Part shown: piece by piece, positions 1-64,000 of the stretch
How positions within the stretch are numbered: the stretch's first letter is position 1
Layout: each line of letters begins with the position of its first letter
Assembly (NCBI GenBank): GCA_963833095.1
Contig: CAWHWQ010000001.1
Span: forward strand, 704,001 to 768,000
Direction: 5' to 3'
Length of the DNA stretch: 64,000 bases
Source: Vulcanimicrobiota bacterium
GTDB taxonomy: Bacteria; Vulcanimicrobiota; Vulcanimicrobiia; Vulcanimicrobiales; Vulcanimicrobiaceae
The notes under the pieces: generated by a model
Database searches by the model: none
The model's input: only the letters and a program-made list of their open reading frames with translations
What the model was told of the DNA's origin: nothing
Translations under genes and position numbers: made by a program

Positions 1-1647
1 GTGCGGCGGCAAGCCGGTTTCAGCGAGGATATCGCGAATCGTGTCCGCCAAATCTACTTCGCCGAAATCGCGCGCAGAAAGGTTGACCGCCATGCGGAAC
101 TGCGGGTGCCCAAGCGATCGAATGCGCGCAGCTTCGCGGCAGGCTTCATGCAGCACCCAACGCGAGATGGGGACTATCAATCCCGTCTCCTCGGCGATGG
201 CAATGAATTCTTCCGGCATGATTTCGCCGTGCTTCGAGTGCTGCCAGCGCAGCAATGCCTCGGCACCGACCAACTCGGCGCTGACCGCGTCGACGATAGG
301 CTGGTAAAGCAGCTTGAATTCCCCGCGCGGAATCGCGTAGTGAAGATCCTGTTCGAGACGCAGACGATACGAGGCCAGCTCATCGCTGCCCACGTCAAAG
401 AATCCGATGCGCGAGCGGCCGCTGTATTTTGCGCGATACATCGCCGAATCAGCTCGTGAAAGCAGCTCTTCGACGCTCGCGCCATCGTCGGGATACGTAG
501 CGGCGCCGATGCTTGCGCTCACGAACAACTGCCGATCGGCAATGAAAAACGGCTCGGAAAGCGCGAGCTGGATGTCGGCGGTGATCATTGGAACGCTGAT
601 CGTTTGCCCCAGCTCCAACGTAACGATGAACTCGTCTCCGCCGCTGCGGAAAACGCTCGCGCTCGGATCGACGGCGCGGCGCAAACGCACCGCAAACTGG
701 CACAACAGATCGTCACCGGCCCGATGACCCAGTGTATCGTTGATTGTCTTGAAGCGGTCCAGGTCGACGAAGAGCACCCCGAGACGCTTGTCGTGCTCTT
801 CAGCGTGAGCAACGAGTTCGCTCATCTGCTCCTCTAGCGCGAAGCGGTTGGGCAGTTGGGTGAGAGCGTCTAGGCGGGCGAGGCGCGCGAGATGATCGGC
901 GGTCTCCTTCATCTCCGTGATGTCCAGCGCGACGCCGATAGCACCGATGATCTGCCCGTTCGTTCCGCGCAGCGGCTCGACGTGATGCTGCATCCAGCGC
1001 CCGCTGTGAAAAGATTCGAAGCGCTGCGAATCACCACTAAAAACCCGTCGAATCTGGTCGACTTGGGTCTCACCGAGCTCCTTTTGCGTGAAACTCTGTG
1101 CCGAAGGCGCCGTTCCGACGAACGATGTGAAGCGCATATCGAGATCGACCGTCCACACCAACGCGGGAACCTGCTCAAGCAAGAGACGCAGGCGCCGTTC
1201 TGAATCGCGCAGGGCGATTTCCGCGCGCTTGCGGTCGCTGACGTCGCGAAGAGACACGAGCACTTCGTGCACCGCGGGCTGAATGCGAACCTCGACCCAC
1301 ATGTTGCTGGCCGGGAAGAATTGTGTGCGCTCGATCGGCATGCCGCTCTCACGCACGCGCCGCATCTCAGGTAAAAGGTCCGACGCGAGCGGATCCAGGA
1401 TCTTGTCGATGCGGCGACCTACCAGGTCTGCCGCCGTTTCGTGAAGCAGATCCTCGGCCTTTTCGTTGACGTGCGTGAATCGCCAACGATCGTCAACAAT
1501 GAAAATTCCGTCTTGAACGCTTTCAAGTACGCTGTAGCGCCGCTCGTCGAAACGACGGGTCGCATGCTTTCGGACGTAGACCAGAATGACGACCGCCGCA
1601 ATGCCGATCGCGAGAATCGCGAGCAGAACGGCAAGCGCCACGATCAC
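1..1647 (-). CDS. Membrane-anchored PAS-GGDEF-EAL diguanylate cyclase/phosphodiesterase (3' end runs off window)
   Basis: Not in the ORF track; translated by hand. GTG at 1647 overlaps the upstream TGA. N-terminal TM helix (IVALAVLLAILAIGIAAVVILVYV), PAS (LESVQDGIFIVDDRWRFTHVN), DALTQLPNR, FRSGGDEF (~628-651), LYQPIVD..GAEALLRWQH. Confidence 0.9.
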   Translation of the reverse strand, partial: MIVALAVLLAILAIGIAAVVILVYVRKHATRRFDERRYSVLESVQDGIFIVDDRWRFTHVNEKAEDLLHETAADLVGRRIDKILDPLASDLLPEMRRVRESGMPIERTQFFPASNMWVEVRIQPAVHEVLVSLRDVSDRKRAEIALRDSERRLRLLLEQVPALVWTVDLDMRFTSFVGTAPSAQSFTQKELGETQVDQIRRVFSGDSQRFESFHSGRWMQHHVEPLRGTNGQIIGAIGVALDITEMKETADHLARLARLDALTQLPNRFALEEQMSELVAHAEEHDKRLGVLFVDLDRFKTINDTLGHRAGDDLLCQFAVRLRRAVDPSASVFRSGGDEFIVTLELGQTISVPMITADIQLALSEPFFIADRQLFVSASIGAATYPDDGASVEELLSRADSAMYRAKYSGRSRIGFFDVGSDELASYRLRLEQDLHYAIPRGEFKLLYQPIVDAVSAELVGAEALLRWQHSKHGEIMPEEFIAIAEETGLIVPISRWVLHEACREAARIRSLGHPQFRMAVNLSARDFGEVDLADTIRDILAETGLPPH

Positions 1648-3170
1648 AACACGCCGCGCTCCTCGAGCTTGTCGCGCAGATCGTTGCGCGAACCGACGTT
1701 AAACAGGTTGTACAAGGTTTGCACTTCCCGTTTGATCGTGAATTCACTACGGCTGAATCGGCGTGACAGCTGCTTCGTATCCAGACCTTCGCAAACGGAG
1801 AGAGCAAGTTGCCGCTGCATCGGCGTCAACCCTTCGATCCACGGGGTCGCTTGGCGCGAAATTCGCTCGGTCATGAATTTGTAGAAGGCGCTCTTCGGGA
1901 ACGCACCGGCATGCGTGCGGGCACGCTCGATCCACACCGCCGCGCCGGTGATCTCGGCCAAGCCTTGCGCCGCCAATGCGGCGCGGAAGTGATGCTCGGC
2001 TTCATCGAAGATCTTGTACGCAACTTCGAAGGCCGTGATCGCGCTCTCGCGATTTCCTAGAACTTGATTCACGCAGCCCGAGGCATACTGCGCGTAGCCG
2101 GCCGTGCGCAGATCATGCGCATGCGACAGGGTGGGGTCGACGCTATCCTTGCCCATGCGCGTGTAACTCGAGACATAGCGCTGTGCTTGACCCATGTCAA
2201 CGGGGGCGAAGAGCACGGCGAGCGTCACCAAAGCCTGGCGCTCTTCGCCGGTGGTTGCAGCCCACTCCAGGTCACGCGCGATAGCTTGGGCCTGCATGAG
2301 TTCGTCGCGTGCCCAAGGTTCGTTGCGATTCATGCGCGCGACATAGGCGCGGTCGACGTGCGACATCACCCGCCACGCGTCCGTGGGTGCAACTTCCTTC
2401 GAATCCCGGAAGAGCCACTGCGCGCGAGCCGAGTCTCCCCGCATGAAAGCGTCCCACGCCATCGCGCGTAGGCTGAGGAACTGCTCCTCGGCAAGTTCCG
2501 CCGGCCAGGCTAGCGATTCATAAAGGTTACGCGCGTCGTCGGCTGCCTCATTGTCGCCAAGCTCCGCAGCGACGCGTATTAGGGCGTGCACGGCGCGCGC
2601 AGTCGAGAAGTACTCGACAACTGTCGGATACTCGCGAGCGAGCGCGAGAGCAGCCCGCAGGTCCGTGATCTGCGCGTGATAGTTTCCTTGACCGGCATGC
2701 GCCCACGCGCGCCAGATGAGCGTGAGCATCCGCGAGCCCGGATCGGGGTGCGCGAGCGCGACGGCAAAATTCGGGTCGTTCGGGTCGAAAGCGCCTTGCA
2801 TGGTGCGCAGACGTGCGCGCTGGTGTGCGATGGTGGCGAGAAGCGATGGGTCGTTCTCAGCGACACTCTCCGCATGCGTAAACATTTCGGCTGCGCCGTC
2901 AAAGTTGCGTGTGCCCGCGTAGGCGCGCCCGGATAAAACGTAATATTGGAAGCGCGTCTCGCCGCTCTTGAGGACGTCACTCGAGCGAGCCAAGGCTTCG
3001 AGCGCGTCGACGGGATCGCGATAGGTCAGGATTTCGGCGCGCAACAGATGGGCGCGCTCGTGCTGCGGCGAGGGCCAACCTTCGAACCCGCCGAGGCACG
3101 CGAGGGCTGCTTCGTACCGTCCGGTACGAAGCAGTTCGCGCGCCTCGTCTAGTTGCTGCTGCTGTGCCAT
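1644..3170 (-). CDS. TPR-like helical repeat protein with C-terminal LuxR-type HTH
   Basis: 508 aa, Ala-rich helical repeats; C-terminal LTPMQRQLALSVCEGLDTKQLSRRFSRSEFTIKREVQTLY resembles a LuxR HTH. Confidence 0.8.
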   Translation of the reverse strand: MAQQQQLDEARELLRTGRYEAALACLGGFEGWPSPQHERAHLLRAEILTYRDPVDALEALARSSDVLKSGETRFQYYVLSGRAYAGTRNFDGAAEMFTHAESVAENDPSLLATIAHQRARLRTMQGAFDPNDPNFAVALAHPDPGSRMLTLIWRAWAHAGQGNYHAQITDLRAALALAREYPTVVEYFSTARAVHALIRVAAELGDNEAADDARNLYESLAWPAELAEEQFLSLRAMAWDAFMRGDSARAQWLFRDSKEVAPTDAWRVMSHVDRAYVARMNRNEPWARDELMQAQAIARDLEWAATTGEERQALVTLAVLFAPVDMGQAQRYVSSYTRMGKDSVDPTLSHAHDLRTAGYAQYASGCVNQVLGNRESAITAFEVAYKIFDEAEHHFRAALAAQGLAEITGAAVWIERARTHAGAFPKSAFYKFMTERISRQATPWIEGLTPMQRQLALSVCEGLDTKQLSRRFSRSEFTIKREVQTLYNLFNVGSRNDLRDKLEERGVL

Positions 3171-3180
3171 TGCGGATCGC

Positions 3181-4236
3181 TTAGTCGTTCAGCGTTCCGG
3201 CTTGGGTGATCTGCCCGACCGTGGCAGTCACGGATGGTCCCTGGAAGGACGCGCCCTGCGACGCGTCGGCACCGGAAGCGACGATGTTCTGTCCGCTTGC
3301 CGTGGTGTAGTTGTTGTAGATGACGAGCTGGTACGTACCAGCGTTGATCGCGTGCAGGTCGTAGTTGCCGTTTGCATCCGTATTGATAGTGTTGGCAACG
3401 TGGCCTTGCGCGTTGAGCGCGACGACGACCGCGTTTTGGACCGGCTGCCCTGCCGCGTTCACGATCGTGCCTTGGACTTCACCTGCGTTGGCCGTCGCGA
3501 CGGCGAAGAGCGCCGGCTGGGCAACGATCTGACCAGAGCTGCTCTGGTTGAGCGATTCGAGGGCGTTGAAGTCGGCCATCACCGCTGCGGCTGGATTGCC
3601 GCCGATCATGAACTGTCCGCCAACCGTCATCGTAACCGTCGTCGAATTTCCGGTCGTGGTCGTCCACTTTCCGGCGCCGGCACTACTTTGCGTGGATGCG
3701 CCGACCTGGAATTGAATCGGCATCGTGGTGCCGTTCGCGACGATGTTGCTCGTCGCGGTGTCGACCACGAACTGAACGTGATCGTAGTTGCCCGAGTAGA
3801 GCTGACCGATCCCGATCGACGATGGTTCGCCGCCGTTCGCCATGACATTCACGACGTAGGGCGTCGAGTAGGTGGCGATGGTCGTCACTTGGCCTTGATA
3901 GACCACGTTGACCGCGTCGATGCCGAGGTTGACCGACGTCACATTGAGGTTGCCGATCACCGGCGACGCGTCGCCGAGCAAAAGGCCGAAGACAAGGCCC
4001 AGCAGCATGCCGCCGCCGCCCGTCACATCGTTGGCATGCTTCGACGTCTTCGCTATGGTGGAAGCGGACGGCAACCACCCAGAAGTAGTCTTGGTCGCGG
4101 TCGCGGGCGAGCTCGAGCTTGAGCCCGATGCCGCTGCCGACGACAGCGCCGGCAGAGACGAGCCCGCCGAGCCGGAACATCCGGCCAGGTAGGTGATCAG
4201 CACGAGTACCGCGCCGATCGAAGAGATACGTTTCAC
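3181..4236 (-). CDS. Lipoprotein, DUF4382-like domain plus carboxypeptidase-regulatory-like beta-sandwich
   Basis: GTG 4236 after AGGAGG; lipobox LAGC; LGDASP..VNLGIDAV..GNYDHVQF..ADFNALES; C-terminal GEVQGTIVNAAGQPVQNAVV..TDANGNY. Confidence 0.7.
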   Translation of the reverse strand: MKRISSIGAVLVLITYLAGCSGSAGSSLPALSSAAASGSSSSSPATATKTTSGWLPSASTIAKTSKHANDVTGGGGMLLGLVFGLLLGDASPVIGNLNVTSVNLGIDAVNVVYQGQVTTIATYSTPYVVNVMANGGEPSSIGIGQLYSGNYDHVQFVVDTATSNIVANGTTMPIQFQVGASTQSSAGAGKWTTTTGNSTTVTMTVGGQFMIGGNPAAAVMADFNALESLNQSSSGQIVAQPALFAVATANAGEVQGTIVNAAGQPVQNAVVVALNAQGHVANTINTDANGNYDLHAINAGTYQLVIYNNYTTASGQNIVASGADASQGASFQGPSVTATVGQITQAGTLND

Positions 4237-4583
4237 GAGGAATGGCCTCCTAACAGCAGCAAGGGACGCGGCTCTTACAGAGCCCCGCCACACCCTCACC
4301 ACAATTATGGTGCAAGAGCGTGTTCATAGGTTGATCAAGTCGGCGTAAAGCGCATAGTTTGTGTTTGCGCAGCGTCAAGCGGATGTAAAGACCGCTTTAC
4401 GGACGCGACCGGTAGGACAAGTGGACCATTCGAATCCGCGCCTCTCGGCGCGGACACGCGATCGCCCTTAGGGCTGATCGACGGCCGAGCAAGCAACGGC
4501 TCGGCGTGAGCGCGTATGTTACGATGGCCCGAGTATCCCGAGTATACGGAAGCCCCCTTGGGCTAAGTACGCAGGAGGCGAAT

Positions 4584-6827
4584 GTGCGTTCGCGCTTTCT
4601 TCTTGCCATCGGCGCGGGCTTTGCGCTCTGCGCATGCGCCGGCGTTCAGTCGTTTGCGCCTACGTCCGGTGCGCAGTCATCATTTCTACTAACGCCCGCA
4701 TCAGTGGACCTCACCCCTAGCGCGCCATCCGACACCTTCAACGGTCAAGGCGACGTTGCAGGAGTCACCTACACGCCGGTGGCCTCGTCCGAATGTGCGG
4801 CGGCCGGCGGCAGCCTCGTCGTGAGCGGCAATGGCGTTGCGCAGCTCGACGTTGCGGGCGCTCCCTTAATATTTACCGTCAACGCCGTGGGTGCGGCGCC
4901 ACCGCCGACCTGTACCGTCACGGTATCGGGCTCCGACGGGACCTCCGCCTCGGTCGCCGTGACCTACGACAACTCGCCGGTCACCGATCTTCCCGACGCA
5001 CGCAATCGGATTTACGCGGCGCCGTCTGTTACACCAAGCGCTTTGAGCTTTACCTCGGTGGCTTCGGTACAAGAGGTTGCGGTCTCCGGATTCTCCGGCG
5101 TGACAAAAACAAGCGTAACGTGCCATGTGAAATCGAGTGGCGTGCAGGTGTCGCCCACGCAGGTCACCGGCCCAGGCACATTCACGGTAATTCCCTTCGG
5201 TCAGGGAGGTGTCTCGAACAACTGCGGGATCGCCATCACCGACGCGCAGGGCGATCAGGGCACAATCGCCGTCGCGCTTTCGATTGGAGCTCTCGCAAAG
5301 CTCACGGCTGCCCCGCGTCAGTTGGAGTTTGCGTGCGCCGGTTCAGCCGCGCCGTACAACTGTCAAAGCATGCAGGCCGTCGCGATCGCGGAGAATGGAA
5401 CGCACACCTACAGCATTGTCACACGGCCAACCCTCAAGGGATCGTGCGCAAACGTCTTCTACGGCCCCCTTACGATGACGACCGACGGCACGACCTATGC
5501 GCAAAGCCTCACCGGATCGGCGCTATCACTCACCTTCGCGGGCTTGCTTAAGACGGCGCCTCCCCCGACTTGCTCCCAAATCGTCATCACCGATGGCGGT
5601 ACACCCGCGCAACGCGCGCAAATCGGCGTCGTTTCAGCCGCCGCGGCTCCGCCCTCCTCCTTGAGCGCAGCGACGCCGCCGCCGTGCACCGGAACCGATC
5701 ATCGGGTTGCCGACCCGACCGCCCCGCACGGTATGTACGTATGGAATCCGTACAAAGTCAACGGCGGCGCGTATGAGCCTTACCTGGAGCAGTACGTGAT
5801 CGGCAAAGATCCCAATCTCTGCGGCGTCAGCATTCTCGTGGGTTGGGCCGACGTTGAGAAAACCAAGGGCAACTTCGATTGGAGTCAGGTCCTTACGTGG
5901 GCGCAGCCCTACGTGAACGCGGGCCTCAGCGTTAACTTGCTCTTCGCGGACGCGTCGGAAGTCGGAACGTCAAACTCGGCAACACCGAAGTGGGTCACCG
6001 ATCCCAGTGGTGATGGCGTCGCCGTCATCACTTGCGACGCCAGCGCAAGTTCTAGCCAACAGGTTCCCTATCCCAACTACATCGATGCGACCTTCGAAAA
6101 AGACTACGAGGCGTTCATCGCCGCGGCGGTAGCCGAGTTCACGCAACCGGCTTCAGCGGGCGGCTCATCGATCACCTCATCCATCGGCTACATGCGATTC
6201 GGTATCGGGGCGGGCGTCGAGGCCTATCCCGGGCACTTCAGCAATTATCCGAATGACACGTGCAGTAAAGCGTTCATCGCGCAAGGCTACTCGTTCCCCG
6301 CGTGGGTTACGCACACGCGCCATATCGTTAACTACATGGGCTCGCTGAATGCAAACGGCAAGCAATTGATGATTGCGCTCAACGAGATCGCCGGATATCC
6401 CAACAGCTTCTACGACTATCCAAACGACGGCGCCGAGGTCGCGGCGAATAATTCCATTGGGTTTGGCACCGAGAACCTCGGTATCGGTCACGTTGCCGAT
6501 GCAGGAACGTCGCCTGCACCATGCAACCCGCAGGGCACCGACGGCAGTATCTATTGGTGCGAAGCCTTCGGCCGTCACGTGGGTACGGTCCCGTTTGAAT
6601 TCCAGCCGATCGAAGCGGTTGCCGTGCCGCTGCCGAGCTACAACATCAGCTTTCCCAACTTGCTCCAGTTCGCGCTTGACAACAACACGCAACTGTTCGA
6701 AATCTATCCGGAGGATTGGCTGGAAGCCGATTCGCCCACGCAGATGTTCCCAGGCGGCGGCGCCGACAGCGCCACGTGGAAATCTGCCTTCAATGCCACC
6801 GCGCTGATCGTAGGAGCGAAGCATTAA
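4584..6827 (+). CDS. Large secreted lipoprotein, Ig-like N-terminal domains plus putative clan-A-like glycoside hydrolase domain
   Basis: GTG 4584 after AGGAGG; signal peptide/lipobox (ALCAC); GVSILVGWADVEKTKGNFDWS and TPKWV resemble GH42/GH35-type TIM barrels. Confidence 0.6.
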   Translation: MRSRFLLAIGAGFALCACAGVQSFAPTSGAQSSFLLTPASVDLTPSAPSDTFNGQGDVAGVTYTPVASSECAAAGGSLVVSGNGVAQLDVAGAPLIFTVNAVGAAPPPTCTVTVSGSDGTSASVAVTYDNSPVTDLPDARNRIYAAPSVTPSALSFTSVASVQEVAVSGFSGVTKTSVTCHVKSSGVQVSPTQVTGPGTFTVIPFGQGGVSNNCGIAITDAQGDQGTIAVALSIGALAKLTAAPRQLEFACAGSAAPYNCQSMQAVAIAENGTHTYSIVTRPTLKGSCANVFYGPLTMTTDGTTYAQSLTGSALSLTFAGLLKTAPPPTCSQIVITDGGTPAQRAQIGVVSAAAAPPSSLSAATPPPCTGTDHRVADPTAPHGMYVWNPYKVNGGAYEPYLEQYVIGKDPNLCGVSILVGWADVEKTKGNFDWSQVLTWAQPYVNAGLSVNLLFADASEVGTSNSATPKWVTDPSGDGVAVITCDASASSSQQVPYPNYIDATFEKDYEAFIAAAVAEFTQPASAGGSSITSSIGYMRFGIGAGVEAYPGHFSNYPNDTCSKAFIAQGYSFPAWVTHTRHIVNYMGSLNANGKQLMIALNEIAGYPNSFYDYPNDGAEVAANNSIGFGTENLGIGHVADAGTSPAPCNPQGTDGSIYWCEAFGRHVGTVPFEFQPIEAVAVPLPSYNISFPNLLQFALDNNTQLFEIYPEDWLEADSPTQMFPGGGADSATWKSAFNATALIVGAKH

Positions 6828-8011
6828 TGCGCACGAAAATTCTCGGAGCACTCCTCGGCTGTATCGCGATTGCAGCGTGCGGCGGCGGAAGTCTGGCCCC
6901 TGCCAACCCGTCTCCCGGCGCGACCGCGCCCGGGACCGTCACGGTGTCGCCGCCGAAAATCCCACTGCGCGGGCTGCTCGACATGCAAGACATCTCGTGG
7001 CACGACACCGACAATGCGACACCGCCGCCGTTCGACATCTCCTACGTTCAGGGGTTTCCCGGATCGTTCGGCGGGGTCGTGATCAACGTTGCGTGGAGTC
7101 AGATGCAGTCGAGTGCGAATGCAACCATCAACACCTCGGTGATCGACACGGCGCTCGCGAGTATCACCTCCTACAATACTACGAATCAATCTTCGCCGTT
7201 GGGCGTCAAGCTGCGCATTTACGCCGGTAGCAACGCCCCACTCTGGGCCAAGGACATGCCCGGCGGCCCGATCACCATCTACCGCAATCCCGCCGGCTGC
7301 AATGGACAAACCGATACCTGCCCGCTCACCGTCGGACCGTATTGGACGACGCCCTACATCACGGCGTGGCGCGCGTTTCAAGCGCAAGTCGCTGCGAAGT
7401 ACGATACCAATCCGCTGATCATCGCCGTCGCGGTGACGTCGTGCGCCGAGCAGACCGACGAACCGTTCGTTTCGTCGACCGGACCGATCAGCAAAGCAAA
7501 CCTGAGAGCTGCCGGCCTCACCGACACCTTGCAGCAGTCGTGCCTCTCCGGCGCAATGACCGACTACGCGGCGTGGACGAACACCGATATCGACTACACG
7601 TTCAATTCGTACAACGAGCTTAGCGGGGGCCTCGACACGGCATTCAGCCAAAGTGTGATGACGATCTGCCGGCAAATGGCTCCAAACCGCTGCGTGCTCG
7701 ACAACCACGCCTTGCAGACGCCGATCACGAGCGACCCGGGAATCTACACTGACATCCAAAGCATGGGCGGCTTGATTAACTTCCAAACGCAGGCGCCTGA
7801 AGGGATGGGCTGCATCTGGCCAGAGACAATCACGCAAGGGCTGATCCTTGGGGCGCGCGCGATCGAACTATGGCCTGAAAAGAAGTATCAGGGATTCGTC
7901 ACGCTCACGGTGCCGGAAGTGCAGGCATTACAAGCTCTCTTCTTTGCGCCGGTTCCCACCTCGACGCCGGTGCCGAATCCGCTGCCCACGCCGTGCAGCG
8001 GTTACAACTAG
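6827..8011 (+). CDS. Secreted lipoprotein, putative glycoside hydrolase-like domain
   Basis: ATG overlaps upstream TAA; lipobox IAAC; GVVINVAWSQMQ, APLWAK, PYWTTPYITAW..AAKYD motifs; Pro/Thr tail. Confidence 0.6.
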   Translation: MRTKILGALLGCIAIAACGGGSLAPANPSPGATAPGTVTVSPPKIPLRGLLDMQDISWHDTDNATPPPFDISYVQGFPGSFGGVVINVAWSQMQSSANATINTSVIDTALASITSYNTTNQSSPLGVKLRIYAGSNAPLWAKDMPGGPITIYRNPAGCNGQTDTCPLTVGPYWTTPYITAWRAFQAQVAAKYDTNPLIIAVAVTSCAEQTDEPFVSSTGPISKANLRAAGLTDTLQQSCLSGAMTDYAAWTNTDIDYTFNSYNELSGGLDTAFSQSVMTICRQMAPNRCVLDNHALQTPITSDPGIYTDIQSMGGLINFQTQAPEGMGCIWPETITQGLILGARAIELWPEKKYQGFVTLTVPEVQALQALFFAPVPTSTPVPNPLPTPCSGYN

Positions 8012-9828
8012 CCGATGAGTTCTTCCAGTTGCGTGTGCAGATTTTCCCATGTGGCGAGAGATTCTGCGTTCTGCGCGGCCACAAACACGCGTTCCGACTC
8101 CAATTCGGCGACGCGCTTGCGATCGTCGTAGGTCTCGGTCAGCGTAAATAGTCGATCGATCTCGACCTTGCGCGCGTCGAGCCGAGCTATCTCGCGTTCG
8201 ATGCTCGCTATCCGCGTTTCGAGCTGTGAACGGATCTTCATGGGGGTCTGGCGTGTCGTTTTCGAACGACCCGTAGATACCGCTCGCGCTTCGAGCGCCA
8301 ACCGCTCACGCTTGGCCTGACTCGCTTCGAAGGCATCATATCCGCCCTCAACCGTACCCCACGCTCCGCCCTCGATCCAGAGTACCCGATCGCATAGACG
8401 GGAGAGCAGATAACGATCGTGCGATACGATGAGGATCGCGCCTTGATAGTCGCCCAGCACGGATTCGAGCGCTTCGCGGCTATCGATATCGAGGTCGTTG
8501 GTCGGTTCGTCCAGGAGCAGGACGTCGGCAGCCTGGGCCATCAGCGACGCAAGCATAATTCGCCGTCGTTCGCCGCCGGAGAATTCTCGCACCGCCTTGT
8601 CGGCAGCCTCGCCGCTGATGCGCATTCGTCCGAGCAGGTTGCGGGCCTTCTCATCGGAGATATCAGCACCCGCGCGCACCGCGTCGACTGCGCTTGCCGC
8701 TGGATCGAGCTGCTCGTGTGAATTCTGCGCAAAATACGCAATCTGCGACGCCGGATTCACGCGAATGGTCCCGCGATCCGCGGCAAGTTCGCCGCTCACA
8801 ATCTTCAACAGCGTAGATTTCCCCGAACCGTTCGGCCCAACGATCGCCAACCGCTCCCCACGCAGCACATCTATTTCAAGATTTTCGAAAAGCGGATGCG
8901 CATACGCTTTTGAGAGTCCGCTCAGCTCCAGCGCAAACGCATTGGCGGCTCGCCGGGTTGACTGCAGATTCACCGCAATAGCGGCCGCCGGCGCTACCGG
9001 TGCGTCAGCCGCAAGTCGCGCTTCGGCGCGCAACAGCTGTTTCTCGCGACTACGTACCTGGCTATAGTCCGATGACGTATGCGTAGCGCGCAGACCCGCA
9101 ATCGTCGCGCGACGCTTCTCGCGCTCAGCAATGAATGCGTCGTACGCTCGGCGCTCGTCGGCATGCCGCGAAGCGCGCTCGGCAACGAATGCGTCGTACG
9201 CGTTGATGGCCGGCGGGTAGACATGAAGTCGCCCGGCTTCGATCTCCCAAATGCGCGTCGCCACCCGATTGAGAAAATAGCGATCGTGAGAAACGATGAG
9301 GTAAGCGCGCTTATCCGATGCGATGTAGGATTCGAGCCAGCGCACCGTCTCGATGTCCAAATGATTGGTTGGCTCGTCGAAGATGCAATAGTCCGGCTGG
9401 TCGATGAGCACGTGTGCGAGCGCGGCTTTTGCGCGCTGGCCGCCCGAAAATTCGCGCAACGGACGCGCAAACGCATCTTCACGGAATCCGAATGTGGCGA
9501 GCATGATCCGCAACGTCTTATTGCGGATGCCGTACGTCTCGGGCGTAGCGCGGGCAAGCGCCGCATCGATGAGTTCTTGCAGCGTCGATTCCGTCTCGTC
9601 CGCGACGCTTTGCGCGAGATAGGCAAACGTAGCGTCGCGCGCGCGGACGACGCTGCCCCCGAACGGTTGGTCAACACCGGCAAGCAAGCGCAAAAGCGAC
9701 GACTTTCCCGCCCCATTGGGGCCGACAAGTCCGACGCGCTCGCCATCCTGCAAGACGCCACTGAGCCCCGCGAAGATTTCGCGCGCGCCATAATGGCAAT
9801 CGAGGTCGGAGAAACGGATGAGGTCCAC
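8008..9828 (-). CDS. ABC-F family ATPase (Uup/EttA-like)
   Basis: Two ABC domains (GPNGAGKS, FSGGQ, DEPTNHLD; GPNGSGKS, FSGGE, DEPTNDLD), no TM segments, C-terminal coiled coil; likely start GTG 9828. Confidence 0.92.
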   Translation of the reverse strand: MDLIRFSDLDCHYGAREIFAGLSGVLQDGERVGLVGPNGAGKSSLLRLLAGVDQPFGGSVVRARDATFAYLAQSVADETESTLQELIDAALARATPETYGIRNKTLRIMLATFGFREDAFARPLREFSGGQRAKAALAHVLIDQPDYCIFDEPTNHLDIETVRWLESYIASDKRAYLIVSHDRYFLNRVATRIWEIEAGRLHVYPPAINAYDAFVAERASRHADERRAYDAFIAEREKRRATIAGLRATHTSSDYSQVRSREKQLLRAEARLAADAPVAPAAAIAVNLQSTRRAANAFALELSGLSKAYAHPLFENLEIDVLRGERLAIVGPNGSGKSTLLKIVSGELAADRGTIRVNPASQIAYFAQNSHEQLDPAASAVDAVRAGADISDEKARNLLGRMRISGEAADKAVREFSGGERRRIMLASLMAQAADVLLLDEPTNDLDIDSREALESVLGDYQGAILIVSHDRYLLSRLCDRVLWIEGGAWGTVEGGYDAFEASQAKRERLALEARAVSTGRSKTTRQTPMKIRSQLETRIASIEREIARLDARKVEIDRLFTLTETYDDRKRVAELESERVFVAAQNAESLATWENLHTQLEELIG

Positions 9829-9939
9829 GGCCGGGTGACGTTCATTGGTGCCGCCTTGCGCTTCCTGCTGCGTCCGCAAACGTTTCGGGATCGAAACAGC
9901 GACCCGCAGGGGAACGCTAGCATTCTCTTGTGATACCGG

Positions 9940-10403
9940 CATGACAGTCGAACTTCCGCAACAACTTCGCCAAAACTACATAAGCTGAAAGTCCCATCGA
10001 ATATGGAGAGCAGGTCGTGTTTGCGAGGCTCGTGAACGGCAAACGGCTAGGATCTCTACAAACTTCGCTCCCGATCCCACGCCTGGAGTATTCGAACTGC
10101 ATTTCAGCCGGGGCTGGGTTGATGAGCCCGGCATTCCGCAACCGCTGCAACTCCCCGAAGATGGGATCCGCGTGCGATTGCTACGCGGGTCACGCGCAAT
10201 CGAACCGACACCCATTCGCGCGCTCGGACGCTCGGGATTCCCGGTTGCTCTCGAGACGTTATGAAGGTTCGCCGAGCGCGCTGTACCGGCTTTCGGACTG
10301 GGACTATGAGGACAGCCCAAGGGAAACCCACTTTGTCCATTTCGGTGCCGACGGCCGCGTGCAAAGCACCGGCACATTCCCGGGGTGGATCGAAAACCCG
10401 TAA
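9940..10403 (+). pseudogene. Possible degraded gene with several frameshifts
   Basis: Protein-like segments alternate between frames: MTVELPQQLRQNYI / AESPIEYGEQVVFARLVNG / NFAPDPTPGVFELHFSRGWVDEPG / YEGSPSALYRLSDWDYED..FPGWIENP. Confidence 0.3.
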
Positions 10404-10473
10404 TTTCCCCTACTTCTAAAGTGCCGGTTCGGCACAGTAGACCCGCACTTCGCTTTCATCTTGGAGGATCGCA

Positions 10474-11700
10474 GTGCTGGTCAACGCTTCCACCACGCCG
10501 TCTCGCCGCGCGCTCGAGTTCGGCATCTATCGCGACGGCGATAACAATTTGGACATGTCTCAAAGTCTAACGATCGCACAGGCCTTACAATCGAGCCAGA
10601 CCGACTCTACCGTCGAATATACGGTCGAAGATACCACCGGTTTGCGCGTCGAGGGCGACGATATCGTCGAAGGCCGCAAACGCACCGAAAATTTCACCAT
10701 TGCCGACGGCAAGATTGGTGACGACCAAATCGAGAAAGCGCGCAACATGGCCGATCCCTCGAATCTTGCCAAGTTCGTCGCGCGCACACTGGACGACGCT
10801 CAGAAATCCGGCGCGACGCAGACTTGGATTGACTTAGTCGATCACGGCGGCGGCGACGGCGGTGGACTGGAAACGCACACCGGCGCAGTGATGGCGATGC
10901 CCGACATGGCTAAAGCCATTGCCGACGGCGTCGCCTTGCACGCCAAGGAGCATCCCGAGGACGCGAACCGCACGATCGACGGCGTCGTAGCGAACCAATG
11001 TTTGATGTCGACGATGGGTTTTGCCGACGCGCTCTCACGCGTTGGCGTCAAGTGGCTGGCAGCTTCTCCCGAAACGATGCTTTCCCCGGGCGTGCCGACG
11101 ACCGTTGCCGACGCGATCGCGCGCAACGTCAACGACCCTGCTGCTATGGCAACCGGCGTCGTCGACACCGTGATGCGCACGCGCTACACGGACCCCAGCG
11201 GTGAGTCGTTCGGAACCGCCGCGGCCTTCGACGTGCTCGACTGTTCGCCCGGCAAGATCGCAAATGCCGAGCGCGCGATCAAGGCCTTTAATGACGCCGT
11301 CGCCGGCGACACGACCAACCGCGGCGCGATCCGCCGCGATATCGCCTCGGTCGGCGGCATGGTGCGCTTCAGCAGCGCAACACCGGATATGCCGTGGCAT
11401 GCGGATCGCCCGGCAATTGCCGTCTACGCGAGCATCGCTTCAGACGCAACCCTGCCCGCGCAATTGCGCGCCGACGCGCGCGCTGCAGCGGATGCAACGC
11501 GCGCGCTCGTTATGGCGCACAAGGAATCGCGCGGCTTCGGCCCGTTTGACGGATCGAGCTACGCGGATGCCGTCGGTCCCACCATCCACGTACCGCTCTC
11601 TTCCAAGCAAGTCGACCCGTGGGCGCCGAAGATCAGCGAGACGAACAACGCCTTTTACGACACCGTCGACCAGGCGAAGTTCGTCCGCGCTGTTGCCTGA
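10474..11700 (+). CDS. Clostripain-like (C11) cysteine peptidase
   Basis: IYRDGDNNLD, LVDHGGG (catalytic His), NQCLM (catalytic Cys), AASPET. Confidence 0.75.
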   Translation: MLVNASTTPSRRALEFGIYRDGDNNLDMSQSLTIAQALQSSQTDSTVEYTVEDTTGLRVEGDDIVEGRKRTENFTIADGKIGDDQIEKARNMADPSNLAKFVARTLDDAQKSGATQTWIDLVDHGGGDGGGLETHTGAVMAMPDMAKAIADGVALHAKEHPEDANRTIDGVVANQCLMSTMGFADALSRVGVKWLAASPETMLSPGVPTTVADAIARNVNDPAAMATGVVDTVMRTRYTDPSGESFGTAAAFDVLDCSPGKIANAERAIKAFNDAVAGDTTNRGAIRRDIASVGGMVRFSSATPDMPWHADRPAIAVYASIASDATLPAQLRADARAAADATRALVMAHKESRGFGPFDGSSYADAVGPTIHVPLSSKQVDPWAPKISETNNAFYDTVDQAKFVRAVA

Positions 11701-11707
11701 CGGGAAC

Positions 11708-13111
11708 CTAATAGGTCATCGGCCCGCAGGTCGACGAGTCGGTCCAGGTTCCGCTGCAATCATACAGCGTGATGTCGGTGTCATACCCGTAGGCCTGACC
11801 AAGCTCGAGGTACTCATTGAGCGTGATGTACCCCAGCGCATAGAACTCGACGATCGTATTCGTCTGCTTCTGCGAATACGGCGGTGTCGGCGAAGGCGCC
11901 GGTGATGCCGTCGGTGTTGCTGTCGGCTTCGCTGTCGGTGATGCTGTTGGCTTCGCTGTTGGTGATGCCGTCGGCGATGTCGTTGGTGATGCAGTCGGTG
12001 AGGCGGTTGGCGAGGCGGTCGGTGACGGCGAGGCCGTCGCGGTGCCGCCCTCGAGCTGTTTGACCATGTTGTAGATCGCGACCATCTGCGGACCCGACTT
12101 GAGCGCGTAGCTCGAGTTGTTGTATCCCCACCAATCCCAGCAGCCGTTGGAATTGGTGCCGCCGGTCGTTTGGTACGGATAGAGCACGATGATGTTATTG
12201 GTATCCGCCCACTGATCCAAACCAGATTCGGTCACGAAATCGGTACCGACCACGGCCTGGTACTGAGCGCAGCCGTCCAGCGCGACGACGAGCGAGCACT
12301 GCGTACCGCTCGCGCAAGCCTTGGGAACGAAAACCCAGCCGTTCGTATCGAGATCATTTGATCCACCGCCGAACGGATCTTGGTTGAAGTTCAGGAGCGA
12401 TCCGGTCAATGTCCCGGTGTTCTTCGCGGTGAGCGTTCCGAGGAAGAGCGAGAGCCACGTTTGCTCGGAGTCGTATACCGTGCTGCCTTGATCGCACGTG
12501 ATCATATAGGGACTCGCAGCCGTACCGCACGCGACCGTACCATAGGGTGATTCCCAACCGTGCTCCGCGGCGAACGTGTTGTCGTATTTCACGGTAGCGC
12601 CGTAATGCTGGTATTCGGTCTGCAGGTCGTTCATGGTTTTCGGACTGACGATCGTGTCGCCCGTCCCCGACCACAAGTAGACGTGCTGACCGTTAATATT
12701 GCTCACCGGGTCCATCCCGGACGTATTTTGGTTGGAACTGATGTAGCTCTCGGACGCTGACAGCTCACTGCCGTACAGGCCGGCGCCGCCGCAATCGTCG
12801 ATCGCGGTTGCTTCGCTGTCTTGCGCACAGTAGTCAGGGCCGCCGGCATAAATTGCCGCGCCTTTGAACGTACCGGAATAGGCGAAGTGCATCTGGACGG
12901 CCATGAAGCCGCCTGACGATATCCCCGCCACGTACACGTGAGCCGGATTGATGTTATAGCTTCCGAGCGTTACGACGCTCGACGTTGCATCCGGACGCAG
13001 CTTGGTCTTGGGCAGAACGCCCGTCGAGCCCGGCGATGATTGGCTACCGCCGCCGCTACACGCGACAAACGCCGCGATGACGCATAGAATCAGAAACGAT
13101 CGAAATGCCAT
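11708..13111 (-). CDS. phaZ: Extracellular PHB/PHA depolymerase family esterase, lipoprotein
   Basis: Lipobox FVAC; AGISSGG lipase box; WSGTGD, AEHG, IIVLYP, GCWDWWGY; Pro/Thr linker and small C-terminal domain. Confidence 0.8.
   Translation of the reverse strand: MAFRSFLILCVIAAFVACSGGGSQSSPGSTGVLPKTKLRPDATSSVVTLGSYNINPAHVYVAGISSGGFMAVQMHFAYSGTFKGAAIYAGGPDYCAQDSEATAIDDCGGAGLYGSELSASESYISSNQNTSGMDPVSNINGQHVYLWSGTGDTIVSPKTMNDLQTEYQHYGATVKYDNTFAAEHGWESPYGTVACGTAASPYMITCDQGSTVYDSEQTWLSLFLGTLTAKNTGTLTGSLLNFNQDPFGGGSNDLDTNGWVFVPKACASGTQCSLVVALDGCAQYQAVVGTDFVTESGLDQWADTNNIIVLYPYQTTGGTNSNGCWDWWGYNNSSYALKSGPQMVAIYNMVKQLEGGTATASPSPTASPTASPTASPTTSPTASPTAKPTASPTAKPTATPTASPAPSPTPPYSQKQTNTIVEFYALGYITLNEYLELGQAYGYDTDITLYDCSGTWTDSSTCGPMTY
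11890..12040 (-). repeat. Degenerate 12-nt coding tandem repeat (ASPT/AKPT linker)
   Basis: About a dozen (A/T)(S/K)PT units in phaZ. Confidence 0.85.
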
Positions 13112-13203
13112 GAGTACACCCCCTCATGGCATTCTGCACGTTTTCTGGGAGGCGCCGACACACCCAAACGGGTGTGTTTTTGCCCTCGGCGAAAACCCGT
13201 CCC

Positions 13204-14385
13204 ATGCAGATACTCGAGCGCCTTACCGCCTTTATGAAAGAGCACGTCTATCCCAATGAGGCCCGCTACTCCGCGGAAATCGACGCTGCGGCGTCGCGCT
13301 GGACGCAACCCGGCATCATGGAGGAGCTCAAGTCACGCGCACGCGCCGAAGGGCTCTGGAACCTCTTCCTGCCCGAACCCGAATACGGCGCCGGCCTTTC
13401 GAATCGCGAGTATGCGCCGCTATGCGAGCTGATGGGCACCTCGCACATCGCACCCGAAGTTTTCAATTGCAACGCACCGGACACCGGAAATATGGAGGTG
13501 CTCGCGCGCTACGGTTCGCCCGCACAGCGCGATCGGTGGCTGAGCCCGCTGTTGCGCGGCGAGATACGGAGCGGCTTTGCGATGACCGAGCCCGACAAGG
13601 GTTCGTCCGACGCAACGAACATCTCCGCCTCGATCGCGCGCGACGGCGATCACTATGTCCTCAATGGGCGCAAGTGGTGGACGACCGGCGCGATGCACCC
13701 GCACACACAGATCCTCGTCTTCATGGGCAAGACCGATCCAAAAGCAGCCAGGCACCTGCAGCAGTCGATGATCCTCGTGCCGATCCGCGAGCCCGGCGTA
13801 CGTATCGTTCGCCATCTTGGTGTCTTCGGCTATGACGATGCGCCGTTCGGCCACGCCGAAATCGCGTTTGAAAACGTCCGCGTTCCGGCCGAGAACATGC
13901 TCTTGGGCGAAGGGCGCGGGTTCGAAATCGCTCAGGGTCGTCTAGGACCCGGGCGGCTGCATCATTGCTTGCGGCTGCTTGGCCTGAGCGAACGGGTGCT
14001 GCGCATGATGTGCATGCGCGTGCGCGATCGCATCACCTTCGGCCGCCCCCTTGCCGAACAAGGCGTGATTCGCGAATGGATTGCGCAGTCACGTATCGAT
14101 ATCGACAGCACGCGCCACCTCGTCTACAATGCCGCCGAGCAGCTCGATCTCCGTGGCAACAAGCTCGCCGCGCCGGCGCTTGCAATGGCCAAGGTCGCCG
14201 CACCCCGCATTGCGCAAGCCATCGTCGATCGCGCGATTCAGGCTTTCGGCGCCGAAGGCATGCTCGACGACACGGGGCTCGCGCACGCATGGACCAGTGC
14301 GCGCTCGCTCCGCATCGCCGACGGTCCGGATGAAGTTCATTTGCGCAGCATCGCTAAAGCTGAGCTCGCCAAGTACGATGCATGA
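13204..14385 (+). CDS. Acyl-CoA dehydrogenase (ACAD10/11, LvaC-like)
   Basis: [44 protein letters not shown]; start ATG 13204. Confidence 0.93.
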
Positions 14386-15010
14386 CTTTCGCGTAGCCCA
14401 CGGGGCAAGCGAATTGCTGTTGATACGCCACGGCGAAGCCGAGCCGATCCCCCCGACGCAAGCGCTGCATCCCAAAGACGTCGACATGCCCCTCAGTGCT
14501 CGCGGACGCCAGCAAGCAACTTTACTCGCCTCGCGGCTGAGGCTCCGCGGCATCGGCGCAATTTATAGCAGCCCACTGCGGCGTACTCGCGAAACGGCGG
14601 ACGCACTCGCCACGGTATTGGAACTTCCAATTATCGAGGATGCGCGCTTACGCGAAGTCGAGATTGCGGGCGTTGGTCCGGTCGCGATGCACGATCTGGC
14701 CGAAATCGCGATCGCGCATGGCGGCTGGTCGCATCTTCCCGGCACGGAATCGTCTCAAGCAATTCGCGAGCGAATGACGATGGCTGTTGATGCGATTGTC
14801 GCCGCGAACATCGGCGTACGCATCGCTCTGTTCACCCACGCGGGCGCAATCAATGCTTACGTCGCCGGACTGCTCGGGCTCAAAAGCGACTTCTTCTTCC
14901 CCACCGGCAATACGTCGATTTCGACCGTGCGCGCACGTGACGAGCGCCGGTTGCTCGTCTCGCTCAACGACATCGCTCATCTCGAAAGCCTTCATGATCG
15001 ACGATCCTGA
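14378..15010 (+). CDS. Histidine phosphatase (phosphoglycerate mutase family)
   Basis: LLIRHGE, YSSPLRR, LFTHAG, LNDIAHL; overlaps upstream gene. Confidence 0.9.
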
Positions 15011-16049
15011 AGTCATCGACGTGCGCCCCGAGGAGCAGCTCGACGTCGCTCGGCTCGAACCGTACTTACGCGAACATTTGCCCAACGTCAGCGGCGCGTT
15101 CGCTCTGCGCCAGTTCGGCGGCGGTCATGCCAACCTCACCTATCTCGTGGGTTTCGGCGCTCATGAATTCGTGTTGCGCCGGCCGCCGCTCGGGCCGGTA
15201 GCCGATCGGTCCCACGACATGAAGCGCGAGCACGCGGTGCTCTCGAAGCTCTACGCGTCGTATCCAAACGCCCCGCGCAGCTATCACCTTTGCGCCGACC
15301 ACGCGATCATCGGCAGCGATTTCGTGATCGAGGAACGCAAGTACGGCATTGCGATCCGCAAAGAACTCCCGCAACGCTACGTCGGTGACGTCGATCTCGC
15401 CCTGCGCCTAAGCACGGCGATGATCGATCGCCTCGCGGAACTGCATCAGGTCGATGTCGAGGCAACCGGACTCGCGCAGCTCGGTCACCCCCAAGGCTAT
15501 GTGCAGCGGCAGCTTGACGGCTGGACCGGACGCTGGGAGGCGGCGCGCACCGCGCACACGACCGACACGACGGCACTCGTCAGCTGGCTGCGCGAGCGGA
15601 TACCGCAGTCGGACGTTGCGACGCTGGTCCACAACGATTATAAGCTCGACAACATGTTGCTGGATCCCGGCGATCCGGCGCGCATCGTCGCACTTTTGGA
15701 CTGGGACATGTGCACGTACGGCGATCCGATGATGGACGTCGGGTACATGTTAGCTCTCTGGCCCGAAGCGACTGACCCGCCGATCTTTCGCCTGTGGGGC
15801 ATGCCGACATGGCACGACGGATTTATGACGCGAGCGCAAGCCGTGGCCTACTACGGAAAGGTTACCGGCTTCGACGTTTCACACGCGGCGTGGTATCACG
15901 TCTTTAGTTTCTTCCGCTTCGCTGCGATCATTCAGCAGATCTACAAACGCTACGACGCGGGTCAAACGCATGACGAGCGTTTTCGCGAGATGGGAAGCCA
16001 AGCGAACGCGGTCATTGCGGTCGCCTCGTCGCTCACCCAAGTCGGTTAG
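14994..16049 (+). CDS. APH-family phosphotransferase (ACAD10/11 kinase domain, LvaA-like)
   Basis: QFGGGHANLTY, VLRRPP, HDMKRE, LVHNDYKLDN, LDWD, GDPMMD. Confidence 0.9.
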   Translation: MIDDPEVIDVRPEEQLDVARLEPYLREHLPNVSGAFALRQFGGGHANLTYLVGFGAHEFVLRRPPLGPVADRSHDMKREHAVLSKLYASYPNAPRSYHLCADHAIIGSDFVIEERKYGIAIRKELPQRYVGDVDLALRLSTAMIDRLAELHQVDVEATGLAQLGHPQGYVQRQLDGWTGRWEAARTAHTTDTTALVSWLRERIPQSDVATLVHNDYKLDNMLLDPGDPARIVALLDWDMCTYGDPMMDVGYMLALWPEATDPPIFRLWGMPTWHDGFMTRAQAVAYYGKVTGFDVSHAAWYHVFSFFRFAAIIQQIYKRYDAGQTHDERFREMGSQANAVIAVASSLTQVG

Positions 16050-16058
16050 GCAAATCCC

Positions 16059-18161
16059 CTACTGCGGCGGATGCAGATATTGCGCCAGAAACGCCTCGGC
16101 GGCCCGGTACTGTTCGACCAAGTGCGCCCAAACCAAGTTTTCGTGGGCTTCGTCTGGGAACACTTGCGTCTGAACGGTCACGCCCCGCGCGCGCAGCTTG
16201 GTTGCAAGGTCGACACTTTGTGAAAACGGCACGTTGCGGTCGTCGTCGCCCTGTTCGATAAAGACCGGCGACGTCCAAGTATTCAGATAGCCTTCCGCGG
16301 TTGACATATGCGCGATCTTGCGCTGTTCCGGCGTACCGACCGGATGGCCGTAATCGTGATCGAATTCAGACGGCCAATCGTGCACGCCGGCAAAATCCGC
16401 GCCGACCTTGAAAACATCCGAGTTTCGCGCGAGCGCGAGGGCTGTCAATAGGCCGCCGTACGAGAGTCCGTAGATCCCGATGCGATTCGCGGCGACGTAG
16501 GGCTGCCTTTGAAGCCATCTTGCGCCGGCGAGGACATCTTGATATTCCGAGCCGCCATGCCATCCGCCGTGCGGCGGATTGCGGAAGTTATAACCGTACA
16601 TGATGCCCAAGCGATAGTTGATCGAGAGCACGACAAAACCGCGATTGGCGAGATATTGATTCATCTCGTAGAGATGCGTGTACGGCTCCATGTAGTGGTA
16701 ACCACCGAGCATCTGTCGCGGTGGACCGCCGTGATCGAACACGATCGCCGGTAATTTGCCCTTCGCACCGCGCGGCACGAAAAGCTGTGCGTGAATCGTC
16801 AACCCGTCCGGCGCCTTGTAGGTGATCAATTGCGGACGAACCATGCGCGTCGCAGGATAGTTCGCCGGCGTTTGCACCGCGACGAGTGTCTTTGGGGGAT
16901 TCCCCGCGATCGTCACGACCGGAGGCGCAGCATACCAGGCATCGATGTACGCGAAGCCACCGTTTGCCAACGGCGTCGGGAACCACTGATTGCCCGGCCC
17001 GTGCGTGCGTTCTTGCGGCCTGCCGTCGGCTCCCACGCTCCAAATGTGCCGCTCATCGATCGCGCCCTCGTTCGTCGCGTAGAGCAGGTGCGAGTGATCG
17101 AGCGTCGGGACAACCGTTTCGACCTCAAAATTTCCCGTGGTCAAGCGCGCCGCGGGTCCGCCGTTCGCCGAAACCGCGTAAATATGCGCCCAGCCGTCAC
17201 CTTCCCAAGTGAATGCTACGTGATTTCCGGTCATCCACCACAATTGCGCCGTGCTCGACGATGGGTAGAATGCGTGGCCCATACCGGGACGCGCGGTCCA
17301 AATCCGCCGCGCGCTACCACTTGCGGCGTTTGCGACCCAGATCGACCACGGCGTTTTCGATGAATCGGCACTTTCGAACGTGCTCTCGTCGTAGACGGTT
17401 TCGCCGATTTTCTGCCCGGGCATCCGCACGAAGGCAACACGAGAACTGTCCGGCGACCAGGCTGCGGCGTCATCTTGTGTGAAGTCCGGCGTGGCGTAGA
17501 CGTATTTTTTCTGCGATGGGGTGTAAATCACGATAAACGAGTGATCGCCGCGAGCGCTGGTAAATGCGATCTTCGTGCCGTCGGGCGACCACACGGGGCT
17601 GGATACGGTGCCGCGAATCGGTAGCATGTCCGGCTTCCCAACCGTGAAGGTTGCGTCGCTCTTGCTAAGCGACACGACGCCGAGCTGACCTTGCACCGTC
17701 GTGAACGCTACCGCGTCGCCTTTGGGCGAGAGGAAGACCGCATTACCCTCGGCGAGCTGGACCGGATCGCCGCCGGCGATGGGCGCGACGAAGATTGCGC
17801 GCTGCGGCGGCGGCACGTGCTGGAGCGGATTGGGATTCTCGCCCGCGGCTTCGTCCTGCACACCGCCGTGCAGATAGACTACGCCGTCGTTGCCCGGAAG
17901 TATCTGCGGCGTATCGATATCTTGACCGTCGTCGACGCTGTAGTGGGTGATGGCGTGGATGCTGCCGCCCGCATTGGTGTAGAGATTGCGTACGCCGCTG
18001 GCGTCGACTTTCCACACCAACACGCTCCCGTCAGGCGAGGAGGCAAGGTTATCGGGGAAGGGCGCGCTTAACACGTCTCCGATATCGTAAGCCTTCGCCA
18101 AAGCGGCCGTGGAAGAAGCCAAAAGTGCAACGAGCAACGTCGTAGCAAGAAGTCGGCGCAT
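16059..18161 (-). CDS. Secreted S9 family peptidase (prolyl oligopeptidase/DPP IV-like)
   Basis: Signal peptide, PD40/beta-propeller repeats (WSPDG), HGGP, GLSYGG, GDDDRNV, DEAH. Confidence 0.92.
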   Translation of the reverse strand: MRRLLATTLLVALLASSTAALAKAYDIGDVLSAPFPDNLASSPDGSVLVWKVDASGVRNLYTNAGGSIHAITHYSVDDGQDIDTPQILPGNDGVVYLHGGVQDEAAGENPNPLQHVPPPQRAIFVAPIAGGDPVQLAEGNAVFLSPKGDAVAFTTVQGQLGVVSLSKSDATFTVGKPDMLPIRGTVSSPVWSPDGTKIAFTSARGDHSFIVIYTPSQKKYVYATPDFTQDDAAAWSPDSSRVAFVRMPGQKIGETVYDESTFESADSSKTPWSIWVANAASGSARRIWTARPGMGHAFYPSSSTAQLWWMTGNHVAFTWEGDGWAHIYAVSANGGPAARLTTGNFEVETVVPTLDHSHLLYATNEGAIDERHIWSVGADGRPQERTHGPGNQWFPTPLANGGFAYIDAWYAAPPVVTIAGNPPKTLVAVQTPANYPATRMVRPQLITYKAPDGLTIHAQLFVPRGAKGKLPAIVFDHGGPPRQMLGGYHYMEPYTHLYEMNQYLANRGFVVLSINYRLGIMYGYNFRNPPHGGWHGGSEYQDVLAGARWLQRQPYVAANRIGIYGLSYGGLLTALALARNSDVFKVGADFAGVHDWPSEFDHDYGHPVGTPEQRKIAHMSTAEGYLNTWTSPVFIEQGDDDRNVPFSQSVDLATKLRARGVTVQTQVFPDEAHENLVWAHLVEQYRAAEAFLAQYLHPPQ

Positions 18162-18270
18162 CGTAATCCCCTCCAAATGGATTTTGCCACCAGCGGCGGC
18201 ACCGGGCATCGTGTCCTAAATCCACGTGCACCACCCTCGCGGTGGTGCTCATATTTTGGCGCGTTCGCCA

Positions 18271-18807
18271 TTATTTCGATGAGAGCCTTGCCTCAACGCG
18301 CGCCCGCAAGCCATTTTCGGGGTCATTCCATGCCGCGACAAAGGCACGCAGGATGTGGCCGGTCAGCCCCCAGATGCGCTTTTCCGCGTGATCGAGCACC
18401 GGCGATTCAATCTTGAACGCGCCGACCGACACCATAGCCTGACGCAGGTCGTTGACCACACGCTCCAAGGGCACGGTGAAGACCCCGACGGTCTCGGTCG
18501 CATCAACGCGAAGATCCCCCGCGGCAACGGTCGCCACAAACGGCGTGACGGTATAGTTATTGACTCTGGCATTTACCGCTGGAAGTTCGCCGACGATCGC
18601 GACGCGCTCGGGTGCCACGCCAACTTCTTCGGCCATTTCCCGCAATGCCGTCACGCGCAAGTCGCCCTCGTCGCCGGGATCCATACCGCCGCCGGGGAGA
18701 CCGATTTGCCCGGCGTGGTTGCGCAGGTGCGCGGCGCGTTCGATGAAGATCACGCCGTGCGGCGGCGCCTCAAAGATTCCGAGCACCACCGCCGCCGGAC
18801 GCCTCAT
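18271..18807 (-). CDS. Nudix hydrolase, CoA pyrophosphatase type
   Basis: HAGQIGLPGG..TALREMAEEVG, VTPFV, IWGLT. Confidence 0.92.
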   Translation of the reverse strand: MRRPAAVVLGIFEAPPHGVIFIERAAHLRNHAGQIGLPGGGMDPGDEGDLRVTALREMAEEVGVAPERVAIVGELPAVNARVNNYTVTPFVATVAAGDLRVDATETVGVFTVPLERVVNDLRQAMVSVGAFKIESPVLDHAEKRIWGLTGHILRAFVAAWNDPENGLRARVEARLSSK

Positions 18808-20858
18808 CGCACGAGCTCGACACGCTGGGGGTAGATCGGGCGGTTGATAATCCGTTCGAGGTCATCGGCGCGCGCGCTTAGCACCAGTTCGCAGAAGCGT
18901 TTGAAACTCTCGCGTTCGGCCTCGCCTTCGGCGAAGCGCTCGTTGCGCTCGAGATCGACTTTTCCGTCGACGCGCAAAAACCGGATGTAACGGCCGTCGT
19001 CGTCTTCGCCTAGCTCGACCAGGCCCTCGTCCTCAAAGATGTGCAGCGCGCTGCTGACCGTGCGCTCGTTCACCTTATCGAGTTCGAGCGTGCGCGCGAT
19101 ATCGACGAACGTCATGCGCACGACATTGTCGCGAGCAAGCCCGCGAACCCCACGATAGAGCGCGCGCAGGACGCTGAGCGTCGGGGCCTCACGATCGATG
19201 ATGAACTCGTTGATCGCGCGATCGCTCTTACCGAAGAGCAGGTGGATTTGGGCTGGAGCACCGTCGCGCCCGGCCCGCCCAGCTTGCTGGTTGAACTCGG
19301 TGAAATCGAAGTTGAGATGATAGAGCACGACGTGCCGCACGTCGGGAAGATCGATCCCTTCGCCAAAAGCCGAGGTCGCGACGACGATGCGCAACTCCCC
19401 CTCTCGGAAAAATCGTTCGACTTCGTGCCGCTCGGGCGACGGCATCCCGGCGTGATAGAACATGACCTCGTCGCCAAGCTTTTTGCGCAGGCTCTGCGCG
19501 AGTTTGGTAGCTTCCTTGCGCGAGTTGCAGTAGACGATACCTTTCTCGCCGCCGGAGAAAAGGTCGAGCAGATAGCCCTGCTTATCTTTGGTCTCGCGAG
19601 CATCGGTTACATGCAGATTCTCACGCACGGTCGGGTCGATGATCCAGGCGTTGATGCGCAAGTCGCGCAAGATCTGTTCGAAGGCTTCGTCGTTCGCGGT
19701 CGCGGTCAGCGCGAGAACTTGCGCTGAACCCAGTGCCGCGATCGTCGCGCCGAGGCGCCCGTACGCCGCGCGATGGCGTGATTCGTAGACGTGATGCGCC
19801 TCGTCGACGACTACGAACGACGGAACGCTCGCACCGGCAAACTCCTCGCAATGGAATTCGAGAAACTCCGGGGTCGCGAGCACGATATCCCACGCGCCCT
19901 CGCGCAGCGCGGCGAAGAGCTCTTCGCGTTCGTCGTGCGAAATCGAACCGTTGGCGCGATAGATTCGCAGACCGAATGGGTCGAGCTTTCGAATCAGCGC
20001 TTCGTACTGATCGTTGGCAAGCGCGCGCAGCGGATAGACGACCAGCGTTTTCCCAGCGCTCTCGAGCGCGCGAATCGCGGCGGGATATTGAAAGCAGAAC
20101 GATTTGCCGCGCCCCGTTCCGAGCACGACGAGCGTGTTGCGTCCCGCCTCGATGCGATCGAGCGCCTGTTGCTGCGCGACATGCAGCCTCGCCTCGCCAA
20201 TCAGCGCCTTCCGAATAGCCTCTTCTACCTTGTCATCCCGACCTGATTCGGCTGCGCCGAATCCTCGGCGTTCCGCCTTGGGCCGATCCGCGCTCCTTAG
20301 CGATGATTCGTGGTCGCGCCACATATAGATATTCACGCCACGATTTTTCTCACCGCCACCGGTCAGTGATTCGACGCGCGCGGAATAGCGCGCGCCGCCG
20401 TCGATCAGCGGCGCAAGGTGCTTGGCGATCTCTTTGCGGACGAAACCCAATTGCAGCCCGCCGTAGCGAACGGCAATCGCATTGGCGTCGTATTGGTTGG
20501 CCGGTTGTCGTTCGAGCACGAGATCCGTGCCAACGCGTAAACCGGCAATCGTGTCTTGCCGGCCCTCGAATGAGACGCCGACGAGTTTGGTGTGAAACTG
20601 CGAGGCGCCACCGATCGTCGCATAGCGATCGTCGGCATACTCTTTGGCGTGCGCAAACGCCCGCTCCGTAAATGCCGAGAGCCGGTCCCTCGATTTCGTC
20701 TCGTTTTTCTCGCCGTCGCTCGGGATGGCAACGTCACCGACGAACGCGCGGAACGCGCGCTCAAAAGCAGCTTCCGACGGCGTCGGCGCCGGAAGCGACG
20801 ATTTACTCTTGGTGCGCGCCGTCCGGCTCATGCTCCGGTACGGGAGCATCGAACTCAT
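18804..20858 (-). CDS. HIRAN domain plus RecQ-like DEAH helicase
   Basis: HIRAN (TKLVGVSFEGRQ..ERQPANQYDANAIAV..LGFV), GTGRGKS, DEAH, LTAT, ATSAFGEGID, QQAGRAGRDG; start could be 20831. Confidence 0.88.
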   Translation of the reverse strand: MSSMLPYRSMSRTARTKSKSSLPAPTPSEAAFERAFRAFVGDVAIPSDGEKNETKSRDRLSAFTERAFAHAKEYADDRYATIGGASQFHTKLVGVSFEGRQDTIAGLRVGTDLVLERQPANQYDANAIAVRYGGLQLGFVRKEIAKHLAPLIDGGARYSARVESLTGGGEKNRGVNIYMWRDHESSLRSADRPKAERRGFGAAESGRDDKVEEAIRKALIGEARLHVAQQQALDRIEAGRNTLVVLGTGRGKSFCFQYPAAIRALESAGKTLVVYPLRALANDQYEALIRKLDPFGLRIYRANGSISHDEREELFAALREGAWDIVLATPEFLEFHCEEFAGASVPSFVVVDEAHHVYESRHRAAYGRLGATIAALGSAQVLALTATANDEAFEQILRDLRINAWIIDPTVRENLHVTDARETKDKQGYLLDLFSGGEKGIVYCNSRKEATKLAQSLRKKLGDEVMFYHAGMPSPERHEVERFFREGELRIVVATSAFGEGIDLPDVRHVVLYHLNFDFTEFNQQAGRAGRDGAPAQIHLLFGKSDRAINEFIIDREAPTLSVLRALYRGVRGLARDNVVRMTFVDIARTLELDKVNERTVSSALHIFEDEGLVELGEDDDGRYIRFLRVDGKVDLERNERFAEGEAERESFKRFCELVLSARADDLERIINRPIYPQRVELVR

Positions 20859-22074
20859 CGAGATTCATGATGATCTCTTCATGTCCGGCGTCGTAGGCCG
20901 CATCGTGCAGCCCGCTGGTCTGCGCGTCGAGCGGATCGACCGTCTCAAGTGTCTCGATCGAACCGCCGTCCTCGCGCTTGCGTTTGTAGCGCGCAGGCGA
21001 CGTCTGCGGCGCGCGCACCGAAGACTTCTCCTTCTCGCGGCGCGCACGGCGAGCCGCAACGATATCATCGCGCGAGGCGCGGCTGGCGGCCGTCTCGACG
21101 CGTGCCGGCCTTTGGCCGGACCCACTGAGCGATGTATGGAGCCTGCGCGCGGCCGCTTCGAGTTGGCGCTTGCGGAACCCGAGCACGAGCGGAGCGGAAA
21201 AGAAGATCGAGTGATAGCCGCCCGAGCAGATGCCGACGAGCAATGCGAAGGCGAAGTTCTTCAGGCTCGCGCCGCCAAGCGCTAGCAGAGCGACAAGCGT
21301 AATGATCACGGTCGCGAGGGTATTGAACGAACGTGTCATCGTCTGCTTGATCGATTCGTTCACGATCGTCTCATAGGGGATGCCGACCATGAGCTTGGTG
21401 TTCTCACGGATTCGGTCCAAAATGACGATCGTGTCCATGACCGAGTAGCCGATAACCGTCAGCACTGCGGCGAGGAACGCATCGTCGGCCGGACGATTGG
21501 CGAGGGCGTAAATGCCGATCATCATCGCTGCGTCGCGCACCAGCGCGATGACGGTCACGAGGCCGAAGATGTAATTCCAGCCGAAGCGGAACGCGATATA
21601 GATGAACTGGATACTCAGCGCAATGACCAACGCCCAGAGTGCGTCGCGCAAATACTCGCCGCCGAGCGTCGGGCCGATCGCGGTAATGCTGAGCTGGCTC
21701 GGGTCGATCGGCGCGGCCTTGTTCAGCGCATCTTTGAGCGGGACGGAATCGTTGGCAAACGAGGTCTGCGTCTCGATCGTGAAATGCTTGCCGTCGGTTC
21801 CGGCGGTGTTAATGCGCTCATCCGCGAGATTGAGCGGGGCGAGCGCGGCCGTGACCGCATCCGTGGTCACGGGTTGCGTGAACGCAACGTCGACTTCGGT
21901 ACCACCCGTGAAGGTGAGCCCTAAACGCAGCATCTGTTTCGGCTGGAAACCGTGCCCGCCTTCGAAGCCGTGATAGATCATCGCGCCAAAACCAATCGCG
22001 ATGATGAGATACGAGATCGCCGAAACGGTGCGGAACCAGCCGACGATATTCCAGTTGAGCTTGCGGAAAAACAT
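20803..22074 (-). CDS. secF: Protein translocase subunit SecF with long charged C-terminal tail
   Basis: LGLTFTGGT, IGPTLG, IGYSVMDTIVILDRIREN. Confidence 0.95.
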   Translation of the reverse strand: MFFRKLNWNIVGWFRTVSAISYLIIAIGFGAMIYHGFEGGHGFQPKQMLRLGLTFTGGTEVDVAFTQPVTTDAVTAALAPLNLADERINTAGTDGKHFTIETQTSFANDSVPLKDALNKAAPIDPSQLSITAIGPTLGGEYLRDALWALVIALSIQFIYIAFRFGWNYIFGLVTVIALVRDAAMMIGIYALANRPADDAFLAAVLTVIGYSVMDTIVILDRIRENTKLMVGIPYETIVNESIKQTMTRSFNTLATVIITLVALLALGGASLKNFAFALLVGICSGGYHSIFFSAPLVLGFRKRQLEAAARRLHTSLSGSGQRPARVETAASRASRDDIVAARRARREKEKSSVRAPQTSPARYKRKREDGGSIETLETVDPLDAQTSGLHDAAYDAGHEEIIMNLDEFDAPVPEHEPDGAHQE

Positions 22075-22077
22075 GAT

Positions 22078-23457
22078 TTACGCCTGCGCCCCCGTCGTCT
22101 TGGCAAAGATGCCAACGTCTTCGGACTTGACGCCGTAGAACTCGGGAGCACTCAGAAGATTGTTATCGACGAGCACGTCGACAAAGAATCGGGTGATAAA
22201 GACGGCTGTGACCAACGAGACCACGGTGCCCCAGAAGAGCGTGAACGCGAAGCCCTTCACCGTGCCGGTGCCGAGCATGAAGAGCACGCCGGCGCCGACG
22301 ATCGTGGTGAAGTGGCTGTCGAAGACCGCCGAGAACGCGCGGGAGAATCCGACGCGTACCGAAGCGCGCATCGTCTTGCCGTTCCACAGCTCTTCTTTGA
22401 TACGTTCGAAGATCAGGACGTTGGCGTCGACCGCCATACCGATCGAGAGGACGAAACCGGCGATGCCGGGCAGTGTCAGCGTCGCGTGCGAGAGCGCCAG
22501 AATCCCAAGCATTACGATCACGTAGATCACCAGCGCGAGGTCAGCCAAGAGGCCGGGCAGGCGATAGACGGCGATCATAAAGAGCAGCACGAGGCCTAGG
22601 CCCAGCATCGACGCTTTTAGCGATTGGACCAAGTCGATTTTTCCGAGCGTCGGGCCGATCGACTCTTTCTCGATGATCGTGATCGAGGCAGGCAGCGCCC
22701 CGGCATTGAGTTCGTTAGCGAGCGTGGTCGTTTGCTCTTGCGTGAATTGGCCGGTAATCTCGCCGCTGTCCGAGATCTCGCCGATGATCGTCGCAGCTGA
22801 AACGTAACGTTCATCGAGAAAAATGGCGAGCAGTTTTCCTATATTCTTGTGGGTCAGCTCTGCGAACTTCGACGGGTCCTTCGTTTGAAAGGTGATGTTT
22901 GGGTTGCCGGATTGATCGTAGCTGGCCTGCGCGCCTTTGAGTTCTTTGCCGGTGTACACGACCGCACCGCTCGCGTCGTACGCGCCGTGTTCCACGTATG
23001 CTTGCGCCGCGGCACGCTGCTTCGCGGTCACACCGGGAACCTTGGGATTGTTGACGACCGACAACGCCTGTTCGGCCTTCGCGCTGACGTCCGGCGGCAT
23101 GATCTTATAGGTCAGCACCGCGACCTGTTTGATCAGTTGCTCGGCCTCATCGGGATTTTTGAGATTTGGAATCTCGACCAGAAGCCGGTCACTGCCGACA
23201 TTGCTGATCTCGGGCTCCGTGACGCCTAGCGAATTGATGCGTTGGTCGATGACCTGTCGCGTCTGCGCTTGGATATCCGATGTGATTGGACCCGATGCCG
23301 CCGTTGGCGAGAGCTGAAGCAACAGGCGCGAGCCGCCCTGAAGGTCGAGCCCGAGATGAATCTTCTGATCGATCGGCAGGCATGCCCACAACGAATAAGC
23401 GACCACGCCGGCGATCACCAGCGCTTTGACAAACGGTTTAAAAGTGTTCCAGCTCAT
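22078..23457 (-). CDS. secD: Protein translocase subunit SecD
   Basis: LGLDLQGG, RINSLGVTEP, GMAVDANVLIFERIKEE. Confidence 0.96.
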   Translation of the reverse strand: MSWNTFKPFVKALVIAGVVAYSLWACLPIDQKIHLGLDLQGGSRLLLQLSPTAASGPITSDIQAQTRQVIDQRINSLGVTEPEISNVGSDRLLVEIPNLKNPDEAEQLIKQVAVLTYKIMPPDVSAKAEQALSVVNNPKVPGVTAKQRAAAQAYVEHGAYDASGAVVYTGKELKGAQASYDQSGNPNITFQTKDPSKFAELTHKNIGKLLAIFLDERYVSAATIIGEISDSGEITGQFTQEQTTTLANELNAGALPASITIIEKESIGPTLGKIDLVQSLKASMLGLGLVLLFMIAVYRLPGLLADLALVIYVIVMLGILALSHATLTLPGIAGFVLSIGMAVDANVLIFERIKEELWNGKTMRASVRVGFSRAFSAVFDSHFTTIVGAGVLFMLGTGTVKGFAFTLFWGTVVSLVTAVFITRFFVDVLVDNNLLSAPEFYGVKSEDVGIFAKTTGAQA

Positions 23458-23529
23458 GCGGCTTTCGACGGTGGTCCCAAAGAAAGGGCCCAGGCAGGGC
23501 GCCGGGGCCGGGAGGTCTTTAACCTAGAG

Positions 23530-23558
23530 ACTGTATCAGCCTCCCGCGCCCTCGTCAA
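23530..23558 (-). promoter_or_regulatory. Sigma70-type promoter for secDF
   Basis: TTGACG-N17-TACAGT on the minus strand between flhA and secD. Confidence 0.6.
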
Positions 23559-23587
23559 AGGAGGGCTCCCTGTCAAAGAAAGTGCGG

Positions 23588-25627
23588 CTACGAAACGTAA
23601 GCCCGGGCCCCGATCATGCCCGCCGGCGCGAGCGGCATTTCGGGCGGCAGCTCCGCATAGCTGAGCACGTCGGCGCGAATACCCGAGCGTACCAAGAGAT
23701 CGGACAGCACGGGGCGCAGCGATGCGCTGCAGAGCAGCGCCGAGCGATCGCGCGGAACGCGCGCAATATAAGCGGCAACCTCGTCGCGCAAGTCGAGTGC
23801 ACGCTTCGGATCAGGCGCAAGCTCGGCGCCGTATCCGACCCATTGGCGCACGAGGTCACGATCGTACTCGGCGTCGATCACCAGCGGTTCGAGACATTCG
23901 ATTCCTCGTCTGCGCAGAAGATCCGGAAGAATCGCGCGCCGCGCCACTTCAGCGAGCTCGCGCGGATCGCGCGAGGGCGACTCGAGCATCGCCTGCAGCA
24001 CGGTGACCGGATCGCGGGGCCACGCCTGCTCTCGCAACAAATGGCCGAAGGCTTTGTGCAATGTGCCGAGCGGAAATGCATCGGTGCCGACATCGCGAAT
24101 CAGCGCCGGCATGGTCGCGCGTAAGTGCTCGAGCAGCGTCTGCAGCTCTTGGCGCCCAAGCAATTCGCCCGCGTGACGACGCACCGTCTCGGCAACGTGC
24201 GAACCGATGATCGAGATCGGATCAAATACCAGCGCGCCGGCCGACGCGGTGCGCTCGCGATCGTTCGGATCGATCCATGCAGCCGGCAATCCATACACGG
24301 GTTCCGCTTCGACGCGCAACCCGAGCCGAGAGAGGACCTCCGCATCGGCGACAGCCATCACGCGAGCGAGGTCGAGGCGTCCGTCGGCAACAATCCGGTC
24401 GCGCACACGAATCGCATACGTCTGCGGATCGCGTGCAAGATCGTCGCGCAGACGCACGCCGGGAAGCACCAGGCCGATCTCACCCGCAAGCGCGCGGCGC
24501 ACCTCACCAATACGATCCAGCAGCGCGTCGGAAAGCGGCGGTACCAGGAGATGGGCTAGATCCGCGCCGACCTCGATCGACATCGCGTCGACGCCGACCA
24601 AGCTCAGCGCGAGTTCGGGGCGGCGCAAGGCCTGACGCTTCGCGCGGTCGCTCGCACTACGCGACTGATCGTCGAGCATGCGCCTCTTCCGTACGGCAAC
24701 CTGCGCGAGAACGAACGCGCATGCGCCGAGAACTAGGAATACACCGCGCGGTAGCGCGGGCACGAACGACAGCACGAGCAGCAGGGCTCCGGCACTGCGC
24801 AGCACATCCGGCCGGGCGAAAAGCTGGGCCGCCAAGTCTGCGCCGAGGGCCCCGTCGGAGGCGACGCGCGTGACCATCATGCCCATCGCAGTTGAAATCA
24901 GAAACGCCGGCAACGTCGTCACCAGCGCATTGCCGATCGAAAGCAGCGCATAGGTATTGACCGCATCGAGCGGTGACAGGCCGTGATAGGCAATTCCTAC
25001 CACAATACCACCGGCAAGATTGAGCGCCACGATGACGAGCGCTGCCAGCGCGTCGCCTTTGACGAATTTTCCGGCCCCGTCCATTGCGCCATAAAAGTCA
25101 GCCTCGCGCTGCACCCCCGCGCGTTTGCGGCGCGCGCCCTCGGCATCGAGTGCGCCGGCGTGCACATCGGCGTCGATCGCCATCTGCTTGCCCGGCATGG
25201 CATCGAGCGTGAAGCGCGCAGCGACCTCGGCGACACGTTGCGACCCGCTTGCGATAACGATGAACTGAATCGTGATCAAAATTGCAAAGATGATCAGCCC
25301 AACGACCAAATTTCCATGCACGACGAACGCGCCGAATGCCGGAATGATCGATCCGACCGCGCCCGGTATTGCACCTTGCGTGAGGATGAGGCGTGTCGCC
25401 GAGACATCGAGCGAAAGACGAAAGAGCGTCGCGACCAGCAGTGCCGGCGCGAACGCCGAGAACTCGAGTGGGTCCTCGATCGTCACCGCCAGCAGAAGCA
25501 CCAGCGCCGACCCGAAGATGTTGATACCCAGGAGCACATCGAGTAGTGCCGGCGGCAACGGGACGATCAGAATGCCGACGATCGCAAGCAGAACTCCGGC
25601 AAAGGCATAGACCGGTAGCCGCGTCAC
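23588..25627 (-). CDS. flhA: Type III/flagellar export gate protein FlhA
   Basis: RVAEVAARFTLDAMPGKQMAIDAD, FYGAMDGAGKFVKGD, VLSYAEL. Confidence 0.95.
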   Translation of the reverse strand: MTRLPVYAFAGVLLAIVGILIVPLPPALLDVLLGINIFGSALVLLLAVTIEDPLEFSAFAPALLVATLFRLSLDVSATRLILTQGAIPGAVGSIIPAFGAFVVHGNLVVGLIIFAILITIQFIVIASGSQRVAEVAARFTLDAMPGKQMAIDADVHAGALDAEGARRKRAGVQREADFYGAMDGAGKFVKGDALAALVIVALNLAGGIVVGIAYHGLSPLDAVNTYALLSIGNALVTTLPAFLISTAMGMMVTRVASDGALGADLAAQLFARPDVLRSAGALLLVLSFVPALPRGVFLVLGACAFVLAQVAVRKRRMLDDQSRSASDRAKRQALRRPELALSLVGVDAMSIEVGADLAHLLVPPLSDALLDRIGEVRRALAGEIGLVLPGVRLRDDLARDPQTYAIRVRDRIVADGRLDLARVMAVADAEVLSRLGLRVEAEPVYGLPAAWIDPNDRERTASAGALVFDPISIIGSHVAETVRRHAGELLGRQELQTLLEHLRATMPALIRDVGTDAFPLGTLHKAFGHLLREQAWPRDPVTVLQAMLESPSRDPRELAEVARRAILPDLLRRRGIECLEPLVIDAEYDRDLVRQWVGYGAELAPDPKRALDLRDEVAAYIARVPRDRSALLCSASLRPVLSDLLVRSGIRADVLSYAELPPEMPLAPAGMIGARAYVS

Positions 25628-26652
25628 GTGGGGAGCCGCTCCCCAAGCGCTCGGCTGCGGATGAGCGATGCCACGACCTCTGCCACTGCGACGTAATGCT
25701 CATGCGCGATCGGATCACCGACGGCGCCGTCGCGATAGAGCGCGCGCGCCAAGTACACGTTTTCGATCACCGGTACGCCGTATTGCGCAGCCGCTTCTCG
25801 CACGCGTAACGCCATCTCGTCAGCCGCGCGAACCAACACCGTCGGCACCGGCACCTGCGGCGGGCGATAGTCCAGCGCGACGGCAACGTGCGTCGGATTG
25901 ACGACCACGAACGCCGCGTCTTTGACGCGCGCGAGCGCGCCCCGCATCAGATTGCGATGCAACGCCTTGCGGCGGCTTCGAGCGAGAGGATCGCCGTCGC
26001 TCTCTTTCAATTCTCGCCGCAGCTCGGCCAAACTCATGCGCAGCTTACGCAGCCATGCGCGCCGCGCCACGGCGAACTCCGCTATCGCAAAGAGCAATCC
26101 CACGGCGACCGCCGCAAACACAACATGCGTTGCACCGTCCCAAGCGATCTGCGCCGTGCTCAATGGCGGTAGCGCAACCGTCGCCGCGCTCACCAGTTGG
26201 CGCAGCGTGGGCACCATCGCGATCGACGCCAGGAAGAAGGCGACGAGCGCGCGCGCTCCGTGCAGGGCGGCTTCTCGTGAAATCATGCGCTTGATGCCTT
26301 CAACCGGGGCCAGCCGCTCGAATTTGAGCGACGGCGCCACGAACACGAAACCTCCGCCTTGCATGATGCCACCCAGCGTGCCGGCTACCGCGCCGGCGGC
26401 CATCGGCACCAGCGCAAGCGCTATCATCGCGACGCAGAGTGCCACCGGCGCCCCGCCGCGCGCGGCAACGGTCAACGCAGCGCGATCAAGTGCGCCAATC
26501 GGCGCCGCCGCAGCAAGCATCGCAAGCACAGCTGCTGCGAACGCGAGATTCGCACCGAACTCTTGTGCGCGCGGAAGATTGCCTTCTCGCCGCGCTTTAG
26601 CAATCCGTGATGGCGGCGCATCGAAGCTCTTCTCGCTGCTATCGGCGCTCAC
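25624..26652 (-). CDS. flhB: Export switch protein FlhB
   Basis: SEKSFDAPPSRIAKARREG, ELKESDGDP, NPTH autocleavage motif; GTG 26652 overlaps fliR stop. Confidence 0.93.
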   Translation of the reverse strand: MSADSSEKSFDAPPSRIAKARREGNLPRAQEFGANLAFAAAVLAMLAAAAPIGALDRAALTVAARGGAPVALCVAMIALALVPMAAGAVAGTLGGIMQGGGFVFVAPSLKFERLAPVEGIKRMISREAALHGARALVAFFLASIAMVPTLRQLVSAATVALPPLSTAQIAWDGATHVVFAAVAVGLLFAIAEFAVARRAWLRKLRMSLAELRRELKESDGDPLARSRRKALHRNLMRGALARVKDAAFVVVNPTHVAVALDYRPPQVPVPTVLVRAADEMALRVREAAAQYGVPVIENVYLARALYRDGAVGDPIAHEHYVAVAEVVASLIRSRALGERLPT

Positions 26653-27362
26653 GGTGTATTTCCCGGATAGAGCAACAACGGATGGGCCGCGCGCGCGGCT
26701 AAGAGTGGGAGCGACACCGCCGTAACGAGTAAGACTGCGCCGAAGACCAGCGGAAACGAGAGCAAGAATCCGGAGAACCGAGGGACCGCGCGCGAGAGGG
26801 CCGCAAGGGCAATCTGCACGACGAAAGCCAGCGCAATTGCCGGCGCAGCGACGGCCAACGCCACCAACACGATCGTGCCGGCAAGCGCTGCCGCAAACGG
26901 AAGCCACGCATGTGGATCGAAAGGCGCTCCCGGCGCTACCCGCACGAAACTCTGCGAAAACGCAAGCAGCGTTACCCGATAGGAGCCGAACAGAAAATAT
27001 CCGCCGGTAAACGCAATCGACCAGACGCGGCCGAACCCGCTTGGTGCGACCAACTGCACGCTCGGCGCGATCGCCTTGACGCCGACGTAATCGTCGAGCA
27101 TGCGCCCACCCGCGTATGCGCCGTCATAGAGCAGTGAGGCGCCCATGCCGATCGCGCAGCCGAGTAAGAATTCGACAACAAGTCCAATGAGGAGCATGAG
27201 TCCGTCGAAATGCACCTCGCGCAATCCCGGTGCGATCGCCACCGTGAGCAAAAGCGCGATTCCCGCGCGCAGCGTATGCGGCACGCTCGGATGCGAAAAG
27301 CCGGGCGCACGCGCAGCGAATCCCGCGCTGCGCGCAAAGACCAGCAGCGCGGTGGCCGTCAC
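26649..27362 (-). CDS. fliR: Export apparatus protein FliR
   Basis: FARSAG..APGFS, ALSRAVP..LSFP; multi-TM; lies between fliQ and flhB; GTG 27362. Confidence 0.88.
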   Translation of the reverse strand: MTATALLVFARSAGFAARAPGFSHPSVPHTLRAGIALLLTVAIAPGLREVHFDGLMLLIGLVVEFLLGCAIGMGASLLYDGAYAGGRMLDDYVGVKAIAPSVQLVAPSGFGRVWSIAFTGGYFLFGSYRVTLLAFSQSFVRVAPGAPFDPHAWLPFAAALAGTIVLVALAVAAPAIALAFVVQIALAALSRAVPRFSGFLLSFPLVFGAVLLVTAVSLPLLAARAAHPLLLYPGNTP

Positions 27363-27628
27363 GATCCGTACACCAGCGCCGGAATCGCGGCCAGCGCGTC
27401 GTTGAAGAGCTGCGCGCACGCGTGCATTCCGAAAGCGCCAAAAAGCGCGACGGTCACTCCGACGGCGATGACCTTGGGCAAGAGCGTGAGCGTTTGCTCT
27501 TGAACTTGGGTTGCGGCCTGCACGATCGCGACCGACGTGCCGACAAGTGCGGCGATCGCAAGCACCGGTATGCACAAGATTGCGGCTAGCACCATCGTCT
27601 CGCGCAACAACGCATCGAACGCGCCCAT
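27359..27628 (-). CDS. fliQ: Export apparatus protein FliQ
   Basis: 89 aa, QAATQVQEQTLTLLPK. Confidence 0.95.
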   Translation of the reverse strand: MGAFDALLRETMVLAAILCIPVLAIAALVGTSVAIVQAATQVQEQTLTLLPKVIAVGVTVALFGAFGMHACAQLFNDALAAIPALVYGS

Positions 27629-27682
27629 GGGCCGACGGTACGAGGGGCGCGTTACCTCAATGTTGCCGGAAGTTGTGCAGCG

Positions 27683-28348
27683 CTAGCGCACGAGAGCAAA
27701 GGCGAGGCCGTCGTAGCCCTTGTGCCCGACCGTCTGTAGCGCGGTGGCTTCCAGCCGCGGCTCTGCCGCAAGGAGTTCCAGCGCGCGCTTCGTGCCTGCG
27801 ACCATCGGGTCGCGGTTGGACGGATCGATGATCGCTCCATCGCGCACGACGTTGTCGAGAACGATCAGCGTGCCGGGGCGCGACAACTCGAGCGCGCGCC
27901 GAATGTAGTTGGCATTATTCTCTTTGTCAGCGTCGATGAAGAACATATCGAACGATTCAGCGCCCGACGCGATGAGCCGATCCAGCGTCTGCAACGCCGG
28001 CCCGAGTTCGACGGTCGCAATGGTATCTAATAGTGCTGCAGCCAGATTCGCGCGGGCGACCGCGGCATGCTCGGGATCGATTTCGAGCGTGATCAGCTTG
28101 CCGTCTTGGGGGAGAGCACGCGCGAGCCAGATCGCACTGTAGCCGCCAAGCGTCCCTATTTCGAGAATCCGGCGCGCTGCTTGCATACGCGCGAGCAGAT
28201 AGAGGAGCTTTCCTTGCACGGCCGAGACGGCGATCGGGGGCAGCCCAGCCGCGGCACTCGTATCAAGCGCGTGGGTAAGATCGGAGTCCTCGCCCACGAA
28301 CAGTGTAGAAAGATAGTCGTCGACTTTCTCGGCGCGATCGGTCGTCAT
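27683..28348 (-). CDS. O-methyltransferase (caffeoyl-CoA OMT-like)
   Basis: LEIGTLGGYS, FIDADK, LDNVVR, KGYDG. Confidence 0.92.
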   Translation of the reverse strand: MTTDRAEKVDDYLSTLFVGEDSDLTHALDTSAAAGLPPIAVSAVQGKLLYLLARMQAARRILEIGTLGGYSAIWLARALPQDGKLITLEIDPEHAAVARANLAAALLDTIATVELGPALQTLDRLIASGAESFDMFFIDADKENNANYIRRALELSRPGTLIVLDNVVRDGAIIDPSNRDPMVAGTKRALELLAAEPRLEATALQTVGHKGYDGLAFALVR

Positions 28349-29244
28349 CGTACAACTCCAAAGCTGGGACGCCAGGCGCTTCCCGCGATCAACGCCGAAA
28401 CGATGGCGCGCGTCGCCGGCGAGCGGTTGAGCGTATAAAAGTGAATTCCCGGCGCGCCCTGCCCAAGAAGCTCGGTCGCCTGCAAGGCCGCGTAGGCGAC
28501 GCCTAAGTCTTCCACCGCTTTGGGATCCTCGCGCCGCAATTCGAGTTCGCGCAGGAGCTTAGGCGGAATCGACGCGCCGATGCTGTTGGTAAAGCGCGTC
28601 ACCTGCGACGCGTTGGTAATCGGCATGAGGCCCGGAATCACCGGCACGCCAATGCCGATCGCGCGCGCTTGCGCGGCGAATTCGCCGAAACGGTCATTGT
28701 CGAAAAACAATTGGGTAATGAGGAAATCCGCGCCCGCATCGACCTTCTCTTTGCAATGCTGTAGGTCGGCATCCGGGCTTGAGGCCTCCTTGTGCGTCTC
28801 GGGGTAGCACGCAGCACCGATGCAGAAGTCGTAGTTGCGGCGCAGCATCGCGATCAGATCGCTCGCATGAGCAAACCCGCCGGCCGGTGCTTCAAACGAC
28901 GCCGCTCCCTTGGGCGCATCGCCGCGAAGAGCGAGAACATTCTCAATCCCACCCCGCGCAAGATCGTCAAAGAGCGCGCGCAGTTCCGCGCGCGTCGAGC
29001 CGACACAGGTCACGTGCGCCATTACGGTAACGCCGATGTCGCGTTGAATCTGTTTGGCCAGCGCCACCGTCCGCTCGCGCGACGAGCCGCCGGCACCGTA
29101 GGTGATCGAGACGAAGGCCGGGCGCAGCGGAGCGAGTAATTCGATCGTGCGAAGAAGCGCGCGCGATCCTTCGTCGTCCTTGGGCGGAAAGAACTCAAAC
29201 GAGAAGAACGGCCGTTGTGTCGCTAGGGCATCCGATATACGCAC
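28345..29244 (-). CDS. metF: 5,10-methylenetetrahydrofolate reductase
   Basis: SFEFFPPK, TYGAGGS, LALRGD, ITQLFFD, HFYTLN. Confidence 0.96.
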   Translation of the reverse strand: MRISDALATQRPFFSFEFFPPKDDEGSRALLRTIELLAPLRPAFVSITYGAGGSSRERTVALAKQIQRDIGVTVMAHVTCVGSTRAELRALFDDLARGGIENVLALRGDAPKGAASFEAPAGGFAHASDLIAMLRRNYDFCIGAACYPETHKEASSPDADLQHCKEKVDAGADFLITQLFFDNDRFGEFAAQARAIGIGVPVIPGLMPITNASQVTRFTNSIGASIPPKLLRELELRREDPKAVEDLGVAYAALQATELLGQGAPGIHFYTLNRSPATRAIVSALIAGSAWRPSFGVVR

Positions 29245-29298
29245 GATTGCCGTAGGCTTATCTAAAGCTGGCGGCGACGCCTCCGCGAAGCCAAGCGT

Positions 29299-29646
29299 TC
29301 AGACGGTCCATGTCCAGTCGATCGGGTAGTTGAAAATCGGGGTGAATGTCACGCCGACCGCCTCCATATCCCTGCGGCCGTCGACGACCATCTCCTTGAG
29401 CCCGTCCAGCTGCGCCGCATGCTCGTCGGAGTCCCAGACGCTAACCTGCACGATCGAGCCCTTCGGCGAGACGCCCGCATAAAAATGAATGAGCCCCGAG
29501 AGCCGCCTGATCGCCGGGATGATGTACTCCGAGGTCTTCTTGCTCATGGCGTCGACCTCGGCGAACCGGCTCGGGTCGAAGCTGGCGCGCGAGACGCGGA
29601 CGACGGCGGCTGCCGGCAGTGATTCGGTTATGGTGATTCTTTCCAT
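29299..29646 (-). CDS. Small ABM/dimeric alpha-beta barrel-like protein
   Basis: 115 aa; IPAIRRLSGL..VSVWDSDEHA pattern typical of ABM-like proteins. Confidence 0.6.
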   Translation of the reverse strand: MERITITESLPAAAVVRVSRASFDPSRFAEVDAMSKKTSEYIIPAIRRLSGLIHFYAGVSPKGSIVQVSVWDSDEHAAQLDGLKEMVVDGRRDMEAVGVTFTPIFNYPIDWTWTV

Positions 29647-29695
29647 CGTGATCCTTTGTCTCGGTCATTACATCACGAGTGCCATCATAATATAA

Positions 29696-30184
29696 TTAAG
29701 GCGTGCATGAAGCCGACTGAGGAAAACTTTTCTCATCCACGGAGTGTGTGCAAATGGAGGCGATCAGCATTGCCGTGCGCTTATCCGGTAGTCGCGAAGC
29801 AAATCGATACGGCAATAAGCAGAGCGATGCTACGCGCACGTCCTGCCCGATGTACCCAACACGGTTACGCGATCCGTCATATGTCAGCGTTTGCGTGAAC
29901 CAAACCTTCCCGTCGTCTGCCGCAGCGAGGGCCAGTATCTGCTCGTCAATACCGGCAACCTGGTAGACGTGCAGGGTTCCGTCGGCGCGAAGCTCGCCGA
30001 TTCGCGTTCCCGCCTGCTGCGCAAACCAGACGTCGTTCTTTCGATCGACGGTTATCGGTCCCGGTACTAGCTCCACGGCGGGCAGCGCATATTGATGGAT
30101 CGGGAACCCACTCGTGGTCGAGATTCGCGCGGCGTTCATAATGATCGTGGCCAGCAATCCGAGGAACAGCGAAAGAGCACCCAT
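29696..30184 (-). pseudogene. Truncated Vgb-like (virginiamycin B lyase) beta-propeller
   Basis: Signal peptide plus only about 2 blades (ITVDRKNDVWF..RIG; AADDGKVWFT..RVGYI), followed by a tail that loses the repeat pattern. Confidence 0.55.
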
Positions 30185-30199
30185 CTTTTTCGGTCGTCC

Positions 30200-30547
30200 C
30201 TACGCGGCACGGCGAGCCTTTTTCGCCGTGATGTGTAAGCTGCCCGATCCCTTCGTGTATCGCACGCGAACACGAATATCGACATCGGCCCCGAGCTTAG
30301 AGAGTAACTGCGATAGTCGCGGGAGCGAAAAACCCCAGATGCGGCAGTTGACGATCTTCGAGACGTCCGCCTGAGAGACGCCAAGGCGCTTTGCCGCCTC
30401 TCGCTGCGTAAGGCCTTGGGTTTCGACCAGCCGACGAATCTCCAACGCAAGGAATGACTTAGCGTCTAACTCCTCCTGGTCGGGCTCCCCGTCCCAAGCG
30501 CTAGCTGTCACGACGCCCGTCATCACCTCATCGACCTTCTTTTTCAT
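30200..30547 (-). CDS. XRE/HigA-type antitoxin
   Basis: GLTQREAAKRLGVSQADVSKI..FSLPRL; ATG 30547 overlaps toxin. Confidence 0.85.
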   Translation of the reverse strand: MKKKVDEVMTGVVTASAWDGEPDQEELDAKSFLALEIRRLVETQGLTQREAAKRLGVSQADVSKIVNCRIWGFSLPRLSQLLSKLGADVDIRVRVRYTKGSGSLHITAKKARRAA

Positions 30548-30869
30548 GGTTGCGCGACCATGCGAGCCGACGGCGGATGAGATCGAGCTCCGCCTTCGGC
30601 GTCTCGATGCCACGTTTGCTTTTCTTTTGGAAGAAGTGGAGGGCATAGATTAACTCGCTTGCGGCGTAATAGATTCCTCGAAATGTACCTTCCCGACTGC
30701 GGGCGATGATTTCCGTAGCGTCTCGGAGGTCGCCTTTCATCCGCTTCGCAGCACTCCTCGTTGCTCCGCTCTGCGCGATGATAAGAGCAGCACGAATATC
30801 ATGTCGCGGATCGGAAGGTATAGCTGCGAGCTCTTTTCTGGAACCGCCGACCCAATAGATCGGCTTCAT
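30528..30869 (-). CDS. RelE/HigB (Gp49-like) toxin
   Basis: MKPIYWVGGSRKEL..GTFRGIY..IYALHFFQKKSKRGIETPKAELDLIRRRL; toxin-first order. Confidence 0.88.
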   Translation of the reverse strand: MKPIYWVGGSRKELAAIPSDPRHDIRAALIIAQSGATRSAAKRMKGDLRDATEIIARSREGTFRGIYYAASELIYALHFFQKKSKRGIETPKAELDLIRRRLAWSRNHEKEGR

Positions 30870-30880
30870 CCGAACCTAAC

Positions 30881-30910
30881 GATGATAGTCTTTCTACCAT
30901 CACGCGTCAA
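30881..30910 (-). promoter_or_regulatory. TA operon promoter with overlapping imperfect palindrome
   Basis: TTGACG-N17-TATCAT; GATGATAG-N5-CTACCATC inverted repeat 30881-30901 (likely antitoxin operator). Confidence 0.7.
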
Positions 30911-30933
30911 GAACGCCGGGACAGCTGCGTTCA

Positions 30934-31590
30934 TCAGCGGAACGACGCTGCGACACCGCCGCAAATGAGCGCCCAGCCGTCGACCATGACGAAGAGCAGC
31001 AGCTTCACCGGCAGCGAGACAACCGGTGGCTGAAACATCATCATTCCAAGGCCCATTAGCATCGCCGCGACCGCGAGATCGATTGCAACGAACGGCAGAT
31101 AGAGCGCAAAACCGATCGCAAACGCGCCACGCAGCTCGCCCACGACGAAGGCCGGAATCAGGACGTTCAGGGGAGTAGCCGAGAGCGGCTCATTGCGCCG
31201 GTGGGCGACTCGCTCGAAAAGCGCGATGTCGGCAACGCGCGTCTGGCGCAGCATAAAGGCGCGGAGGGGTGCCGATGCGCGATCGAGCGCTTGCGATTGT
31301 GTCAGGGTTCCACGCGCGTACGGCTCGATCGCCTCATGCCCGATACGCTGCAGCGTCGGTTCCATTACTACCAGCGTCAACACCAGCGCGAGGCCCGAGA
31401 GCACCGCATTGGGCGGAAGGGCGGATGCGCCGATAGCGGAGCGTACCAGCGAAAGCACCACCACGATGCGCACGAACGAGGTGCACATCATTAAGAGAAA
31501 CGGCACGATGGCGAGCACGGTGAGGCCTGCCAGTACGTCGAGCGGAAGCGAGGCGTGTCCGCGGGCAGCGACGGCAAAGATTCCATCCAT
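30934..31590 (-). CDS. fliP: Export apparatus protein FliP
   Basis: TSFVRIVVVLSLVR, PPNAVL, LIPAFVVGEL, LPVKLLLFVMVDGW. Confidence 0.96.
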   Translation of the reverse strand: MDGIFAVAARGHASLPLDVLAGLTVLAIVPFLLMMCTSFVRIVVVLSLVRSAIGASALPPNAVLSGLALVLTLVVMEPTLQRIGHEAIEPYARGTLTQSQALDRASAPLRAFMLRQTRVADIALFERVAHRRNEPLSATPLNVLIPAFVVGELRGAFAIGFALYLPFVAIDLAVAAMLMGLGMMMFQPPVVSLPVKLLLFVMVDGWALICGGVAASFR

Positions 31591-31627
31591 ACGAAAAACG
31601 GTGACGCAGCAGCATCACCGTTTCGTA
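31590..31627 (-). terminator. Hairpin with U-tract directly before the fliP start
   Basis: Minus-strand ACGGTGATGC-TGCT-GCGTCACCGT followed by TTTT then CGT ATG; could instead be a protein-binding palindrome. Confidence 0.4.
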
Positions 31628-31658
31628 AAAAAATTATTGCGGAGAAATGAACGAAGGC

Positions 31659-31943
31659 TTACGTATTACCGATCGGCGGCCGCGAGATCAGTTCGGTCAC
31701 GCGCACGCCAAAGTTCTCGTCGACCGCGACAACCTCACCACGTGCGATCAATTTGTTATTGACCATCAAGTCGATCGGGCCGCCGGCGAGCCGATCCAAT
31801 TCGATGATCGAGCCTGCGCCGAGTTTGAGGACTTCGGCTACGGACATGTGACACGTCCCTAATTCCGCCGTGACGCTGAGCGGCACGTGGAGCAACACGT
31901 CGAGGTTTCCGCGATCTTTGACTTTCTTTACGTCGATGGTCAT
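31659..31943 (-). CDS. fliN: C-ring protein FliN
   Basis: [41 protein letters not shown]. Confidence 0.95.
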
Positions 31944-32746
31944 ACTGCCGGTTCGTCCCTTCCGGTCGGAGTGCGGTCAATTGCCAGAGCGTAGTGCTGA
32001 CCGTTAACACCGCATTCGCCAAGCGCCAGCATCCTCCCGGCAAGTAGCAACGCTCCCCGCACCGCTCCGACCGGCAACGCGAGGACGATTCCGGGTTCGA
32101 GCGCACCGATATCCACGGCCCGATGCCGGCCCAAGTCGACATGCACGGTTAGCTCCAGCGAGAGGTCATCGAGCTCATCGAGCCCGATGGCCGGATGCGC
32201 CGCCGGCAGCGGGTCACGGCTCAGCGCGATACCGATGCGCGACCGCATCGGATGTTCGATCTGCAGTTCGAAAAATGTGGTAAATCCATGCAAATCGGAG
32301 AGCGGCTCGAGGGTGGGTTCACGCGTGGCCGAGCCACAAATCGGTCCGAACTGCAGAGCGATTGCTTGGACGGTTCGCTCCAGCGCCGTACGTTCGAGCG
32401 ATGAGAGCGCGGTTGCGCGCGAAGCGTGTTCGCCAAACACCGCCGCAGCCAGCGCTGATGCGTCTACTGGGCGAACGATCACCGCTGCGTCCGTGTTTGC
32501 CATACGAACGCGATAGATCGTCGCGCCACGCCCGATGGTGCTCCACGCCGCCGGCGTCGGAATCGTCGGTTCGTAAAGTTTTAGCGTTACCGGCTCGCCG
32601 AAGAGCGAACCGAGCGTCTCGCGCACGCCACTGGCCACGATACAGGCTGCGCTGACCGGAAGCATCGATCGCTCTTCGAAGACGGCGTGCCGGATCCGCC
32701 GGCCGCTTTCACGCTGCGATCTCGCAGAGAATCCGAGTGTCTTCAT
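31940..32746 (-). CDS. fliM: Divergent FliM-like C-ring protein (CheC-like middle domain plus SpoA domain)
   Basis: ALSSLERT motif; C-terminal SpoA-like [20 protein letters not shown]; precedes fliN. Confidence 0.65.
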
Positions 32747-33465
32747 TTCAATAGATCCATTGCGGTCTTGCTGATGCCACCCTGGGCCTTATGCGCGGCT
32801 GCCAACGCATCGAACGCCACGTAGGCCTCTTGAAGCCGGTCAAGACTGCGATCGAAGTCGATGCGGCTTTCCTCGCGCTGCATCGGCGCGACACTCGCGA
32901 AGTTTCCGTCGCCGGCGCGGCCAACGTGCGGCACCGTTCCCGGCGGCGCGACAAAATGATTTGCATCGCTGGCCCCCAACTTGGTGGCTGCCGGAAAGCG
33001 CGCAAGAGCAAGTTGTCCAACGACAACACGTTCGCGCTCGCGAGCGCCACTGCGCGGGTCGACGCTTGTACGATCGTAAGCGAGCGCCCCGCTCGGCTCG
33101 ATTCGCAGTTCGTTCACACGTCCCAGTGCCTCGTCGACCGCGTCGATGTGCAATTCGCTGGTCGCACCGCCCGGCGACGTGAATCCGAGGATCGGCCGTC
33201 CGTTCGCACCGACCAACATTCCGTCAGTAATGGCAAATCCACCGTCGCGCGTATACACGGCGCGGCCACGTTCGTCGGTCGTGACGAAGTAGGCATCCGC
33301 GGGTGGCGCGACGGACAGGGGATCGAGCGCCGCGCGCGAGGTTGCCCGATCCGTTGCAGCATCACCGAACTGCGGCACGGCTCCCGGTGTGAACGCGCGT
33401 TGCACGTCTTGCGCGCGCTGCGCGATGCGGTCGAGCGCGTCTTGCGTCGCCGCGTTGATCATCAC
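32743..33465 (-). CDS. Rod-like protein, FlgF/FlgG family
   Basis: AYFV..YTRDGGF..LVGANG, VGQLALARF; terminal D0-like helices are divergent. Confidence 0.8.
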   Translation of the reverse strand: MMINAATQDALDRIAQRAQDVQRAFTPGAVPQFGDAATDRATSRAALDPLSVAPPADAYFVTTDERGRAVYTRDGGFAITDGMLVGANGRPILGFTSPGGATSELHIDAVDEALGRVNELRIEPSGALAYDRTSVDPRSGARERERVVVGQLALARFPAATKLGASDANHFVAPPGTVPHVGRAGDGNFASVAPMQREESRIDFDRSLDRLQEAYVAFDALAAAHKAQGGISKTAMDLLK

Positions 33466-33469
33466 GAGC

Positions 33470-34006
33470 TCACACCCCGCTTAGGTCGATGCGCAGCGCG
33501 ATGCCGCGCAGGGCTAGGGCATAGCGCGCTTCCTCGAGCGCGCGGGCCACACTCGAACGGACCGCAGCCGGGCATACGGCAACCAGCCGAATTCCGGACG
33601 CCGTGGTTTGCAGCGCGACATGCACCCGCGCTTGCGCTCCATCGATCGTGAATGTCGCGCGCCTGTTCGAGCGCACCGGATCGAGAAACGCGCGCTCGAT
33701 GCGCCGGGCGAGCGGCGAACGCTCCGCGCGGCGTTCCGGCGGCGCGGCGGTGCGCCGCGTCATCTGGCCCTTTCGCTCGGCGCCCGCGGGCGGCTGTTCG
33801 GGGGAAAGGCGGCGCGAGTATTCGCCGGCGCGCCGTTGCTCGCGCTGGATCGCCGCGTGCTTCGGGCTCGTATGGTCGCACGAAGCCGGCGAGCTCCTCG
33901 CCTGCGCAAGGTGCAGCGCCGAGTACCAGGCCTGCGAGAGAGAGCGCCGGTCGATCGCTGCCAGCGGCGCGGTAAGAATGCTAAAGCCCAACTGATGCGT
34001 GATCAT
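33470..34006 (-). CDS. Short FliK-like (T3S4 domain) length-control protein
   Basis: Low-complexity N-terminus, then ARVHVALQTTASGIRLVAV..VRSSVARALEEARYALALRGIAL resembling the FliK C-terminal domain; cluster context. Confidence 0.55.
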   Translation of the reverse strand: MITHQLGFSILTAPLAAIDRRSLSQAWYSALHLAQARSSPASCDHTSPKHAAIQREQRRAGEYSRRLSPEQPPAGAERKGQMTRRTAAPPERRAERSPLARRIERAFLDPVRSNRRATFTIDGAQARVHVALQTTASGIRLVAVCPAAVRSSVARALEEARYALALRGIALRIDLSGV

Positions 34007-34048
34007 GCCCGCATGGTGCGCGCCGACGGTGAACGGCGCGTCACCGAA

Positions 34049-35674
34049 TTAATGCGGGATTGTGAGCACGTCGAGCTTGCGGTCGTGCCCGTCGTCGAAG
34101 CCCTGCGCGCGCTGCAGGAACAACCCGTGATTGGCCAGGTCAAAGGTCAACACGAAATTTCGCAGCGAGGCATACCCAACATTGCCGCCGTCATTGCGAT
34201 CGGCAAAGGCGCCCGTGGTGCCGAGCACAACATCCGTGTAGCGATTGAATAGCCGGTACGGCCCCAGTTGCAACACGGCTACCACCGCGCCGACTGCGGC
34301 CACCGATCCACCGATGCCGCGATTGAGTTGGGGACCATAGTGCGCGGTCGAGACGAGTCCGGGATGCTCATCCAGGAAACTCTTGAAAAGCAGCAATTCG
34401 TTCGCGTCTCCCGTGTCGACGATCACGCGCGTCGGTGCATCTTGTATCTGCGCGACGATTTCGGGAAGTTCGCGGTCGGTGTCGACATCGAGCCGAATGC
34501 CGTCGGGGGCAAGGCTCCCGGGCTCCGCAATGGTCAGCGTCCCCTGTGTGGGATCAAAACGCAGTTCGGCCGCTGCAAAGAACGGATAGCCCAAGATTCC
34601 GTCAACGTGCATTGACGAGAGCGGAGGCAAATCGAGAGCGGTTGCAAGGTGCATGGGGAAGGTGACGCCGCCAATCGTGATCGGCGGCGCGTCGACCACG
34701 CCCGGGCTTGTTGTGCGTCCGGCTCCGCGGATCTCCACCGTTCCTTGGGGATGCAGCCCAAGCGCCGAAACGAGCGACGCATCAAAGACATCGGCTTGGG
34801 CAGCGGAGTCGATCAAGAACGTATACGATTTTCCTTCGATCGTAACGTTCGTATAGATCAGGCCGCCGCGTTCTTGATACGGCACCGTCACAGGCGCCCC
34901 ATTGTCGACCACCGCAACCGTAAACGGCGAGAAGATACTCGCCGCGATCGGTTGATCGACCGTAACGTTGGTAACTTGGGAGGTGATGTCAAAGCGGTGC
35001 TCACCGTCCGAGTCGACCTCGGTGAAGGGAATCAAAAATCCGCCGACGACTCGATAATCGCTGTAAACCGCGACGTGCGTGCTGTCGTGATCGACGTAGG
35101 ATTTTTCATCGATGAGCCACGTCTTGGCGTCGATACCGATCTCGTAGGTCTCGCCGCTCGGCGGTGAGATCCGCAGCCGATAGATGGATCGTCCGTCAGG
35201 GAGCGTCGCGACGGCGATATACCGTACCCACTCGGAATGCGACGCAAAAAGGTCACTATCGATAAAATCCTCGGTGACCTGCCGGCGTGCAACGATGCCT
35301 TGCAACTCGCGGATCTCGCCGTTGGGATTTTGCTCCCATAGCCTGTCGCCGACGCGTAACATGCGATCGGTTCGAATGCCGAAGGACTCGTCGCGTCGTT
35401 CGCTATCACCCCGCTGCCACTCGTGAAACGTTCCTGCAATGCCGACGCCAAGGAGCGTGCCGGTTGTCTCGTGCGTCCTCGGTTCGCGCAAATGCAGGGC
35501 AGCAAGAGCGGCGACGTGGTTAGCTAGGATCGTGGACAGTGGAGGGGCTTGCGGTTTCGTTTGGGCGCAGAGTGCGGCTACGCACGCGAGGAGCGAGGCG
35601 CTACGGCGTAGCGTTTCCGCGATACTTCGCGTAGCTGGAGAGGACGTTTTGCACGTAATTCTGCGTCTCGGCAT
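34049..35674 (-). CDS. Secreted protein with two retropepsin-like aspartyl protease domains
   Basis: FLIDSAA..VDGILG and IVDTG..GNVG; LolA-like N-terminal region; start uncertain (ATG 35674 overlaps the transglycosylase gene). Confidence 0.75.
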   Translation of the reverse strand: MPRRRITCKTSSPATRSIAETLRRSASLLACVAALCAQTKPQAPPLSTILANHVAALAALHLREPRTHETTGTLLGVGIAGTFHEWQRGDSERRDESFGIRTDRMLRVGDRLWEQNPNGEIRELQGIVARRQVTEDFIDSDLFASHSEWVRYIAVATLPDGRSIYRLRISPPSGETYEIGIDAKTWLIDEKSYVDHDSTHVAVYSDYRVVGGFLIPFTEVDSDGEHRFDITSQVTNVTVDQPIAASIFSPFTVAVVDNGAPVTVPYQERGGLIYTNVTIEGKSYTFLIDSAAQADVFDASLVSALGLHPQGTVEIRGAGRTTSPGVVDAPPITIGGVTFPMHLATALDLPPLSSMHVDGILGYPFFAAAELRFDPTQGTLTIAEPGSLAPDGIRLDVDTDRELPEIVAQIQDAPTRVIVDTGDANELLLFKSFLDEHPGLVSTAHYGPQLNRGIGGSVAAVGAVVAVLQLGPYRLFNRYTDVVLGTTGAFADRNDGGNVGYASLRNFVLTFDLANHGLFLQRAQGFDDGHDRKLDVLTIPH

Positions 35675-36197
35675 ACGGGGGTACGCCGCCATACTTCTCC
35701 ACTGCGCCGGGACCCGCATTGTAGGCCGCGACCGCAAGGCGAACATCGCCGTTGAAATGGTCGAGCAAGCCTTTGATGTACTTGGTGCCACCTGCTACGT
35801 TCTGCGAAGGATCGTAGGCATCTGTGACACCGAGACCCGCAGCGGTACCAGGCATGAGCTGCATCAAGCCCTGCGCGCCGACGTTCGAGGTAGCGTGCGC
35901 ATTAAAGCCCGACTCGTTGGCAATGATTGCCTTGATCAGCGCCGGATCGACGTTTTGCGACTGCGCATTGTCATTGACCAGGGCATCGATCTGCGCCGGC
36001 GGTAGCATCGCAGGTGCGCCGGGTGCGCCTTGTGCGCTCAGTTCGGTACCCTGAGCAGCCATTTGCGATTGCAACATCGAGGCGAACGAACCCGCACCAT
36101 CCGGAGCGGCTTGGGGCAGACCGGGCAATTGCACGGGAGCGCCCGTGATCTGTTCGATACGGGAAGCGACGGCTGAGAGTTCAGTGCTGATATCCAT
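35601..36197 (-). CDS. Lytic transglycosylase (SLT domain)
   Basis: AIIANESGF, GAQGLMQLMP, AAYNAGPG, ETQNYV; no Sec signal peptide. Confidence 0.95.
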   Translation of the reverse strand: MDISTELSAVASRIEQITGAPVQLPGLPQAAPDGAGSFASMLQSQMAAQGTELSAQGAPGAPAMLPPAQIDALVNDNAQSQNVDPALIKAIIANESGFNAHATSNVGAQGLMQLMPGTAAGLGVTDAYDPSQNVAGGTKYIKGLLDHFNGDVRLAVAAYNAGPGAVEKYGGVPPYAETQNYVQNVLSSYAKYRGNATP

Positions 36198-37227
36198 GGG
36201 CTTCCTCCAACATATCGGCGGTTTGGTGCAAGGCCTCTAGGGCCGCGGCCACGGTTATGGGCTGCGGGCCCTGACGCAGGAGCCGCTCGAGCGCGCTCTC
36301 AGCCGCAATCGCGACTTTCGTCTGCGGATCGGCCGGTTCTATGCCAAGCGAGCGAGCGTCGGCGCAACGCTCCAGCCGAGCCAGCGCCGCCCGGACCAGC
36401 GCTGCGGCGCGCTGATGTTCCGCAGTGGCGACCGCGTCCATCGTGCGGCTTGCGCTGGCGAGCACGTCGATAGCCGGAAAGTGCCCGGCGTGAGCAAGTC
36501 GCGATGAAAGCGCGAGATGCCCATCGAGCAGCGAGCGCGCGTTTTCGCTGACGGGGTCGCGATCCTCACCATCGGTCAGGACCGTTGCAATCAACGTGAC
36601 CGATCCATCCGTGAATGCGCCGGCACGCTCGACGAGTTGTGCGGTACGCGCGAAGACGCTCGGCGGATAGCCGCCGCGTCCGACGCTTTCGCCCCTCGCG
36701 ACGGCAAGTTCACGCAGCGCATTGGCATAACGCGCCAAGCTATCGAGGACCGCCACTACGTGCAAACCACGAGCTGCTAGCGCACATGCATGCGCCATGA
36801 GTAATTCCGCCGCGCGCACGCGCTCATGCGCTGTCCGATCGCTGGTGGCGCAGATCACCGTCGTTCGCTCGTCGCGCGCAGCGATCCAACGCTGCGCTTC
36901 GCGGCCGCGCTCGCCGACCAGACCAATGGCAACAGCGTCCGCGCGCGCCCCGCGGACGATCGTTTCGAGCAGGGTAGATTTGCCGGCACCCGGCGCACCG
37001 AAGATTCCGATGCGCGCACCGCGTCCGACCGTAAGCAACGCATCGATGCTTCGCACACCGGTCCACAACGGCGTGACAATCGCGCTGCGCTGGGCCGGCG
37101 TTGCCGCCGGCGCGCCGACGAGAACGTAGACGCCGTCGAGCGGAGCTAGTCCGTCCAGCGGTTCACCGCGCCCGTCGAGCGCCCGCCCGAACGCCGCCGT
37201 GCCGAGCATCGCCCGATCGGCAATCAC
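36181..37227 (-). CDS. fliI: FliI/SctN-type export ATPase lacking the N-terminal domain
   Basis: GAPGAGKS, GERGRE, LDSLARYA, GYPPS, GHFPAID; 348 aa. Confidence 0.9.
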   Translation of the reverse strand: MIADRAMLGTAAFGRALDGRGEPLDGLAPLDGVYVLVGAPAATPAQRSAIVTPLWTGVRSIDALLTVGRGARIGIFGAPGAGKSTLLETIVRGARADAVAIGLVGERGREAQRWIAARDERTTVICATSDRTAHERVRAAELLMAHACALAARGLHVVAVLDSLARYANALRELAVARGESVGRGGYPPSVFARTAQLVERAGAFTDGSVTLIATVLTDGEDRDPVSENARSLLDGHLALSSRLAHAGHFPAIDVLASASRTMDAVATAEHQRAAALVRAALARLERCADARSLGIEPADPQTKVAIAAESALERLLRQGPQPITVAAALEALHQTADMLEEAHGYQH

Positions 37228-37709
37228 GCGCCGGCTCGCGCCAGCATCTGTTCGATGCGAACACCCAAACGCGCATCGATCGATCCGCTGCGTAGCTCGA
37301 TCTGCACGTCGTCGCTGCGCAGCGACGCATCCGGAAGAACCGGAACGTCGAAATCATGGAGCCGCTGCTGCGATGGATGCACGCGCACTGCCACCGGAAT
37401 CTCCCCACAGCGTTCGCGGGCGCGTCGCACGATCGCTTCGATATCAGCCGGTGCGAGAAGCAATTCACGGCCGACGACGTCGATCGCGATCTCGCGCAAA
37501 AGCTCGGTGAGCGAACGGTCGAGGGCGTCTGCCAGCATCGCGCGGAAGCGTCGTAGGCGCTCGCACACATCTGCGACGAGCTGCTCGTCCGGCGGCATCT
37601 CGCTGGGCTCGGGCTCGCCTTGCGGGTCTTCAACGAGCGTTTCTTGTTCTACGATGATAACCGGCGGATCTTTGCGCAGCCAGGCTGCAAATGTCATAAA
37701 CTCAGGCAT
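37224..37709 (-). CDS. fliH: Short FliH-like protein
   Basis: VAVRVHPS..PDASLRSDDVQIELRSGSIDARL; lies between fliF and fliI. Confidence 0.8.
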   Translation of the reverse strand: MPEFMTFAAWLRKDPPVIIVEQETLVEDPQGEPEPSEMPPDEQLVADVCERLRRFRAMLADALDRSLTELLREIAIDVVGRELLLAPADIEAIVRRARERCGEIPVAVRVHPSQQRLHDFDVPVLPDASLRSDDVQIELRSGSIDARLGVRIEQMLARAGA

Positions 37710-39174
37710 GACGCGCCAGCAATTCGTCGGCATTGGGGATCACCGAGCTGTGGGTGCGCGCCATGCGCTTCACAATCGCTTCGCGCTCGTGCGGCGGATA
37801 GAGTTCGAGTACCGCAGCCGCGGTTGCAGCCGGAAGCGCGCTGATGATCGCCGCCGCCGTATGCGGCGGCTCTCCCGCCAGCGCGCCGCGCACGCGCGCC
37901 GGTGCATAACCCGTCACAGTACGTGAGGTGCGCGCGATCGCGTCGCGTTCGAGCGCGCCTTTGATCAAGGCGTGCACGTTCGGCAGCAGGTAGCGCCCGA
38001 ACGCGAGCAGACCGATCACGATCGCGAGCGTCGGCAAGAGCGGCACGACCGCGCCATAGAGCAGAAACCATGCATCATGCTTTTCTGCTAGGACACGATG
38101 AAACGCCACCGCCTGTACGCTCAATTCGTCGCCACGATGAGGATCGAAGCCGACAGTCGCTGCCGCCAGTTCGCGAACCTTGGCTAGGTCCGCGCCACGA
38201 CCAGCATCAACGAATACGGCGGTTGAAATCCGCGCGATCGCGCCCGGATCAGCATGCGCGACGCTTTCGTGCGTCTCGCTTCCGCGGTCGTCATGCTCGT
38301 CGTTCTTTGCGTATTTCTTGCCTCCGCCGTCGTAGGATTCGGTTTGCGCGCTGCTCTCGATCGGATCGCCGCCGATCGGCGAGCGCCGCGTGTCGCGCTC
38401 CTCCGAGGTCGCATGCGTATATTCGGCGTGCACGCGCACGATTGCAACCCCCGCGCCAAGCGAGGAATCCAACGCCGACTGCAGCGATCGCTCCAGGGCG
38501 TCGGGATCGTCGCCGCCGGTACCACTGTCATCGAGCGCGACGCCGCGATCGTCCAGGATCGTCACATTGGCCGGATCGAGCCCTTCGACCGAGGCGCCGA
38601 CGAAGCGTCGGATCCCGGCCACGGCGTCACGCGAAAGGACGGCGCCGGGATGCAGTTGTATGCGCACGCTCGCCGTGGCTGGGCGCGTGCTCTGATCCGC
38701 GAACTGCGCGCTTTGCGCCGGCGCCACGATCACGCGCGCATCGTCGACGCCGTCGACGCTGCGTAGCGCCACTTGAACATCGCCCGCAAGGCCGCTGCGC
38801 GTTTGCGCATCGATAACCGCTTGAGGCGTCAACACGCCGACATTGGCAAGCGCCTCACCCATGGTCTCAACGTGCGCGTGGGGGACGCCCGCTAGCGAGA
38901 GACGCAAGAGCAAATCGCTGCGCCGGGCCGCGTCGACGATGACGTTGTCGTCGCTAGGCGAAAACGGCACGCTCCAGGCAGCGAGTTGTTCCTGCACCTC
39001 GGCAAGCTGGTCGGCGTGGAGCGGGCTTGCAAAAAGCGGCGCACGGTCCGGGTGTCCGACGATCGTCGCGACAACCGCAAATCCCACCAAGAGAGCGACG
39101 ATGGCAGCCGCGACAATTCGCATGGACGGTGGAAGCGCACGCACGCGAGCGATAGTCGAGTGCAACTGCAGCAT
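37702..39174 (-). CDS. fliF: MS-ring protein FliF fused to a FliG-middle-like domain
   Basis: TM, RBM domains (VDDARVIVA, ATASV, VEGLDPANVTILDDRG, GFDPHRGD), second TM, then GEPPHTAAAIISALPAATAAAVLELYP..IVKRMA resembling the FliG EHPQ region. Confidence 0.85.
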   Translation of the reverse strand: MLQLHSTIARVRALPPSMRIVAAAIVALLVGFAVVATIVGHPDRAPLFASPLHADQLAEVQEQLAAWSVPFSPSDDNVIVDAARRSDLLLRLSLAGVPHAHVETMGEALANVGVLTPQAVIDAQTRSGLAGDVQVALRSVDGVDDARVIVAPAQSAQFADQSTRPATASVRIQLHPGAVLSRDAVAGIRRFVGASVEGLDPANVTILDDRGVALDDSGTGGDDPDALERSLQSALDSSLGAGVAIVRVHAEYTHATSEERDTRRSPIGGDPIESSAQTESYDGGGKKYAKNDEHDDRGSETHESVAHADPGAIARISTAVFVDAGRGADLAKVRELAAATVGFDPHRGDELSVQAVAFHRVLAEKHDAWFLLYGAVVPLLPTLAIVIGLLAFGRYLLPNVHALIKGALERDAIARTSRTVTGYAPARVRGALAGEPPHTAAAIISALPAATAAAVLELYPPHEREAIVKRMARTHSSVIPNADELLARHA

Positions 39175-39175
39175 G

Positions 39176-39472
39176 TTAGATCTGTAAGTTCAGGAGCGTT
39201 TGCACGGTCTGCGCACTGCGCTGCGCGGCGGCTGTCGCGACCGAGAGCGCCACATCGGCCTGAGCTCGCTGATACATTGCATCTTGCAGCGAGCCGGTGC
39301 CCGCGGCATAGGCATCCTCTGCCTGCGTCGCGTCACCAAGCGCGCGACCAATCGCATCAAGAGCTCCGGCAAAATCCGATCCGCAGGACGCGGCTCTAGC
39401 TTCCAAGTCCTCGAAGGGCGACCGACCGGAGGAGGGTGGAACCGTGTCTGGCGTAAGCAGTTCGACCTTCAC
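39176..39472 (-). CDS. fliE: FliE-like basal body protein
   Basis: FAGALD..AEDAYAAG..LQDAM..QADVAL..QTLLNLQI; GTG 39472 overlaps flgC stop. Confidence 0.85.
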   Translation of the reverse strand: MKVELLTPDTVPPSSGRSPFEDLEARAASCGSDFAGALDAIGRALGDATQAEDAYAAGTGSLQDAMYQRAQADVALSVATAAAQRSAQTVQTLLNLQI

Positions 39473-39798
39473 GCCAGTCGCCCCATATCGATCGTGCGTT
39501 CTTCGAGCGTCTTGCCTACATCGAAGAGCGAGGCGTCCGATTCGTAGGCGCGCGACGCGTTCATCACTGCAATCATCTCGGTAATCACGTCGACGTTGGT
39601 TCCCCGCTCCTGATGCGTGCCCGCGAACTGCACGGCAGTGCCGTCGCCGTCTTCGGTAAGCGCAAATTCGGGAATCAGGCGAGCGTAATGGCCATTTGGA
39701 CCCGCCGCCTCGGCGGCGGCCACATTTCGCGCGCACACGTCGAGCGCCGCGCGCTGCGCGTCCATTGCGGCGGCCGCGCTCGCGAGCAGATCGATCAT
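39469..39798 (-). CDS. flgC: Short FlgC proximal rod protein
   Basis: AMDAQRAALDVCARNVA..Y.R; NVDVITEMIAVMNASRAYE. Confidence 0.88.
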   Translation of the reverse strand: MIDLLASAAAAMDAQRAALDVCARNVAAAEAAGPNGHYARLIPEFALTEDGDGTAVQFAGTHQERGTNVDVITEMIAVMNASRAYESDASLFDVGKTLEERTIDMGRLA

Positions 39799-40010
39799 TT
39801 CGTCACCGCCTTGATTTCCTCGAGGCGCGCATGCATCGCGCCGAGCAGCGCTTCATCGAAAATTGCCGCCTGCGCGGTCTGCGCCATCGCCGCGTCGGCG
39901 GTTCGCCCACCCTCCCCGGCGTTCGCGCGGGCGATAACGTTTTGCGCTTGCTGTAATCGGACTGCAGCGGATGCGAGTCCGCCGCGCAGGGATTCGGCTA
40001 CGTCGAACAT
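39795..40010 (-). CDS. flgB: Very small FlgB-like protein
   Basis: 71 aa, QQAQNVIARAN helix, ending LEEIKAVTK; first gene of the flgB-flgC-fliE order. Confidence 0.55.
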   Translation of the reverse strand: MFDVAESLRGGLASAAVRLQQAQNVIARANAGEGGRTADAAMAQTAQAAIFDEALLGAMHARLEEIKAVTK

Positions 40011-40065
40011 GTCACGAGGGTAGGGATGGGGGATGGCCGGGGCGCATCTGCGATGTTACGAAGAT

Positions 40066-40659
40066 ATGAACAAAGGGCGATTCGAATCGTTTACCGACGG
40101 AGTGTTCGCGTTCGCGATCACGCTGTTGATCTTGGGAATCGCGCTCCCGGTGATGCACGATCCGAGCGAACGCGAACTGCGTCACGCGATCCTCTCCCTG
40201 TGGCCGAACTTCATCGCCTTTGCATTGAGCTTCGCTGTGATCGGGATCATGTGGCAGAACCACCATGCTCTCTTCCGCTTCGTCGCGCATATCGATCGTA
40301 AGACCGTTGCGTTCAACTTGCTCCTGCTCTTCGGCACCGTGGTCATTCCTTTTGCCACCTCGGCGATGGGCGCGTATCCGACCATGCATGCGTCGACGCT
40401 GCTCTACGGTATCGTGCTCACGTGGTGCTCAACGTCCTACAACCTGCTGCTAAGCCACCTCATTGAGAGCGGGGCGTTCGAAGCATCAGTCACGCGAGAG
40501 CAGATCGCGCGTTCAGTCGTTGCCTATCGCGTAGGCTGGTTTACCTACGTTGCCGCGACCTTACTCGCGCTCGTGGTGCCGTTGCTTAGCTTTGCCGCGT
40601 ACGTCGGCGTGACGTTCTACTACTACGTTCCCCACGGCGTTGACGCTGACGTCCAATGA
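40066..40659 (+). CDS. TMEM175/DUF1211 family potassium channel
   Basis: RFESFTDGVFAFAITLL, W.NHH; start ATG 40066. Confidence 0.9.
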   Translation: MNKGRFESFTDGVFAFAITLLILGIALPVMHDPSERELRHAILSLWPNFIAFALSFAVIGIMWQNHHALFRFVAHIDRKTVAFNLLLLFGTVVIPFATSAMGAYPTMHASTLLYGIVLTWCSTSYNLLLSHLIESGAFEASVTREQIARSVVAYRVGWFTYVAATLLALVVPLLSFAAYVGVTFYYYVPHGVDADVQ

Positions 40660-40871
40660 CGATTTTCGCCTATGGGTTCGGTATGGCCATCTCAATCGCG
40701 CTTGCAACGGCGATCGGCAATGCCTGGGTGCGCGAACACCGCAACGGTGTCTGGACGCTGACGATGGCTGGAACGGTCGCAACCGTCGCGGTCCTTTTCG
40801 GCGTCGCCGTGGGATGGGGCTTAGCGCAATACTTCGCGTTTATTGCCGAATCCGCGACAGGTCGCATGTAG
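40656..40871 (+). CDS. Small hypothetical membrane protein
   Basis: ATGA overlap with upstream gene; two hydrophobic segments. Confidence 0.5.
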   Translation: MTIFAYGFGMAISIALATAIGNAWVREHRNGVWTLTMAGTVATVAVLFGVAVGWGLAQYFAFIAESATGRM

Positions 40872-40873
40872 GA

Positions 40874-43800
40874 TCAATGCGCCGGAGCGAGTTCCGGCGC
40901 GGCCGATTGTTCGTCGAGGTGCTCACCGTGTCGAAATACTTCGTCCGACGGCGCGACCCACATGTACACGTTCGGGATCAGGAGTAGCGTGAGCACAAGC
41001 GAGCTAAGCACACCGCCAATGACCACGATGCCGAGGCTCGAACGCGAGATCGAGCCTGGGTCGAGCGCGAGCGCGAGCGGCAGGTTTCCCGCGACAACCG
41101 AAAAGCTGGTCATGACAATCGGGCGGAACCGGGTGTGTGCGCTCTCCAAGATCGCGTCGAGTTTGTTTGTTCCACGCGTTCGAAGTGTGTTGGCATAGTC
41201 CACAATCAGGATCCCGTTCTTCGTCGCAATCCCTATTAAGAGAATCGTCCCAATCAGCGAAAAAAGGTTGAGCGTTCGATGCGTCAGCACGAGTGCCCCG
41301 ACGGCGCCGATTGCGGCCACGGGCACGGAGAAGATGATGATGAACGGGGAGAGGTAGCTGTTGTAGAGCGCCACCATCAGCAAGTAAACAAGAATGACCG
41401 AGATGATCATCGAGGTTCCGATGCCGACCAGCGCCTGATGCATGAAGTCCTGTTGGCCAAGCGGCGCGGGGCGCACGACAATGCTCGGGGGCAGGTGAAG
41501 CGACGGAATCTTTTTCATGAGCGCATTTTCGACACTCGACAACGACGAGTCGGGTGCAACGTTCGAGTCGACGTGAATGACGGTATTTCGGTCGGTGCGC
41601 GTCATCAGCGGCGGGGTTGGTGTGGATTCAAAGGTCGCGATATCGCCGAGATAGACAATCGAGCCATTCGAGGCGCGAATCGGCACGTTGCGCAGCAAAT
41701 CGAGATTGGTCTGGTCCTGGGGCGGATAGATGACCTGCACTTGTTCGAGGCCCGACGTCGTTTCGAATTGCGTCGCGACGTTGCCGCCGAACGCTGCGCC
41801 TGCGGCTTGCGCCGCCTGACCCACGTCGACACCTAATGCCTGGGCCTTCGCGCGATTGAAGATGATCGAAATCTCGGGCGTAAGCGCCGCGCCGCTGCTG
41901 TTGACGCTGGTCGCGCCTTTGACGCTCTTGAGTGCGTCGAGCACTTTCTGCGCGTAGGGCGTCGGATCGCCGCCGGTCACGTCAGTGACGAGAAAGTCCA
42001 CCGGCTGCGCATTGCCGCCGCCCGTACCCGTCGAGGGCACGACCACCACGGAGACGTTCGAAGGGAACGAACCTTTCGCAAGTTTTTGGAACTCGGACAC
42101 CCAGTACGAGGTCGGGTGCTTACGGTTGTCTTTGAGCCAGACGTGCACCTGACCGGCGTTCTGCTGCGAAACAAATCCGCCGAAGGACGCCGCGTACGCG
42201 CCGGCGACCGCCGTGTTCGCGAAGATGTCGGAGAACCCGAGAATTTTTTTCTCGAAAGCGAAGATGCCGGTCTCGACCGTAGTCAGCGGCGTTCCGATCG
42301 GGTAGGCAACTTGAATGAAAATCTCGCCCCGGTCGGTCGCCGGAATGAACTCCTCACCGACGACGCCGAGCGGGATCATGGCAATCGCGAGCACGAAGGT
42401 CGCAAGACAGAAGATGGCTACGAGTTTGCCGTGGTTCAGGCCCCACGGCAGCGCGCGCTTCGTGTACCACGAGCGCAGCGCGTCGAAGCGCTCGCCGAAC
42501 CAGTCCACCGCTTTCCACGCCTTCCAGTGCGACTTGAGCGCCCACAGTCCGGCTAGGGTCGGCGTGATTGTGAATGAGACGAAGAGCGACGTCAAGGTCG
42601 AGATCACAACGACGATCGCAAATTCCGACAGTTGGCGCCCGACTTGCCCTTGAATGAAGGCGATCGGGAAAAATACGACCACGTCGACCAGGGTGATGAC
42701 GATTGCCGCGGCTCCGATCTCTTCGCGACCACTGACCGCCGCGTCTTCGGCCTTCTGCTTGAGCTCGGTGAAGTGACGCTCGATATTCTCGAGCACGACC
42801 GTCGAATCGTCGACGAGAATGCCGATCACGAGCGACATGCCCAGCAACGAGTCGGTGTCGAGCGTAAGACCCATCAGCTTCATCACGGTCATCGCGATTG
42901 CGAGCGACGTCGGAATCGACACGCAGACGACGATGGCGCTACGCCACGAGCGCAAGAAGAACACCATCGCTAGACCGGTAAGTAACACGGCTTCAGCAAG
43001 GGTGCGGACCACGATGTCGATCTGCTGTTCCGTGAACTCGGACTGCACGTGGATGACGCGAAATGAGATCTCCGGGAACTGCCGTTCGACCTTGGGCAGT
43101 GCGGCGATCACGGCGTTAGAAGCGTCAACCTCACTTGCTTGCGAGGTCTTTTGCATCTGTAAGAAGAGGCCGGGCTTCCCGCTGATGTGCGCGACCTGGA
43201 GCCGCGGTTCATAGCCCGATGTGACCGTCGCGACGTCGCCGATGCGCACAACGGAATTGCTGGCCGTCCAGGGATTGACTTGGCCAGGCAAACTCGAAAC
43301 GCCGCCGCTGATGTTTTCGACCTGTCCCGGCAGCTGGTTGGTTTGCGAGGACGCGCCCGAGACGATGATCGGGAGATTGCGCACATTATCGAGCGTGGTT
43401 ATATCGCCGCGGACGTCGATGGTGGTCTGGCGGTTCGCCTCGTAGGCAAACCCGCCCGGAACGCGCGCATTGTCCGTTGAGACCGTATTGATGACGTCGT
43501 TCAGCGTCAAATTCGCAGCCGCCAACTTTACTGGGTCGACCTGAATTTCGTATGCCGGCGTGACGAGGCCGCCGACGTTGGCGAACGAAATGCCCGGGAC
43601 TTGCTCGAGTTGCGGCGCGATGACGTTCTGCGCGTAGAGCGCCAATTCGTTGATCGGCAGCTTCTGCGAGTACAACGCGAGCACGACGACCGTCGACTCG
43701 GTCGGATCGTAGAGATTGACCGTCGGCGGCGTTATGTTGGTGGGAAGGAATTTCTCCGAAGCCTGAACGGCCTTGTTCGTAAGCGCAAGATCGGTCGCTG

Positions 43801-44107
43801 TGTCGGACTTGATGTCGAATACCGCGCTGATCGAAGCGGAGCCCTGCTGCACGACCGAGTTGATCGTTTGCAGATCCTGCGTGCCGGCGAGATTCTGCTC
43901 GATCGGCTGCACGATCTCGTCGCGCATCTCCGTTACCGACGCACCGTTGTACTGTACCGAAACGGTGACGGTCGGCTGGCTGACGTCGGGGTAAAGCTCC
44001 TTGACAATGGTGATTGTGCTCATAATGCCCGCAAACGCCATGAGCGCGATGATGACGAAAACGAGCGTCGGCCGTTTGATGAAAAGCCGCGTTAAGCTAA
44101 ATTTCAC
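40874..44107 (-). CDS. RND efflux transporter (AcrB/AcrD/AcrF family)
   Basis: 1077 aa; GILVDDSTVVLENI, KNGILIVD, RFRPIVMTS. Confidence 0.96.
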   Translation of the reverse strand: MKFSLTRLFIKRPTLVFVIIALMAFAGIMSTITIVKELYPDVSQPTVTVSVQYNGASVTEMRDEIVQPIEQNLAGTQDLQTINSVVQQGSASISAVFDIKSDTATDLALTNKAVQASEKFLPTNITPPTVNLYDPTESTVVVLALYSQKLPINELALYAQNVIAPQLEQVPGISFANVGGLVTPAYEIQVDPVKLAAANLTLNDVINTVSTDNARVPGGFAYEANRQTTIDVRGDITTLDNVRNLPIIVSGASSQTNQLPGQVENISGGVSSLPGQVNPWTASNSVVRIGDVATVTSGYEPRLQVAHISGKPGLFLQMQKTSQASEVDASNAVIAALPKVERQFPEISFRVIHVQSEFTEQQIDIVVRTLAEAVLLTGLAMVFFLRSWRSAIVVCVSIPTSLAIAMTVMKLMGLTLDTDSLLGMSLVIGILVDDSTVVLENIERHFTELKQKAEDAAVSGREEIGAAAIVITLVDVVVFFPIAFIQGQVGRQLSEFAIVVVISTLTSLFVSFTITPTLAGLWALKSHWKAWKAVDWFGERFDALRSWYTKRALPWGLNHGKLVAIFCLATFVLAIAMIPLGVVGEEFIPATDRGEIFIQVAYPIGTPLTTVETGIFAFEKKILGFSDIFANTAVAGAYAASFGGFVSQQNAGQVHVWLKDNRKHPTSYWVSEFQKLAKGSFPSNVSVVVVPSTGTGGGNAQPVDFLVTDVTGGDPTPYAQKVLDALKSVKGATSVNSSGAALTPEISIIFNRAKAQALGVDVGQAAQAAGAAFGGNVATQFETTSGLEQVQVIYPPQDQTNLDLLRNVPIRASNGSIVYLGDIATFESTPTPPLMTRTDRNTVIHVDSNVAPDSSLSSVENALMKKIPSLHLPPSIVVRPAPLGQQDFMHQALVGIGTSMIISVILVYLLMVALYNSYLSPFIIIFSVPVAAIGAVGALVLTHRTLNLFSLIGTILLIGIATKNGILIVDYANTLRTRGTNKLDAILESAHTRFRPIVMTSFSVVAGNLPLALALDPGSISRSSLGIVVIGGVLSSLVLTLLLIPNVYMWVAPSDEVFRHGEHLDEQSAAPELAPAH

Positions 44108-45318
44108 GGCTTGTATGAAACCTTCTCGCCGTCGCCGACGCTGGCTTGGCCGTTGCTAATGACGCGCGTTCCCGCATTGATTCCGGTCACCACACTGCGG
44201 GTCCCGTCGCTCGCAACTTCGGTTACGCTCACGGTTTTCGCGGTGTTGTCCGTTTGTACGATTTGCACGGCGTCGTGGTTATCATCGGTGAATGCCGTCG
44301 TCGGCACCAGTACGCCGCGCGCAGCCGGTAATGCAACGCTGCCGCTGACGGCCATGCCCGGCCGCAAGACCTCGCCCGGATTCGCCAAGAGCACCTTCAC
44401 CTGGAACTGCGTCGAACCGGGTTGAATCTCGTTGAGCACGCCGATTACCGAGCCGCTGAATTTCTGTTTGCCCGATGCGCCGTCGGTCTGAATGGTCGCG
44501 ATCGTTCCACTGCGAATGCCGGCAACTTGATCCGTCGAGCCGCGCAAAATCGCATAGATCGGCGAGACCTGCTGCAGGGTAAAGATCTGACGCGTGCCCG
44601 GATACTCGCCGGGATTGAGGTTGCGATTGACGACGACGCCGTTGATCGGTGAAACGATCGTCGCTTTCGAAATCGACACGCGAATTTGCTCCGCCTGCGC
44701 GAGCGCGACCGCCTCCTGTGCCTTAGCCTGCGCAACCGACGATTGTTGCAGACCCGGCGCGTTGATATTCGAGCCATTTGCTTGCACGGTTGCTTGTGCG
44801 CTTTGAAGCGTCGCTTGGTCGTTCCGCACGAGGGCGCGGTCGGCTTCAACCTGTTGCTCGGAGACGTATCCTTGGCGCAGGAGCTGCTCGTCTCGATTAT
44901 CGACTCTCTGATCGCGCGCGAGGTTAGCGGCGGCTGAATTCAAGCCTTGACTGCCCTGCGTGATCAACTCGTTGCCGGAGTAGACCGTGTGCGCCGTGTT
45001 GGCTGCGTCGCTCTGCGCGGTTGCAATGTCAGACTGCAGTTGGGCTTGCAGATCGGCCGTATCGAGCTGCGCGAGCACCTCACCCTCGGTGACGTGGTCG
45101 CCCTCCTGGACGTTGACCGAATCGGCCGGCTCGCTCAAGCTGGACTGAATGGCGACGTTTTCGTACGGCGCAATAAGCCCCGACATCGCCGACGAGGGGA
45201 CGAGCGTTCCGGTTTGGGCGATTGCGGTGTCGACGTACGGGGCACTCGCTTGAGCCGCATGCTTGGGGCCGCAAGCGCTGAGCACGGTGACCAGTGCGAG
45301 AAAAACCAGGCGCTTCAC
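44104..45318 (-). CDS. RND membrane fusion (adaptor) lipoprotein
   Basis: Lipobox LSAC; VQEGDHV..LAQLD; IVSPINGVV; LRPGM. Confidence 0.93.
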   Translation of the reverse strand: MKRLVFLALVTVLSACGPKHAAQASAPYVDTAIAQTGTLVPSSAMSGLIAPYENVAIQSSLSEPADSVNVQEGDHVTEGEVLAQLDTADLQAQLQSDIATAQSDAANTAHTVYSGNELITQGSQGLNSAAANLARDQRVDNRDEQLLRQGYVSEQQVEADRALVRNDQATLQSAQATVQANGSNINAPGLQQSSVAQAKAQEAVALAQAEQIRVSISKATIVSPINGVVVNRNLNPGEYPGTRQIFTLQQVSPIYAILRGSTDQVAGIRSGTIATIQTDGASGKQKFSGSVIGVLNEIQPGSTQFQVKVLLANPGEVLRPGMAVSGSVALPAARGVLVPTTAFTDDNHDAVQIVQTDNTAKTVSVTEVASDGTRSVVTGINAGTRVISNGQASVGDGEKVSYKP

Positions 45319-45326
45319 GTTACCGG

Positions 45327-46307
45327 CTACCTCTGGCTATCCGCCGGCATGGGAAGACCCGCCCGGTCGCGCGCGATCCCCAAATAGAGTCGCGTGACTT
45401 CATTGTAATTCTGCACTCCAGATGCGACGTGATTGGTTTTGAGATACGTGTTATAGGTTCGCCATGAAAACGTGGCGAGAGAAATATTGATGTGGCTCCG
45501 GTTGCGCTCGCGGATCCTCTCGAAATCCTGCCATACCTGCGGGACGAACGTCGCCTTGGAATAACGCGCTTGCGGGGGCAGGTAAAGGAAGAGCTCGAGC
45601 CAGCCCGAGTACTGGACCACCGGACTATTAGAGCGAGTGCAGCTGACAATTGCCAGAAAATTGGCTTCATCTTCCCTGGCATACCCAGCCACATGGCTCC
45701 ACTCGTGGGCCAAGTCGAACGGGCGCTCAAACCACAGCAGGTCGCTGGCTAGATGGACATCGAGCGCCAGCGGGTTGATGTAGCCGCTCGTTCCGGTGGC
45801 CGCCATGAACGGGTCCGCGAGGGTCGGCTTAGGAGCGCCGGTGAGCGGCGTCCACCGGTCGCCCCCGGCTTGCACGACCGGGAGCCAGTTAGCGTAGAGG
45901 CCCGGCAAATCGAACGGGGTCGTGGCTTTCGCGTGGGCCAGCGGTGCCAGACGATTCATCTGCGCAATCGCTCGGGCGCGCAGCGCGTCAACCGCGCGCG
46001 GCGTGATGCGCGATTGGTCGTATGCGGTGCGCGCTTCGATCGGTGCACGATCGTAGTTCCAACCCCAACCGGCTTCGAACCAGACGGCGTAGAAAGCAAC
46101 GACGGCGAGCGCACCGAGCCAATCGCGCCGCACAAGCCGCCACGCGATGAGGCCCGCTCCCGCGAGCACCACGATGTCGCCGAGCGACCACGGTAAGGCC
46201 GAACTGATGGGAAAGAGCAGGTGCTCCCAATACGGATAGGCACCGTTGACGTAGACGTGCTCGACCCACAACGAAGAAGGCCGCCAGAGTAATGCTGCGA
46301 CGCCCAA
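45327..46307 (-). CDS. DUF3810-like membrane protein with HExxH motif
   Basis: LPWSLGD, WGWNYDR, GYINP, AHEWSHVAGYAREDEANF; start uncertain. Confidence 0.8.
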   Translation of the reverse strand: MGVAALLWRPSSLWVEHVYVNGAYPYWEHLLFPISSALPWSLGDIVVLAGAGLIAWRLVRRDWLGALAVVAFYAVWFEAGWGWNYDRAPIEARTAYDQSRITPRAVDALRARAIAQMNRLAPLAHAKATTPFDLPGLYANWLPVVQAGGDRWTPLTGAPKPTLADPFMAATGTSGYINPLALDVHLASDLLWFERPFDLAHEWSHVAGYAREDEANFLAIVSCTRSNSPVVQYSGWLELFLYLPPQARYSKATFVPQVWQDFERIRERNRSHINISLATFSWRTYNTYLKTNHVASGVQNYNEVTRLYLGIARDRAGLPMPADSQR

Positions 46308-46370
46308 GGCAATAGCTACGAGGGCGGATAGGCCGAAGCCGAACGTGACGGATTCGCGGAGCGGAATCGT

Positions 46371-46763
46371 CTATCGTTTGCTAAACTGGAAGCGCTTGCG
46401 TGCGCGCTTGCGGCCGTACTTCTTCGATTCCTTTTCACGCGGATCGCGCGTGAGGAAACCGTTCTTGCGTAACACGTCGCGGAAAGACGGGTCCATCTCG
46501 AGGAGCGCGCGCGCGATACCGTGGCGCACCGCACCGGCTTGTCCGGTCACGCCGCCGCCTTGCGCTTTGACGATGACGTCAAAGCGGCCGCCGCTCTGCG
46601 TCGCCTCGAACGGCTGACGCACGATCTGCTGCAACTGCGGGCGCGGGAAATATTCCTCGATCGGCTTCTTATTAACCGTGATGACGCCCTGACCCAGCAC
46701 GAGCTTTACACGCGCGATGGCGCGTTTGCGACGACCGGTGGCCTGAATTTGGGTGCTATCCAC
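46371..46763 (-). CDS. rpsI: 30S ribosomal protein S9
   Basis: [31 protein letters not shown]. Confidence 0.98.
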
Positions 46764-46771
46764 GTATGCTC

Positions 46772-47197
46772 CTAAAACAGCGGCTGCGGCTTTTGCGGCT
46801 CGTGCGGATGTTCCGCACCAGCGTAAACTTTGAGGCGGCGCAATTGCACGTCGCGCATCTTATTGGTCGGAAGCATGCCGCGCACGGCCTCTTCGATCAA
46901 ACGCTCGGGATGCTTGGCGTGCACGTCGCGAGCAGTCTGCTCTTTGAGTCCACCGGGGAAACCGCTGTGACGGCGATAGATCTTCGCGTCCCACTTCTTG
47001 CCGCTGAGTTCAATCTTCTCGGCATTGATCACGACCACGTGATCGCCGTTGTCGATGTGGGGTGTCCACGTCGGCTTGTGTTTTCCGGAGAGCGCGCGCG
47101 CAATACGCACGGCGAGCGTGCCCAGGCGCTGCCCGGCCGCGTTGACGATGTACCAGTCGGCTTTCGTCTCTGCCGTCTTTTGCAAAGTGGTTCGCAT
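46772..47197 (-). CDS. rplM: 50S ribosomal protein L13
   Basis: [35 protein letters not shown]; start ATG 47197. Confidence 0.98.
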
Positions 47198-47222
47198 AAA
47201 AATCCTCGTGATGAACTTCCGC

Positions 47223-47251
47223 ATCTTAACTGCCTGCCGCCGTGCCGTCAA
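47223..47251 (-). promoter_or_regulatory. Sigma70-type promoter for rplM-rpsI
   Basis: TTGACG-N17-TAAGAT. Confidence 0.75.
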
Positions 47252-47272
47252 GCGATTTTCGCCGATACTTTT

Positions 47273-47305
47273 TACTTGAGCATTACTTGACTACTCAAGT
47301 ATACT
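47273..47305 (+). promoter_or_regulatory. marR promoter and palindromic operator
   Basis: TTGAGC-N18-TATACT; perfect TACTTGA-N4-TCAAGTA at 47284-47301; extra half-site at 47273-47279. Confidence 0.7.
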
Positions 47306-47311
47306 GAACGC

Positions 47312-47716
47312 ATGCCAACCGACTCCGTCGAGACCCTGCTCGCCCTTGCCGCCGCCTACGCCCGGGCTGTCCGGGTGCTGGAGGTCCGCGGCCTGAGCTT
47401 CGCCGAGCTGCGCTTGCTCGTGCCGCTGCTCGCCGCCGACGGCGGACGCCGGCCCACCGAACTCGCCCATGAGCTGCACCTGACGGCCTCGGGGGTGACC
47501 CGCGCCTTGCTGCCGCTGGAGCGGCGCGGGATCGTGGAGCGGCACAGGGACCTAAGCGACGCCCGGGCCTCGCTTGCGCTACTGACCCCAGCCGGCCGGA
47601 CGCTGGTTGAGGAGGCGCTCGAAGACGCCGGAGAACGCGCGAGCCGGCTGCTGCGCCGGCTCAACGTCGGTCAATCAAAACAACTCCAACGTCTGCTCGA
47701 CGAGGTCGGGCGTTAA
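47312..47716 (+). CDS. MarR family transcriptional regulator
   Basis: GLSFAELRLL..ELAHELHLTASGVTRAL..LERRGIVER..DARASLALLTPAG. Confidence 0.92.
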   Translation: MPTDSVETLLALAAAYARAVRVLEVRGLSFAELRLLVPLLAADGGRRPTELAHELHLTASGVTRALLPLERRGIVERHRDLSDARASLALLTPAGRTLVEEALEDAGERASRLLRRLNVGQSKQLQRLLDEVGR

Positions 47717-47728
47717 CGCGCAAAATCA

Positions 47729-48062
47729 TTAGCCCTTCTCGATTGAGAAACGAATCGCACTTGCAGCGGGTGCCGGGTTTTGGACCAGAAGGTCGTCCAC
47801 CCAATACCGATCGACCCAAGAGATGATGCCGGCGGGGGCAAACGCAAGGCATCATGTGCACTGTCGCGCCATCTTCGTCGTCGTAAAAGACCGTCAAAGT
47901 GTCCGGCAACCCCTCAATCAGCACAGCGTCTTTAAGCTCAGAGAAGGTCGCGTGCTCTTGAGACTCGCTGAGCACGCTGACCCTTCGCAGTTGATCTCCG
48001 AGCCTTTCACGGTCAGACTCTCGGACATAATGCGAAAACCGCAGGTACGCCGAGATTTCCAC
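47729..48062 (-). pseudogene. Frameshifted paralog of the 49184 immunity-like gene
   Basis: Aligns along its length to 49184-49515; extra G at 47848-47849 shifts the frame; corrected end DRYWVDDLLVQNPAPAASAIRFSIEKG*. Confidence 0.8.
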
Positions 48063-48065
48063 GCC

Positions 48066-48392
48066 TTAGTTGCCCTTCTCAGCCATGCCGGACGGTGGAA
48101 ACCGCAACGGCGCGCCCGGCGGGGGCGGCCATAAGGCAATCACCTCCATGTCAAAGCGAAATCGTTCCGCCCAAGACAAAAGACCGCCAACGAAATGAAC
48201 CAGGACGTTGACGTCGGTCCCGTCTGCGTCCGCATAGTTGGCATCGATGATGTCTACGGAAATGCGCAAGCCATCTGGATAAGGCCACGCAAACCTAAAC
48301 GTATCATGTTCACTGTCCAGAACGGCCAGCTCGGCCTGCGCGAGCTGCGATTCGAAATCGGCGCGATCACCCGGCGGCAGCGCAATCGCCAA
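48066..48392 (-). CDS. Small acidic immunity-like protein (DUF6984-like), divergent paralog
   Basis: DRADFESQL..YADADGTDVNVLV..GLLSWAERFRFD parallels DRERFGDQL..YDDEDGGTVHMML..GIISWIDRYRVD; frame open upstream to about 48470, true start unclear. Confidence 0.6.
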   Translation of the reverse strand: MAIALPPGDRADFESQLAQAELAVLDSEHDTFRFAWPYPDGLRISVDIIDANYADADGTDVNVLVHFVGGLLSWAERFRFDMEVIALWPPPPGAPLRFPPSGMAEKGN

Positions 48393-48432
48393 TCGCTGGT
48401 AGAATGCGCGTACGGCGGCATCGTATGACGCT

Positions 48433-48998
48433 CTACGTGGGGCAGTTGGGGAAAAGCGGCAAGTACGCTGTGCCGACTAAATACAGGTCCACATTAGCTA
48501 TCCCCAGCAGATACTCGCCGAAGTTCCTACCACCGGATCACCGGCCTGCTCGCAGTGGTAAATGTTGAAATTGTTGGTAATGGCTTGGTCAACTTGCGCA
48601 TTCGTAGAGCCGGTAAGGTAACACGCCAAATGTGTGGGCCAGAAATGACTGTCGTTAAACTTAAGGAACGCGTAGCTCCCGAAGACGGACCAGCTGCCCC
48701 AATTCGGATACAAAGCGATGTTTGTGCCAATGTCTTCGCAGCCATCTGAAAAGTAGAGGTAACCGGCGCCGCACGAGCCTTGCGTTCCGTATGGGGTATG
48801 CGGAGTCGACGATCCGCCCCCGCTGCAAATCCATCCGCCTCTTCCGTTTCCGACGCAGAGAGACTCGGGGTGCACGCGGGGATCCTTGATCCCGGTTCGG
48901 TAGTCGTTGACGATTGGAGAGGTTCCCTGTCCGTTGCACGACACCAAAACAGCCGCGACCACAAGAGAGATCAGGATTCGAGTAGCCGTCTTTTTCAT
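48433..48998 (-). CDS. Cys/Gly-rich lipoprotein copy 2, putative polymorphic toxin (0-frame stop 48498; homologous tail in -1 frame to 48433)
   Basis: Lipobox LVSC; N-terminus nearly identical to copy 1; -1 frame ends LVGTAYLPLFPNCPT*. Confidence 0.65.
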
Positions 48999-49081
48999 CT
49001 CGCACACACCACGACGCCCGAGAGGCGCCCCCCGTACAATAAGACTAACATCCCCATTTTCAACAAACAATACGGCGCTTC

Positions 49082-49135
49082 GATCAATTCAGACGAAAGA
49101 CAAATAAGGAATCGCCGATCGCCGTCCCAAGCTGT
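49082..49135 (-). repeat. Duplicated 3' end of the PQQ gene
   Basis: Matches 50229-50282; encodes QLGTAIGDSLFVFRLN* versus QLGTPVGDSLFVFRLN*. Confidence 0.9.
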
Positions 49136-49183
49136 AAACAGCTCCAGCGTTTACTCGACGAAGTCGGGCGTTAGCGCTCGCGA

Positions 49184-49540
49184 TCATTCGCCCTTGATGA
49201 TCGAGAAACGAATCGCACTTGCTGGAGGCGACGAGTTTTTGACACGGCGGTCGTCAACCCGATAGCGATCGATCCAAGAGATGATGCCGGCAGGAGCAAA
49301 CGCAAGCATCATGTGCACTGTACCGCCATCTTCGTCGTCGTAGAAGGCCGTCAAGGTCTCCGGTAGCCCCGCAATCGGCGCAACGTCTTTAAGCTCGGCG
49401 AAACTCGTGTGCTCTGGAGCCTCATTGAGCACCCTGACCCTGCGCAACTGATCCCCGAATCTTTCACGATCAGGCTCTGGGACGTAATGCGAAAATTGCA
49501 GGTACGCCGAGACCTCCTGTTCGGTCAGTAGCCGGGACAG
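49184..49540 (-). CDS. Small acidic immunity-like protein (DUF6984-like)
   Basis: RLLTEQE..DQLRRVRV..YDDEDG.TVHMML..GIISWIDRYRVD; conserved with the 47729 copy; no canonical start near the junction (CTG 49540/49528). Confidence 0.65.
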   Translation of the reverse strand: MSRLLTEQEVSAYLQFSHYVPEPDRERFGDQLRRVRVLNEAPEHTSFAELKDVAPIAGLPETLTAFYDDEDGGTVHMMLAFAPAGIISWIDRYRVDDRRVKNSSPPASAIRFSIIKGE

Positions 49541-50141
49541 TTTGGCCTGCCGGGTATGAATGCGGTTGTCACGACAAAGTACGCGGGCACGGGTGTATTG
49601 ATGACGGTAAATACCCTGTACTTGGTACCGTAATCCCCATATTGCAAGGGTAATCCTTGTAGGTTCCGACAGCCGGAATATTGTTAGCATTCCATTGAGC
49701 ATCAAAATCTTGCGCGACCGCAGCCTCGTACTGATTGGCCGTGCTGCCGGTTAAATAGCACGCCAAATGCGGATTCCAGAAGTGCTCCGTATGAATATTG
49801 AAAACATAGAGAAGGGCAGCAATTATGTTGTTTCCTGTCCACATCGGATAGGTCTGCGCAAATGCCCAGTTATCGTCCTCGCAGCCACTAGAAAAATAAA
49901 GATACCCAACCGCGCACGGGCCTTGCGTTCCATAATAAATGGGTGGGACCGACGATCCGCCCCCGCCGCTGCAGATCCAGCCGCCCCTTCCATTGCCTAC
50001 GCAAAGAGACTCGGGACGCACGCGCGGATCCTTAATTCCGGTTCTGTAATCATTGACAACGGGAGCAGTTCCCTGTCCGTTACACGACACCAAAACAACC
50101 ACAGACAAAAGGGAAATCAGGATTCGAGCTGCCGTCTTCAT
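49525..50141 (-). CDS. Cys/Gly-rich lipoprotein copy 1, putative polymorphic toxin (0-frame stop 49569; homologous tail in -1 frame to 49525)
   Basis: ATG 50141, lipobox LVSC, LCVGNGRGGWICSGGG, HFWNPHLACYLTGST; -1 frame ends KYRVFTVINTPVPAYFVVTTAFIPGRPNCPGY*. Confidence 0.65.
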
Positions 50142-50230
50142 CTCATCCACTCCGCAACGCCAAAAAAGAGGGGCGTCCACATGCAACAAGACTAGCATCC
50201 GCATTCCGGGCAAGCAATACAGCGCTATGA

Positions 50231-51847
50231 TCAATTCAGACGAAAGACAAACAAAGAATCGCCGACTGGCGTCCCGAGCTGTTGATTTCCTCCCGCTGCG
50301 ACAGCGATGTACTCACGGCCATGGGCCATGTAGACTACGGGCGGTGCATTTACACCCGCGCCTGTCTGGAATTGCCAAAGCCGCGCACCCGTCTTTGTAT
50401 CGAAAGCGTCAAAATGGCCGTCGCCCTCCCCCAAGAGAGTTAGGCCTCCCGCCGTAGAAACAGACCCGCCAACTATCCCGCTATCAAAGTCATCCTGCCA
50501 CACGATAGTCCCAGTTGAGACGTTAACCGCAGTCACAGCGCCATAGACGCGCTGCCACTCACGCTCCATTGCTTCAAGCGGGGTAGTCGCCGTCTTCTTT
50601 GACGCCGGAATCAAATGCTGCTCGGACAAAATCACGACGTACCCGAGGCGTGGATCAAAAGACAGCGCAGACCAGGTCGCCCGACCAGCCCATGCGCCCT
50701 TTCCCGCGGTCGAATCTAGTGACGACAGGCTGACCGAGCGCCGCAATAATTCTCCCGTGTCGCGGTTTAGGATGTAAAAGAAGCCAGTCTTCCCTGCCTC
50801 GCCCACAGCCCGCGTAGGGTTCCCCAGAGCATCATTCGTTTCGAAAAGCACGGGCGGAGATGCAACGTCGAGATCCTTTAGGTCATGCGGAGTCTGCTGG
50901 AAGTACCATTTCAACCTTCCCGTCGAAGCGTTAAGCGCAACGATGCAGTCGGTAAACAAATTGTCGCCGGGGCGCACCGTACCATCAAGATCGGGCCACG
51001 GATTTCCCGTCGTAAAATAGACGGTGTCTGTTCTTTGATCAATGGCTGGCGTTGTCCAAATGCCTCCTCCGCCACGCTTCCACGAGCCGGCGAACTCTCG
51101 TCTTAGGACGGAGGAGAGAGCACGACTATATTCGCCGGTGTCTGATCTGAGGCGCGGGTGCGCCCCGAACCAATGCTGAGGATCGGTCGCAAACCAACGC
51201 CACTGCAGTTTCCCATCGCGCAACGAATATGAACTCAACGACCCGCGAATTCCAAGGTCGCTGCCACCCAAACCGACGAGAACCGAACTTTTGTACACGA
51301 GTGGGGCCATCGTGATGCTGTAGCCGGCTGAATTATCGGCCATCCGAACACGCCATCTTATTGCGCCTGTCTTTCGATCGAGTGCGAGGAGCGAGCAATC
51401 TAGGCGGCCGACGACAACAAGATCCTGCGAAACCGCGACCCCTCGGTTTACCGGGCCGCAGCATTGACGGAATCGTCCCACGAGTGGCGACAACTTCCAC
51501 AGGAGGTGCCCGGATTCGGCGTCAAGCGCGAAGACGCCATCATATGCACTGGTCAGATATAAAACACCGTCGTATACAATCGGGCTGGATTCAAATGGAC
51601 CGAGGACGCCCGTTTGGAAAACGAAAGCTGGTACCAGTCGCCTAACATTCGCAGTGTTGATTTCTGCAAGCAGGGAGAAACGCTGATTCCCGTAGTCGTG
51701 GCCGTAGGTCGGCCACTCAGTGCTGGATGCTGTACTGAGCTCGTCGAAACGAAAAAAGGATTGTTCGCTGTTTAGCTTTGCCGCCGAACATGAAGGCTCC
51801 ATAACGATGATTGCCAGAAACGCAGTCAACAAAAAGCCGCGACGCAT
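50231..51847 (-). CDS. PQQ-binding beta-propeller protein, alcohol dehydrogenase-like
   Basis: Signal peptide, WPTYGHD..RFS.L.EI, CCGPVNRG, TGNPWPD, RPGDNLFT, WYFQQTPHD, LWQFQTG; start ATG 51847. Confidence 0.9.
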   Translation of the reverse strand: MRRGFLLTAFLAIIVMEPSCSAAKLNSEQSFFRFDELSTASSTEWPTYGHDYGNQRFSLLAEINTANVRRLVPAFVFQTGVLGPFESSPIVYDGVLYLTSAYDGVFALDAESGHLLWKLSPLVGRFRQCCGPVNRGVAVSQDLVVVGRLDCSLLALDRKTGAIRWRVRMADNSAGYSITMAPLVYKSSVLVGLGGSDLGIRGSLSSYSLRDGKLQWRWFATDPQHWFGAHPRLRSDTGEYSRALSSVLRREFAGSWKRGGGGIWTTPAIDQRTDTVYFTTGNPWPDLDGTVRPGDNLFTDCIVALNASTGRLKWYFQQTPHDLKDLDVASPPVLFETNDALGNPTRAVGEAGKTGFFYILNRDTGELLRRSVSLSSLDSTAGKGAWAGRATWSALSFDPRLGYVVILSEQHLIPASKKTATTPLEAMEREWQRVYGAVTAVNVSTGTIVWQDDFDSGIVGGSVSTAGGLTLLGEGDGHFDAFDTKTGARLWQFQTGAGVNAPPVVYMAHGREYIAVAAGGNQQLGTPVGDSLFVFRLN

Positions 51848-51928
51848 GCTCAGTACCCGTCCGCTCAAAAGCAACTCCCTAACGCGTCCAATACGCCCAC
51901 GAGCCCTTTGGCGCCTAGGTAGAAGCCC

Positions 51929-52771
51929 CTAGCGAAACACCGCGGGTTCACTGTACGAGTCGTAGTCGTCGTAGCGTACGCCGGCGAGATACAGCCCGTG
52001 CGCCGGCGCGGTCAATCCAGCGGCGCGACGATCGAGCGCCGCGAGAATGTGCGGCAGCGACGCCGGGTCGCGACGGCCAAGACCGCATTCGACCAGTGTG
52101 CCGACAATCGTGCGCACCATGCGGTGCACGAAACCGTCGGCGCTGATCGCCACGCGCACGAGGTCGTCGTGCGCGTCGATCGCGAGCGTTCGCACCTCGC
52201 GCACGGTCACGCCGCTTTCCGGTAAGACACCGCAGAACGATCGGAAATCGTGCTCGCCGATCAGATGCGAGGCTGCCGACCGCATCGCGTCGAGATCGAG
52301 CGGTCGCCGATACACGTGAAAGGCACGGCGCGCTAGGAGTGCGCTGCGATCGGGGCGGTTGAGAATAGCGTACACGTAGCTTCGCTCGCGTGCAGAGAAA
52401 CGCGCCGAGAATCCATTTGGCACGACGGCGACGTCGCGCACGCTGATGTCGTGCGGGAGCCTGCTATTGAGCGCGATAGCCAGCCGCTCAAATGGAAACG
52501 AGCGGGAGGTGATGCATGAAATCACCTGCCCGCTCGCGTGAACCCCGGTATCGGTGCGGCCCGCACCGGTGATTTTTACCGGCTCTTCGAAGAGTTCGCT
52601 CAGTGCCCGTTCGATTTCGCCGGCCACCGTGCGTCCCGATGCCTGCATCTGGAAACCAAAGAACGCCGTGCCGTCATATTCGACGGCACAGCGAATGGTT
52701 TGCGCTACGCGTTCACCGTCTGGCGCTTCGGTACGTTGCGCTTCTCGTCCAGATCCAACACGTCGGCCCAC
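51929..52771 (-). CDS. truA: tRNA pseudouridine(38-40) synthase
   Basis: EYDGTAFFGFQ, AGRTDTGVHA, FSARFSA, HRMVR, APAHGLYL; start uncertain. Confidence 0.95.
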   Translation of the reverse strand: MGRRVGSGREAQRTEAPDGERVAQTIRCAVEYDGTAFFGFQMQASGRTVAGEIERALSELFEEPVKITGAGRTDTGVHASGQVISCITSRSFPFERLAIALNSRLPHDISVRDVAVVPNGFSARFSARERSYVYAILNRPDRSALLARRAFHVYRRPLDLDAMRSAASHLIGEHDFRSFCGVLPESGVTVREVRTLAIDAHDDLVRVAISADGFVHRMVRTIVGTLVECGLGRRDPASLPHILAALDRRAAGLTAPAHGLYLAGVRYDDYDSYSEPAVFR

Positions 52772-53148
52772 GTCGTTACGTCGGTGCGGTCCGGCGCGAC
52801 CTGACTGCGCAGCTCCAGAAAATACTTCCGCGAATCGTCATTGTCCGGTTCGTGTGCCAGCCATTCTTTATTCCAGGCCTCGATCTCTTGCGGCGATTTC
52901 TTGTCGATGAACGTTTTGACGTATGCCTGGATCTCGGCATCGCTCTTAGCGTTCTTGATCACGTTAAGCAACGCTTCGTGATCGATCCCGAGGAACGAAA
53001 AAACGGCTTGATCCATCGGGCAGTTATAGTGATACTCGCCGTTTTTGCCTTCGGCAAATGCCTTCCCCTTGTCAATGGTGCGACCGATCTGCACCAGTCC
53101 GAACAGCTTCTCGTGGACGCTGCGGGGATATGAAGTCGTTAGATCCAT
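52705..53148 (-). CDS. DUF5069-like protein
   Basis: DLTTSYPRS..GLVQIGRTIDK..GEYHYNCPMD..LDLDE; ATG 53148 after GGAG. Confidence 0.8.
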   Translation of the reverse strand: MDLTTSYPRSVHEKLFGLVQIGRTIDKGKAFAEGKNGEYHYNCPMDQAVFSFLGIDHEALLNVIKNAKSDAEIQAYVKTFIDKKSPQEIEAWNKEWLAHEPDNDDSRKYFLELRSQVAPDRTDVTTWADVLDLDEKRNVPKRQTVNA

Positions 53149-53172
53149 GGAGGATTCTCCTAAAGGTTTCGA

Positions 53173-53526
53173 TTGATAACGATACCCGTGACACCCTCGA
53201 ACGCACGCCGGTTTCGTCTGGGCGTTTTCGCGATATGCTGGCTGGTTGCCGCTGCCTTGCAAGTCTATGCGTCCGACGTCGGGACGCATGGAGAGGCCGT
53301 GGGGGCGTACGTGCCGGCCTGGTTGCTTGCATTCGCGGCGATCCCGGCTTGGACGCTCCTGGTGCCGGCGGTAGTCGACGGGGTCGCTGCGCTGTCGGCT
53401 CCGCGCTTTTCCGGCGGCGCCATGCGCGCGTTGACCATCCTGAACGCGACTGCCCTGGTTACCTACGCCTTCGTGAGCCTCGCGGTCATCTTTTACGTCG
53501 CCTTCGCCAACAACGGGATTAGCTAG
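53173..53526 (+). CDS. Hypothetical membrane protein
   Basis: Three hydrophobic segments; fills the gap between genes; start uncertain. Confidence 0.5.
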   Translation: MITIPVTPSNARRFRLGVFAICWLVAAALQVYASDVGTHGEAVGAYVPAWLLAFAAIPAWTLLVPAVVDGVAALSAPRFSGGAMRALTILNATALVTYAFVSLAVIFYVAFANNGIS

Positions 53527-53684
53527 ACCGAGTTCTCGCATTCGGCGTGGCGGCACGAGCAGTGATCGTGCGGCGGGGCATCCGGATCCGCCGCGGCTTG
53601 CTCGCGACAGCGATCGCTGCAGTAGAACGCTCCAAGATCCACGTAGCAGGTGCACTGCGTGTGATCGCATTTCTGTCCGTCCAT
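53523..53684 (-). CDS. Metallothionein-like Cys/His-rich peptide (53 aa)
   Basis: CDHTQCTC..YCSDRC..HDHCSCRHAEC; ATG 53684 after AGGAGG. Confidence 0.75.
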   Translation of the reverse strand: MDGQKCDHTQCTCYVDLGAFYCSDRCREQAAADPDAPPHDHCSCRHAECENSV

Positions 53685-53695
53685 AGCTAGCCTCC

Positions 53696-55198
53696 TTAAC
53701 CGTGCTGGCGTTGCAGCGGGAAGAGTAGCACGTCGCGGATCGAGGTGTTGTTGGTCAACAGCATGATAAGGCGATCCATGCCGACGCCGATACCGGCGGT
53801 GGGCGGCATGCCGTACTCGAGCGCGCGGACGAAATCCCAATCCGGCTGGGGCACCTCTTCATCGCCTTGCGCGCGTTCGCGCACCTGCGCCTCGAAGCGG
53901 GAGCGCTGATCGTCGGGATCGTTGAGCTCGGTGAACGCATTGGAGATCTCCATGCGGTTGCAAAAGAGCTCGTAGCGATCGACCAGGTCAGCGTCCCCGG
54001 CTTTACGTTTGGCCAGCGGCGAGATCAGCACCGGGTAGTCGGTCACGAAGGTCGGCTGGACGAGATGTGGCTCGAGCACGCGTTCGAAGATTTTGTCGAG
54101 CGCGTGGCCGTGTGTCGGCGAGGGCGGCAGCTCCAGCTCAGAAAGGATCTGCGCCGCGCCTTTGGGATCGAGCAACCTCTCTCGCGTGAACTTCCCGTGC
54201 GAATAGATCGAGATGCCTTCGAGATAGCCGACCTTTTCAAACGGACGCGCAAACGAGATCAGTTGCTCGCCAAGCTGCAGATCCTCGCGGCCGCCGGTCA
54301 CCACCGAAACGAGATGCGCGATCAGCGCCTCGTTGAACTCCATCATGTCGTGCACGTCCCAGTACGCTGCGTAGAGCTCGAGCATCGTGAACTCGGGATT
54401 GTGGCTCGTGTCGATGCCTTCGTTGCGAAAGATGCGCCCGATCTCGTAGACGCGTTCCATCCCCCCGACAATCAGCCGTTTGAGATTGAGCTCGGTCGCG
54501 ATGCGCAACTGCATTTCTTCGCCCGAGAGCGCGTTGACGTGGGTGATAAACGGACGCGCCGATGCACCGCCCGCCACGTGCAGCAACGTCGGAGTTTCGA
54601 CCTCGTAGAAGCCACGGTCATCGATGAAACGCCGCGTTTCGGCAACGATGCGGCTGCGCATGATCATCGCGTCGCGCACGTCGGGATTCACAATCAGATC
54701 GACGTAGCGCTGACGGTAGCGCTTCTCGACGTCTTGCAGGCCGTGCCACTTATCCGGGAGCGGCATCAGCGATTTGCTCAAAAGTTCGAACGACCGGACG
54801 TGCAACGTGAGCTCGCCCTTCTTCGAGCGAAACATGAACCCGCGCACGCCGACGATGTCGCCGCGCTCGATGTCGTTCCACTCTGCGAAGCGATCGTCAC
54901 CCAGTTCGTCTTTACGCAGGTAGATTTGCAGTCGCCCGGTGCGATCGTGCAGATCCGCGAAAAGCGTTTTGCCGGCGGTGCGGATCGACATGACGCGGCC
55001 GGCGACGTTCCAGCCCTCGGCTTCGGCGTGCTGGCCCGCTTCGAGAAAGCCGTAGCGTTCGCTCAGTTCGCTCGCGGTCGCTTCGATTTCAAAGCGCACC
55101 GGCGCGAACGGATCGTGGCCGCGCGAACGCAGAGCGGCCAGATGGTCGCGTCTGGCCGCTATGAGTGCTGCTTCGGTTTTCCCGAGTTGCTCTTCCAA
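53696..55198 (-). CDS. lysS: Lysine--tRNA ligase (class II)
   Basis: PLPDKWHGL, YRQRYVDL, FRNEGID..HNPEFT, YGMPPTAG. Confidence 0.98.
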   Translation of the reverse strand: MEEQLGKTEAALIAARRDHLAALRSRGHDPFAPVRFEIEATASELSERYGFLEAGQHAEAEGWNVAGRVMSIRTAGKTLFADLHDRTGRLQIYLRKDELGDDRFAEWNDIERGDIVGVRGFMFRSKKGELTLHVRSFELLSKSLMPLPDKWHGLQDVEKRYRQRYVDLIVNPDVRDAMIMRSRIVAETRRFIDDRGFYEVETPTLLHVAGGASARPFITHVNALSGEEMQLRIATELNLKRLIVGGMERVYEIGRIFRNEGIDTSHNPEFTMLELYAAYWDVHDMMEFNEALIAHLVSVVTGGREDLQLGEQLISFARPFEKVGYLEGISIYSHGKFTRERLLDPKGAAQILSELELPPSPTHGHALDKIFERVLEPHLVQPTFVTDYPVLISPLAKRKAGDADLVDRYELFCNRMEISNAFTELNDPDDQRSRFEAQVRERAQGDEEVPQPDWDFVRALEYGMPPTAGIGVGMDRLIMLLTNNTSIRDVLLFPLQRQHG

Positions 55199-55239
55199 AA
55201 GGCGCTCCGCTCTAAGCTATAAACGCTTCTGGCGATCCC

Positions 55240-55767
55240 CTATGAGGCTTTCTTTGCGGCCTTCTTTGCCGAGGAAGCCGCGCTGCCGTTGCCATTACGA
55301 ATCCCGTCGATCTTGTACTTGACCACGCCGCGCGGGGTGGAGACATCGACCGTCTCGCCCTTCTTGTGGCCGATCAAGGCACGACCCAGGGGCGACTCGT
55401 TGGAGATGCGCTTGGCCGACGGATCGGCTTCAGCCGAGCCCACGATATGAAATTCGTAGCTCTCGTTGTTCTTGAGGTCTTTGACGTTGACCGTCGCGCC
55501 GATGTGGACTTCATCGCTGGCATATTCCGATTCGTCGAGGATCTTCGCGTTGCGAATCATGCCTTCGAGCTTCAAAATACGACCCTCGATGAACGCCTGC
55601 TCTTGCTTAGCGTCCTCGTATTCGGCATTTTCACTCAGGTCGCCGTATTCTTTGGCCTGGCGAATCCGGTCGTTGACCTCTTTGCGATGGACGGTCTTTA
55701 GCTCGTCCAACTCTTCCTGGAGCTTCTGCAGCCCCTCGGCGGTCAGGATGATCTCTTTATCGTTCAA
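55240..55767 (-). CDS. greA: Transcription elongation factor GreA
   Basis: LTAEG..GDLSENAEY..ISNESPLGRAL; TTG 55767. Confidence 0.96.
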   Translation of the reverse strand: MNDKEIILTAEGLQKLQEELDELKTVHRKEVNDRIRQAKEYGDLSENAEYEDAKQEQAFIEGRILKLEGMIRNAKILDESEYASDEVHIGATVNVKDLKNNESYEFHIVGSAEADPSAKRISNESPLGRALIGHKKGETVDVSTPRGVVKYKIDGIRNGNGSAASSAKKAAKKAS

Positions 55768-55871
55768 GGATGGACCCAGCGACCTCGTAATAACATAATT
55801 TTGGCGCCCGGTGAGGACGCTGGCGCGGTTTGTTTGGGGCGCCCGAAGCGTTCCCCTTCCTGACGGTGGCT

Positions 55872-58106
55872 CTACCCGCGTCGTGCCCGCCCGCGCCAGA
55901 GCGCAAATGGTATACCCAACAGGACTCCCGCGCAAGCGTATCCCGAAAGTTTGTGATCCTCCACCGCCACGGTGGCAACCAGGACGCCCAGAAGCGCGAG
56001 CGCCCCGGCAAGCGGCACGAGCACGCCTCCCAACCGCGCAACCGGCTCACCCCAGAAACGCTTGGCTGCCGCAAGAGCCGTGAGCACGAACAGTAGGCCC
56101 AGAAAAATGGAGCTTGCGTTCAGGACGAGCGTCAATTGATCGGCGGCGCTCTTGGAAAAACCCGTGACGAGCTCGCAGAGCGTCGCCAGCACGGTTACCA
56201 CGCCCATCGACCAGAGCGGCTCGTCGCGCGCGTCCAAGGCCCCGAGAACTCGCGGCAAGACGCCGTCGCGCCCCATCGCGTACACCGAGCGCGTAAGATA
56301 TAAGATTGTCGTCCAAAGCGTCGAGAGCGTGGAAAGCAGCACGGTCACGACGATCGCGACGCGCCACCACGGTCCGCCGAGCAGTGAGCCCACGTAGGCC
56401 AACCCGTCGGCTTGATTATCGGCGAAGCCTTGCAGCGAGCCCAGATGCTCGAACGCGTACATGCACGCAAGCAACACGAGGGTCGAAAACACGAGACCAG
56501 TGATGCCGCCCCGGCCCGAAGCGCTCGAGGTGTCGTTAACCTCTTCGCTGGTCGAGGCGCTTACTTCCCAACCGTCGCTCATCCAAACCGCAAGTGTCAT
56601 CGCGGTCACAAATCCGACGACACCGAACGATGCGGGCAAAAGCGTACTATGCGGCGCTTCGTGCACCGGCGCCGGCGCGTGCAATGCGGCGGCAAGCGCC
56701 GCGACGAGCAGGACGCCGATTTCAAGTGCGAGCGCGAGCAGCGTCACGAGCGCGGTCGGACGTACGCCCGCGTAGAGTAAGGCCGAGCTTGCGAGAATCC
56801 AAACGGCGCCGACAACCGCCGCCCAAACGGGATCTTGTTCGTGAGCCGGCGCGACCAGCGCGAGCGTATAGATTCCGGCCGGCACCGCGATCGCCATCGT
56901 CGCGAAGAAGTTCGAGAGGAGGAGCAGCCACGCGCCATAGGCGCCGGTATGCGCACCGAAGGCCATGCGAATCCAGGAATACGATGAGCCGGCGTTCGGC
57001 GCGACGCGCGACAGATACGAAAACGACACGGCGATGCAGAGCATGATCGCTGAGAGCGCGAGTAACGCTAGCGGCGCGGCGAATCCGGCCGCAACGACCA
57101 TCGGCCCCATGGTGGAAGCAAGCGAATATGCCGGGCCCATCGATGCCGACGCCAGCACCGAGATATCGAAGAAACGCAAAACGCGCGGGAGGCGGCGCGT
57201 CAATGTCAGGACGATCACACGCGGATCGAGATGCAATTCGTGAAGCACGCGCTCGTAGTCAGAAGCACGGACGTCGTCCCATTTTTTACCAAGCAGCGCT
57301 AAAAGCGCGGCCTCGACCACGTTCGTTCCGAACGAGCGACCATCGAAGTCGGGCGTCGTGGTAATGAGCAGCGCCACCCCACGCACGCGCAGCTCCTCGA
57401 TGTTGGCTGCCGTCACCGTATTGGTCAACACGATCTTGCCGTCGAGCCGCTCCGGCATGAACTGTCGCATGAAGTGGAAGTCGCCCGCGATGATGTCGGC
57501 CTCGTCGTAATACTGTGGATATTTTGGCTCGGGCGGTTTTTCTTGTTTCTTGCCGGTCGGGTAGAAAAATTGAAACGGCAACTTGCAGGCGTCGGGCAGA
57601 TATTTCTCAGCCATCTCTTCGAAGGTGCGCAGATCGCGCACGGCGATATCTTTGTCGAGCGCAAAGATAAAATCACCGAAGAGGACGTCAGCGCCGGCGT
57701 CGACCAACGCCTGCGCCATGCCGAAGCGGTCGAGCGCGCTGACCATGAGCACGCGCTTGCCGCGCAGCTCGATGCCCAGGTCGTTCTGCATGTACTGCAC
57801 GGCGTTGCGCTCGAGCGTATTCTTCAGGCCGCTGCCGTCGACGACCGGTGTCACCTTCGCTGCCTGCAGCAGCCGCAAGCCGTCGCGCAGCGCATAGCGC
57901 TTTGACCCGGCGTAAAGGTACACGTCGATGCCGCCCAGCCCAATCGCGTCGACCGTGCCGTCGAGCTCGCGCACGCGAGCTATCGCTTTATCAAGCTTGC
58001 CGTCGACGCCCTCACGCGAGATATCAAAATCTTCGCCGAGAAGATTCACGACCGCACGATGGTCGCGCGTCGAGGAGCCAAGTGAAACCGAAACGATCTT
58101 CTTCAC
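55872..58106 (-). CDS. Fusion of a conserved ~300-aa soluble protein (family often labelled quinate 5-dehydrogenase) and an APC amino acid/amine permease
   Basis: N-part VSVSLGSS.RDH, AIGLGGID, VVDGSGLKNTLE, GRSFGTNV; C-part multi-TM with MGPAYS, PNAGSSY, DGWE..SEE, YAMGRDGVLP; junction about 57203. Confidence 0.8.
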   Translation of the reverse strand: MKKIVSVSLGSSTRDHRAVVNLLGEDFDISREGVDGKLDKAIARVRELDGTVDAIGLGGIDVYLYAGSKRYALRDGLRLLQAAKVTPVVDGSGLKNTLERNAVQYMQNDLGIELRGKRVLMVSALDRFGMAQALVDAGADVLFGDFIFALDKDIAVRDLRTFEEMAEKYLPDACKLPFQFFYPTGKKQEKPPEPKYPQYYDEADIIAGDFHFMRQFMPERLDGKIVLTNTVTAANIEELRVRGVALLITTTPDFDGRSFGTNVVEAALLALLGKKWDDVRASDYERVLHELHLDPRVIVLTLTRRLPRVLRFFDISVLASASMGPAYSLASTMGPMVVAAGFAAPLALLALSAIMLCIAVSFSYLSRVAPNAGSSYSWIRMAFGAHTGAYGAWLLLLSNFFATMAIAVPAGIYTLALVAPAHEQDPVWAAVVGAVWILASSALLYAGVRPTALVTLLALALEIGVLLVAALAAALHAPAPVHEAPHSTLLPASFGVVGFVTAMTLAVWMSDGWEVSASTSEEVNDTSSASGRGGITGLVFSTLVLLACMYAFEHLGSLQGFADNQADGLAYVGSLLGGPWWRVAIVVTVLLSTLSTLWTTILYLTRSVYAMGRDGVLPRVLGALDARDEPLWSMGVVTVLATLCELVTGFSKSAADQLTLVLNASSIFLGLLFVLTALAAAKRFWGEPVARLGGVLVPLAGALALLGVLVATVAVEDHKLSGYACAGVLLGIPFALWRGRARRG

Positions 58107-58196
58107 TTCAACGGCGCTCCGCCCTAGGCTCCGCGCCCCCCACTTCGTGGGGCCCCCACTGTAGGACGCGCCCGAACGACATTGCGTCGTAAGCCA

Positions 58197-59303
58197 TCAT
58201 ACTGCGAGACCTCGTCGAGCCTCTGCAGCCACTCTTGTGGCGGCGATTTTTTCGGGCGTGATGGCGGTGTCGAACGCGCGCATGTCGGCGAGCGAAAAGC
58301 CGCAGCGCGACGCCATCGTTTCGATCTCGATCACTTTGTTGACGTCGATGCCGCGGCCGAGCGTATAACATTCGGCCCGATTCTCGAGCGCGAGCACCAT
58401 CGTTTCGCTCATGCACGCAAGCGCCGTGCGGGGTGGCAAGTTGAGATCGAATTCCGTACCCGGCTCACGGACGCGTTCGAAAAACGGATCGCCCGGAACG
58501 AGCATGTTGCCGCCTTCGGTCACCAATACGTCGGGGCGCTCGAGCGCGACGCGGCGGCTCACGTCGTGCGGAAGCGAAAGCTCGCACACCACGGCGCCCG
58601 GCAGTAGGTCCTCGGGTTGGATGACGTCCTGCGTCGACGACGTCGCGGTGAGAATCAGCTGCGAGCGGCGCACGGCGTCGGAAATATCCGTGGTGTGCGA
58701 GACTGCGCAAGGTAGTTCGGTCTTCATCTGCTCGGCGAATTTTGCGAGACGCGTATAGTTGCGCGCGACGAGCACGATGTGCTTGACGTGCGGCGCGAGC
58801 AGTTTGACGCAGGCACCGCCGATCGAGCCGGTCGCGCCGACGACGGCGACCGTGGCCGTCGCTGGATCAACACCCATCTCGCGCGCGCCGCGGAAGAAGC
58901 TTTGAATGCCGGCCGCGATCGTGAGCGAATTGCCGGTGGTGACCGGGATTGGCGACCGTTCCGCCACCGTGATGCCGCCGTCGCCCACGACGCCGGTGAA
59001 CGCGCCTAAGCCCGCGACCTCAGCGCCGAGTTCGGCGCCAATCTCGATGGCGCGTACGATGCGTTTGTAGACCTCTTCGCGGGGAAACTCCATCATCTGC
59101 TCGGGGAACAACGGCGCCGTTACGAACCAGCCTTCGGTCTCGCGCCCGTCCGGCGCGCGCACGCCGGTGACGTGCACGGTCGCCCACGGCGGCATCCACT
59201 CCATGATCTTGCGAACGATCGGCGCGCCTTTGCCCGCCGCGCCCGGCTCGTAGCGCGCGACGTCTTCGAGCGAGAGCGGATGAATCACAAAGCAGAACTT
59301 CAT
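58197..59303 (-). CDS. Acyl-ACP-reductase-like / shikimate-DH-like NAD(P)-dependent oxidoreductase
   Basis: FCFVIHP, AGLGAFT, TTGNSLT, VVGATGSIG, PHDV, ACMSETMVLALE. Confidence 0.75.
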   Translation of the reverse strand: MKFCFVIHPLSLEDVARYEPGAAGKGAPIVRKIMEWMPPWATVHVTGVRAPDGRETEGWFVTAPLFPEQMMEFPREEVYKRIVRAIEIGAELGAEVAGLGAFTGVVGDGGITVAERSPIPVTTGNSLTIAAGIQSFFRGAREMGVDPATATVAVVGATGSIGGACVKLLAPHVKHIVLVARNYTRLAKFAEQMKTELPCAVSHTTDISDAVRRSQLILTATSSTQDVIQPEDLLPGAVVCELSLPHDVSRRVALERPDVLVTEGGNMLVPGDPFFERVREPGTEFDLNLPPRTALACMSETMVLALENRAECYTLGRGIDVNKVIEIETMASRCGFSLADMRAFDTAITPEKIAATRVAAEARRGLAV

Positions 59304-59734
59304 TGTTCGGCTTGGACTTTCAGTGCGCGTAGCATCATCTCGCTATTCTCGAGTACCTTCTTCTGCAATGTCGGACCGATCAATTCTGCCAGCGTCGGTA
59401 CCCCGAAATCATACTCTACGGTGAGCAGCACGTGCGTCAAGCCATCGCGCTCCTCGAAGGTCCAAGCCCCCTCGAACGTGTCGAGATCGCCCTCGAGCAG
59501 CGCGTAGTCGATGCGCAGCGCAGCGTCGTCGAAACGATCCTCCTCGGTCCATTCGATCGGCGCCTCCTCAACCAGCGTCTTCCAGCGCGAGATCACCCGG
59601 TCCGGATGGCGCTCGAGCACCCGGACGGTCTCGACGTCGGGCATGAACTCGGGAAAGCGCTCTTGGTCTTTGGCAAGCTCGTAGACGACGCGGGCTGGAG
59701 CGGCGACCGCGATGCGGGATTCGACGTAGGGCAT
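59300..59734 (-). CDS. SRPBCC/START (polyketide cyclase/Coq10-like) lipid-binding protein
   Basis: VYELAKDQERFPEFMPDV..LEGDLDTFEGAW..YDFG; ATG 59734. Confidence 0.88.
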   Translation of the reverse strand: MPYVESRIAVAAPARVVYELAKDQERFPEFMPDVETVRVLERHPDRVISRWKTLVEEAPIEWTEEDRFDDAALRIDYALLEGDLDTFEGAWTFEERDGLTHVLLTVEYDFGVPTLAELIGPTLQKKVLENSEMMLRALKVQAEQ

Positions 59735-59736
59735 TT

Positions 59737-60996
59737 TTACAAGCGCCCGAGCTTCTCGGCCGCCGCCGCCACCCCTGCGCTCAACGCTGATAGCGCGATA
59801 TCGACCTCGCCCTCGGTGACGATCAGCGGCGGCTCGAGGCGAATCACACGCTGCTGGTTGAGCGTCCAGGCCGCGGTGACCCCGGCTTTGAGCATCTCGG
59901 GGATGATCCAACCACCATAGCCTTCGTTCGTGAGTTCGACACCGGCGAGCAAACCGAGTCCGCGCGCTTCGCGGATCACCTGTGGGTACTCAAGGGCAAT
60001 TGCTTTGCAGCCGTCGAGCAGTTGTTCGCCGCGCGCCCGCGCCTTGCTCACCAGATCGTCGTCGATTAACACGTCCATAGCGGCGAGCGCAGCGGCGCAG
60101 GCGATCTCGCTTCCACCAAACGTGGAAGTGTGAATCAACGGCTGCTTTGCGTACGCTCGACTCCAGGCGTCGGGCCGAGCGATGAACGCGCCGACCGGAA
60201 TGATGCCGCCGGAGAGCCCCTTCGCGAGCGTCATCACGTCGGGCACGACGTTGTCACGTTCGCAGGCAAAGAGATAGCCGCAGCGCCCAAGCCCTGTCTG
60301 GACTTCGTCAGCGATGAAGAGCGCGCCCGAACGGTCGCACGCCTCGCGCACCGCGCGCAAGTATCCCGCGGGCGGAACGTTGACCCCGCCTTCACCTTGC
60401 ACCGGCTCGACCACAAACGCCGCCGCATCGCGCAGCGCTTCATCGAGTACACGTGCCTCGCCGAAAGGCACGTGGGCGACATCGGCGAGTAACGGACGAA
60501 ACGGCGTTTGAAAGGCCTCGCGGCCGCTGATCGAGAGCGCGCCGAGGGTCTTGCCGTGATAGGCGTCGTGCGTTGCGACAATTTTCGCGCGTCCGGTGGC
60601 GGCGCGCGCGAGTTTGATCGCCCCCTCGAGCGCCTCGGTCCCGCTGTTGCACCAAAATGAATACTGCAGGTCACCCGGCGCAAGTTCGGCCAAGCGCTTT
60701 GCCGCGCGTCCGAGCGCGACGTTGAACATCGTCTTGCCCGAAAGCGACATGCGCTCCATCTGCTCGCGCACCGCCGCGATCACGCGCGGGTGCGAGTGCC
60801 CGAGCGTGAAGACACCGTAGCCACCGGCGAAGTCGAGATACGCCTTGCCGTTCTGATCCCAGATCGTGGTGCCGCAAGCGCGCACTTCCAGCGGCGAACC
60901 GGAGAGCTTCATCACGCGCGCCAGCGGCGGATTGATGAAGTTCTTATAGTTCTCGAACGCCTCGGAGGCCAGATCGTTCTCGGTCTCCGCCTTCAT
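59737..60996 (-). CDS. Class III PLP aminotransferase (putrescine/acetylornithine type)
   Basis: YLDFAGGYG, NSGTEA, YHGKT, EPVQGEGG, ADEVQTG, LAKGLSGG, HTSTFGG. Confidence 0.93.
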   Translation of the reverse strand: MKAETENDLASEAFENYKNFINPPLARVMKLSGSPLEVRACGTTIWDQNGKAYLDFAGGYGVFTLGHSHPRVIAAVREQMERMSLSGKTMFNVALGRAAKRLAELAPGDLQYSFWCNSGTEALEGAIKLARAATGRAKIVATHDAYHGKTLGALSISGREAFQTPFRPLLADVAHVPFGEARVLDEALRDAAAFVVEPVQGEGGVNVPPAGYLRAVREACDRSGALFIADEVQTGLGRCGYLFACERDNVVPDVMTLAKGLSGGIIPVGAFIARPDAWSRAYAKQPLIHTSTFGGSEIACAAALAAMDVLIDDDLVSKARARGEQLLDGCKAIALEYPQVIREARGLGLLAGVELTNEGYGGWIIPEMLKAGVTAAWTLNQQRVIRLEPPLIVTEGEVDIALSALSAGVAAAAEKLGRL

Positions 60997-61694
60997 GCGA
61001 CCGGTGCCCCTACGGCAATGCCCAGGGGCGAATAGCCCAGCGACTCCGCGATCTCGTCGCCGTACAGCGACGCAAAAACGATCGGCGCGGCGCGCGAATC
61101 CAAATACGGTTCAACCTTCACGCGATAGGTTGCATCGGTATACGGACTCTCCACGCCGGCAAAAGCTTGCGCGCGAATCTCGCGATCGAGGATCTCGCGA
61201 AGCGTGCGCACTTTGCCATTGCGGCGCTCGTCAATCGTCCGATACAGCGATGCGAGGGTTTCCGCGCGGAGGAGTCCGACGGTCGGCTCTTCGCTGCTCC
61301 AGAGCATCACGACGACCCAGCCGCGCGCAACCTGATGCTTACTCTCGTAGCGATGCGAAAACTGCGTGAACGCGCGATTTGTCCAGCCGCCAAGCGCGTC
61401 GTCGGCAACGATAACGATCAGGCGCAACGCATCGTCAATGCCGTCCAAGCGCGACGCGCCCTCTCGCGCCGCTTCGAGCGCAACTGTTTCCGCGTCGAGC
61501 GCAAGCAGCTTCTCCACCTGTTCGAGTACATGCGGTTTGGCCATCGGGTTAACGTTCGAGATCGGCAATTCCATCTCGCCGGTCTGCGAGCGCAGAATAT
61601 CGAGGTACTCTTTGAAGCGCGCGAAGCCGCGCGGCTGTGTGTAGAGATCGCGCAGTTGCGCTAGAAACGGAACAGGCTCGACGGCGATCGCCAC
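60993..61694 (-). CDS. Hypothetical protein
   Basis: Protein-like ORF coupled to both neighbours (NPMAKPH, GGWTNR, LYGD..SLGY); GTG 61694. Confidence 0.7.
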   Translation of the reverse strand: MAIAVEPVPFLAQLRDLYTQPRGFARFKEYLDILRSQTGEMELPISNVNPMAKPHVLEQVEKLLALDAETVALEAAREGASRLDGIDDALRLIVIVADDALGGWTNRAFTQFSHRYESKHQVARGWVVVMLWSSEEPTVGLLRAETLASLYRTIDERRNGKVRTLREILDREIRAQAFAGVESPYTDATYRVKVEPYLDSRAAPIVFASLYGDEIAESLGYSPLGIAVGAPVA

Positions 61695-61695
61695 G

Positions 61696-62703
61696 TCACG
61701 CCGCGACCATTGGCGAGGACTGCACGCGCGCGATCGTCTCTTCAATCGTAGCTATCGCTTCCTCAGCAAAATCGATGCGCATGATCCGCTCGCGAAGGAT
61801 TGCTGCACCCGGAATCCCTTTGAGATAGAGAGCCACGTGCTTACGCATCTGCGGGACCGCGCGCGACTCTCCCAATTCGTCGACCATCGCGCGGTAGTGC
61901 GTAATGCAATAACGCAACCTATCGGCGGCCGACGGTACGGAGCGCATCTCGCGTCCTTCCATCAGATCGGCGATCTGCGCGATCAACCACGGATTTCCGA
62001 GCGTACCACGACCCAGCATGATCGCATCGACGCCGCTGTCGCGCATGCGCTCCATCGCCGCGCGTGGATCGTCCAGATCGCCGTTGCCGATGACCGGAAT
62101 GTCGATCGCTTCTTTCAAGCGCGCGATGTGCTCCCAATCCGCGCTGCCTTTATAAAACTGGCGCGCGGTGCGCGCATGCAGGGTGACGGCTTGCACGCCG
62201 ACCGCCTGCGCCCGCTTGGCGACGTCAATGTACACGAGGTCGGTCTCGCTCCACCCCAGACGCATCTTCATGGTCACCGGACAATCGACCGCATCGACGA
62301 CCGCCTTCATGATCGCCTCGCAACGATCGAGGTCGCGCAAGCATGCCGAACCGCCGTTGGTCTTGGTGACTTTGGGCGCCGGACAGCCGAAGTTGATGTC
62401 GACGATGTCGGCGCCGCACTCACGCACGACTTTAGCCGCTGCGGCCATCGTCGCCGGATCGTCACCCCAGAGCTGCGTTGAAACGGGCTTCTCGAGGCCG
62501 TGCTGATCGATCATCTCCATCGTGCGCTTGTTTGTGTATTTCAGCGCGTTCGACGAGACGAACTCGGTAACGGTCAGGCCAAGGCCAAAGGGTTTATAGA
62601 GCGCTCGCATCGTCCGGTTGGTAACGCCGGACATGGGTGCGAGCACGAGCGGAGGCCAGATCTGGAGGCTGCCGATTTGCAGCGGAGGCACGGTCGGGGG
62701 CAT
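61696..62703 (-). CDS. dusB: tRNA dihydrouridine synthase DusB
   Basis: LAPMSGVT, DINFGCP, TLHART, IGNGD, LGNPW, MRKH. Confidence 0.93.
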   Translation of the reverse strand: MPPTVPPLQIGSLQIWPPLVLAPMSGVTNRTMRALYKPFGLGLTVTEFVSSNALKYTNKRTMEMIDQHGLEKPVSTQLWGDDPATMAAAAKVVRECGADIVDINFGCPAPKVTKTNGGSACLRDLDRCEAIMKAVVDAVDCPVTMKMRLGWSETDLVYIDVAKRAQAVGVQAVTLHARTARQFYKGSADWEHIARLKEAIDIPVIGNGDLDDPRAAMERMRDSGVDAIMLGRGTLGNPWLIAQIADLMEGREMRSVPSAADRLRYCITHYRAMVDELGESRAVPQMRKHVALYLKGIPGAAILRERIMRIDFAEEAIATIEETIARVQSSPMVAA

Positions 62704-62711
62704 GGCGCCCG

Positions 62712-63476
62712 TTAGTATAGCGCAAATGCGCGCAAACCGTACAGGCTCAGATGTGGGTCTACGGATTCGATCACGGCGGTGTGCTTGGCCATGACGCCGG
62801 CGAGACCGCCGGTGGCAACGACGCGCGCCTGCACGCCCATCTCCGACCGCACGCGCCCAACCAACGCCTCGGTCTGACCGACGAATCCAAAGATGATGCC
62901 CGCCTGCAACGCTTCGATCGTATTGCGCCCGATCGCATGCTCGGGAGCGTCCAGCGCAATCTGGGGCAGCTTTGCGGCCCGCCCGATCAATGCGTCGATC
63001 GAAATATTGATGCCGGGTGCGATGGCAACGCCCAAGTACTCGCCCTGCGGCGAAAGCGCCATGAACACGGTCGCGGTGCCGTAACTCACGAGAATCAAGG
63101 GCACGCCGTAGCGCTCTTTCCCGCCGATCGCGCAGGCAACGAGATCAGCCCCCACCTCCGCCGGCCGATCGGTCTTGATGGTAATCAGCGCTTGCTGCTG
63201 CGCCTCGAGCACCATCGGCGTGACGCTAAAGAACTTTTGGCAGACCTCGATGAGCGTGTGATCGAGGCGCGGCACGACACTTGCGATAGCAACGGCGTCG
63301 ATCTCGCGCGAACGAAGGCCCGCTGTCGCAAAGAGCTGCGTAAAGAAGACGCCGTACTCGTCGGCAGTCCGACGTGATTCGGTGGTCACGCGCCAGTGAT
63401 GCAGCAGCTCGTTTGCATCATTCGCGAACACGCCGAGTTTGGTCTCGGTGTTGCCGACATCGATTGCGAGCAGCAT
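62712..63476 (-). CDS. coaX: Type III pantothenate kinase
   Basis: LAIDVGNT, ASVVP, EVGAD, GTAT, IAPG, VATGG. Confidence 0.93.
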   Translation of the reverse strand: MLLAIDVGNTETKLGVFANDANELLHHWRVTTESRRTADEYGVFFTQLFATAGLRSREIDAVAIASVVPRLDHTLIEVCQKFFSVTPMVLEAQQQALITIKTDRPAEVGADLVACAIGGKERYGVPLILVSYGTATVFMALSPQGEYLGVAIAPGINISIDALIGRAAKLPQIALDAPEHAIGRNTIEALQAGIIFGFVGQTEALVGRVRSEMGVQARVVATGGLAGVMAKHTAVIESVDPHLSLYGLRAFALY

Positions 63477-64000
63477 CAGCGCAGCGCCTCGATGGCGTCG
63501 AGGAGGCGTGCCGCGAGCTCGGCCTTACTTGCGGTACCGAGGTCCTTGCGGCCGTCCTTCCACAGCAGTGTCAGGGTGTTCTCGCCCGCGCCGAAGCCGC
63601 GCTCGCCGCGCACATCGTTGACGACGATCGCATCGAGCGCTTTGCGTTCCAACTTCTCGCGTGCGTGCGCTTCGTGGTCGTCCGTCTCGGCGGCGAAACC
63701 AACCACAAAGGCTTCGTCGTTGCGCTGCGCGAGCGCGGCGATTACGTCGGGGTTGCGTACCATCTGCACGGCCAAATCCTCGTCCGTTTTCTTTAGTTTA
63801 GATTCCGAGTGCTGGGCGGGACGCCAGTCGGCAACGGCTGCACTCGCGATCACCAGATCGACACGCAGGCCGTGCGCCAGCGCCAGGTCCAGGAGATCCT
63901 GCGCGCTCGTGAAGCGATAGGTGGTAACGCCCGGCGGCGGTTCGAGCAGCGTTGGTCCAAGCAACAGCGTCACGTCGGCGCCGCGCAGGGCGGCCTCGCG
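63476..64000 (-). CDS. coaBC: Phosphopantothenate--cysteine ligase domain of CoaBC (5' end off window)
   Basis: SAAVADWRP..KLKK..NPD..VGFAAET..IVVNDV..GFG. Confidence 0.93.
   Translation of the reverse strand, partial: REAALRGADVTLLLGPTLLEPPPGVTTYRFTSAQDLLDLALAHGLRVDLVIASAAVADWRPAQHSESKLKKTDEDLAVQMVRNPDVIAALAQRNDEAFVVGFAAETDDHEAHAREKLERKALDAIVVNDVRGERGFGAGENTLTLLWKDGRKDLGTASKAELAARLLDAIEALR

What the first reader, a model, noticed from the sequence alone, without database searches (positions are those of the whole stretch)
23588..40010. Miniaturised flagellum-derived type III export machine, apparently non-motile
Seen: flgB-flgC-fliE-fliF(G)-fliH-fliI-slt-protease-fliK-like-flgF/G-fliM-fliN-fliP ... 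fliQ-fliR-flhB-flhA, mostly with overlapping start/stop codons and intact frames. Export-gate motifs are conserved while structural parts are shrunk (FlgB 71 aa, FlgC 109, FliH about 161, FliI 348, FliK-like 178). Not in the cluster: separate fliG, fliJ, flgD, flgE, fliL, fliO, motAB, flgKL, fliC/D, P/L rings, chemotaxis genes and secretin. Known: injectisomes and endosymbiont basal bodies arose by loss of motility parts. Inference: an independent repurposing of the basal body as a short-rod secretion or cell-contact device. Orderly trimming with intact frames argues against simple decay.
Basis: partly seen in the sequence, partly recalled or inferred. Interest (0 to 1): 0.88.

Follow-up and report, generated by a model that had tools for sequence, protein, structure and literature searches.

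The report
Motorless second flagellar-type export machine
This soil bacterium (phylum Eremiobacterota) carries, besides an ordinary flagellum, an old and well-kept second set of flagellar basal-body and export genes with no motor, hook or filament, which its flagellum-less relatives also keep and which most likely builds a non-rotating secretion device not yet described in print.

Summary
The gene cluster is real (window 23588-40010, minus strand): FlgB-position protein, FlgC, FliE, FliF ending in a FliG-middle-domain tail, FliH, FliI, a signal-less lytic transglycosylase, a retropepsin-like exported protein, a short FliK/SctP-type ruler, a divergent FlgE/F/G axial protein, FliM, FliN, FliP, then (after inserted metabolic genes) FliQ, FliR, FlhB, FlhA. 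But the cluster is not part of that flagellum. It is an old paralogue found across the class. Of 115 sampled family members, 61 have the cluster's marker and no flagellin; a sister order has it with flagellin in 0 of 32. dN/dS is 0.03-0.31. A satellite locus outside the window adds FlgF', FlgG' and a FliA-type sigma factor. FliG_C and FlgI were found in 0 of 5 near-complete aflagellate genomes. Trees place it on the flagellar side, apart from injectisomes, but AU tests (p 0.25-0.28) cannot exclude a sister position. Best reading: a non-rotating, flagellum-derived type III export device; its substrates and outer-membrane passage are unknown. No paper found describes it; earlier notes of this scan saw it in other Eremiobacterota genomes.

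The parts
39795..40010 (-). 71-aa protein at the flgB position (identity as FlgB unproven)
   Evidence: No Pfam/NCBIfam hit. Length 71-72 aa in 12 of 12 relatives' loci. dN/dS 0.10. PDB profile search found no rod protein.
39469..39798 (-). FlgC-like proximal rod protein, 109 aa
   Evidence: Flg_bbr_C 5.8e-6; TIGR01395 FlgC 2.5e-12, below cut-off. The sister-order counterpart is 158 aa with both rod motifs.
39176..39439 (-). FliE-like, about 87 aa (start uncertain)
   Evidence: FliE is the only family hit: Pfam E 0.0035, TIGR00205 E 2.8e-4, both below cut-off.
37702..39174 (-). FliF MS-ring protein fused to a FliG-middle-domain-like tail, 490 aa
   Evidence: YscJ_FliF 4e-26, YscJ_FliF_C 1e-12, FliG_M 3.3e-9 at residues 427-476. 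FliG_M 5.8e-10 against FliG_N 0.11. PF14841 is on record for 117 of the 120 listed homologues. An invariant E435-P436-P437 motif is seen in 41 sequences.
37224..37733 (-). FliH, 169 aa
   Evidence: Pfam FliH 2.6e-6.
36181..37227 (-). FliI export ATPase lacking most of the N-terminal domain, 348 aa
   Evidence: ATP-synt_ab 8.6e-61 from residue 57. SctN model 313 bits and FliI model 304 bits, both below cut-off. A Walker A motif is present in 7 of 7 loci; the protein is 346-348 aa in G000, G002 and G006.
35601..36197 (-). Lytic transglycosylase with no visible signal peptide (FlgJ/SltF-like role inferred)
   Evidence: SLT 1.1e-30. The best NCBIfam hit is a flagellar assembly lytic transglycosylase, 3e-25. 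The N-terminus has no hydrophobic stretch.
34049..35674 (-). Exported protein with two retropepsin-like domains (start uncertain)
   Evidence: Asp_protease_2 6e-17. Signal-like hydrophobic N-termini in G000, G002, G022 and G026. Same position in 6 of 6 family/order loci. Atlas: a Peptidase A2 family common in Vulcanimicrobiota. The DSA and DTG motifs were read by eye.
33470..34006 (-). Short FliK/SctP-type ruler and specificity-switch protein, 178 aa
   Evidence: Alignment A1 shows a conserved 32-aa N-terminus, a variable linker of about 60 aa and a conserved C-domain. The only PDB profile hit is 2rrl FliK T3S4. AF2 C-domain pLDDT is about 90. Foldseek gives 2rrl at rank 1 and PscP (5cuk) at rank 3. 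Present in 100 of 115 family genomes.
32743..33465 (-). Divergent FlgE/F/G-family axial protein, 240 aa (possible distal rod or hook equivalent)
   Evidence: LlgE_F_G_D1 5e-6. NCBIfam FlgEFG subfamily 5e-11, FlgF 3e-8, FlgE C-terminus 3e-8. Fused in frame with the ruler gene in G089.
31940..32746 (-). FliM, 268 aa (CheC-like middle domain plus SpoA domain)
   Evidence: Foldseek ranks 1-7 are Salmonella FliM in the C ring (best 2.5e-10); FliM middle-domain crystal structures give TM 0.57-0.61. The C-terminus matches FliM/FliN SpoA at 6.9e-11 by profile.
31659..31943 (-). FliN, 94 aa
   Evidence: FliMN_C 3.6e-25. TIGR02480 99 bits, above its cut-off.
30934..31590 (-). FliP export-gate subunit
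   Evidence: Pfam FliP 2e-71. TIGR01103 225 bits, above its cut-off.
27683..30646 (-). Inserted, unrelated genes: HTH_37 regulator, Vgb-lyase-like fragment, 115-aa unknown, MTHFR, O-methyltransferase
   Evidence: Pfam. MTHFR lies between fliP and fliQ in all 5 loci of other family genomes, the O-methyltransferase only within the genus, the HTH gene only in G000 and G002. fliP and fliQ abut in the order-level relative G026.
27359..27628 (-). FliQ
   Evidence: TIGR01402 8e-17.
26649..27362 (-). FliR
   Evidence: Bac_export_1 1.8e-25; TIGR01400 6e-19.
25624..26652 (-). FlhB with the NPTH autocleavage motif
   Evidence: Bac_export_2 2.8e-71. NPTH is found in 5 of 7 loci; one of the other two is cut by the locus end and one lacks the exact motif.
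23588..25627 (-). FlhA export-gate subunit, 679 aa
   Evidence: FHIPEP 2.2e-192. TIGR01398 FlhA 604 bits against SctV 484 bits, both below cut-off. 36% identical to the genome's canonical FlhA.

Best explanation
The cluster encodes a second type III export machine, derived from the flagellum, that does not rotate and builds no filament.

Shown:
- It has a complete export gate (FliP/Q/R, FlhB with NPTH, FlhA), FliH and FliI.
- Its MS-ring protein FliF ends in only the FliM-binding middle domain of FliG.
- It has a true FliM and FliN, rod-family proteins (FlgC, FliE, a divergent FlgE/F/G protein), a signal-less lytic transglycosylase and a short FliK/SctP-type ruler.
- A satellite locus elsewhere in the genome (G000 contig C1, about 847951-850506) holds FlgF', FlgG', a FliA/WhiG-type sigma factor and a 102-aa unknown protein.
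- The system is an old paralogue of the flagellum. It is kept across the class under purifying selection, with or without a canonical flagellum.

Inferred:
- The FliF tail docks a static FliM/FliN platform directly.
- The gate first exports rod subunits and the transglycosylase through the peptidoglycan.
- The short ruler then flips FlhB to a second substrate class. This class could be secreted proteins or a FlgM-like anti-sigma factor that reports completion to the FliA-type sigma.

Not resolved: what is exported, and whether or how the outer membrane is crossed.
For: Family and fold assignments.

A second, canonical flagellar set in the same genome. Paralogue identities are FlhA 36%, FlhB 27%, FliP about 45%, FliI about 40%, FliN 53%, FliF 26%.

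Distribution:
- The FliF-fusion orthologue is in 41 of 41 relatives.
- Gene order is conserved in 6 of 6 family/order loci. The sister order f3 has it split into two loci.
- Class survey of 151 genomes: FHIPEP in 138, flagellin over cut-off in 45, and in 0 of 32 in f3.
- The ruler marker is in 100 of 115 family genomes. Cross-tabulated by me: 61 marker only, 39 both, 2 flagellin only, 13 neither.
- Five near-complete aflagellate genomes: FliG_C 0 of 5, FlgI 0 of 5. Each still has the FlgF'/FlgG' pair beside a sigma factor.

Selection: dN/dS is 0.03-0.31 for 17 of 17 genes, against 0.06 for MTHFR.

Phylogeny: the FlhA trees (59 and 55 rows) and the 5-protein tree (34 rows, 1665 columns) all separate the injectisome rows from the rest at 100 SH-aLRT, with this clade on the flagellar side. 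At E<=1e-190, 69 of the 70 nearest full-length FlhA representatives had FlhA as their best NCBIfam model and none had SctV.

Cultured relative: Vulcanimicrobium alpinum is reported as diderm, without flagella or a flagellin gene (passages), yet its Table S8 lists a fliN.
Against: No substrate, secretion signal class or outer-membrane conduit was identified, and no expression data were found.

The system is dispensable in some lineages: 10 of 115 family genomes have no FHIPEP match, and G081 has a ruler remnant with 3 stops.

The FliG_M tail was not detected by Pfam in the two f3 FliF proteins tested, so direct docking may not hold for the whole class.

The FlgB identity of the first gene is unproven.

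Stators were not searched genome-wide in the aflagellate genomes.

Retention of FliM, FliN, a ruler, the FlhB switch and a FliA-type sigma would also fit an unrecognised external structure.

The tallies are from metagenome-assembled genomes and include the unpublished genomes G036, G062, G076 and G150.
Confidence: 0.7

Rival explanations
1. It builds an unconventional motility organelle, using hook, filament and torque parts that are too divergent to recognise or are borrowed from other systems.
For: It keeps FliM and FliN, a ruler and the FlhB NPTH switch that imply late substrates, a full rod set with FlgF'/FlgG', and a FliA-type sigma.
Against: No FliG C-terminal domain in the cluster or in 5 of 5 aflagellate genomes. 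No flagellin in 0 of 32 f3 genomes, nor in 61 family genomes that hold the marker. No MotA/B in the cluster. The cultured relative is reported to have no flagella and to move by type IV pili (passages).
Confidence: 0.08
2. It is an accessory of the canonical flagellum, for example a second export gate or a second flagellar type that shares hook and filament with the main system.
For: In this genome both systems coexist. 39 of 41 flagellin-positive family genomes also have the marker.
Against: It is kept in genomes with no flagellin, FliG_C or FlgI. It has its own rod proteins and sigma factor. The two FlhA clades are not sisters in any of the three trees.
Confidence: 0.05
3. It is a decaying remnant with no present function.
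For: Several parts are shortened. Unrelated genes are inserted between fliP and fliQ. It has been lost in some lineages.
Against: All frames are open. dN/dS is 0.03-0.31 in 17 of 17 genes. It is conserved across three families of a class. The shortened lengths are themselves conserved.
Confidence: 0.03
4. It is a sister or stem lineage of the injectisome, not an independent offshoot: a surviving intermediate that has lost the motor, hook and filament but still has a flagellar rod and no secretin.
For: AU tests do not reject joining it with the injectisome clade: FlhA, delta lnL 16.5, p 0.28; five proteins under LG+F+G4, delta lnL 21.0, p 0.25. FliI and FlhB score slightly higher with the SctN and SctU models than with the flagellar ones.
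Against: All three best trees place it on the flagellar side. FlhA, FliP, FliQ and FliR score higher with flagellar models. No injectisome-specific part (SctC, SctD, needle) gave a family hit in the cluster. Long branches would tend to pull the two together, yet the best trees do not join them.
Confidence: 0.14

Closest known systems
Bacterial flagellar basal body with its flagellar type III export apparatus
   Same: Same protein families and much the same gene order: flgB-position gene, flgC, fliE, fliF, fliH, fliI ... fliM, fliN, fliP, fliQ, fliR, flhB, flhA. It also has a FliK-type ruler, FlhB NPTH, rod proteins, a FlgJ/SltF-like transglycosylase and a FliA-type sigma.
   Different: No FliG N- or C-terminal domain, and no stator, hook, hook cap, junction, filament, cap, P/L ring or chemotaxis genes. 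It is paralogous to, and coexists with or outlives, the organism's real flagellum.
Non-flagellar T3SS (injectisome), including the secretin-less Myxococcales type (that type is recalled from Abby and Rocha 2012, which I did not read here)
   Same: A motorless type III export machine with an ATPase complex, a SpoA-domain platform and a T3S4 ruler/switch protein.
   Different: It keeps flagellar rod proteins, FliE, a FliF-type single ring protein and a FliM with a CheC-like middle domain. No SctC, SctD or needle gave a hit. The best trees place it on the flagellar side, with Archangium and Chlamydiales SctV on the other side, though AU tests are inconclusive.
Chlamydiaceae FliF-FliG fusion (Bergeron 2016, PMC4768692; passages read)
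   Same: FliF carries the FliG middle domain at its cytoplasmic end, in an organism or system with no flagellar rotation.
   Different: The chlamydial protein is about 330 aa with a reduced periplasmic region and sits among very few flagellar genes beside a separate injectisome. Here FliF is 490 aa with both the YscJ_FliF and YscJ_FliF_C regions, inside a near-complete basal-body cluster.
[quoted passage not shown]
   Same: Flagellar export and basal-body genes kept without flagellin. In Lysobacter, secretion of non-flagellar proteins depends on fliI and flhB.
   Different: Those are leftovers of the organism's only flagellum. This is a separate, deeply diverged paralogue with its own sigma factor. 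It is conserved across a class and is present alongside an intact flagellum in this genome.

Membership tests
Bacterial flagellum (motility organelle) | Type III export gate FliP/Q/R, FlhB, FlhA with FliH/FliI | tested here: met
   Pfam and NCBIfam hits for all seven.
Bacterial flagellum (motility organelle) | Rotor protein FliG with its torque-generating C-terminal domain | tested here: not met
   Only a FliG_M-like tail on FliF. The genome's single FliG_C lies in the canonical locus. FliG_C is in 0 of 5 aflagellate genomes that keep the cluster.
Bacterial flagellum (motility organelle) | Stator MotA/MotB | tested here: not met
   No MotA/MotB family hit among the cluster's ORFs. MotB_plug was seen only in the canonical locus. 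Not searched genome-wide in the aflagellate genomes.
Bacterial flagellum (motility organelle) | Hook and filament (FlgE, FlgK/L, flagellin) | tested here: not met
   None in the cluster. Flagellin over cut-off in 0 of 32 f3 genomes, and absent from 61 of the 100 family genomes that hold the cluster marker.
Bacterial flagellum (motility organelle) | P/L rings in diderms (FlgI, FlgH) | tested here: not met
   FlgI in 0 of 5 aflagellate carriers. FlgH/FlgI are present only in the canonical locus of this genome. FlgH was not searched in the five.
Non-flagellar T3SS (injectisome) | Export-gate proteins branch within the SctV/U/R/S/T clade | tested here: inconclusive
   The best trees place them outside it, with the split at 100 SH-aLRT. 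AU tests do not reject a union (p 0.28; p 0.25).
Non-flagellar T3SS (injectisome) | Secretin SctC, ring protein SctD, needle SctF | tested here: not met
   No such family hit among the cluster's ORFs. Not searched genome-wide.
FliK/SctP ruler family (T3S4 domain) | C-terminal T3S4 fold after an N-terminal export region and a variable linker | tested here: met
   Alignment architecture. Only PDB profile hit is 2rrl, E 0.044. Foldseek: 2rrl 1.9e-3, PscP 5cuk 0.019 with TM 0.64. The sequence-level support is weak.
Remnant flagellar T3SS of a secondarily aflagellate bacterium (Lysobacter/Buchnera type) | Derived from the organism's own single flagellar gene set by loss of parts | tested here: not met
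   It coexists with a complete canonical set in this genome. Paralogue identity is 26-53%. The two FlhA clades are separate.
Chlamydiaceae-type FliF-FliG fusion | FliF with a FliG M-domain as cytoplasmic tail and a shortened periplasmic region (about 330 aa) | tested here: inconclusive
   The tail feature is met (FliG_M 3.3e-9). The shortened periplasmic region is not (490 aa, both FliF Pfam regions). Kinship with the chlamydial protein was not tested.

The most novel reading that the evidence does not exclude
The Eremiobacterota system is a surviving sister or stem lineage of the injectisome. That would make it a living example of the proposed intermediate between flagellum and non-flagellar T3SS: motor, hook and filament are already lost, while the flagellar rod, FliE, FliM, a FliK-type ruler and a FliA-type sigma are still present and no secretin has yet been recruited. 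It occurs in a phylum with a cultured, aflagellate member.
Probability: 0.15. Interest if true: 0.92.

Novelty: new variant of a known kind. Interest (0 to 1): 0.78.

Why it matters
Only two families of type III machines are in common use as models: flagella and injectisomes. This would be a third, stable composition: a basal body with a rod, a ruler, a switch and its own sigma factor, but no motor, hook, filament, P/L rings or secretin. It is kept for a long time across a whole bacterial class and is independent of whether a real flagellum is present.

It bears on how injectisomes could have arisen from flagella. It also raises the questions of what a rod-only machine exports in a diderm cell and how a C ring can be anchored without FliG.

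A cultured aflagellate relative exists (Vulcanimicrobium alpinum). Its paper lists a fliN but does not discuss such a cluster, and I did not test by name whether it carries the cluster. If it or another culturable strain does, cryo-tomography, knock-outs and secretomics could test the idea directly.

For annotation: these genes are currently named as ordinary flagellar genes, which wrongly suggests motility in aflagellate Eremiobacterota.

Tried and rejected
1. Expression: the look-up of sequencing runs listed 4 DNA holders from one study and no RNA holder.

2. Complex prediction (FliF tail with FliM) was not available, so the docking of FliM on the FliF tail stays an inference.

3. FlgB identity: profile against PDB and hhalign against the f3 protein at that position gave nothing convincing.

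4. The nearest outside FlhA (P0124) has no name. Its only close relative in the species genomes is a 5-kb contig of an uncultured bacterium (64%). It says nothing about origin.

5. 'unk559' near the satellite locus turned out to be an antisense artefact over divIVA/sepF/yggS.

6. A shared promoter: flgB-position and flgF' upstream regions of G000 both show CGGCCAT 34 nt before the ATG and a TAnnnT just upstream. I made no statistical test, so this is only a lead.

7. The treekit AU test on the five-protein set did not finish. I replaced it with my own iqtree2 run under LG+F+G4, a simpler model.

8. Split canonical flagellar genes in G000 (FliI, FliP, FliR, FlgE, FliG, FliM) were not read as pseudogenes, because non-flagellar genes are split too (H+-PPase, CHAD). 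Assembly indels are likely.

9. Literature: searches for Eremiobacterota with type III secretion or flagell*, FliF-FliG fusion, flagellum-derived secretion, non-flagellated FT3SS and Vulcanimicrobium found no description of this system. bioRxiv supplements and non-open journals were not searchable.

Full report
**What is in the window.** Positions 23588-40010 carry a chain of co-oriented minus-strand genes, mostly with overlapping or abutting stops and starts. Pfam and NCBIfam identify:
- FlgC (109 aa), FliE (about 87 aa; its only family hit, below cut-off)
- FliF (490 aa), FliH (169 aa), FliI (348 aa)
- an SLT lytic transglycosylase
- a protein with aspartyl-protease (retropepsin-like) domains
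- a divergent FlgE/F/G-family protein (240 aa)
- FliN, FliP, FliQ, FliR, FlhB and FlhA

Most score below the NCBIfam equivalog cut-offs; only FliP and FliN pass. FlhA, FliP, FliQ and FliR score higher with flagellar models. FliI and FlhB score slightly higher with injectisome models. Five unrelated genes separate fliP from fliQ: an HTH regulator, a Vgb-lyase-like fragment, a 115-aa unknown, MTHFR and an O-methyltransferase.

**The three proteins without family hits.**
- The 178-aa protein has a conserved 32-residue N-terminus, a variable linker of about 60 residues and a conserved C-domain in 29 orthologues. Its profile finds a single PDB sequence, the FliK T3S4 domain (2rrl, E 0.044). In the AlphaFold model the C-domain has pLDDT near 90. 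Foldseek ranks 2rrl first (1.9e-3) and the PscP switch domain third (TM 0.64).
- The 268-aa protein is a true FliM. Foldseek ranks 1-7 are Salmonella FliM in the C ring (best 2.5e-10), followed by FliM middle-domain crystals and CheC/CheX. Its C-terminus is a SpoA domain (6.9e-11 by profile).
- The 71-aa protein at the flgB position is conserved in length in 12 of 12 loci and has dN/dS 0.10. I could not show that it is FlgB.

**The FliF tail and other motifs.**
- The FliF tail matches the FliG middle domain (5.8e-10) much better than the N domain (0.11). It carries an invariant E-P-P-(H) motif in 41 sequences.
- FlhB keeps NPTH in 5 of 7 loci. One of the other two is cut by the locus end and one lacks the exact motif.
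- FliI keeps a Walker A motif in 7 of 7 loci.
- The transglycosylase has no visible signal peptide.
- The retropepsin-like protein has a signal-like N-terminus.

**The organism is not aflagellate.** Names carried by homologues place it in Candidatus Eremiobacterota/Vulcanimicrobiota. The same genome (2.8 Mb, 8 contigs, 81% complete) has three flagellin-family matches, a second FlhA, a second FliP and its only FliG_C elsewhere. Pfam on those loci shows a full canonical set:
- FliF, FliG, FliH, FliI, FliK, FlgD, FlgE, FlbD, MotB, FliM, FliN/Y
- FliP/Q/R, FlhB, FlhA
- CheA/W/C/B/R
- FliE, FlgF, FlgG, FlgA, FlgH, FlgI, a rod-binding protein, FlgK, FliW, CsrA and flagellins

The two sets are only distantly alike: FlhA 36%, FlhB 27%, FliF 26%, FliN 53%. 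Several canonical genes look split in this assembly, but so do unrelated genes, so I read that as assembly error.

**Distribution.**
- The FliF fusion has an orthologue in 41 of 41 relatives, at 70-91% identity in the genus, 48-57% in the family, 41-43% in the order and 33-39% in a sister order f3.
- Gene order is conserved in the 6 family/order loci examined. fliP and fliQ abut in the order-level relative, so the MTHFR insertion is family-specific.
- In f3 the system is split in two loci and is less reduced: FlgC 158 aa, FliI 440-444 aa. Its FlhA is 46-51% identical to the window's, against 36% for the window genome's own canonical FlhA.
- In a sample of 151 class genomes, FHIPEP is found in 138 and flagellin over cut-off in 45, none of them among 32 f3 genomes.
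- The ruler gene, a marker specific to this system, is in 100 of 115 family genomes.
- Crossing by hand gives 61 genomes with the marker and no flagellin, 39 with both, 2 with flagellin only and 13 with neither.
- Ten family genomes have no FHIPEP at all, and one has a ruler remnant with three stops, so the system can be lost.
- These tallies include the unpublished genomes G036, G062, G076 and G150. No single claim rests on them alone.

**A satellite locus.** In five near-complete aflagellate genomes FliG_C and FlgI were not found (0 of 5 each). Each still has three Flg_bbr_C matches: the cluster's FlgC and an adjacent pair elsewhere. That pair is FlgF'-FlgG', followed by a sigma factor whose best model is FliA/WhiG (107 bits in this genome, 165 bits in f3, both below cut-off). 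In the family a 102-aa unknown follows the sigma gene. In f3 an 86-aa FlgJ-N-terminal-like protein lies between FlgG' and the sigma gene. This genome has the orthologous locus on contig C1 at about 847951-850506, outside the window. It is distinct from the canonical FlgF/FlgG on contig C4. So the machine has a fuller rod and its own regulator.

**Selection.** Nei-Gojobori dN/dS against G002 is 0.03-0.31 for all 17 genes. The highest values are the ruler (0.31) and FliH (0.29). The inserted MTHFR gives 0.06. The more distant G006 gives 0.02-0.31.

**Phylogeny.**
- At E<=1e-190, 69 of the 70 nearest full-length FlhA representatives have FlhA as their best NCBIfam model, and none has SctV.
- An FlhA tree of 59 rows and one of 55 rows with named taxa separate the injectisome rows from everything else at 100 SH-aLRT. 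In the second tree those rows are six plasmid SctV plus Chlamydiales, Archangium, Puniceicoccales and Lentisphaeria. The cluster's clade (family, order and f3 together, 100) lies on the flagellar side.
- A five-protein tree (FlhA, FlhB, FliP, FliQ, FliR; 34 taxa, 1665 columns) gives the same split.
- The clade is not sister to the phylum's canonical flagellar proteins in any tree. Its nearest neighbours differ between trees and are weakly supported.
- Against my reading: AU tests do not reject a tree that joins the clade with the injectisome rows. For FlhA, delta lnL is 16.5 and p 0.28. For five proteins under LG+F+G4, delta lnL is 21.0 and p 0.25. An independent origin is therefore favoured by the best trees and by gene content, but is not established.

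**How it most likely works.**

Shown: the parts list above; the absence of the torque domain, stator, hook, filament, P/L-ring and secretin families from the cluster; and its persistence without a flagellum.

Inferred from established flagellar biology (recalled):
- FliF forms the membrane ring.
- Its FliG_M tail binds the FliM middle domain, as FliG_M does in solved FliG-FliM complexes such as those among the Foldseek hits. This would anchor a static FliM/FliN platform that feeds FliH/FliI and the gate.
- Rod subunits and the signal-less transglycosylase are exported first.
- The short ruler then triggers the FlhB switch to a second substrate class.
- With a FliA-type sigma next to the rod genes, one candidate late substrate is a FlgM-like anti-sigma factor. 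Secreted effectors are another.
- The divergent FlgE/F/G protein next to the ruler (fused to it in one genome) may be the distal element whose length is measured.

Nothing found here explains passage of the outer membrane. The retropepsin-like exported protein is conserved in place across family and order and is the only candidate within the cluster.

**Comparison with what is known.**
- The nearest described things are the flagellar basal body itself and the injectisome, including secretin-less forms.
- The chlamydial FliF-FliG_M fusion is another (Bergeron 2016; passages read).
- So is the flagellar export apparatus retained by non-flagellated Lysobacter enzymogenes and used for secretion (abstract read).
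- None matches. This is a separate, deeply diverged paralogue that coexists with a real flagellum.
- The paper on the cultured relative Vulcanimicrobium alpinum reports a diderm cell, no flagella, no flagellin gene and pilus-based motility (passages). Its Table S8 lists only a fliN. The word 'secretion' does not occur in the main text.
- My literature searches found no description of the system.
- Earlier notes of this scan had already seen the same kind of cluster and the FliF-FliG_M fusion in other Eremiobacterota genomes. They agree with this report but are not independent evidence.

**Verdict.** It is a new variant of a known kind of system. It is of clear interest for the evolution of type III machines and could be tested in a cultured relative once one is shown to carry the cluster.

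Noticed in passing
window 29696-30184 (-); L020:13778-14809 (+) = G000 C1 153778-154809; L041:3937-4953 (-): Vgb-lyase/NHL-type beta-propeller genes, some with lipoprotein-like N-termini, lie inside or beside three different flagellar-type loci. One is a fragment between fliP and fliQ here. One is a full gene between flhB and fliR of the canonical locus. One is just upstream of the f3 locus B. The repeated association is unexplained.
   Followed up: partly
window 20803-23457 (-); L041 and L043: secD-secF lie directly downstream of flhA on the same strand. This neighbourhood is kept in the sister order f3 (one extra gene intervenes in G030). It may be old synteny or a shared operon.
   Followed up: partly
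G000 C1 about 146-174 kb and C4 about 44-56 kb (L020-L023): Many canonical flagellar genes of this assembly are split (FliI, FliP with 2 in-frame TGA, FliR, FlgE, FliG, FliM). So are the H+-pyrophosphatase and a CHAD protein. This suggests indel errors in the assembly, not pseudogenes. The genes of the cluster in the window show open, unsplit frames.
   Followed up: partly
L075:757-2037 (-) (genome G089): In one single-contig relative the ruler gene and the FlgE/F/G-like gene form one 427-aa open frame. This is either a natural fusion or a lost stop.
   Followed up: no
window 40011-40066 and L082:5423-5520: Only about 55 nt separate the first gene of the cluster from a divergent TMEM175-family gene (40066-40659, +). 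This stretch and the region upstream of the satellite flgF' both show CGGCCAT 34 nt before the ATG and a TAnnnT close to the ATG. This could be a shared promoter and leaderless transcripts. It was not tested statistically.
   Followed up: partly
window 28345-29244 (-): An MTHFR gene sits between fliP and fliQ in this genome and in all 5 loci examined from other family genomes. It has dN/dS 0.06. So a housekeeping gene has lain inside the cluster, and perhaps been co-transcribed with it, for a long time.
   Followed up: partly
L082:2339-2911 (-) = G000 C1 847339-847911: An ECF sigma factor gene follows the satellite locus's FliA-type sigma and the 102-aa unknown.
   Followed up: no
window 48000-52000: G+C drops to 0.55-0.56 against about 0.61 elsewhere in the window. 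Not examined.
   Followed up: no

Follow-up and report, generated by a model that had tools for sequence, protein, structure and literature searches.

A conserved aminotransferase–reductase gene module in Candidatus Eremiobacterota and its possible link to alkylamine synthesis

Introduction

What is made by four minus-strand genes that lie packed between dusB and greA, with the gene for an APC permease next to them, in a 64,000-nucleotide stretch of DNA (the window) whose host phylum is Candidatus Eremiobacterota and not Deinococcus-Thermus? A reading of the sequence alone had proposed that acyl-ACP is turned into fatty aldehyde, and that into fatty amine for membrane lipids. We consider it about an even call that the four genes, here termed AT3, SRPBCC, RED and Q5DH, make up a single module in which an acyl thioester becomes a primary amine, and rather probable that the chemistry runs from thioester through aldehyde to amine.

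The locus

All five of the minus-strand reading frames named in the sequence-only reading were found (Table 1), and their packing is tight. A variable 250-aa ORF overlaps the start of AT3 by 4 nt, the junction as read has 2 nt between the AT3 stop and the SRPBCC ATG, the overlap of SRPBCC with RED is again 4 nt long, and RED and Q5DH are 90 nt apart. A single 744-aa ORF spans Q5DH and the permease in the window. Is this a genuine fusion? The extra base responsible is missing in 5/5 close relatives, and in 4/4 contigs spanning the site from the public runs X1, X2 and X3, all from a single study that perhaps covers the sample behind the window; these contigs have 0 to 4 other differences from the window there. 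Its absence from relatives and run contigs means that Q5DH and the permease are two genes, as had been supposed. Without it the Q5DH stop TGA overlaps the TTG start of the permease, and the relatives of Q5DH are stand-alone 301-aa proteins.

Table 1. Features of the locus (positions are those of the window)
Feature	Position	Strand	Description
dusB	61696-62703		upstream of module
AT3	59737-60996	-	class III (omega) aminotransferase, YgjG/PigE-C type, 419 aa; PF00202, predicted PLP lysine K259
SRPBCC/START-fold protein	59300-59734	-	144 aa; PF03364
RED	58197-59303	-	probable NADPH thioester reductase of AAR/PigE-N type, 368 aa; Cys297; G156ATGSIG162
Q5DH	57200-58106	-	301 aa, labelled 'quinate 5-dehydrogenase'; modelled as a Cys-less AAR-fold paralogue
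One extra base	57204-57205	.	joins Q5DH and permease as 744-aa ORF in this assembly
APC-superfamily permease	55872-57203	-	PF13520; accessory gene
greA	55240-55770		downstream of module

The permease (88.6 bits against PF13520, cut-off 27) reaches no NCBIfam equivalog. In the window's family its translation is coupled to that of Q5DH, but of the 60 related loci whose sequence extends 4500 nt or more beyond RED on the downstream side only 36 have it, and it is missing from the other 24 and from 15/15 loci of deeper Eremiobacterota lineages; it is an optional add-on to the four-gene module.

The reductase and its cysteine-less partner

By homology RED belongs to the AAR/PigE-N superfamily of thioester reductases, much as the earlier description of it as acyl-ACP-reductase-like had anticipated, and the motifs LGAFT, TTGN, GATGSIG and ACMSE (given there as AC.xE) are all present. 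Among solved structures it matches PigE (4ppm) with an E value of 8.1e-41 over query residues 21-348, and AAR (6jzq) with 1.3e-13 over residues 37-337. C297 aligns with the catalytic cysteine of both, C294 in AAR and C296 in PigE, and is invariant in 32/32 aligned sequences and in 10/10 of a second set. G156ATGSIG162 is a GxxGxxG dinucleotide-binding motif in which G156 is invariant across the 32 sequences and A157, G159, I161 and G162 nearly so. Does this make RED an acyl-ACP reductase of the cyanobacterial long-chain kind? Its score against the model for that enzyme, TIGR04058, is 81.4 bits where the cut-off is 449.7, which rules it out as an equivalog of AAR.

Q5DH, with no Pfam or NCBIfam match, had been set down as of unknown family. 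This was incomplete: it is the most constant partner of RED and, judged from its structure model (pLDDT 89.7), an AAR-fold paralogue that lacks the catalytic Cys. The best folds retrieved with the model were AAR 6jzq (Z 14.5, with 245 of the 301 residues aligned) and the carmabin TAD 9e4s (Z 12.9), the next having Z 9.9. Its alignment of 22 sequences has no conserved Cys column and no GxxGxxG, only G91 and D145 being invariant.

The aminotransferase and the SRPBCC protein

The assignment of AT3 as a class III aminotransferase was borne out by its sequence matches (326.6 bits for PF00202, where 30.5 would suffice), which point to the type of YgjG and the C-terminal part of PigE: the PDB matches are E. 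coli YgjG 4uox, its closest solved relative, at E 1.5e-107 and PigE 4ppm at E 5.5e-91. It reaches the equivalog cut-off of no named family, with 424.8 bits for the putrescine aminotransferase model NF008570 (cut-off 612), 376.5 for another such model, TIGR03372 (658.65), and 415.4 over profile positions 370-730 for the PigE model NF053554 (850); its score for GABA aminotransferase, 237 bits, is far under those for putrescine aminotransferase and PigE. K259 aligns with the PLP lysine K300 of YgjG, and AT3 retains that residue together with E243, Q274, R426, L419 and K183, the last being specific to the family (PMC4244111). At this last position, K149 in AT3, the residue of OAT, AcOAT and GABA-AT is an Arg that binds carboxylate (PMC4244111). 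As the Glu-Arg pair E202/R386 is also kept, the amino donor is likely to be glutamate. The substrate site, however, differs from that of YgjG by four changes, F91 to Y60, Q119 to K88, F327 to L287 and Y402 to G362, the second of which puts lysine in place of the glutamine by which YgjG holds putrescine at its far amine.

For the SRPBCC protein (PF03364, 73.5 bits against a cut-off of 23.4) the best solved relative is TTHA0849 of Thermus thermophilus (2d4r), equal to it in length and matched with E 1.7e-22 over residues 2-140. A very small cavity was reported for the apo structure of TTHA0849, a point against the proposed pathway, and a 2026 review still terms that protein hypothetical (PMC13525633).

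Conservation, spread and fusions

How widely is this set of genes kept? RED is present in 197/201 Eremiobacterota genomes, a count that includes the unpublished genomes G128 and G178 and becomes 195/199 without both, and in 168/170 of those of good quality. The related-locus survey took in 80 genome loci, each counted only where its flank was long enough. AT3 and SRPBCC lie upstream of RED in all 64 loci with 1900 nt or more on that side, Q5DH follows RED in all 69 that have as much sequence downstream of it, and the full four-gene order recurs in 14 of 15 loci of deep Eremiobacterota lineages; such an arrangement is far beyond chance. Outside the phylum only Q5DH and RED stay together, often preceded by RidA (9/80 loci) or an HTH protein (7/80). 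The pairing of aminotransferase with reductase, central to the sequence-only reading, did not extend there, with a class III aminotransferase within the flanks of RED in 0/75 loci. Since Q5DH-RED occurs there without an aminotransferase, the ancestral job of RED is not amine synthesis.

Fusions tell of further partnerships. Among 150 representatives of RED relatives there are 22 Q5DH-RED fusions, 12 SRPBCC-RED fusions in which SRPBCC is N-terminal, and 2 AT-RED fusions, while one representative, on two contigs, is a fusion of PlsY and RED. PlsY is the acyl-phosphate:glycerol-3-phosphate acyltransferase of lipid synthesis.

Known systems and the proposed pathway

What do characterised systems with similar parts do? 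PigE, which acts in the MAP branch of prodigiosin synthesis in Serratia (4ppm), has, as here, a Cys-bearing AAR-like reductase and a class III transaminase, performing thioester reduction and then transamination of the aldehyde (PMC8341465), and RED and AT3 find in its two parts their best matches or nearly so. PigE is, however, one fused polypeptide with the reductase first, whereas in the module separate genes have the transaminase first and an SRPBCC gene between; it belongs to a pigment gene cluster and the module to the core genome of a phylum; and, unlike RED and AT3, it is without a Q5DH or SRPBCC partner. RED (211 bits, profile positions 47-354) and AT3, as separate polypeptides, are both far under the 850 bits of the PigE equivalog NF053554. 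TamH, which works with TamA in Pseudoalteromonas tunicata in making tambjamine YP1, likewise combines a class III transaminase with an AAR-family reductase, and the fusion converted C12 acyl-ACP to C12 amine in a coupled assay (PMC9594044). Its order, transaminase then reductase, is also that of 2/150 RED representatives, but in TamH the two are fused, a dedicated adenylation-ACP protein supplies them, and the setting is a natural-product cluster; no such loader lies beside the module. Separate proteins are reported too: the acyl-ACP reductase TabE and the omega-transaminase TabA of Streptomyces albus (tambjamine BE-18591) yield a C12 amine (10.1101/2025.08.11.669332), though that pair belongs to secondary metabolism and TabE is reportedly without the usual AAR signatures that RED has. 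Cyanobacterial AAR (6jzq, 6jzy), which shares its fold with RED and is the structure that the Q5DH model fits best, transfers the acyl group to Cys294, reduces it with NADPH and hands the aldehyde to a partner enzyme (PMC7089970). That enzyme is ADO where here it would be a transaminase, and RED has in addition a Cys-less paralogue as partner. In the carmabin TAD (9e4s), with an AAR-fold domain like that modelled for Q5DH, NAD is bound via an Asp at the adenosine ribose (10.1101/2024.10.28.620694), but in TAD, which stands at the end of NRPS modules, the invariant Cys is retained, whereas Q5DH is without a conserved Cys and free-standing or fused to RED.

From the observed family membership, catalytic residues, gene fusions, conserved order and phylum-wide presence we infer a direction, a substrate and roles for SRPBCC and Q5DH. 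Cys297 of RED would receive an acyl group carried on the phosphopantetheine of ACP or CoA, and RED, by analogy with AAR, PigE-N and TamH-TR, would reduce it with NADPH to the aldehyde, which AT3 would transaminate to the amine, probably with glutamate as donor. The SRPBCC protein may shield the acyl chain or the aldehyde between RED and AT3, and Q5DH may be a partner subunit of RED that binds a cofactor or the adenine-nucleotide part of the carrier.

Other readings of the module

Could the module instead supply beta-alanine for pantothenate and CoA, with RED reducing the malonyl thioester of CoA or ACP to malonate semialdehyde, from which AT3 would form beta-alanine by transamination, in place of a missing aspartate decarboxylase PanD? 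PanD (PF02261) is indeed found in only 1/81 Eremiobacterota genomes, with control matches in 8/14, and panC is in 53/81, including 26/26 of the window's family; in genome G000 panC is 660 bp past the window end, the order being panC, coaBC, coaX, dusB, module. In addition Lys88 of AT3, at the position of YgjG Gln119, could hold a carboxylate, and the permease coupled to the module is of amino acid type. However, all 4/4 genomes that were examined and lack panC have the full module, as does G006, the sole genome with PanD; RED is far more widespread than panC (197/201 against 53/81); and Thermus and Deinococcus both have PanD plus a RED-family gene. As the coaX-dusB-...-greA setting also surrounds Q5DH-RED without AT3 in Firmicutes-like loci, the neighbourhood is ancestral and not functional. 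AT3, besides, resembles diamine and PigE transaminases far more than it does those of GABA type, and the SRPBCC partner is left unexplained. A beta-alanine role is, on this evidence, weakened and, in our estimate, unlikely. Quite unlikely too is that there is no joint pathway, Q5DH-RED making an aldehyde for some other end and AT3 with SRPBCC having a separate role, for instance in diamine or ornithine metabolism. It would suit the 75/75 loci outside the phylum where Q5DH-RED is without an aminotransferase, and the position of AT3 below the cut-offs of all named equivalog families, but it sits poorly with the 2-nt gap and 4-nt overlap that pack AT3, SRPBCC and RED, with an order kept in 64/64 close and 14/15 deep loci, and with the existence of AT-RED and SRPBCC-RED fusions, and likewise of PigE and TamH.

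Might the flow be the reverse, the permease importing an amine which AT3 deaminates to an aldehyde that RED, as an acylating aldehyde dehydrogenase, oxidises to an acyl thioester? The closest characterised relative of AT3, YgjG, is a catabolic putrescine aminotransferase, the window's family shows translational coupling of the permease, and thiohemiacetal-thioester chemistry should in principle be reversible. Yet the characterised members of the AAR superfamily are all reductive or offloading (PMC7089970, PMC8341465, PMC9594044, 10.1101/2024.10.28.620694), the permease is missing in 15/15 deep and 24/60 close loci, and near-universal presence in a phylum is unusual for a catabolic option, which together leave this reading very unlikely. 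The chance that the names in use are correct, with RED and Q5DH being shikimate or quinate dehydrogenases, is negligible. Several sources use dehydrogenase names, and RED does match PF01488 (39.3 bits), but over residues 147-253 only, the NAD-binding part, whereas along its full length it is homologous to PigE-N and AAR, catalytic Cys included; against shikimate dehydrogenase NF001310 it scores 22 bits where the cut-off is 221. Q5DH has no PF01488 match and its model fits the AAR fold (Z 14.5) better than that of AroE (Z 9.5). For RED, then, the sequence-only reading was right to distrust these labels. A role of RED and AT3 as non-canonical glutamyl-tRNA reductase and GSA aminomutase, making 5-aminolevulinate, was similarly rejected as having next to no likelihood. 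RED is the sole match of the hemA model in G000, and GluTR is a distant structural relative of the RED family (PMC8341465); but G000 is only 80.7% complete, canonical hemA is above cut-off in 60/81 genomes, 26/26 of the window's family among them, and RED is also present in families without hemA.

An alkylamine for membrane lipids?

If the module does lead from acyl thioester to primary amine, which acyl group is involved? A hydrophobic chain of fatty type, giving an alkylamine, has in our estimate somewhat less than an even chance. The module itself contains no ACP, acyl-activating, glycosyl- or phosphatidyl-transferase gene, and a permease of amino acid/polyamine type coupled to Q5DH would be less expected for a fatty amine than for a small polar one. 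That such an alkylamine would be a building block of the membrane lipids of the phylum is a more doubtful step. The lipids of T. thermophilus and D. radiodurans have alkylamines with fatty-acid-like chains (PMC3398001). For Eremiobacterota no alkylamine lipid is on record, and the one cultured strain was reported to have only unidentified polar lipids and glycolipids (PMC9758169). Of 14 control genomes just three give a TIGR04058 match at E<=1e-11, those of T. thermophilus, D. radiodurans and Synechococcus, the cyanobacterium that has the true AAR, with Thermus and Deinococcus not matched at 1e-18; the latter two are one phylum, so that the match they share with the AAR family is in effect a single observation.

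The most far-reaching form of the proposal is tentative: that AT3-SRPBCC-RED-Q5DH makes long-chain alkylamines which would be a universal block of Eremiobacterota membrane lipids, and that the AAR-family reductase, TTHA0849 and 'quinate 5-dehydrogenase' of Thermus and Deinococcus may be the missing alkylamine genes of their N-glyceroyl-alkylamine phosphoglycolipids. If true, the widespread Q5DH-RED pair would be a general two-subunit generator of fatty aldehyde in the primary metabolism of Terrabacteria. Leads towards such a link are the Thermus origin of TTHA0849 and the Atlas cluster nearest to Q5DH, which is mostly of Deinococcota.

Gene order and its conservation

All the genes claimed for this locus in the sequence-only reading are real, with tight junctions, and the minus-strand order is coaBC, coaX, dusB, a variable 250-aa ORF, the class III aminotransferase (AT3), the START-fold protein (SRPBCC), the thioester reductase (RED), the protein labelled 'quinate 5-dehydrogenase' (Q5DH), an APC permease and greA. 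The 250-aa ORF overlaps the start of AT3 by 4 nt, 2 nt separate AT3 from SRPBCC, and another 4-nt overlap joins SRPBCC to RED; scans of the locus for promoters and terminators gave results at chance level. The taxon had been over-read: the source is Candidatus Eremiobacterota, not Deinococcus-Thermus, and the 80 closest loci found with RED, at 74-95% identity, are titled Eremiobacteraeota, Vulcanimicrobiota or Baltobacteraceae. For the 250-aa ORF the Atlas gives hypothetical proteins, with clusters of DUF2268 (putative Zn-protease-like) as a lead only.

Positions of the genes of the module, its neighbours and features of related loci (G000, genome of the window; L, loci)
Feature	Position	Strand	Remark
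dusB	61696-62703	-	
variable 250-aa ORF	60993-61745	-	no Pfam/NCBIfam match
AT3	59737-60996	-	
SRPBCC	59300-59734	-	
RED	58197-59303	-	
Q5DH	57200-58106	-	
APC permease	55872-57203	-	
panC	G000:C1:768660-769418		660 bp past window end, just upstream of coaBC, coaX, dusB
RidA loci	L101, L102, L106, L120, L126, L147, L151, L168, L174		about 6100-7100 in 17-kb loci
172-aa HTH protein loci	L143:6531-7049, L158:6542-7060, also L124, L146, L149, L164, L177		
fused Q5DH-RED	L137:3995-5869		747 aa
possible cluster member	L137:2302-3858		given together with L137:3995-5869 as one cluster

One extra base at 57204/5 creates a single 744-aa ORF across Q5DH and the permease. It is absent from 5/5 close relatives and from all four covering contigs (three public runs of one study, possibly including the source sample), and once it is removed the Q5DH stop overlaps the TTG start of the permease. 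Either a mistake in the assembly or variation between strains probably accounts for the base at 57204-57205.

How constant is the set? Where close loci have enough upstream flank AT3 and SRPBCC are always there (64/64), as is Q5DH where there is enough downstream flank (69/69); the permease occurs in 36/60 and the 250-aa ORF in 11/58 of those with flank enough. In deeper families and classes 14 of 15 loci have all four genes in unchanged order, one deep locus (L094) being without SRPBCC, and the permease, to which the sequence-only reading had given too large a part, is absent from 15/15. RED itself is in 197/201 Eremiobacterota genomes (195/199 when the unpublished G128 and G178, counted in that tally, are excluded), in 168/170 of those of good quality and in 80/80 genera, and the records listed by a scan of genome contigs with RED as query were all of Eremiobacterota type. 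That such a module belongs to the core genome of an entire phylum, one with hardly any cultured members, points to a product of primary metabolism.

The reductase and a partner of the same fold

The motifs earlier quoted for the reductase are found in RED, its nucleotide motif being G156ATGSIG162, and Cys297, aligned to the catalytic Cys, is invariant in 32/32 relatives. The match of RED to cyanobacterial acyl-ACP reductase (AAR) is weaker than that to PigE (6jzq, E 1e-13; TIGR04058, 81 bits with a cut-off of 449.7). As had been proposed, the 'shikimate/quinate dehydrogenase' labels are wrong, for the Pfam shikimate dehydrogenase match is restricted to the NAD-binding part, and these widespread labels can be corrected whatever the product. 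Residues M21, Y23 and Y26 of the AAR acyl tunnel fall outside the aligned part of RED, so chain length is not readable from sequence.

Q5DH matches no Pfam or NCBIfam family; proteins related to it stand alone, measure ~301 aa and in many cases carry the label 'quinate 5-dehydrogenase'. A structure model from 22 sequences (pLDDT 89.7) is nearest in fold to AAR (Z 14.5 over 245 aligned residues), then to the AAR-like carmabin TAD (Z 12.9); the entry after that has Z 9.9. Across those 22 sequences invariance is limited to G91 and D145, and there is no conserved Cys; D145, which closes strand 2 of a beta-alpha-beta unit in the predicted model, is a candidate for the adenosine-ribose-binding place, as in Rossmann folds. 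Q5DH is a previously undescribed Cys-less AAR-fold partner. Prediction of a complex of RED with Q5DH scored 0.00 in two runs, a result taken neither for nor against such a complex.

AT3 is closest to E. coli putrescine aminotransferase, YgjG (4uox, 1.5e-107), and to the C-terminal domain of the fused enzyme PigE (5.5e-91), and is under every equivalog cut-off. Mapped on YgjG, it keeps K300, E243, Q274, R426, L419 and the family-specific K183 (= K149), the position that in OAT, AcOAT and GABA-AT is described as a carboxylate-binding Arg (PMC4244111), but differs at F91 (Y60), Q119 (K88), F327 (L287) and Y402 (G362). The closest solved relative of SRPBCC is TTHA0849 of Thermus thermophilus (1.7e-22); a literature search on the names of the genes adjoining TTHA0849 found no paper.

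The pair outside the phylum

A RED search of a library of 1.84 billion proteins gave 2102 representatives at E<=1e-10, and the 150 best were inspected. Fusions to RED among these 150 involve Q5DH (22), SRPBCC (12) and an aminotransferase (2), with 10 more, of 660-714 aa, having an unrecognised N-terminal part of ~300 aa. In the set P0136, P0146, P0186, P0196 and P0230, PilZ is also present on three SRPBCC-RED fusions, one of them with HTH too, a GAF domain is on one RED, and one representative, on two contigs, is a fusion of RED with the lipid acyltransferase PlsY; a PlsY gene beside RED was found in none of the loci examined. A plasmid collection gave PigE-like fusions only (143 records, from Ralstonia and others). 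Relatives of RED that carry an organism name belong to Clostridia-type Bacillota, to Armatimonadota or to Coprothermobacter; the names in clusters of 30 representatives are limited to Bacillota, Armatimonadota and Coprothermobacter, and the organisms named among the best 120 of a profile search are all of Clostridia type. RpoB of one locus, L127, is closer to Firmicutes polymerases than to that of Thermus.

A metagenome scan with a 10-sequence alignment gave 80 loci. Five, all Eremiobacterota-like, have the full module, and within the flanks of the other 75 there is neither a class III aminotransferase nor an SRPBCC relative. The flank before RED reaches >=1000 nt in 66 loci; Q5DH is immediately before RED or fused to it in 43 of them, elsewhere in the locus in 8 and absent in 15. 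As Q5DH-RED recurs outside the phylum without AT3 and SRPBCC, the constant unit is Q5DH-RED, here defined as a pair that occurs widely and is not known to have been studied. To this unit AT3 and SRPBCC have been added, in this analysis in Eremiobacterota and fusion proteins alone. Several Firmicutes-like loci have coaX, dusB, (HTH), Q5DH, RED, greA, lysS, and this sharing of the coaX-dusB...greA order indicates that the dusB-greA setting is old. In 7/80 metagenome loci, which are Firmicutes-like, the gene before Q5DH-RED encodes a conserved 172-aa protein that has an HTH at its N-terminus; in three of these loci a conserved 320-aa family-less ORF comes before that gene. Directly upstream of Q5DH-RED in 9/80 is RidA (PF01042), an adjacency suggestive of imine or enamine chemistry in the vicinity of the pair; in several of the nine the RidA gene follows flagellar hook genes.

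Chemistry and other readings

To our knowledge, reductase plus transaminase routes from acyl thioester to amine are known from pigment gene clusters only (PigE, TamH, TabE/TabA). In PigE, reductase and transaminase are fused, the thioester being reduced and the aldehyde transaminated, by the account in PMC8341465; for TamH, a transaminase-AAR fusion, a coupled assay described in PMC9594044 gave C12 amine from C12 acyl-ACP; and AAR is described as passing its aldehyde to a partner via a hydrophobic tunnel (PMC7089970). By homology, an acyl-Cys297 intermediate would form on RED, NADPH would reduce it and AT3 would aminate the aldehyde. The acyl thioester to aldehyde to amine logic proposed earlier holds by homology to PigE/TamH, with the interpretation as a whole supported in part. 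The module is a split core-genome form of the PigE/TamH route, differing in being unfused and four-component, with two extra partners, SRPBCC and Q5DH. A hydrophobic chain is the favoured candidate for the acyl group, given the SRPBCC partner, the PigE/TamH substrates, the single PlsY fusion and the YgjG-type active site of AT3 without a carboxylate-binding Arg.

Could the module instead supply beta-alanine? PanD is in 1/81 Eremiobacterota genomes and panC in 53/81, and it was the rarity of PanD, with panC close to the module, that suggested this. The reading is weakened by retention of the full module in 4/4 genomes without panC and also in the one with PanD; moreover, PanD coexists with a RED-family gene in Thermus and Deinococcus. 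A catabolic direction, and AT3/SRPBCC and Q5DH-RED being unrelated neighbours, would each account less well for the fusions and the conservation than does the split route to an amine.

A HemA/HemL-like role of RED and AT3 was rejected, as canonical hemA is in 60/81 genomes and in 26/26 of the window's family. On the genome of the window the hemA model matches RED only; the missing hemA fits a completeness of 80.7%, so that absences in that genome carry little weight. In families f6, f10, f13, f15 and f16, which look like lineages of reduced biosynthetic capacity, hemA and panC are both missing from most or all searched genomes and the module is kept.

A possible lipid destination

A fatty substrate and a lipid destination, both putative, are plausible. 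In support are the near-universality of RED in the phylum and the retention of the four-gene order wherever examined. Three observations speak against the main reading. In the window's family Q5DH is coupled to a permease of amino acid/polyamine type, the module contains no lipid-assembly or ACP gene, and RED elsewhere functions without an adjoining transaminase.

Among 14 control genomes the AAR model matches T. thermophilus and D. radiodurans at E<=1e-11, not at 1e-18, and otherwise only the true AAR of Synechococcus, and the Atlas cluster nearest to Q5DH is mostly of Deinococcota. Thermus and Deinococcus are in one phylum, so that the link to alkylamine lipids stays a lead. Alkylamines are reported in the lipids of both, with chains matching their fatty acids, and the pathway to those of their phosphoglycolipids is given as still under study in 2012 (PMC3398001); a literature search for its genes found no paper naming them. 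For the single cultured Eremiobacterota member the polar lipids and glycolipids are all entered as unidentified in its description (PMC9758169). Vulcanimicrobium alpinus WC8-2 has iso-C14 and iso-C13 fatty acids. Should the product be a fatty amine, the module would be a first handle on these lipids, would provide testable candidates for the genes behind the alkylamine in the phosphoglycolipids of Thermus and Deinococcus, and would offer natural split enzymes for fatty amine production.

Separately, the fused Q5DH-RED of metagenome locus L137 has as neighbours a 624-aa 'male sterility' NAD_binding_4 reductase, an SDR and a radical SAM protein, a group that is possibly a lipid-modifying cluster.
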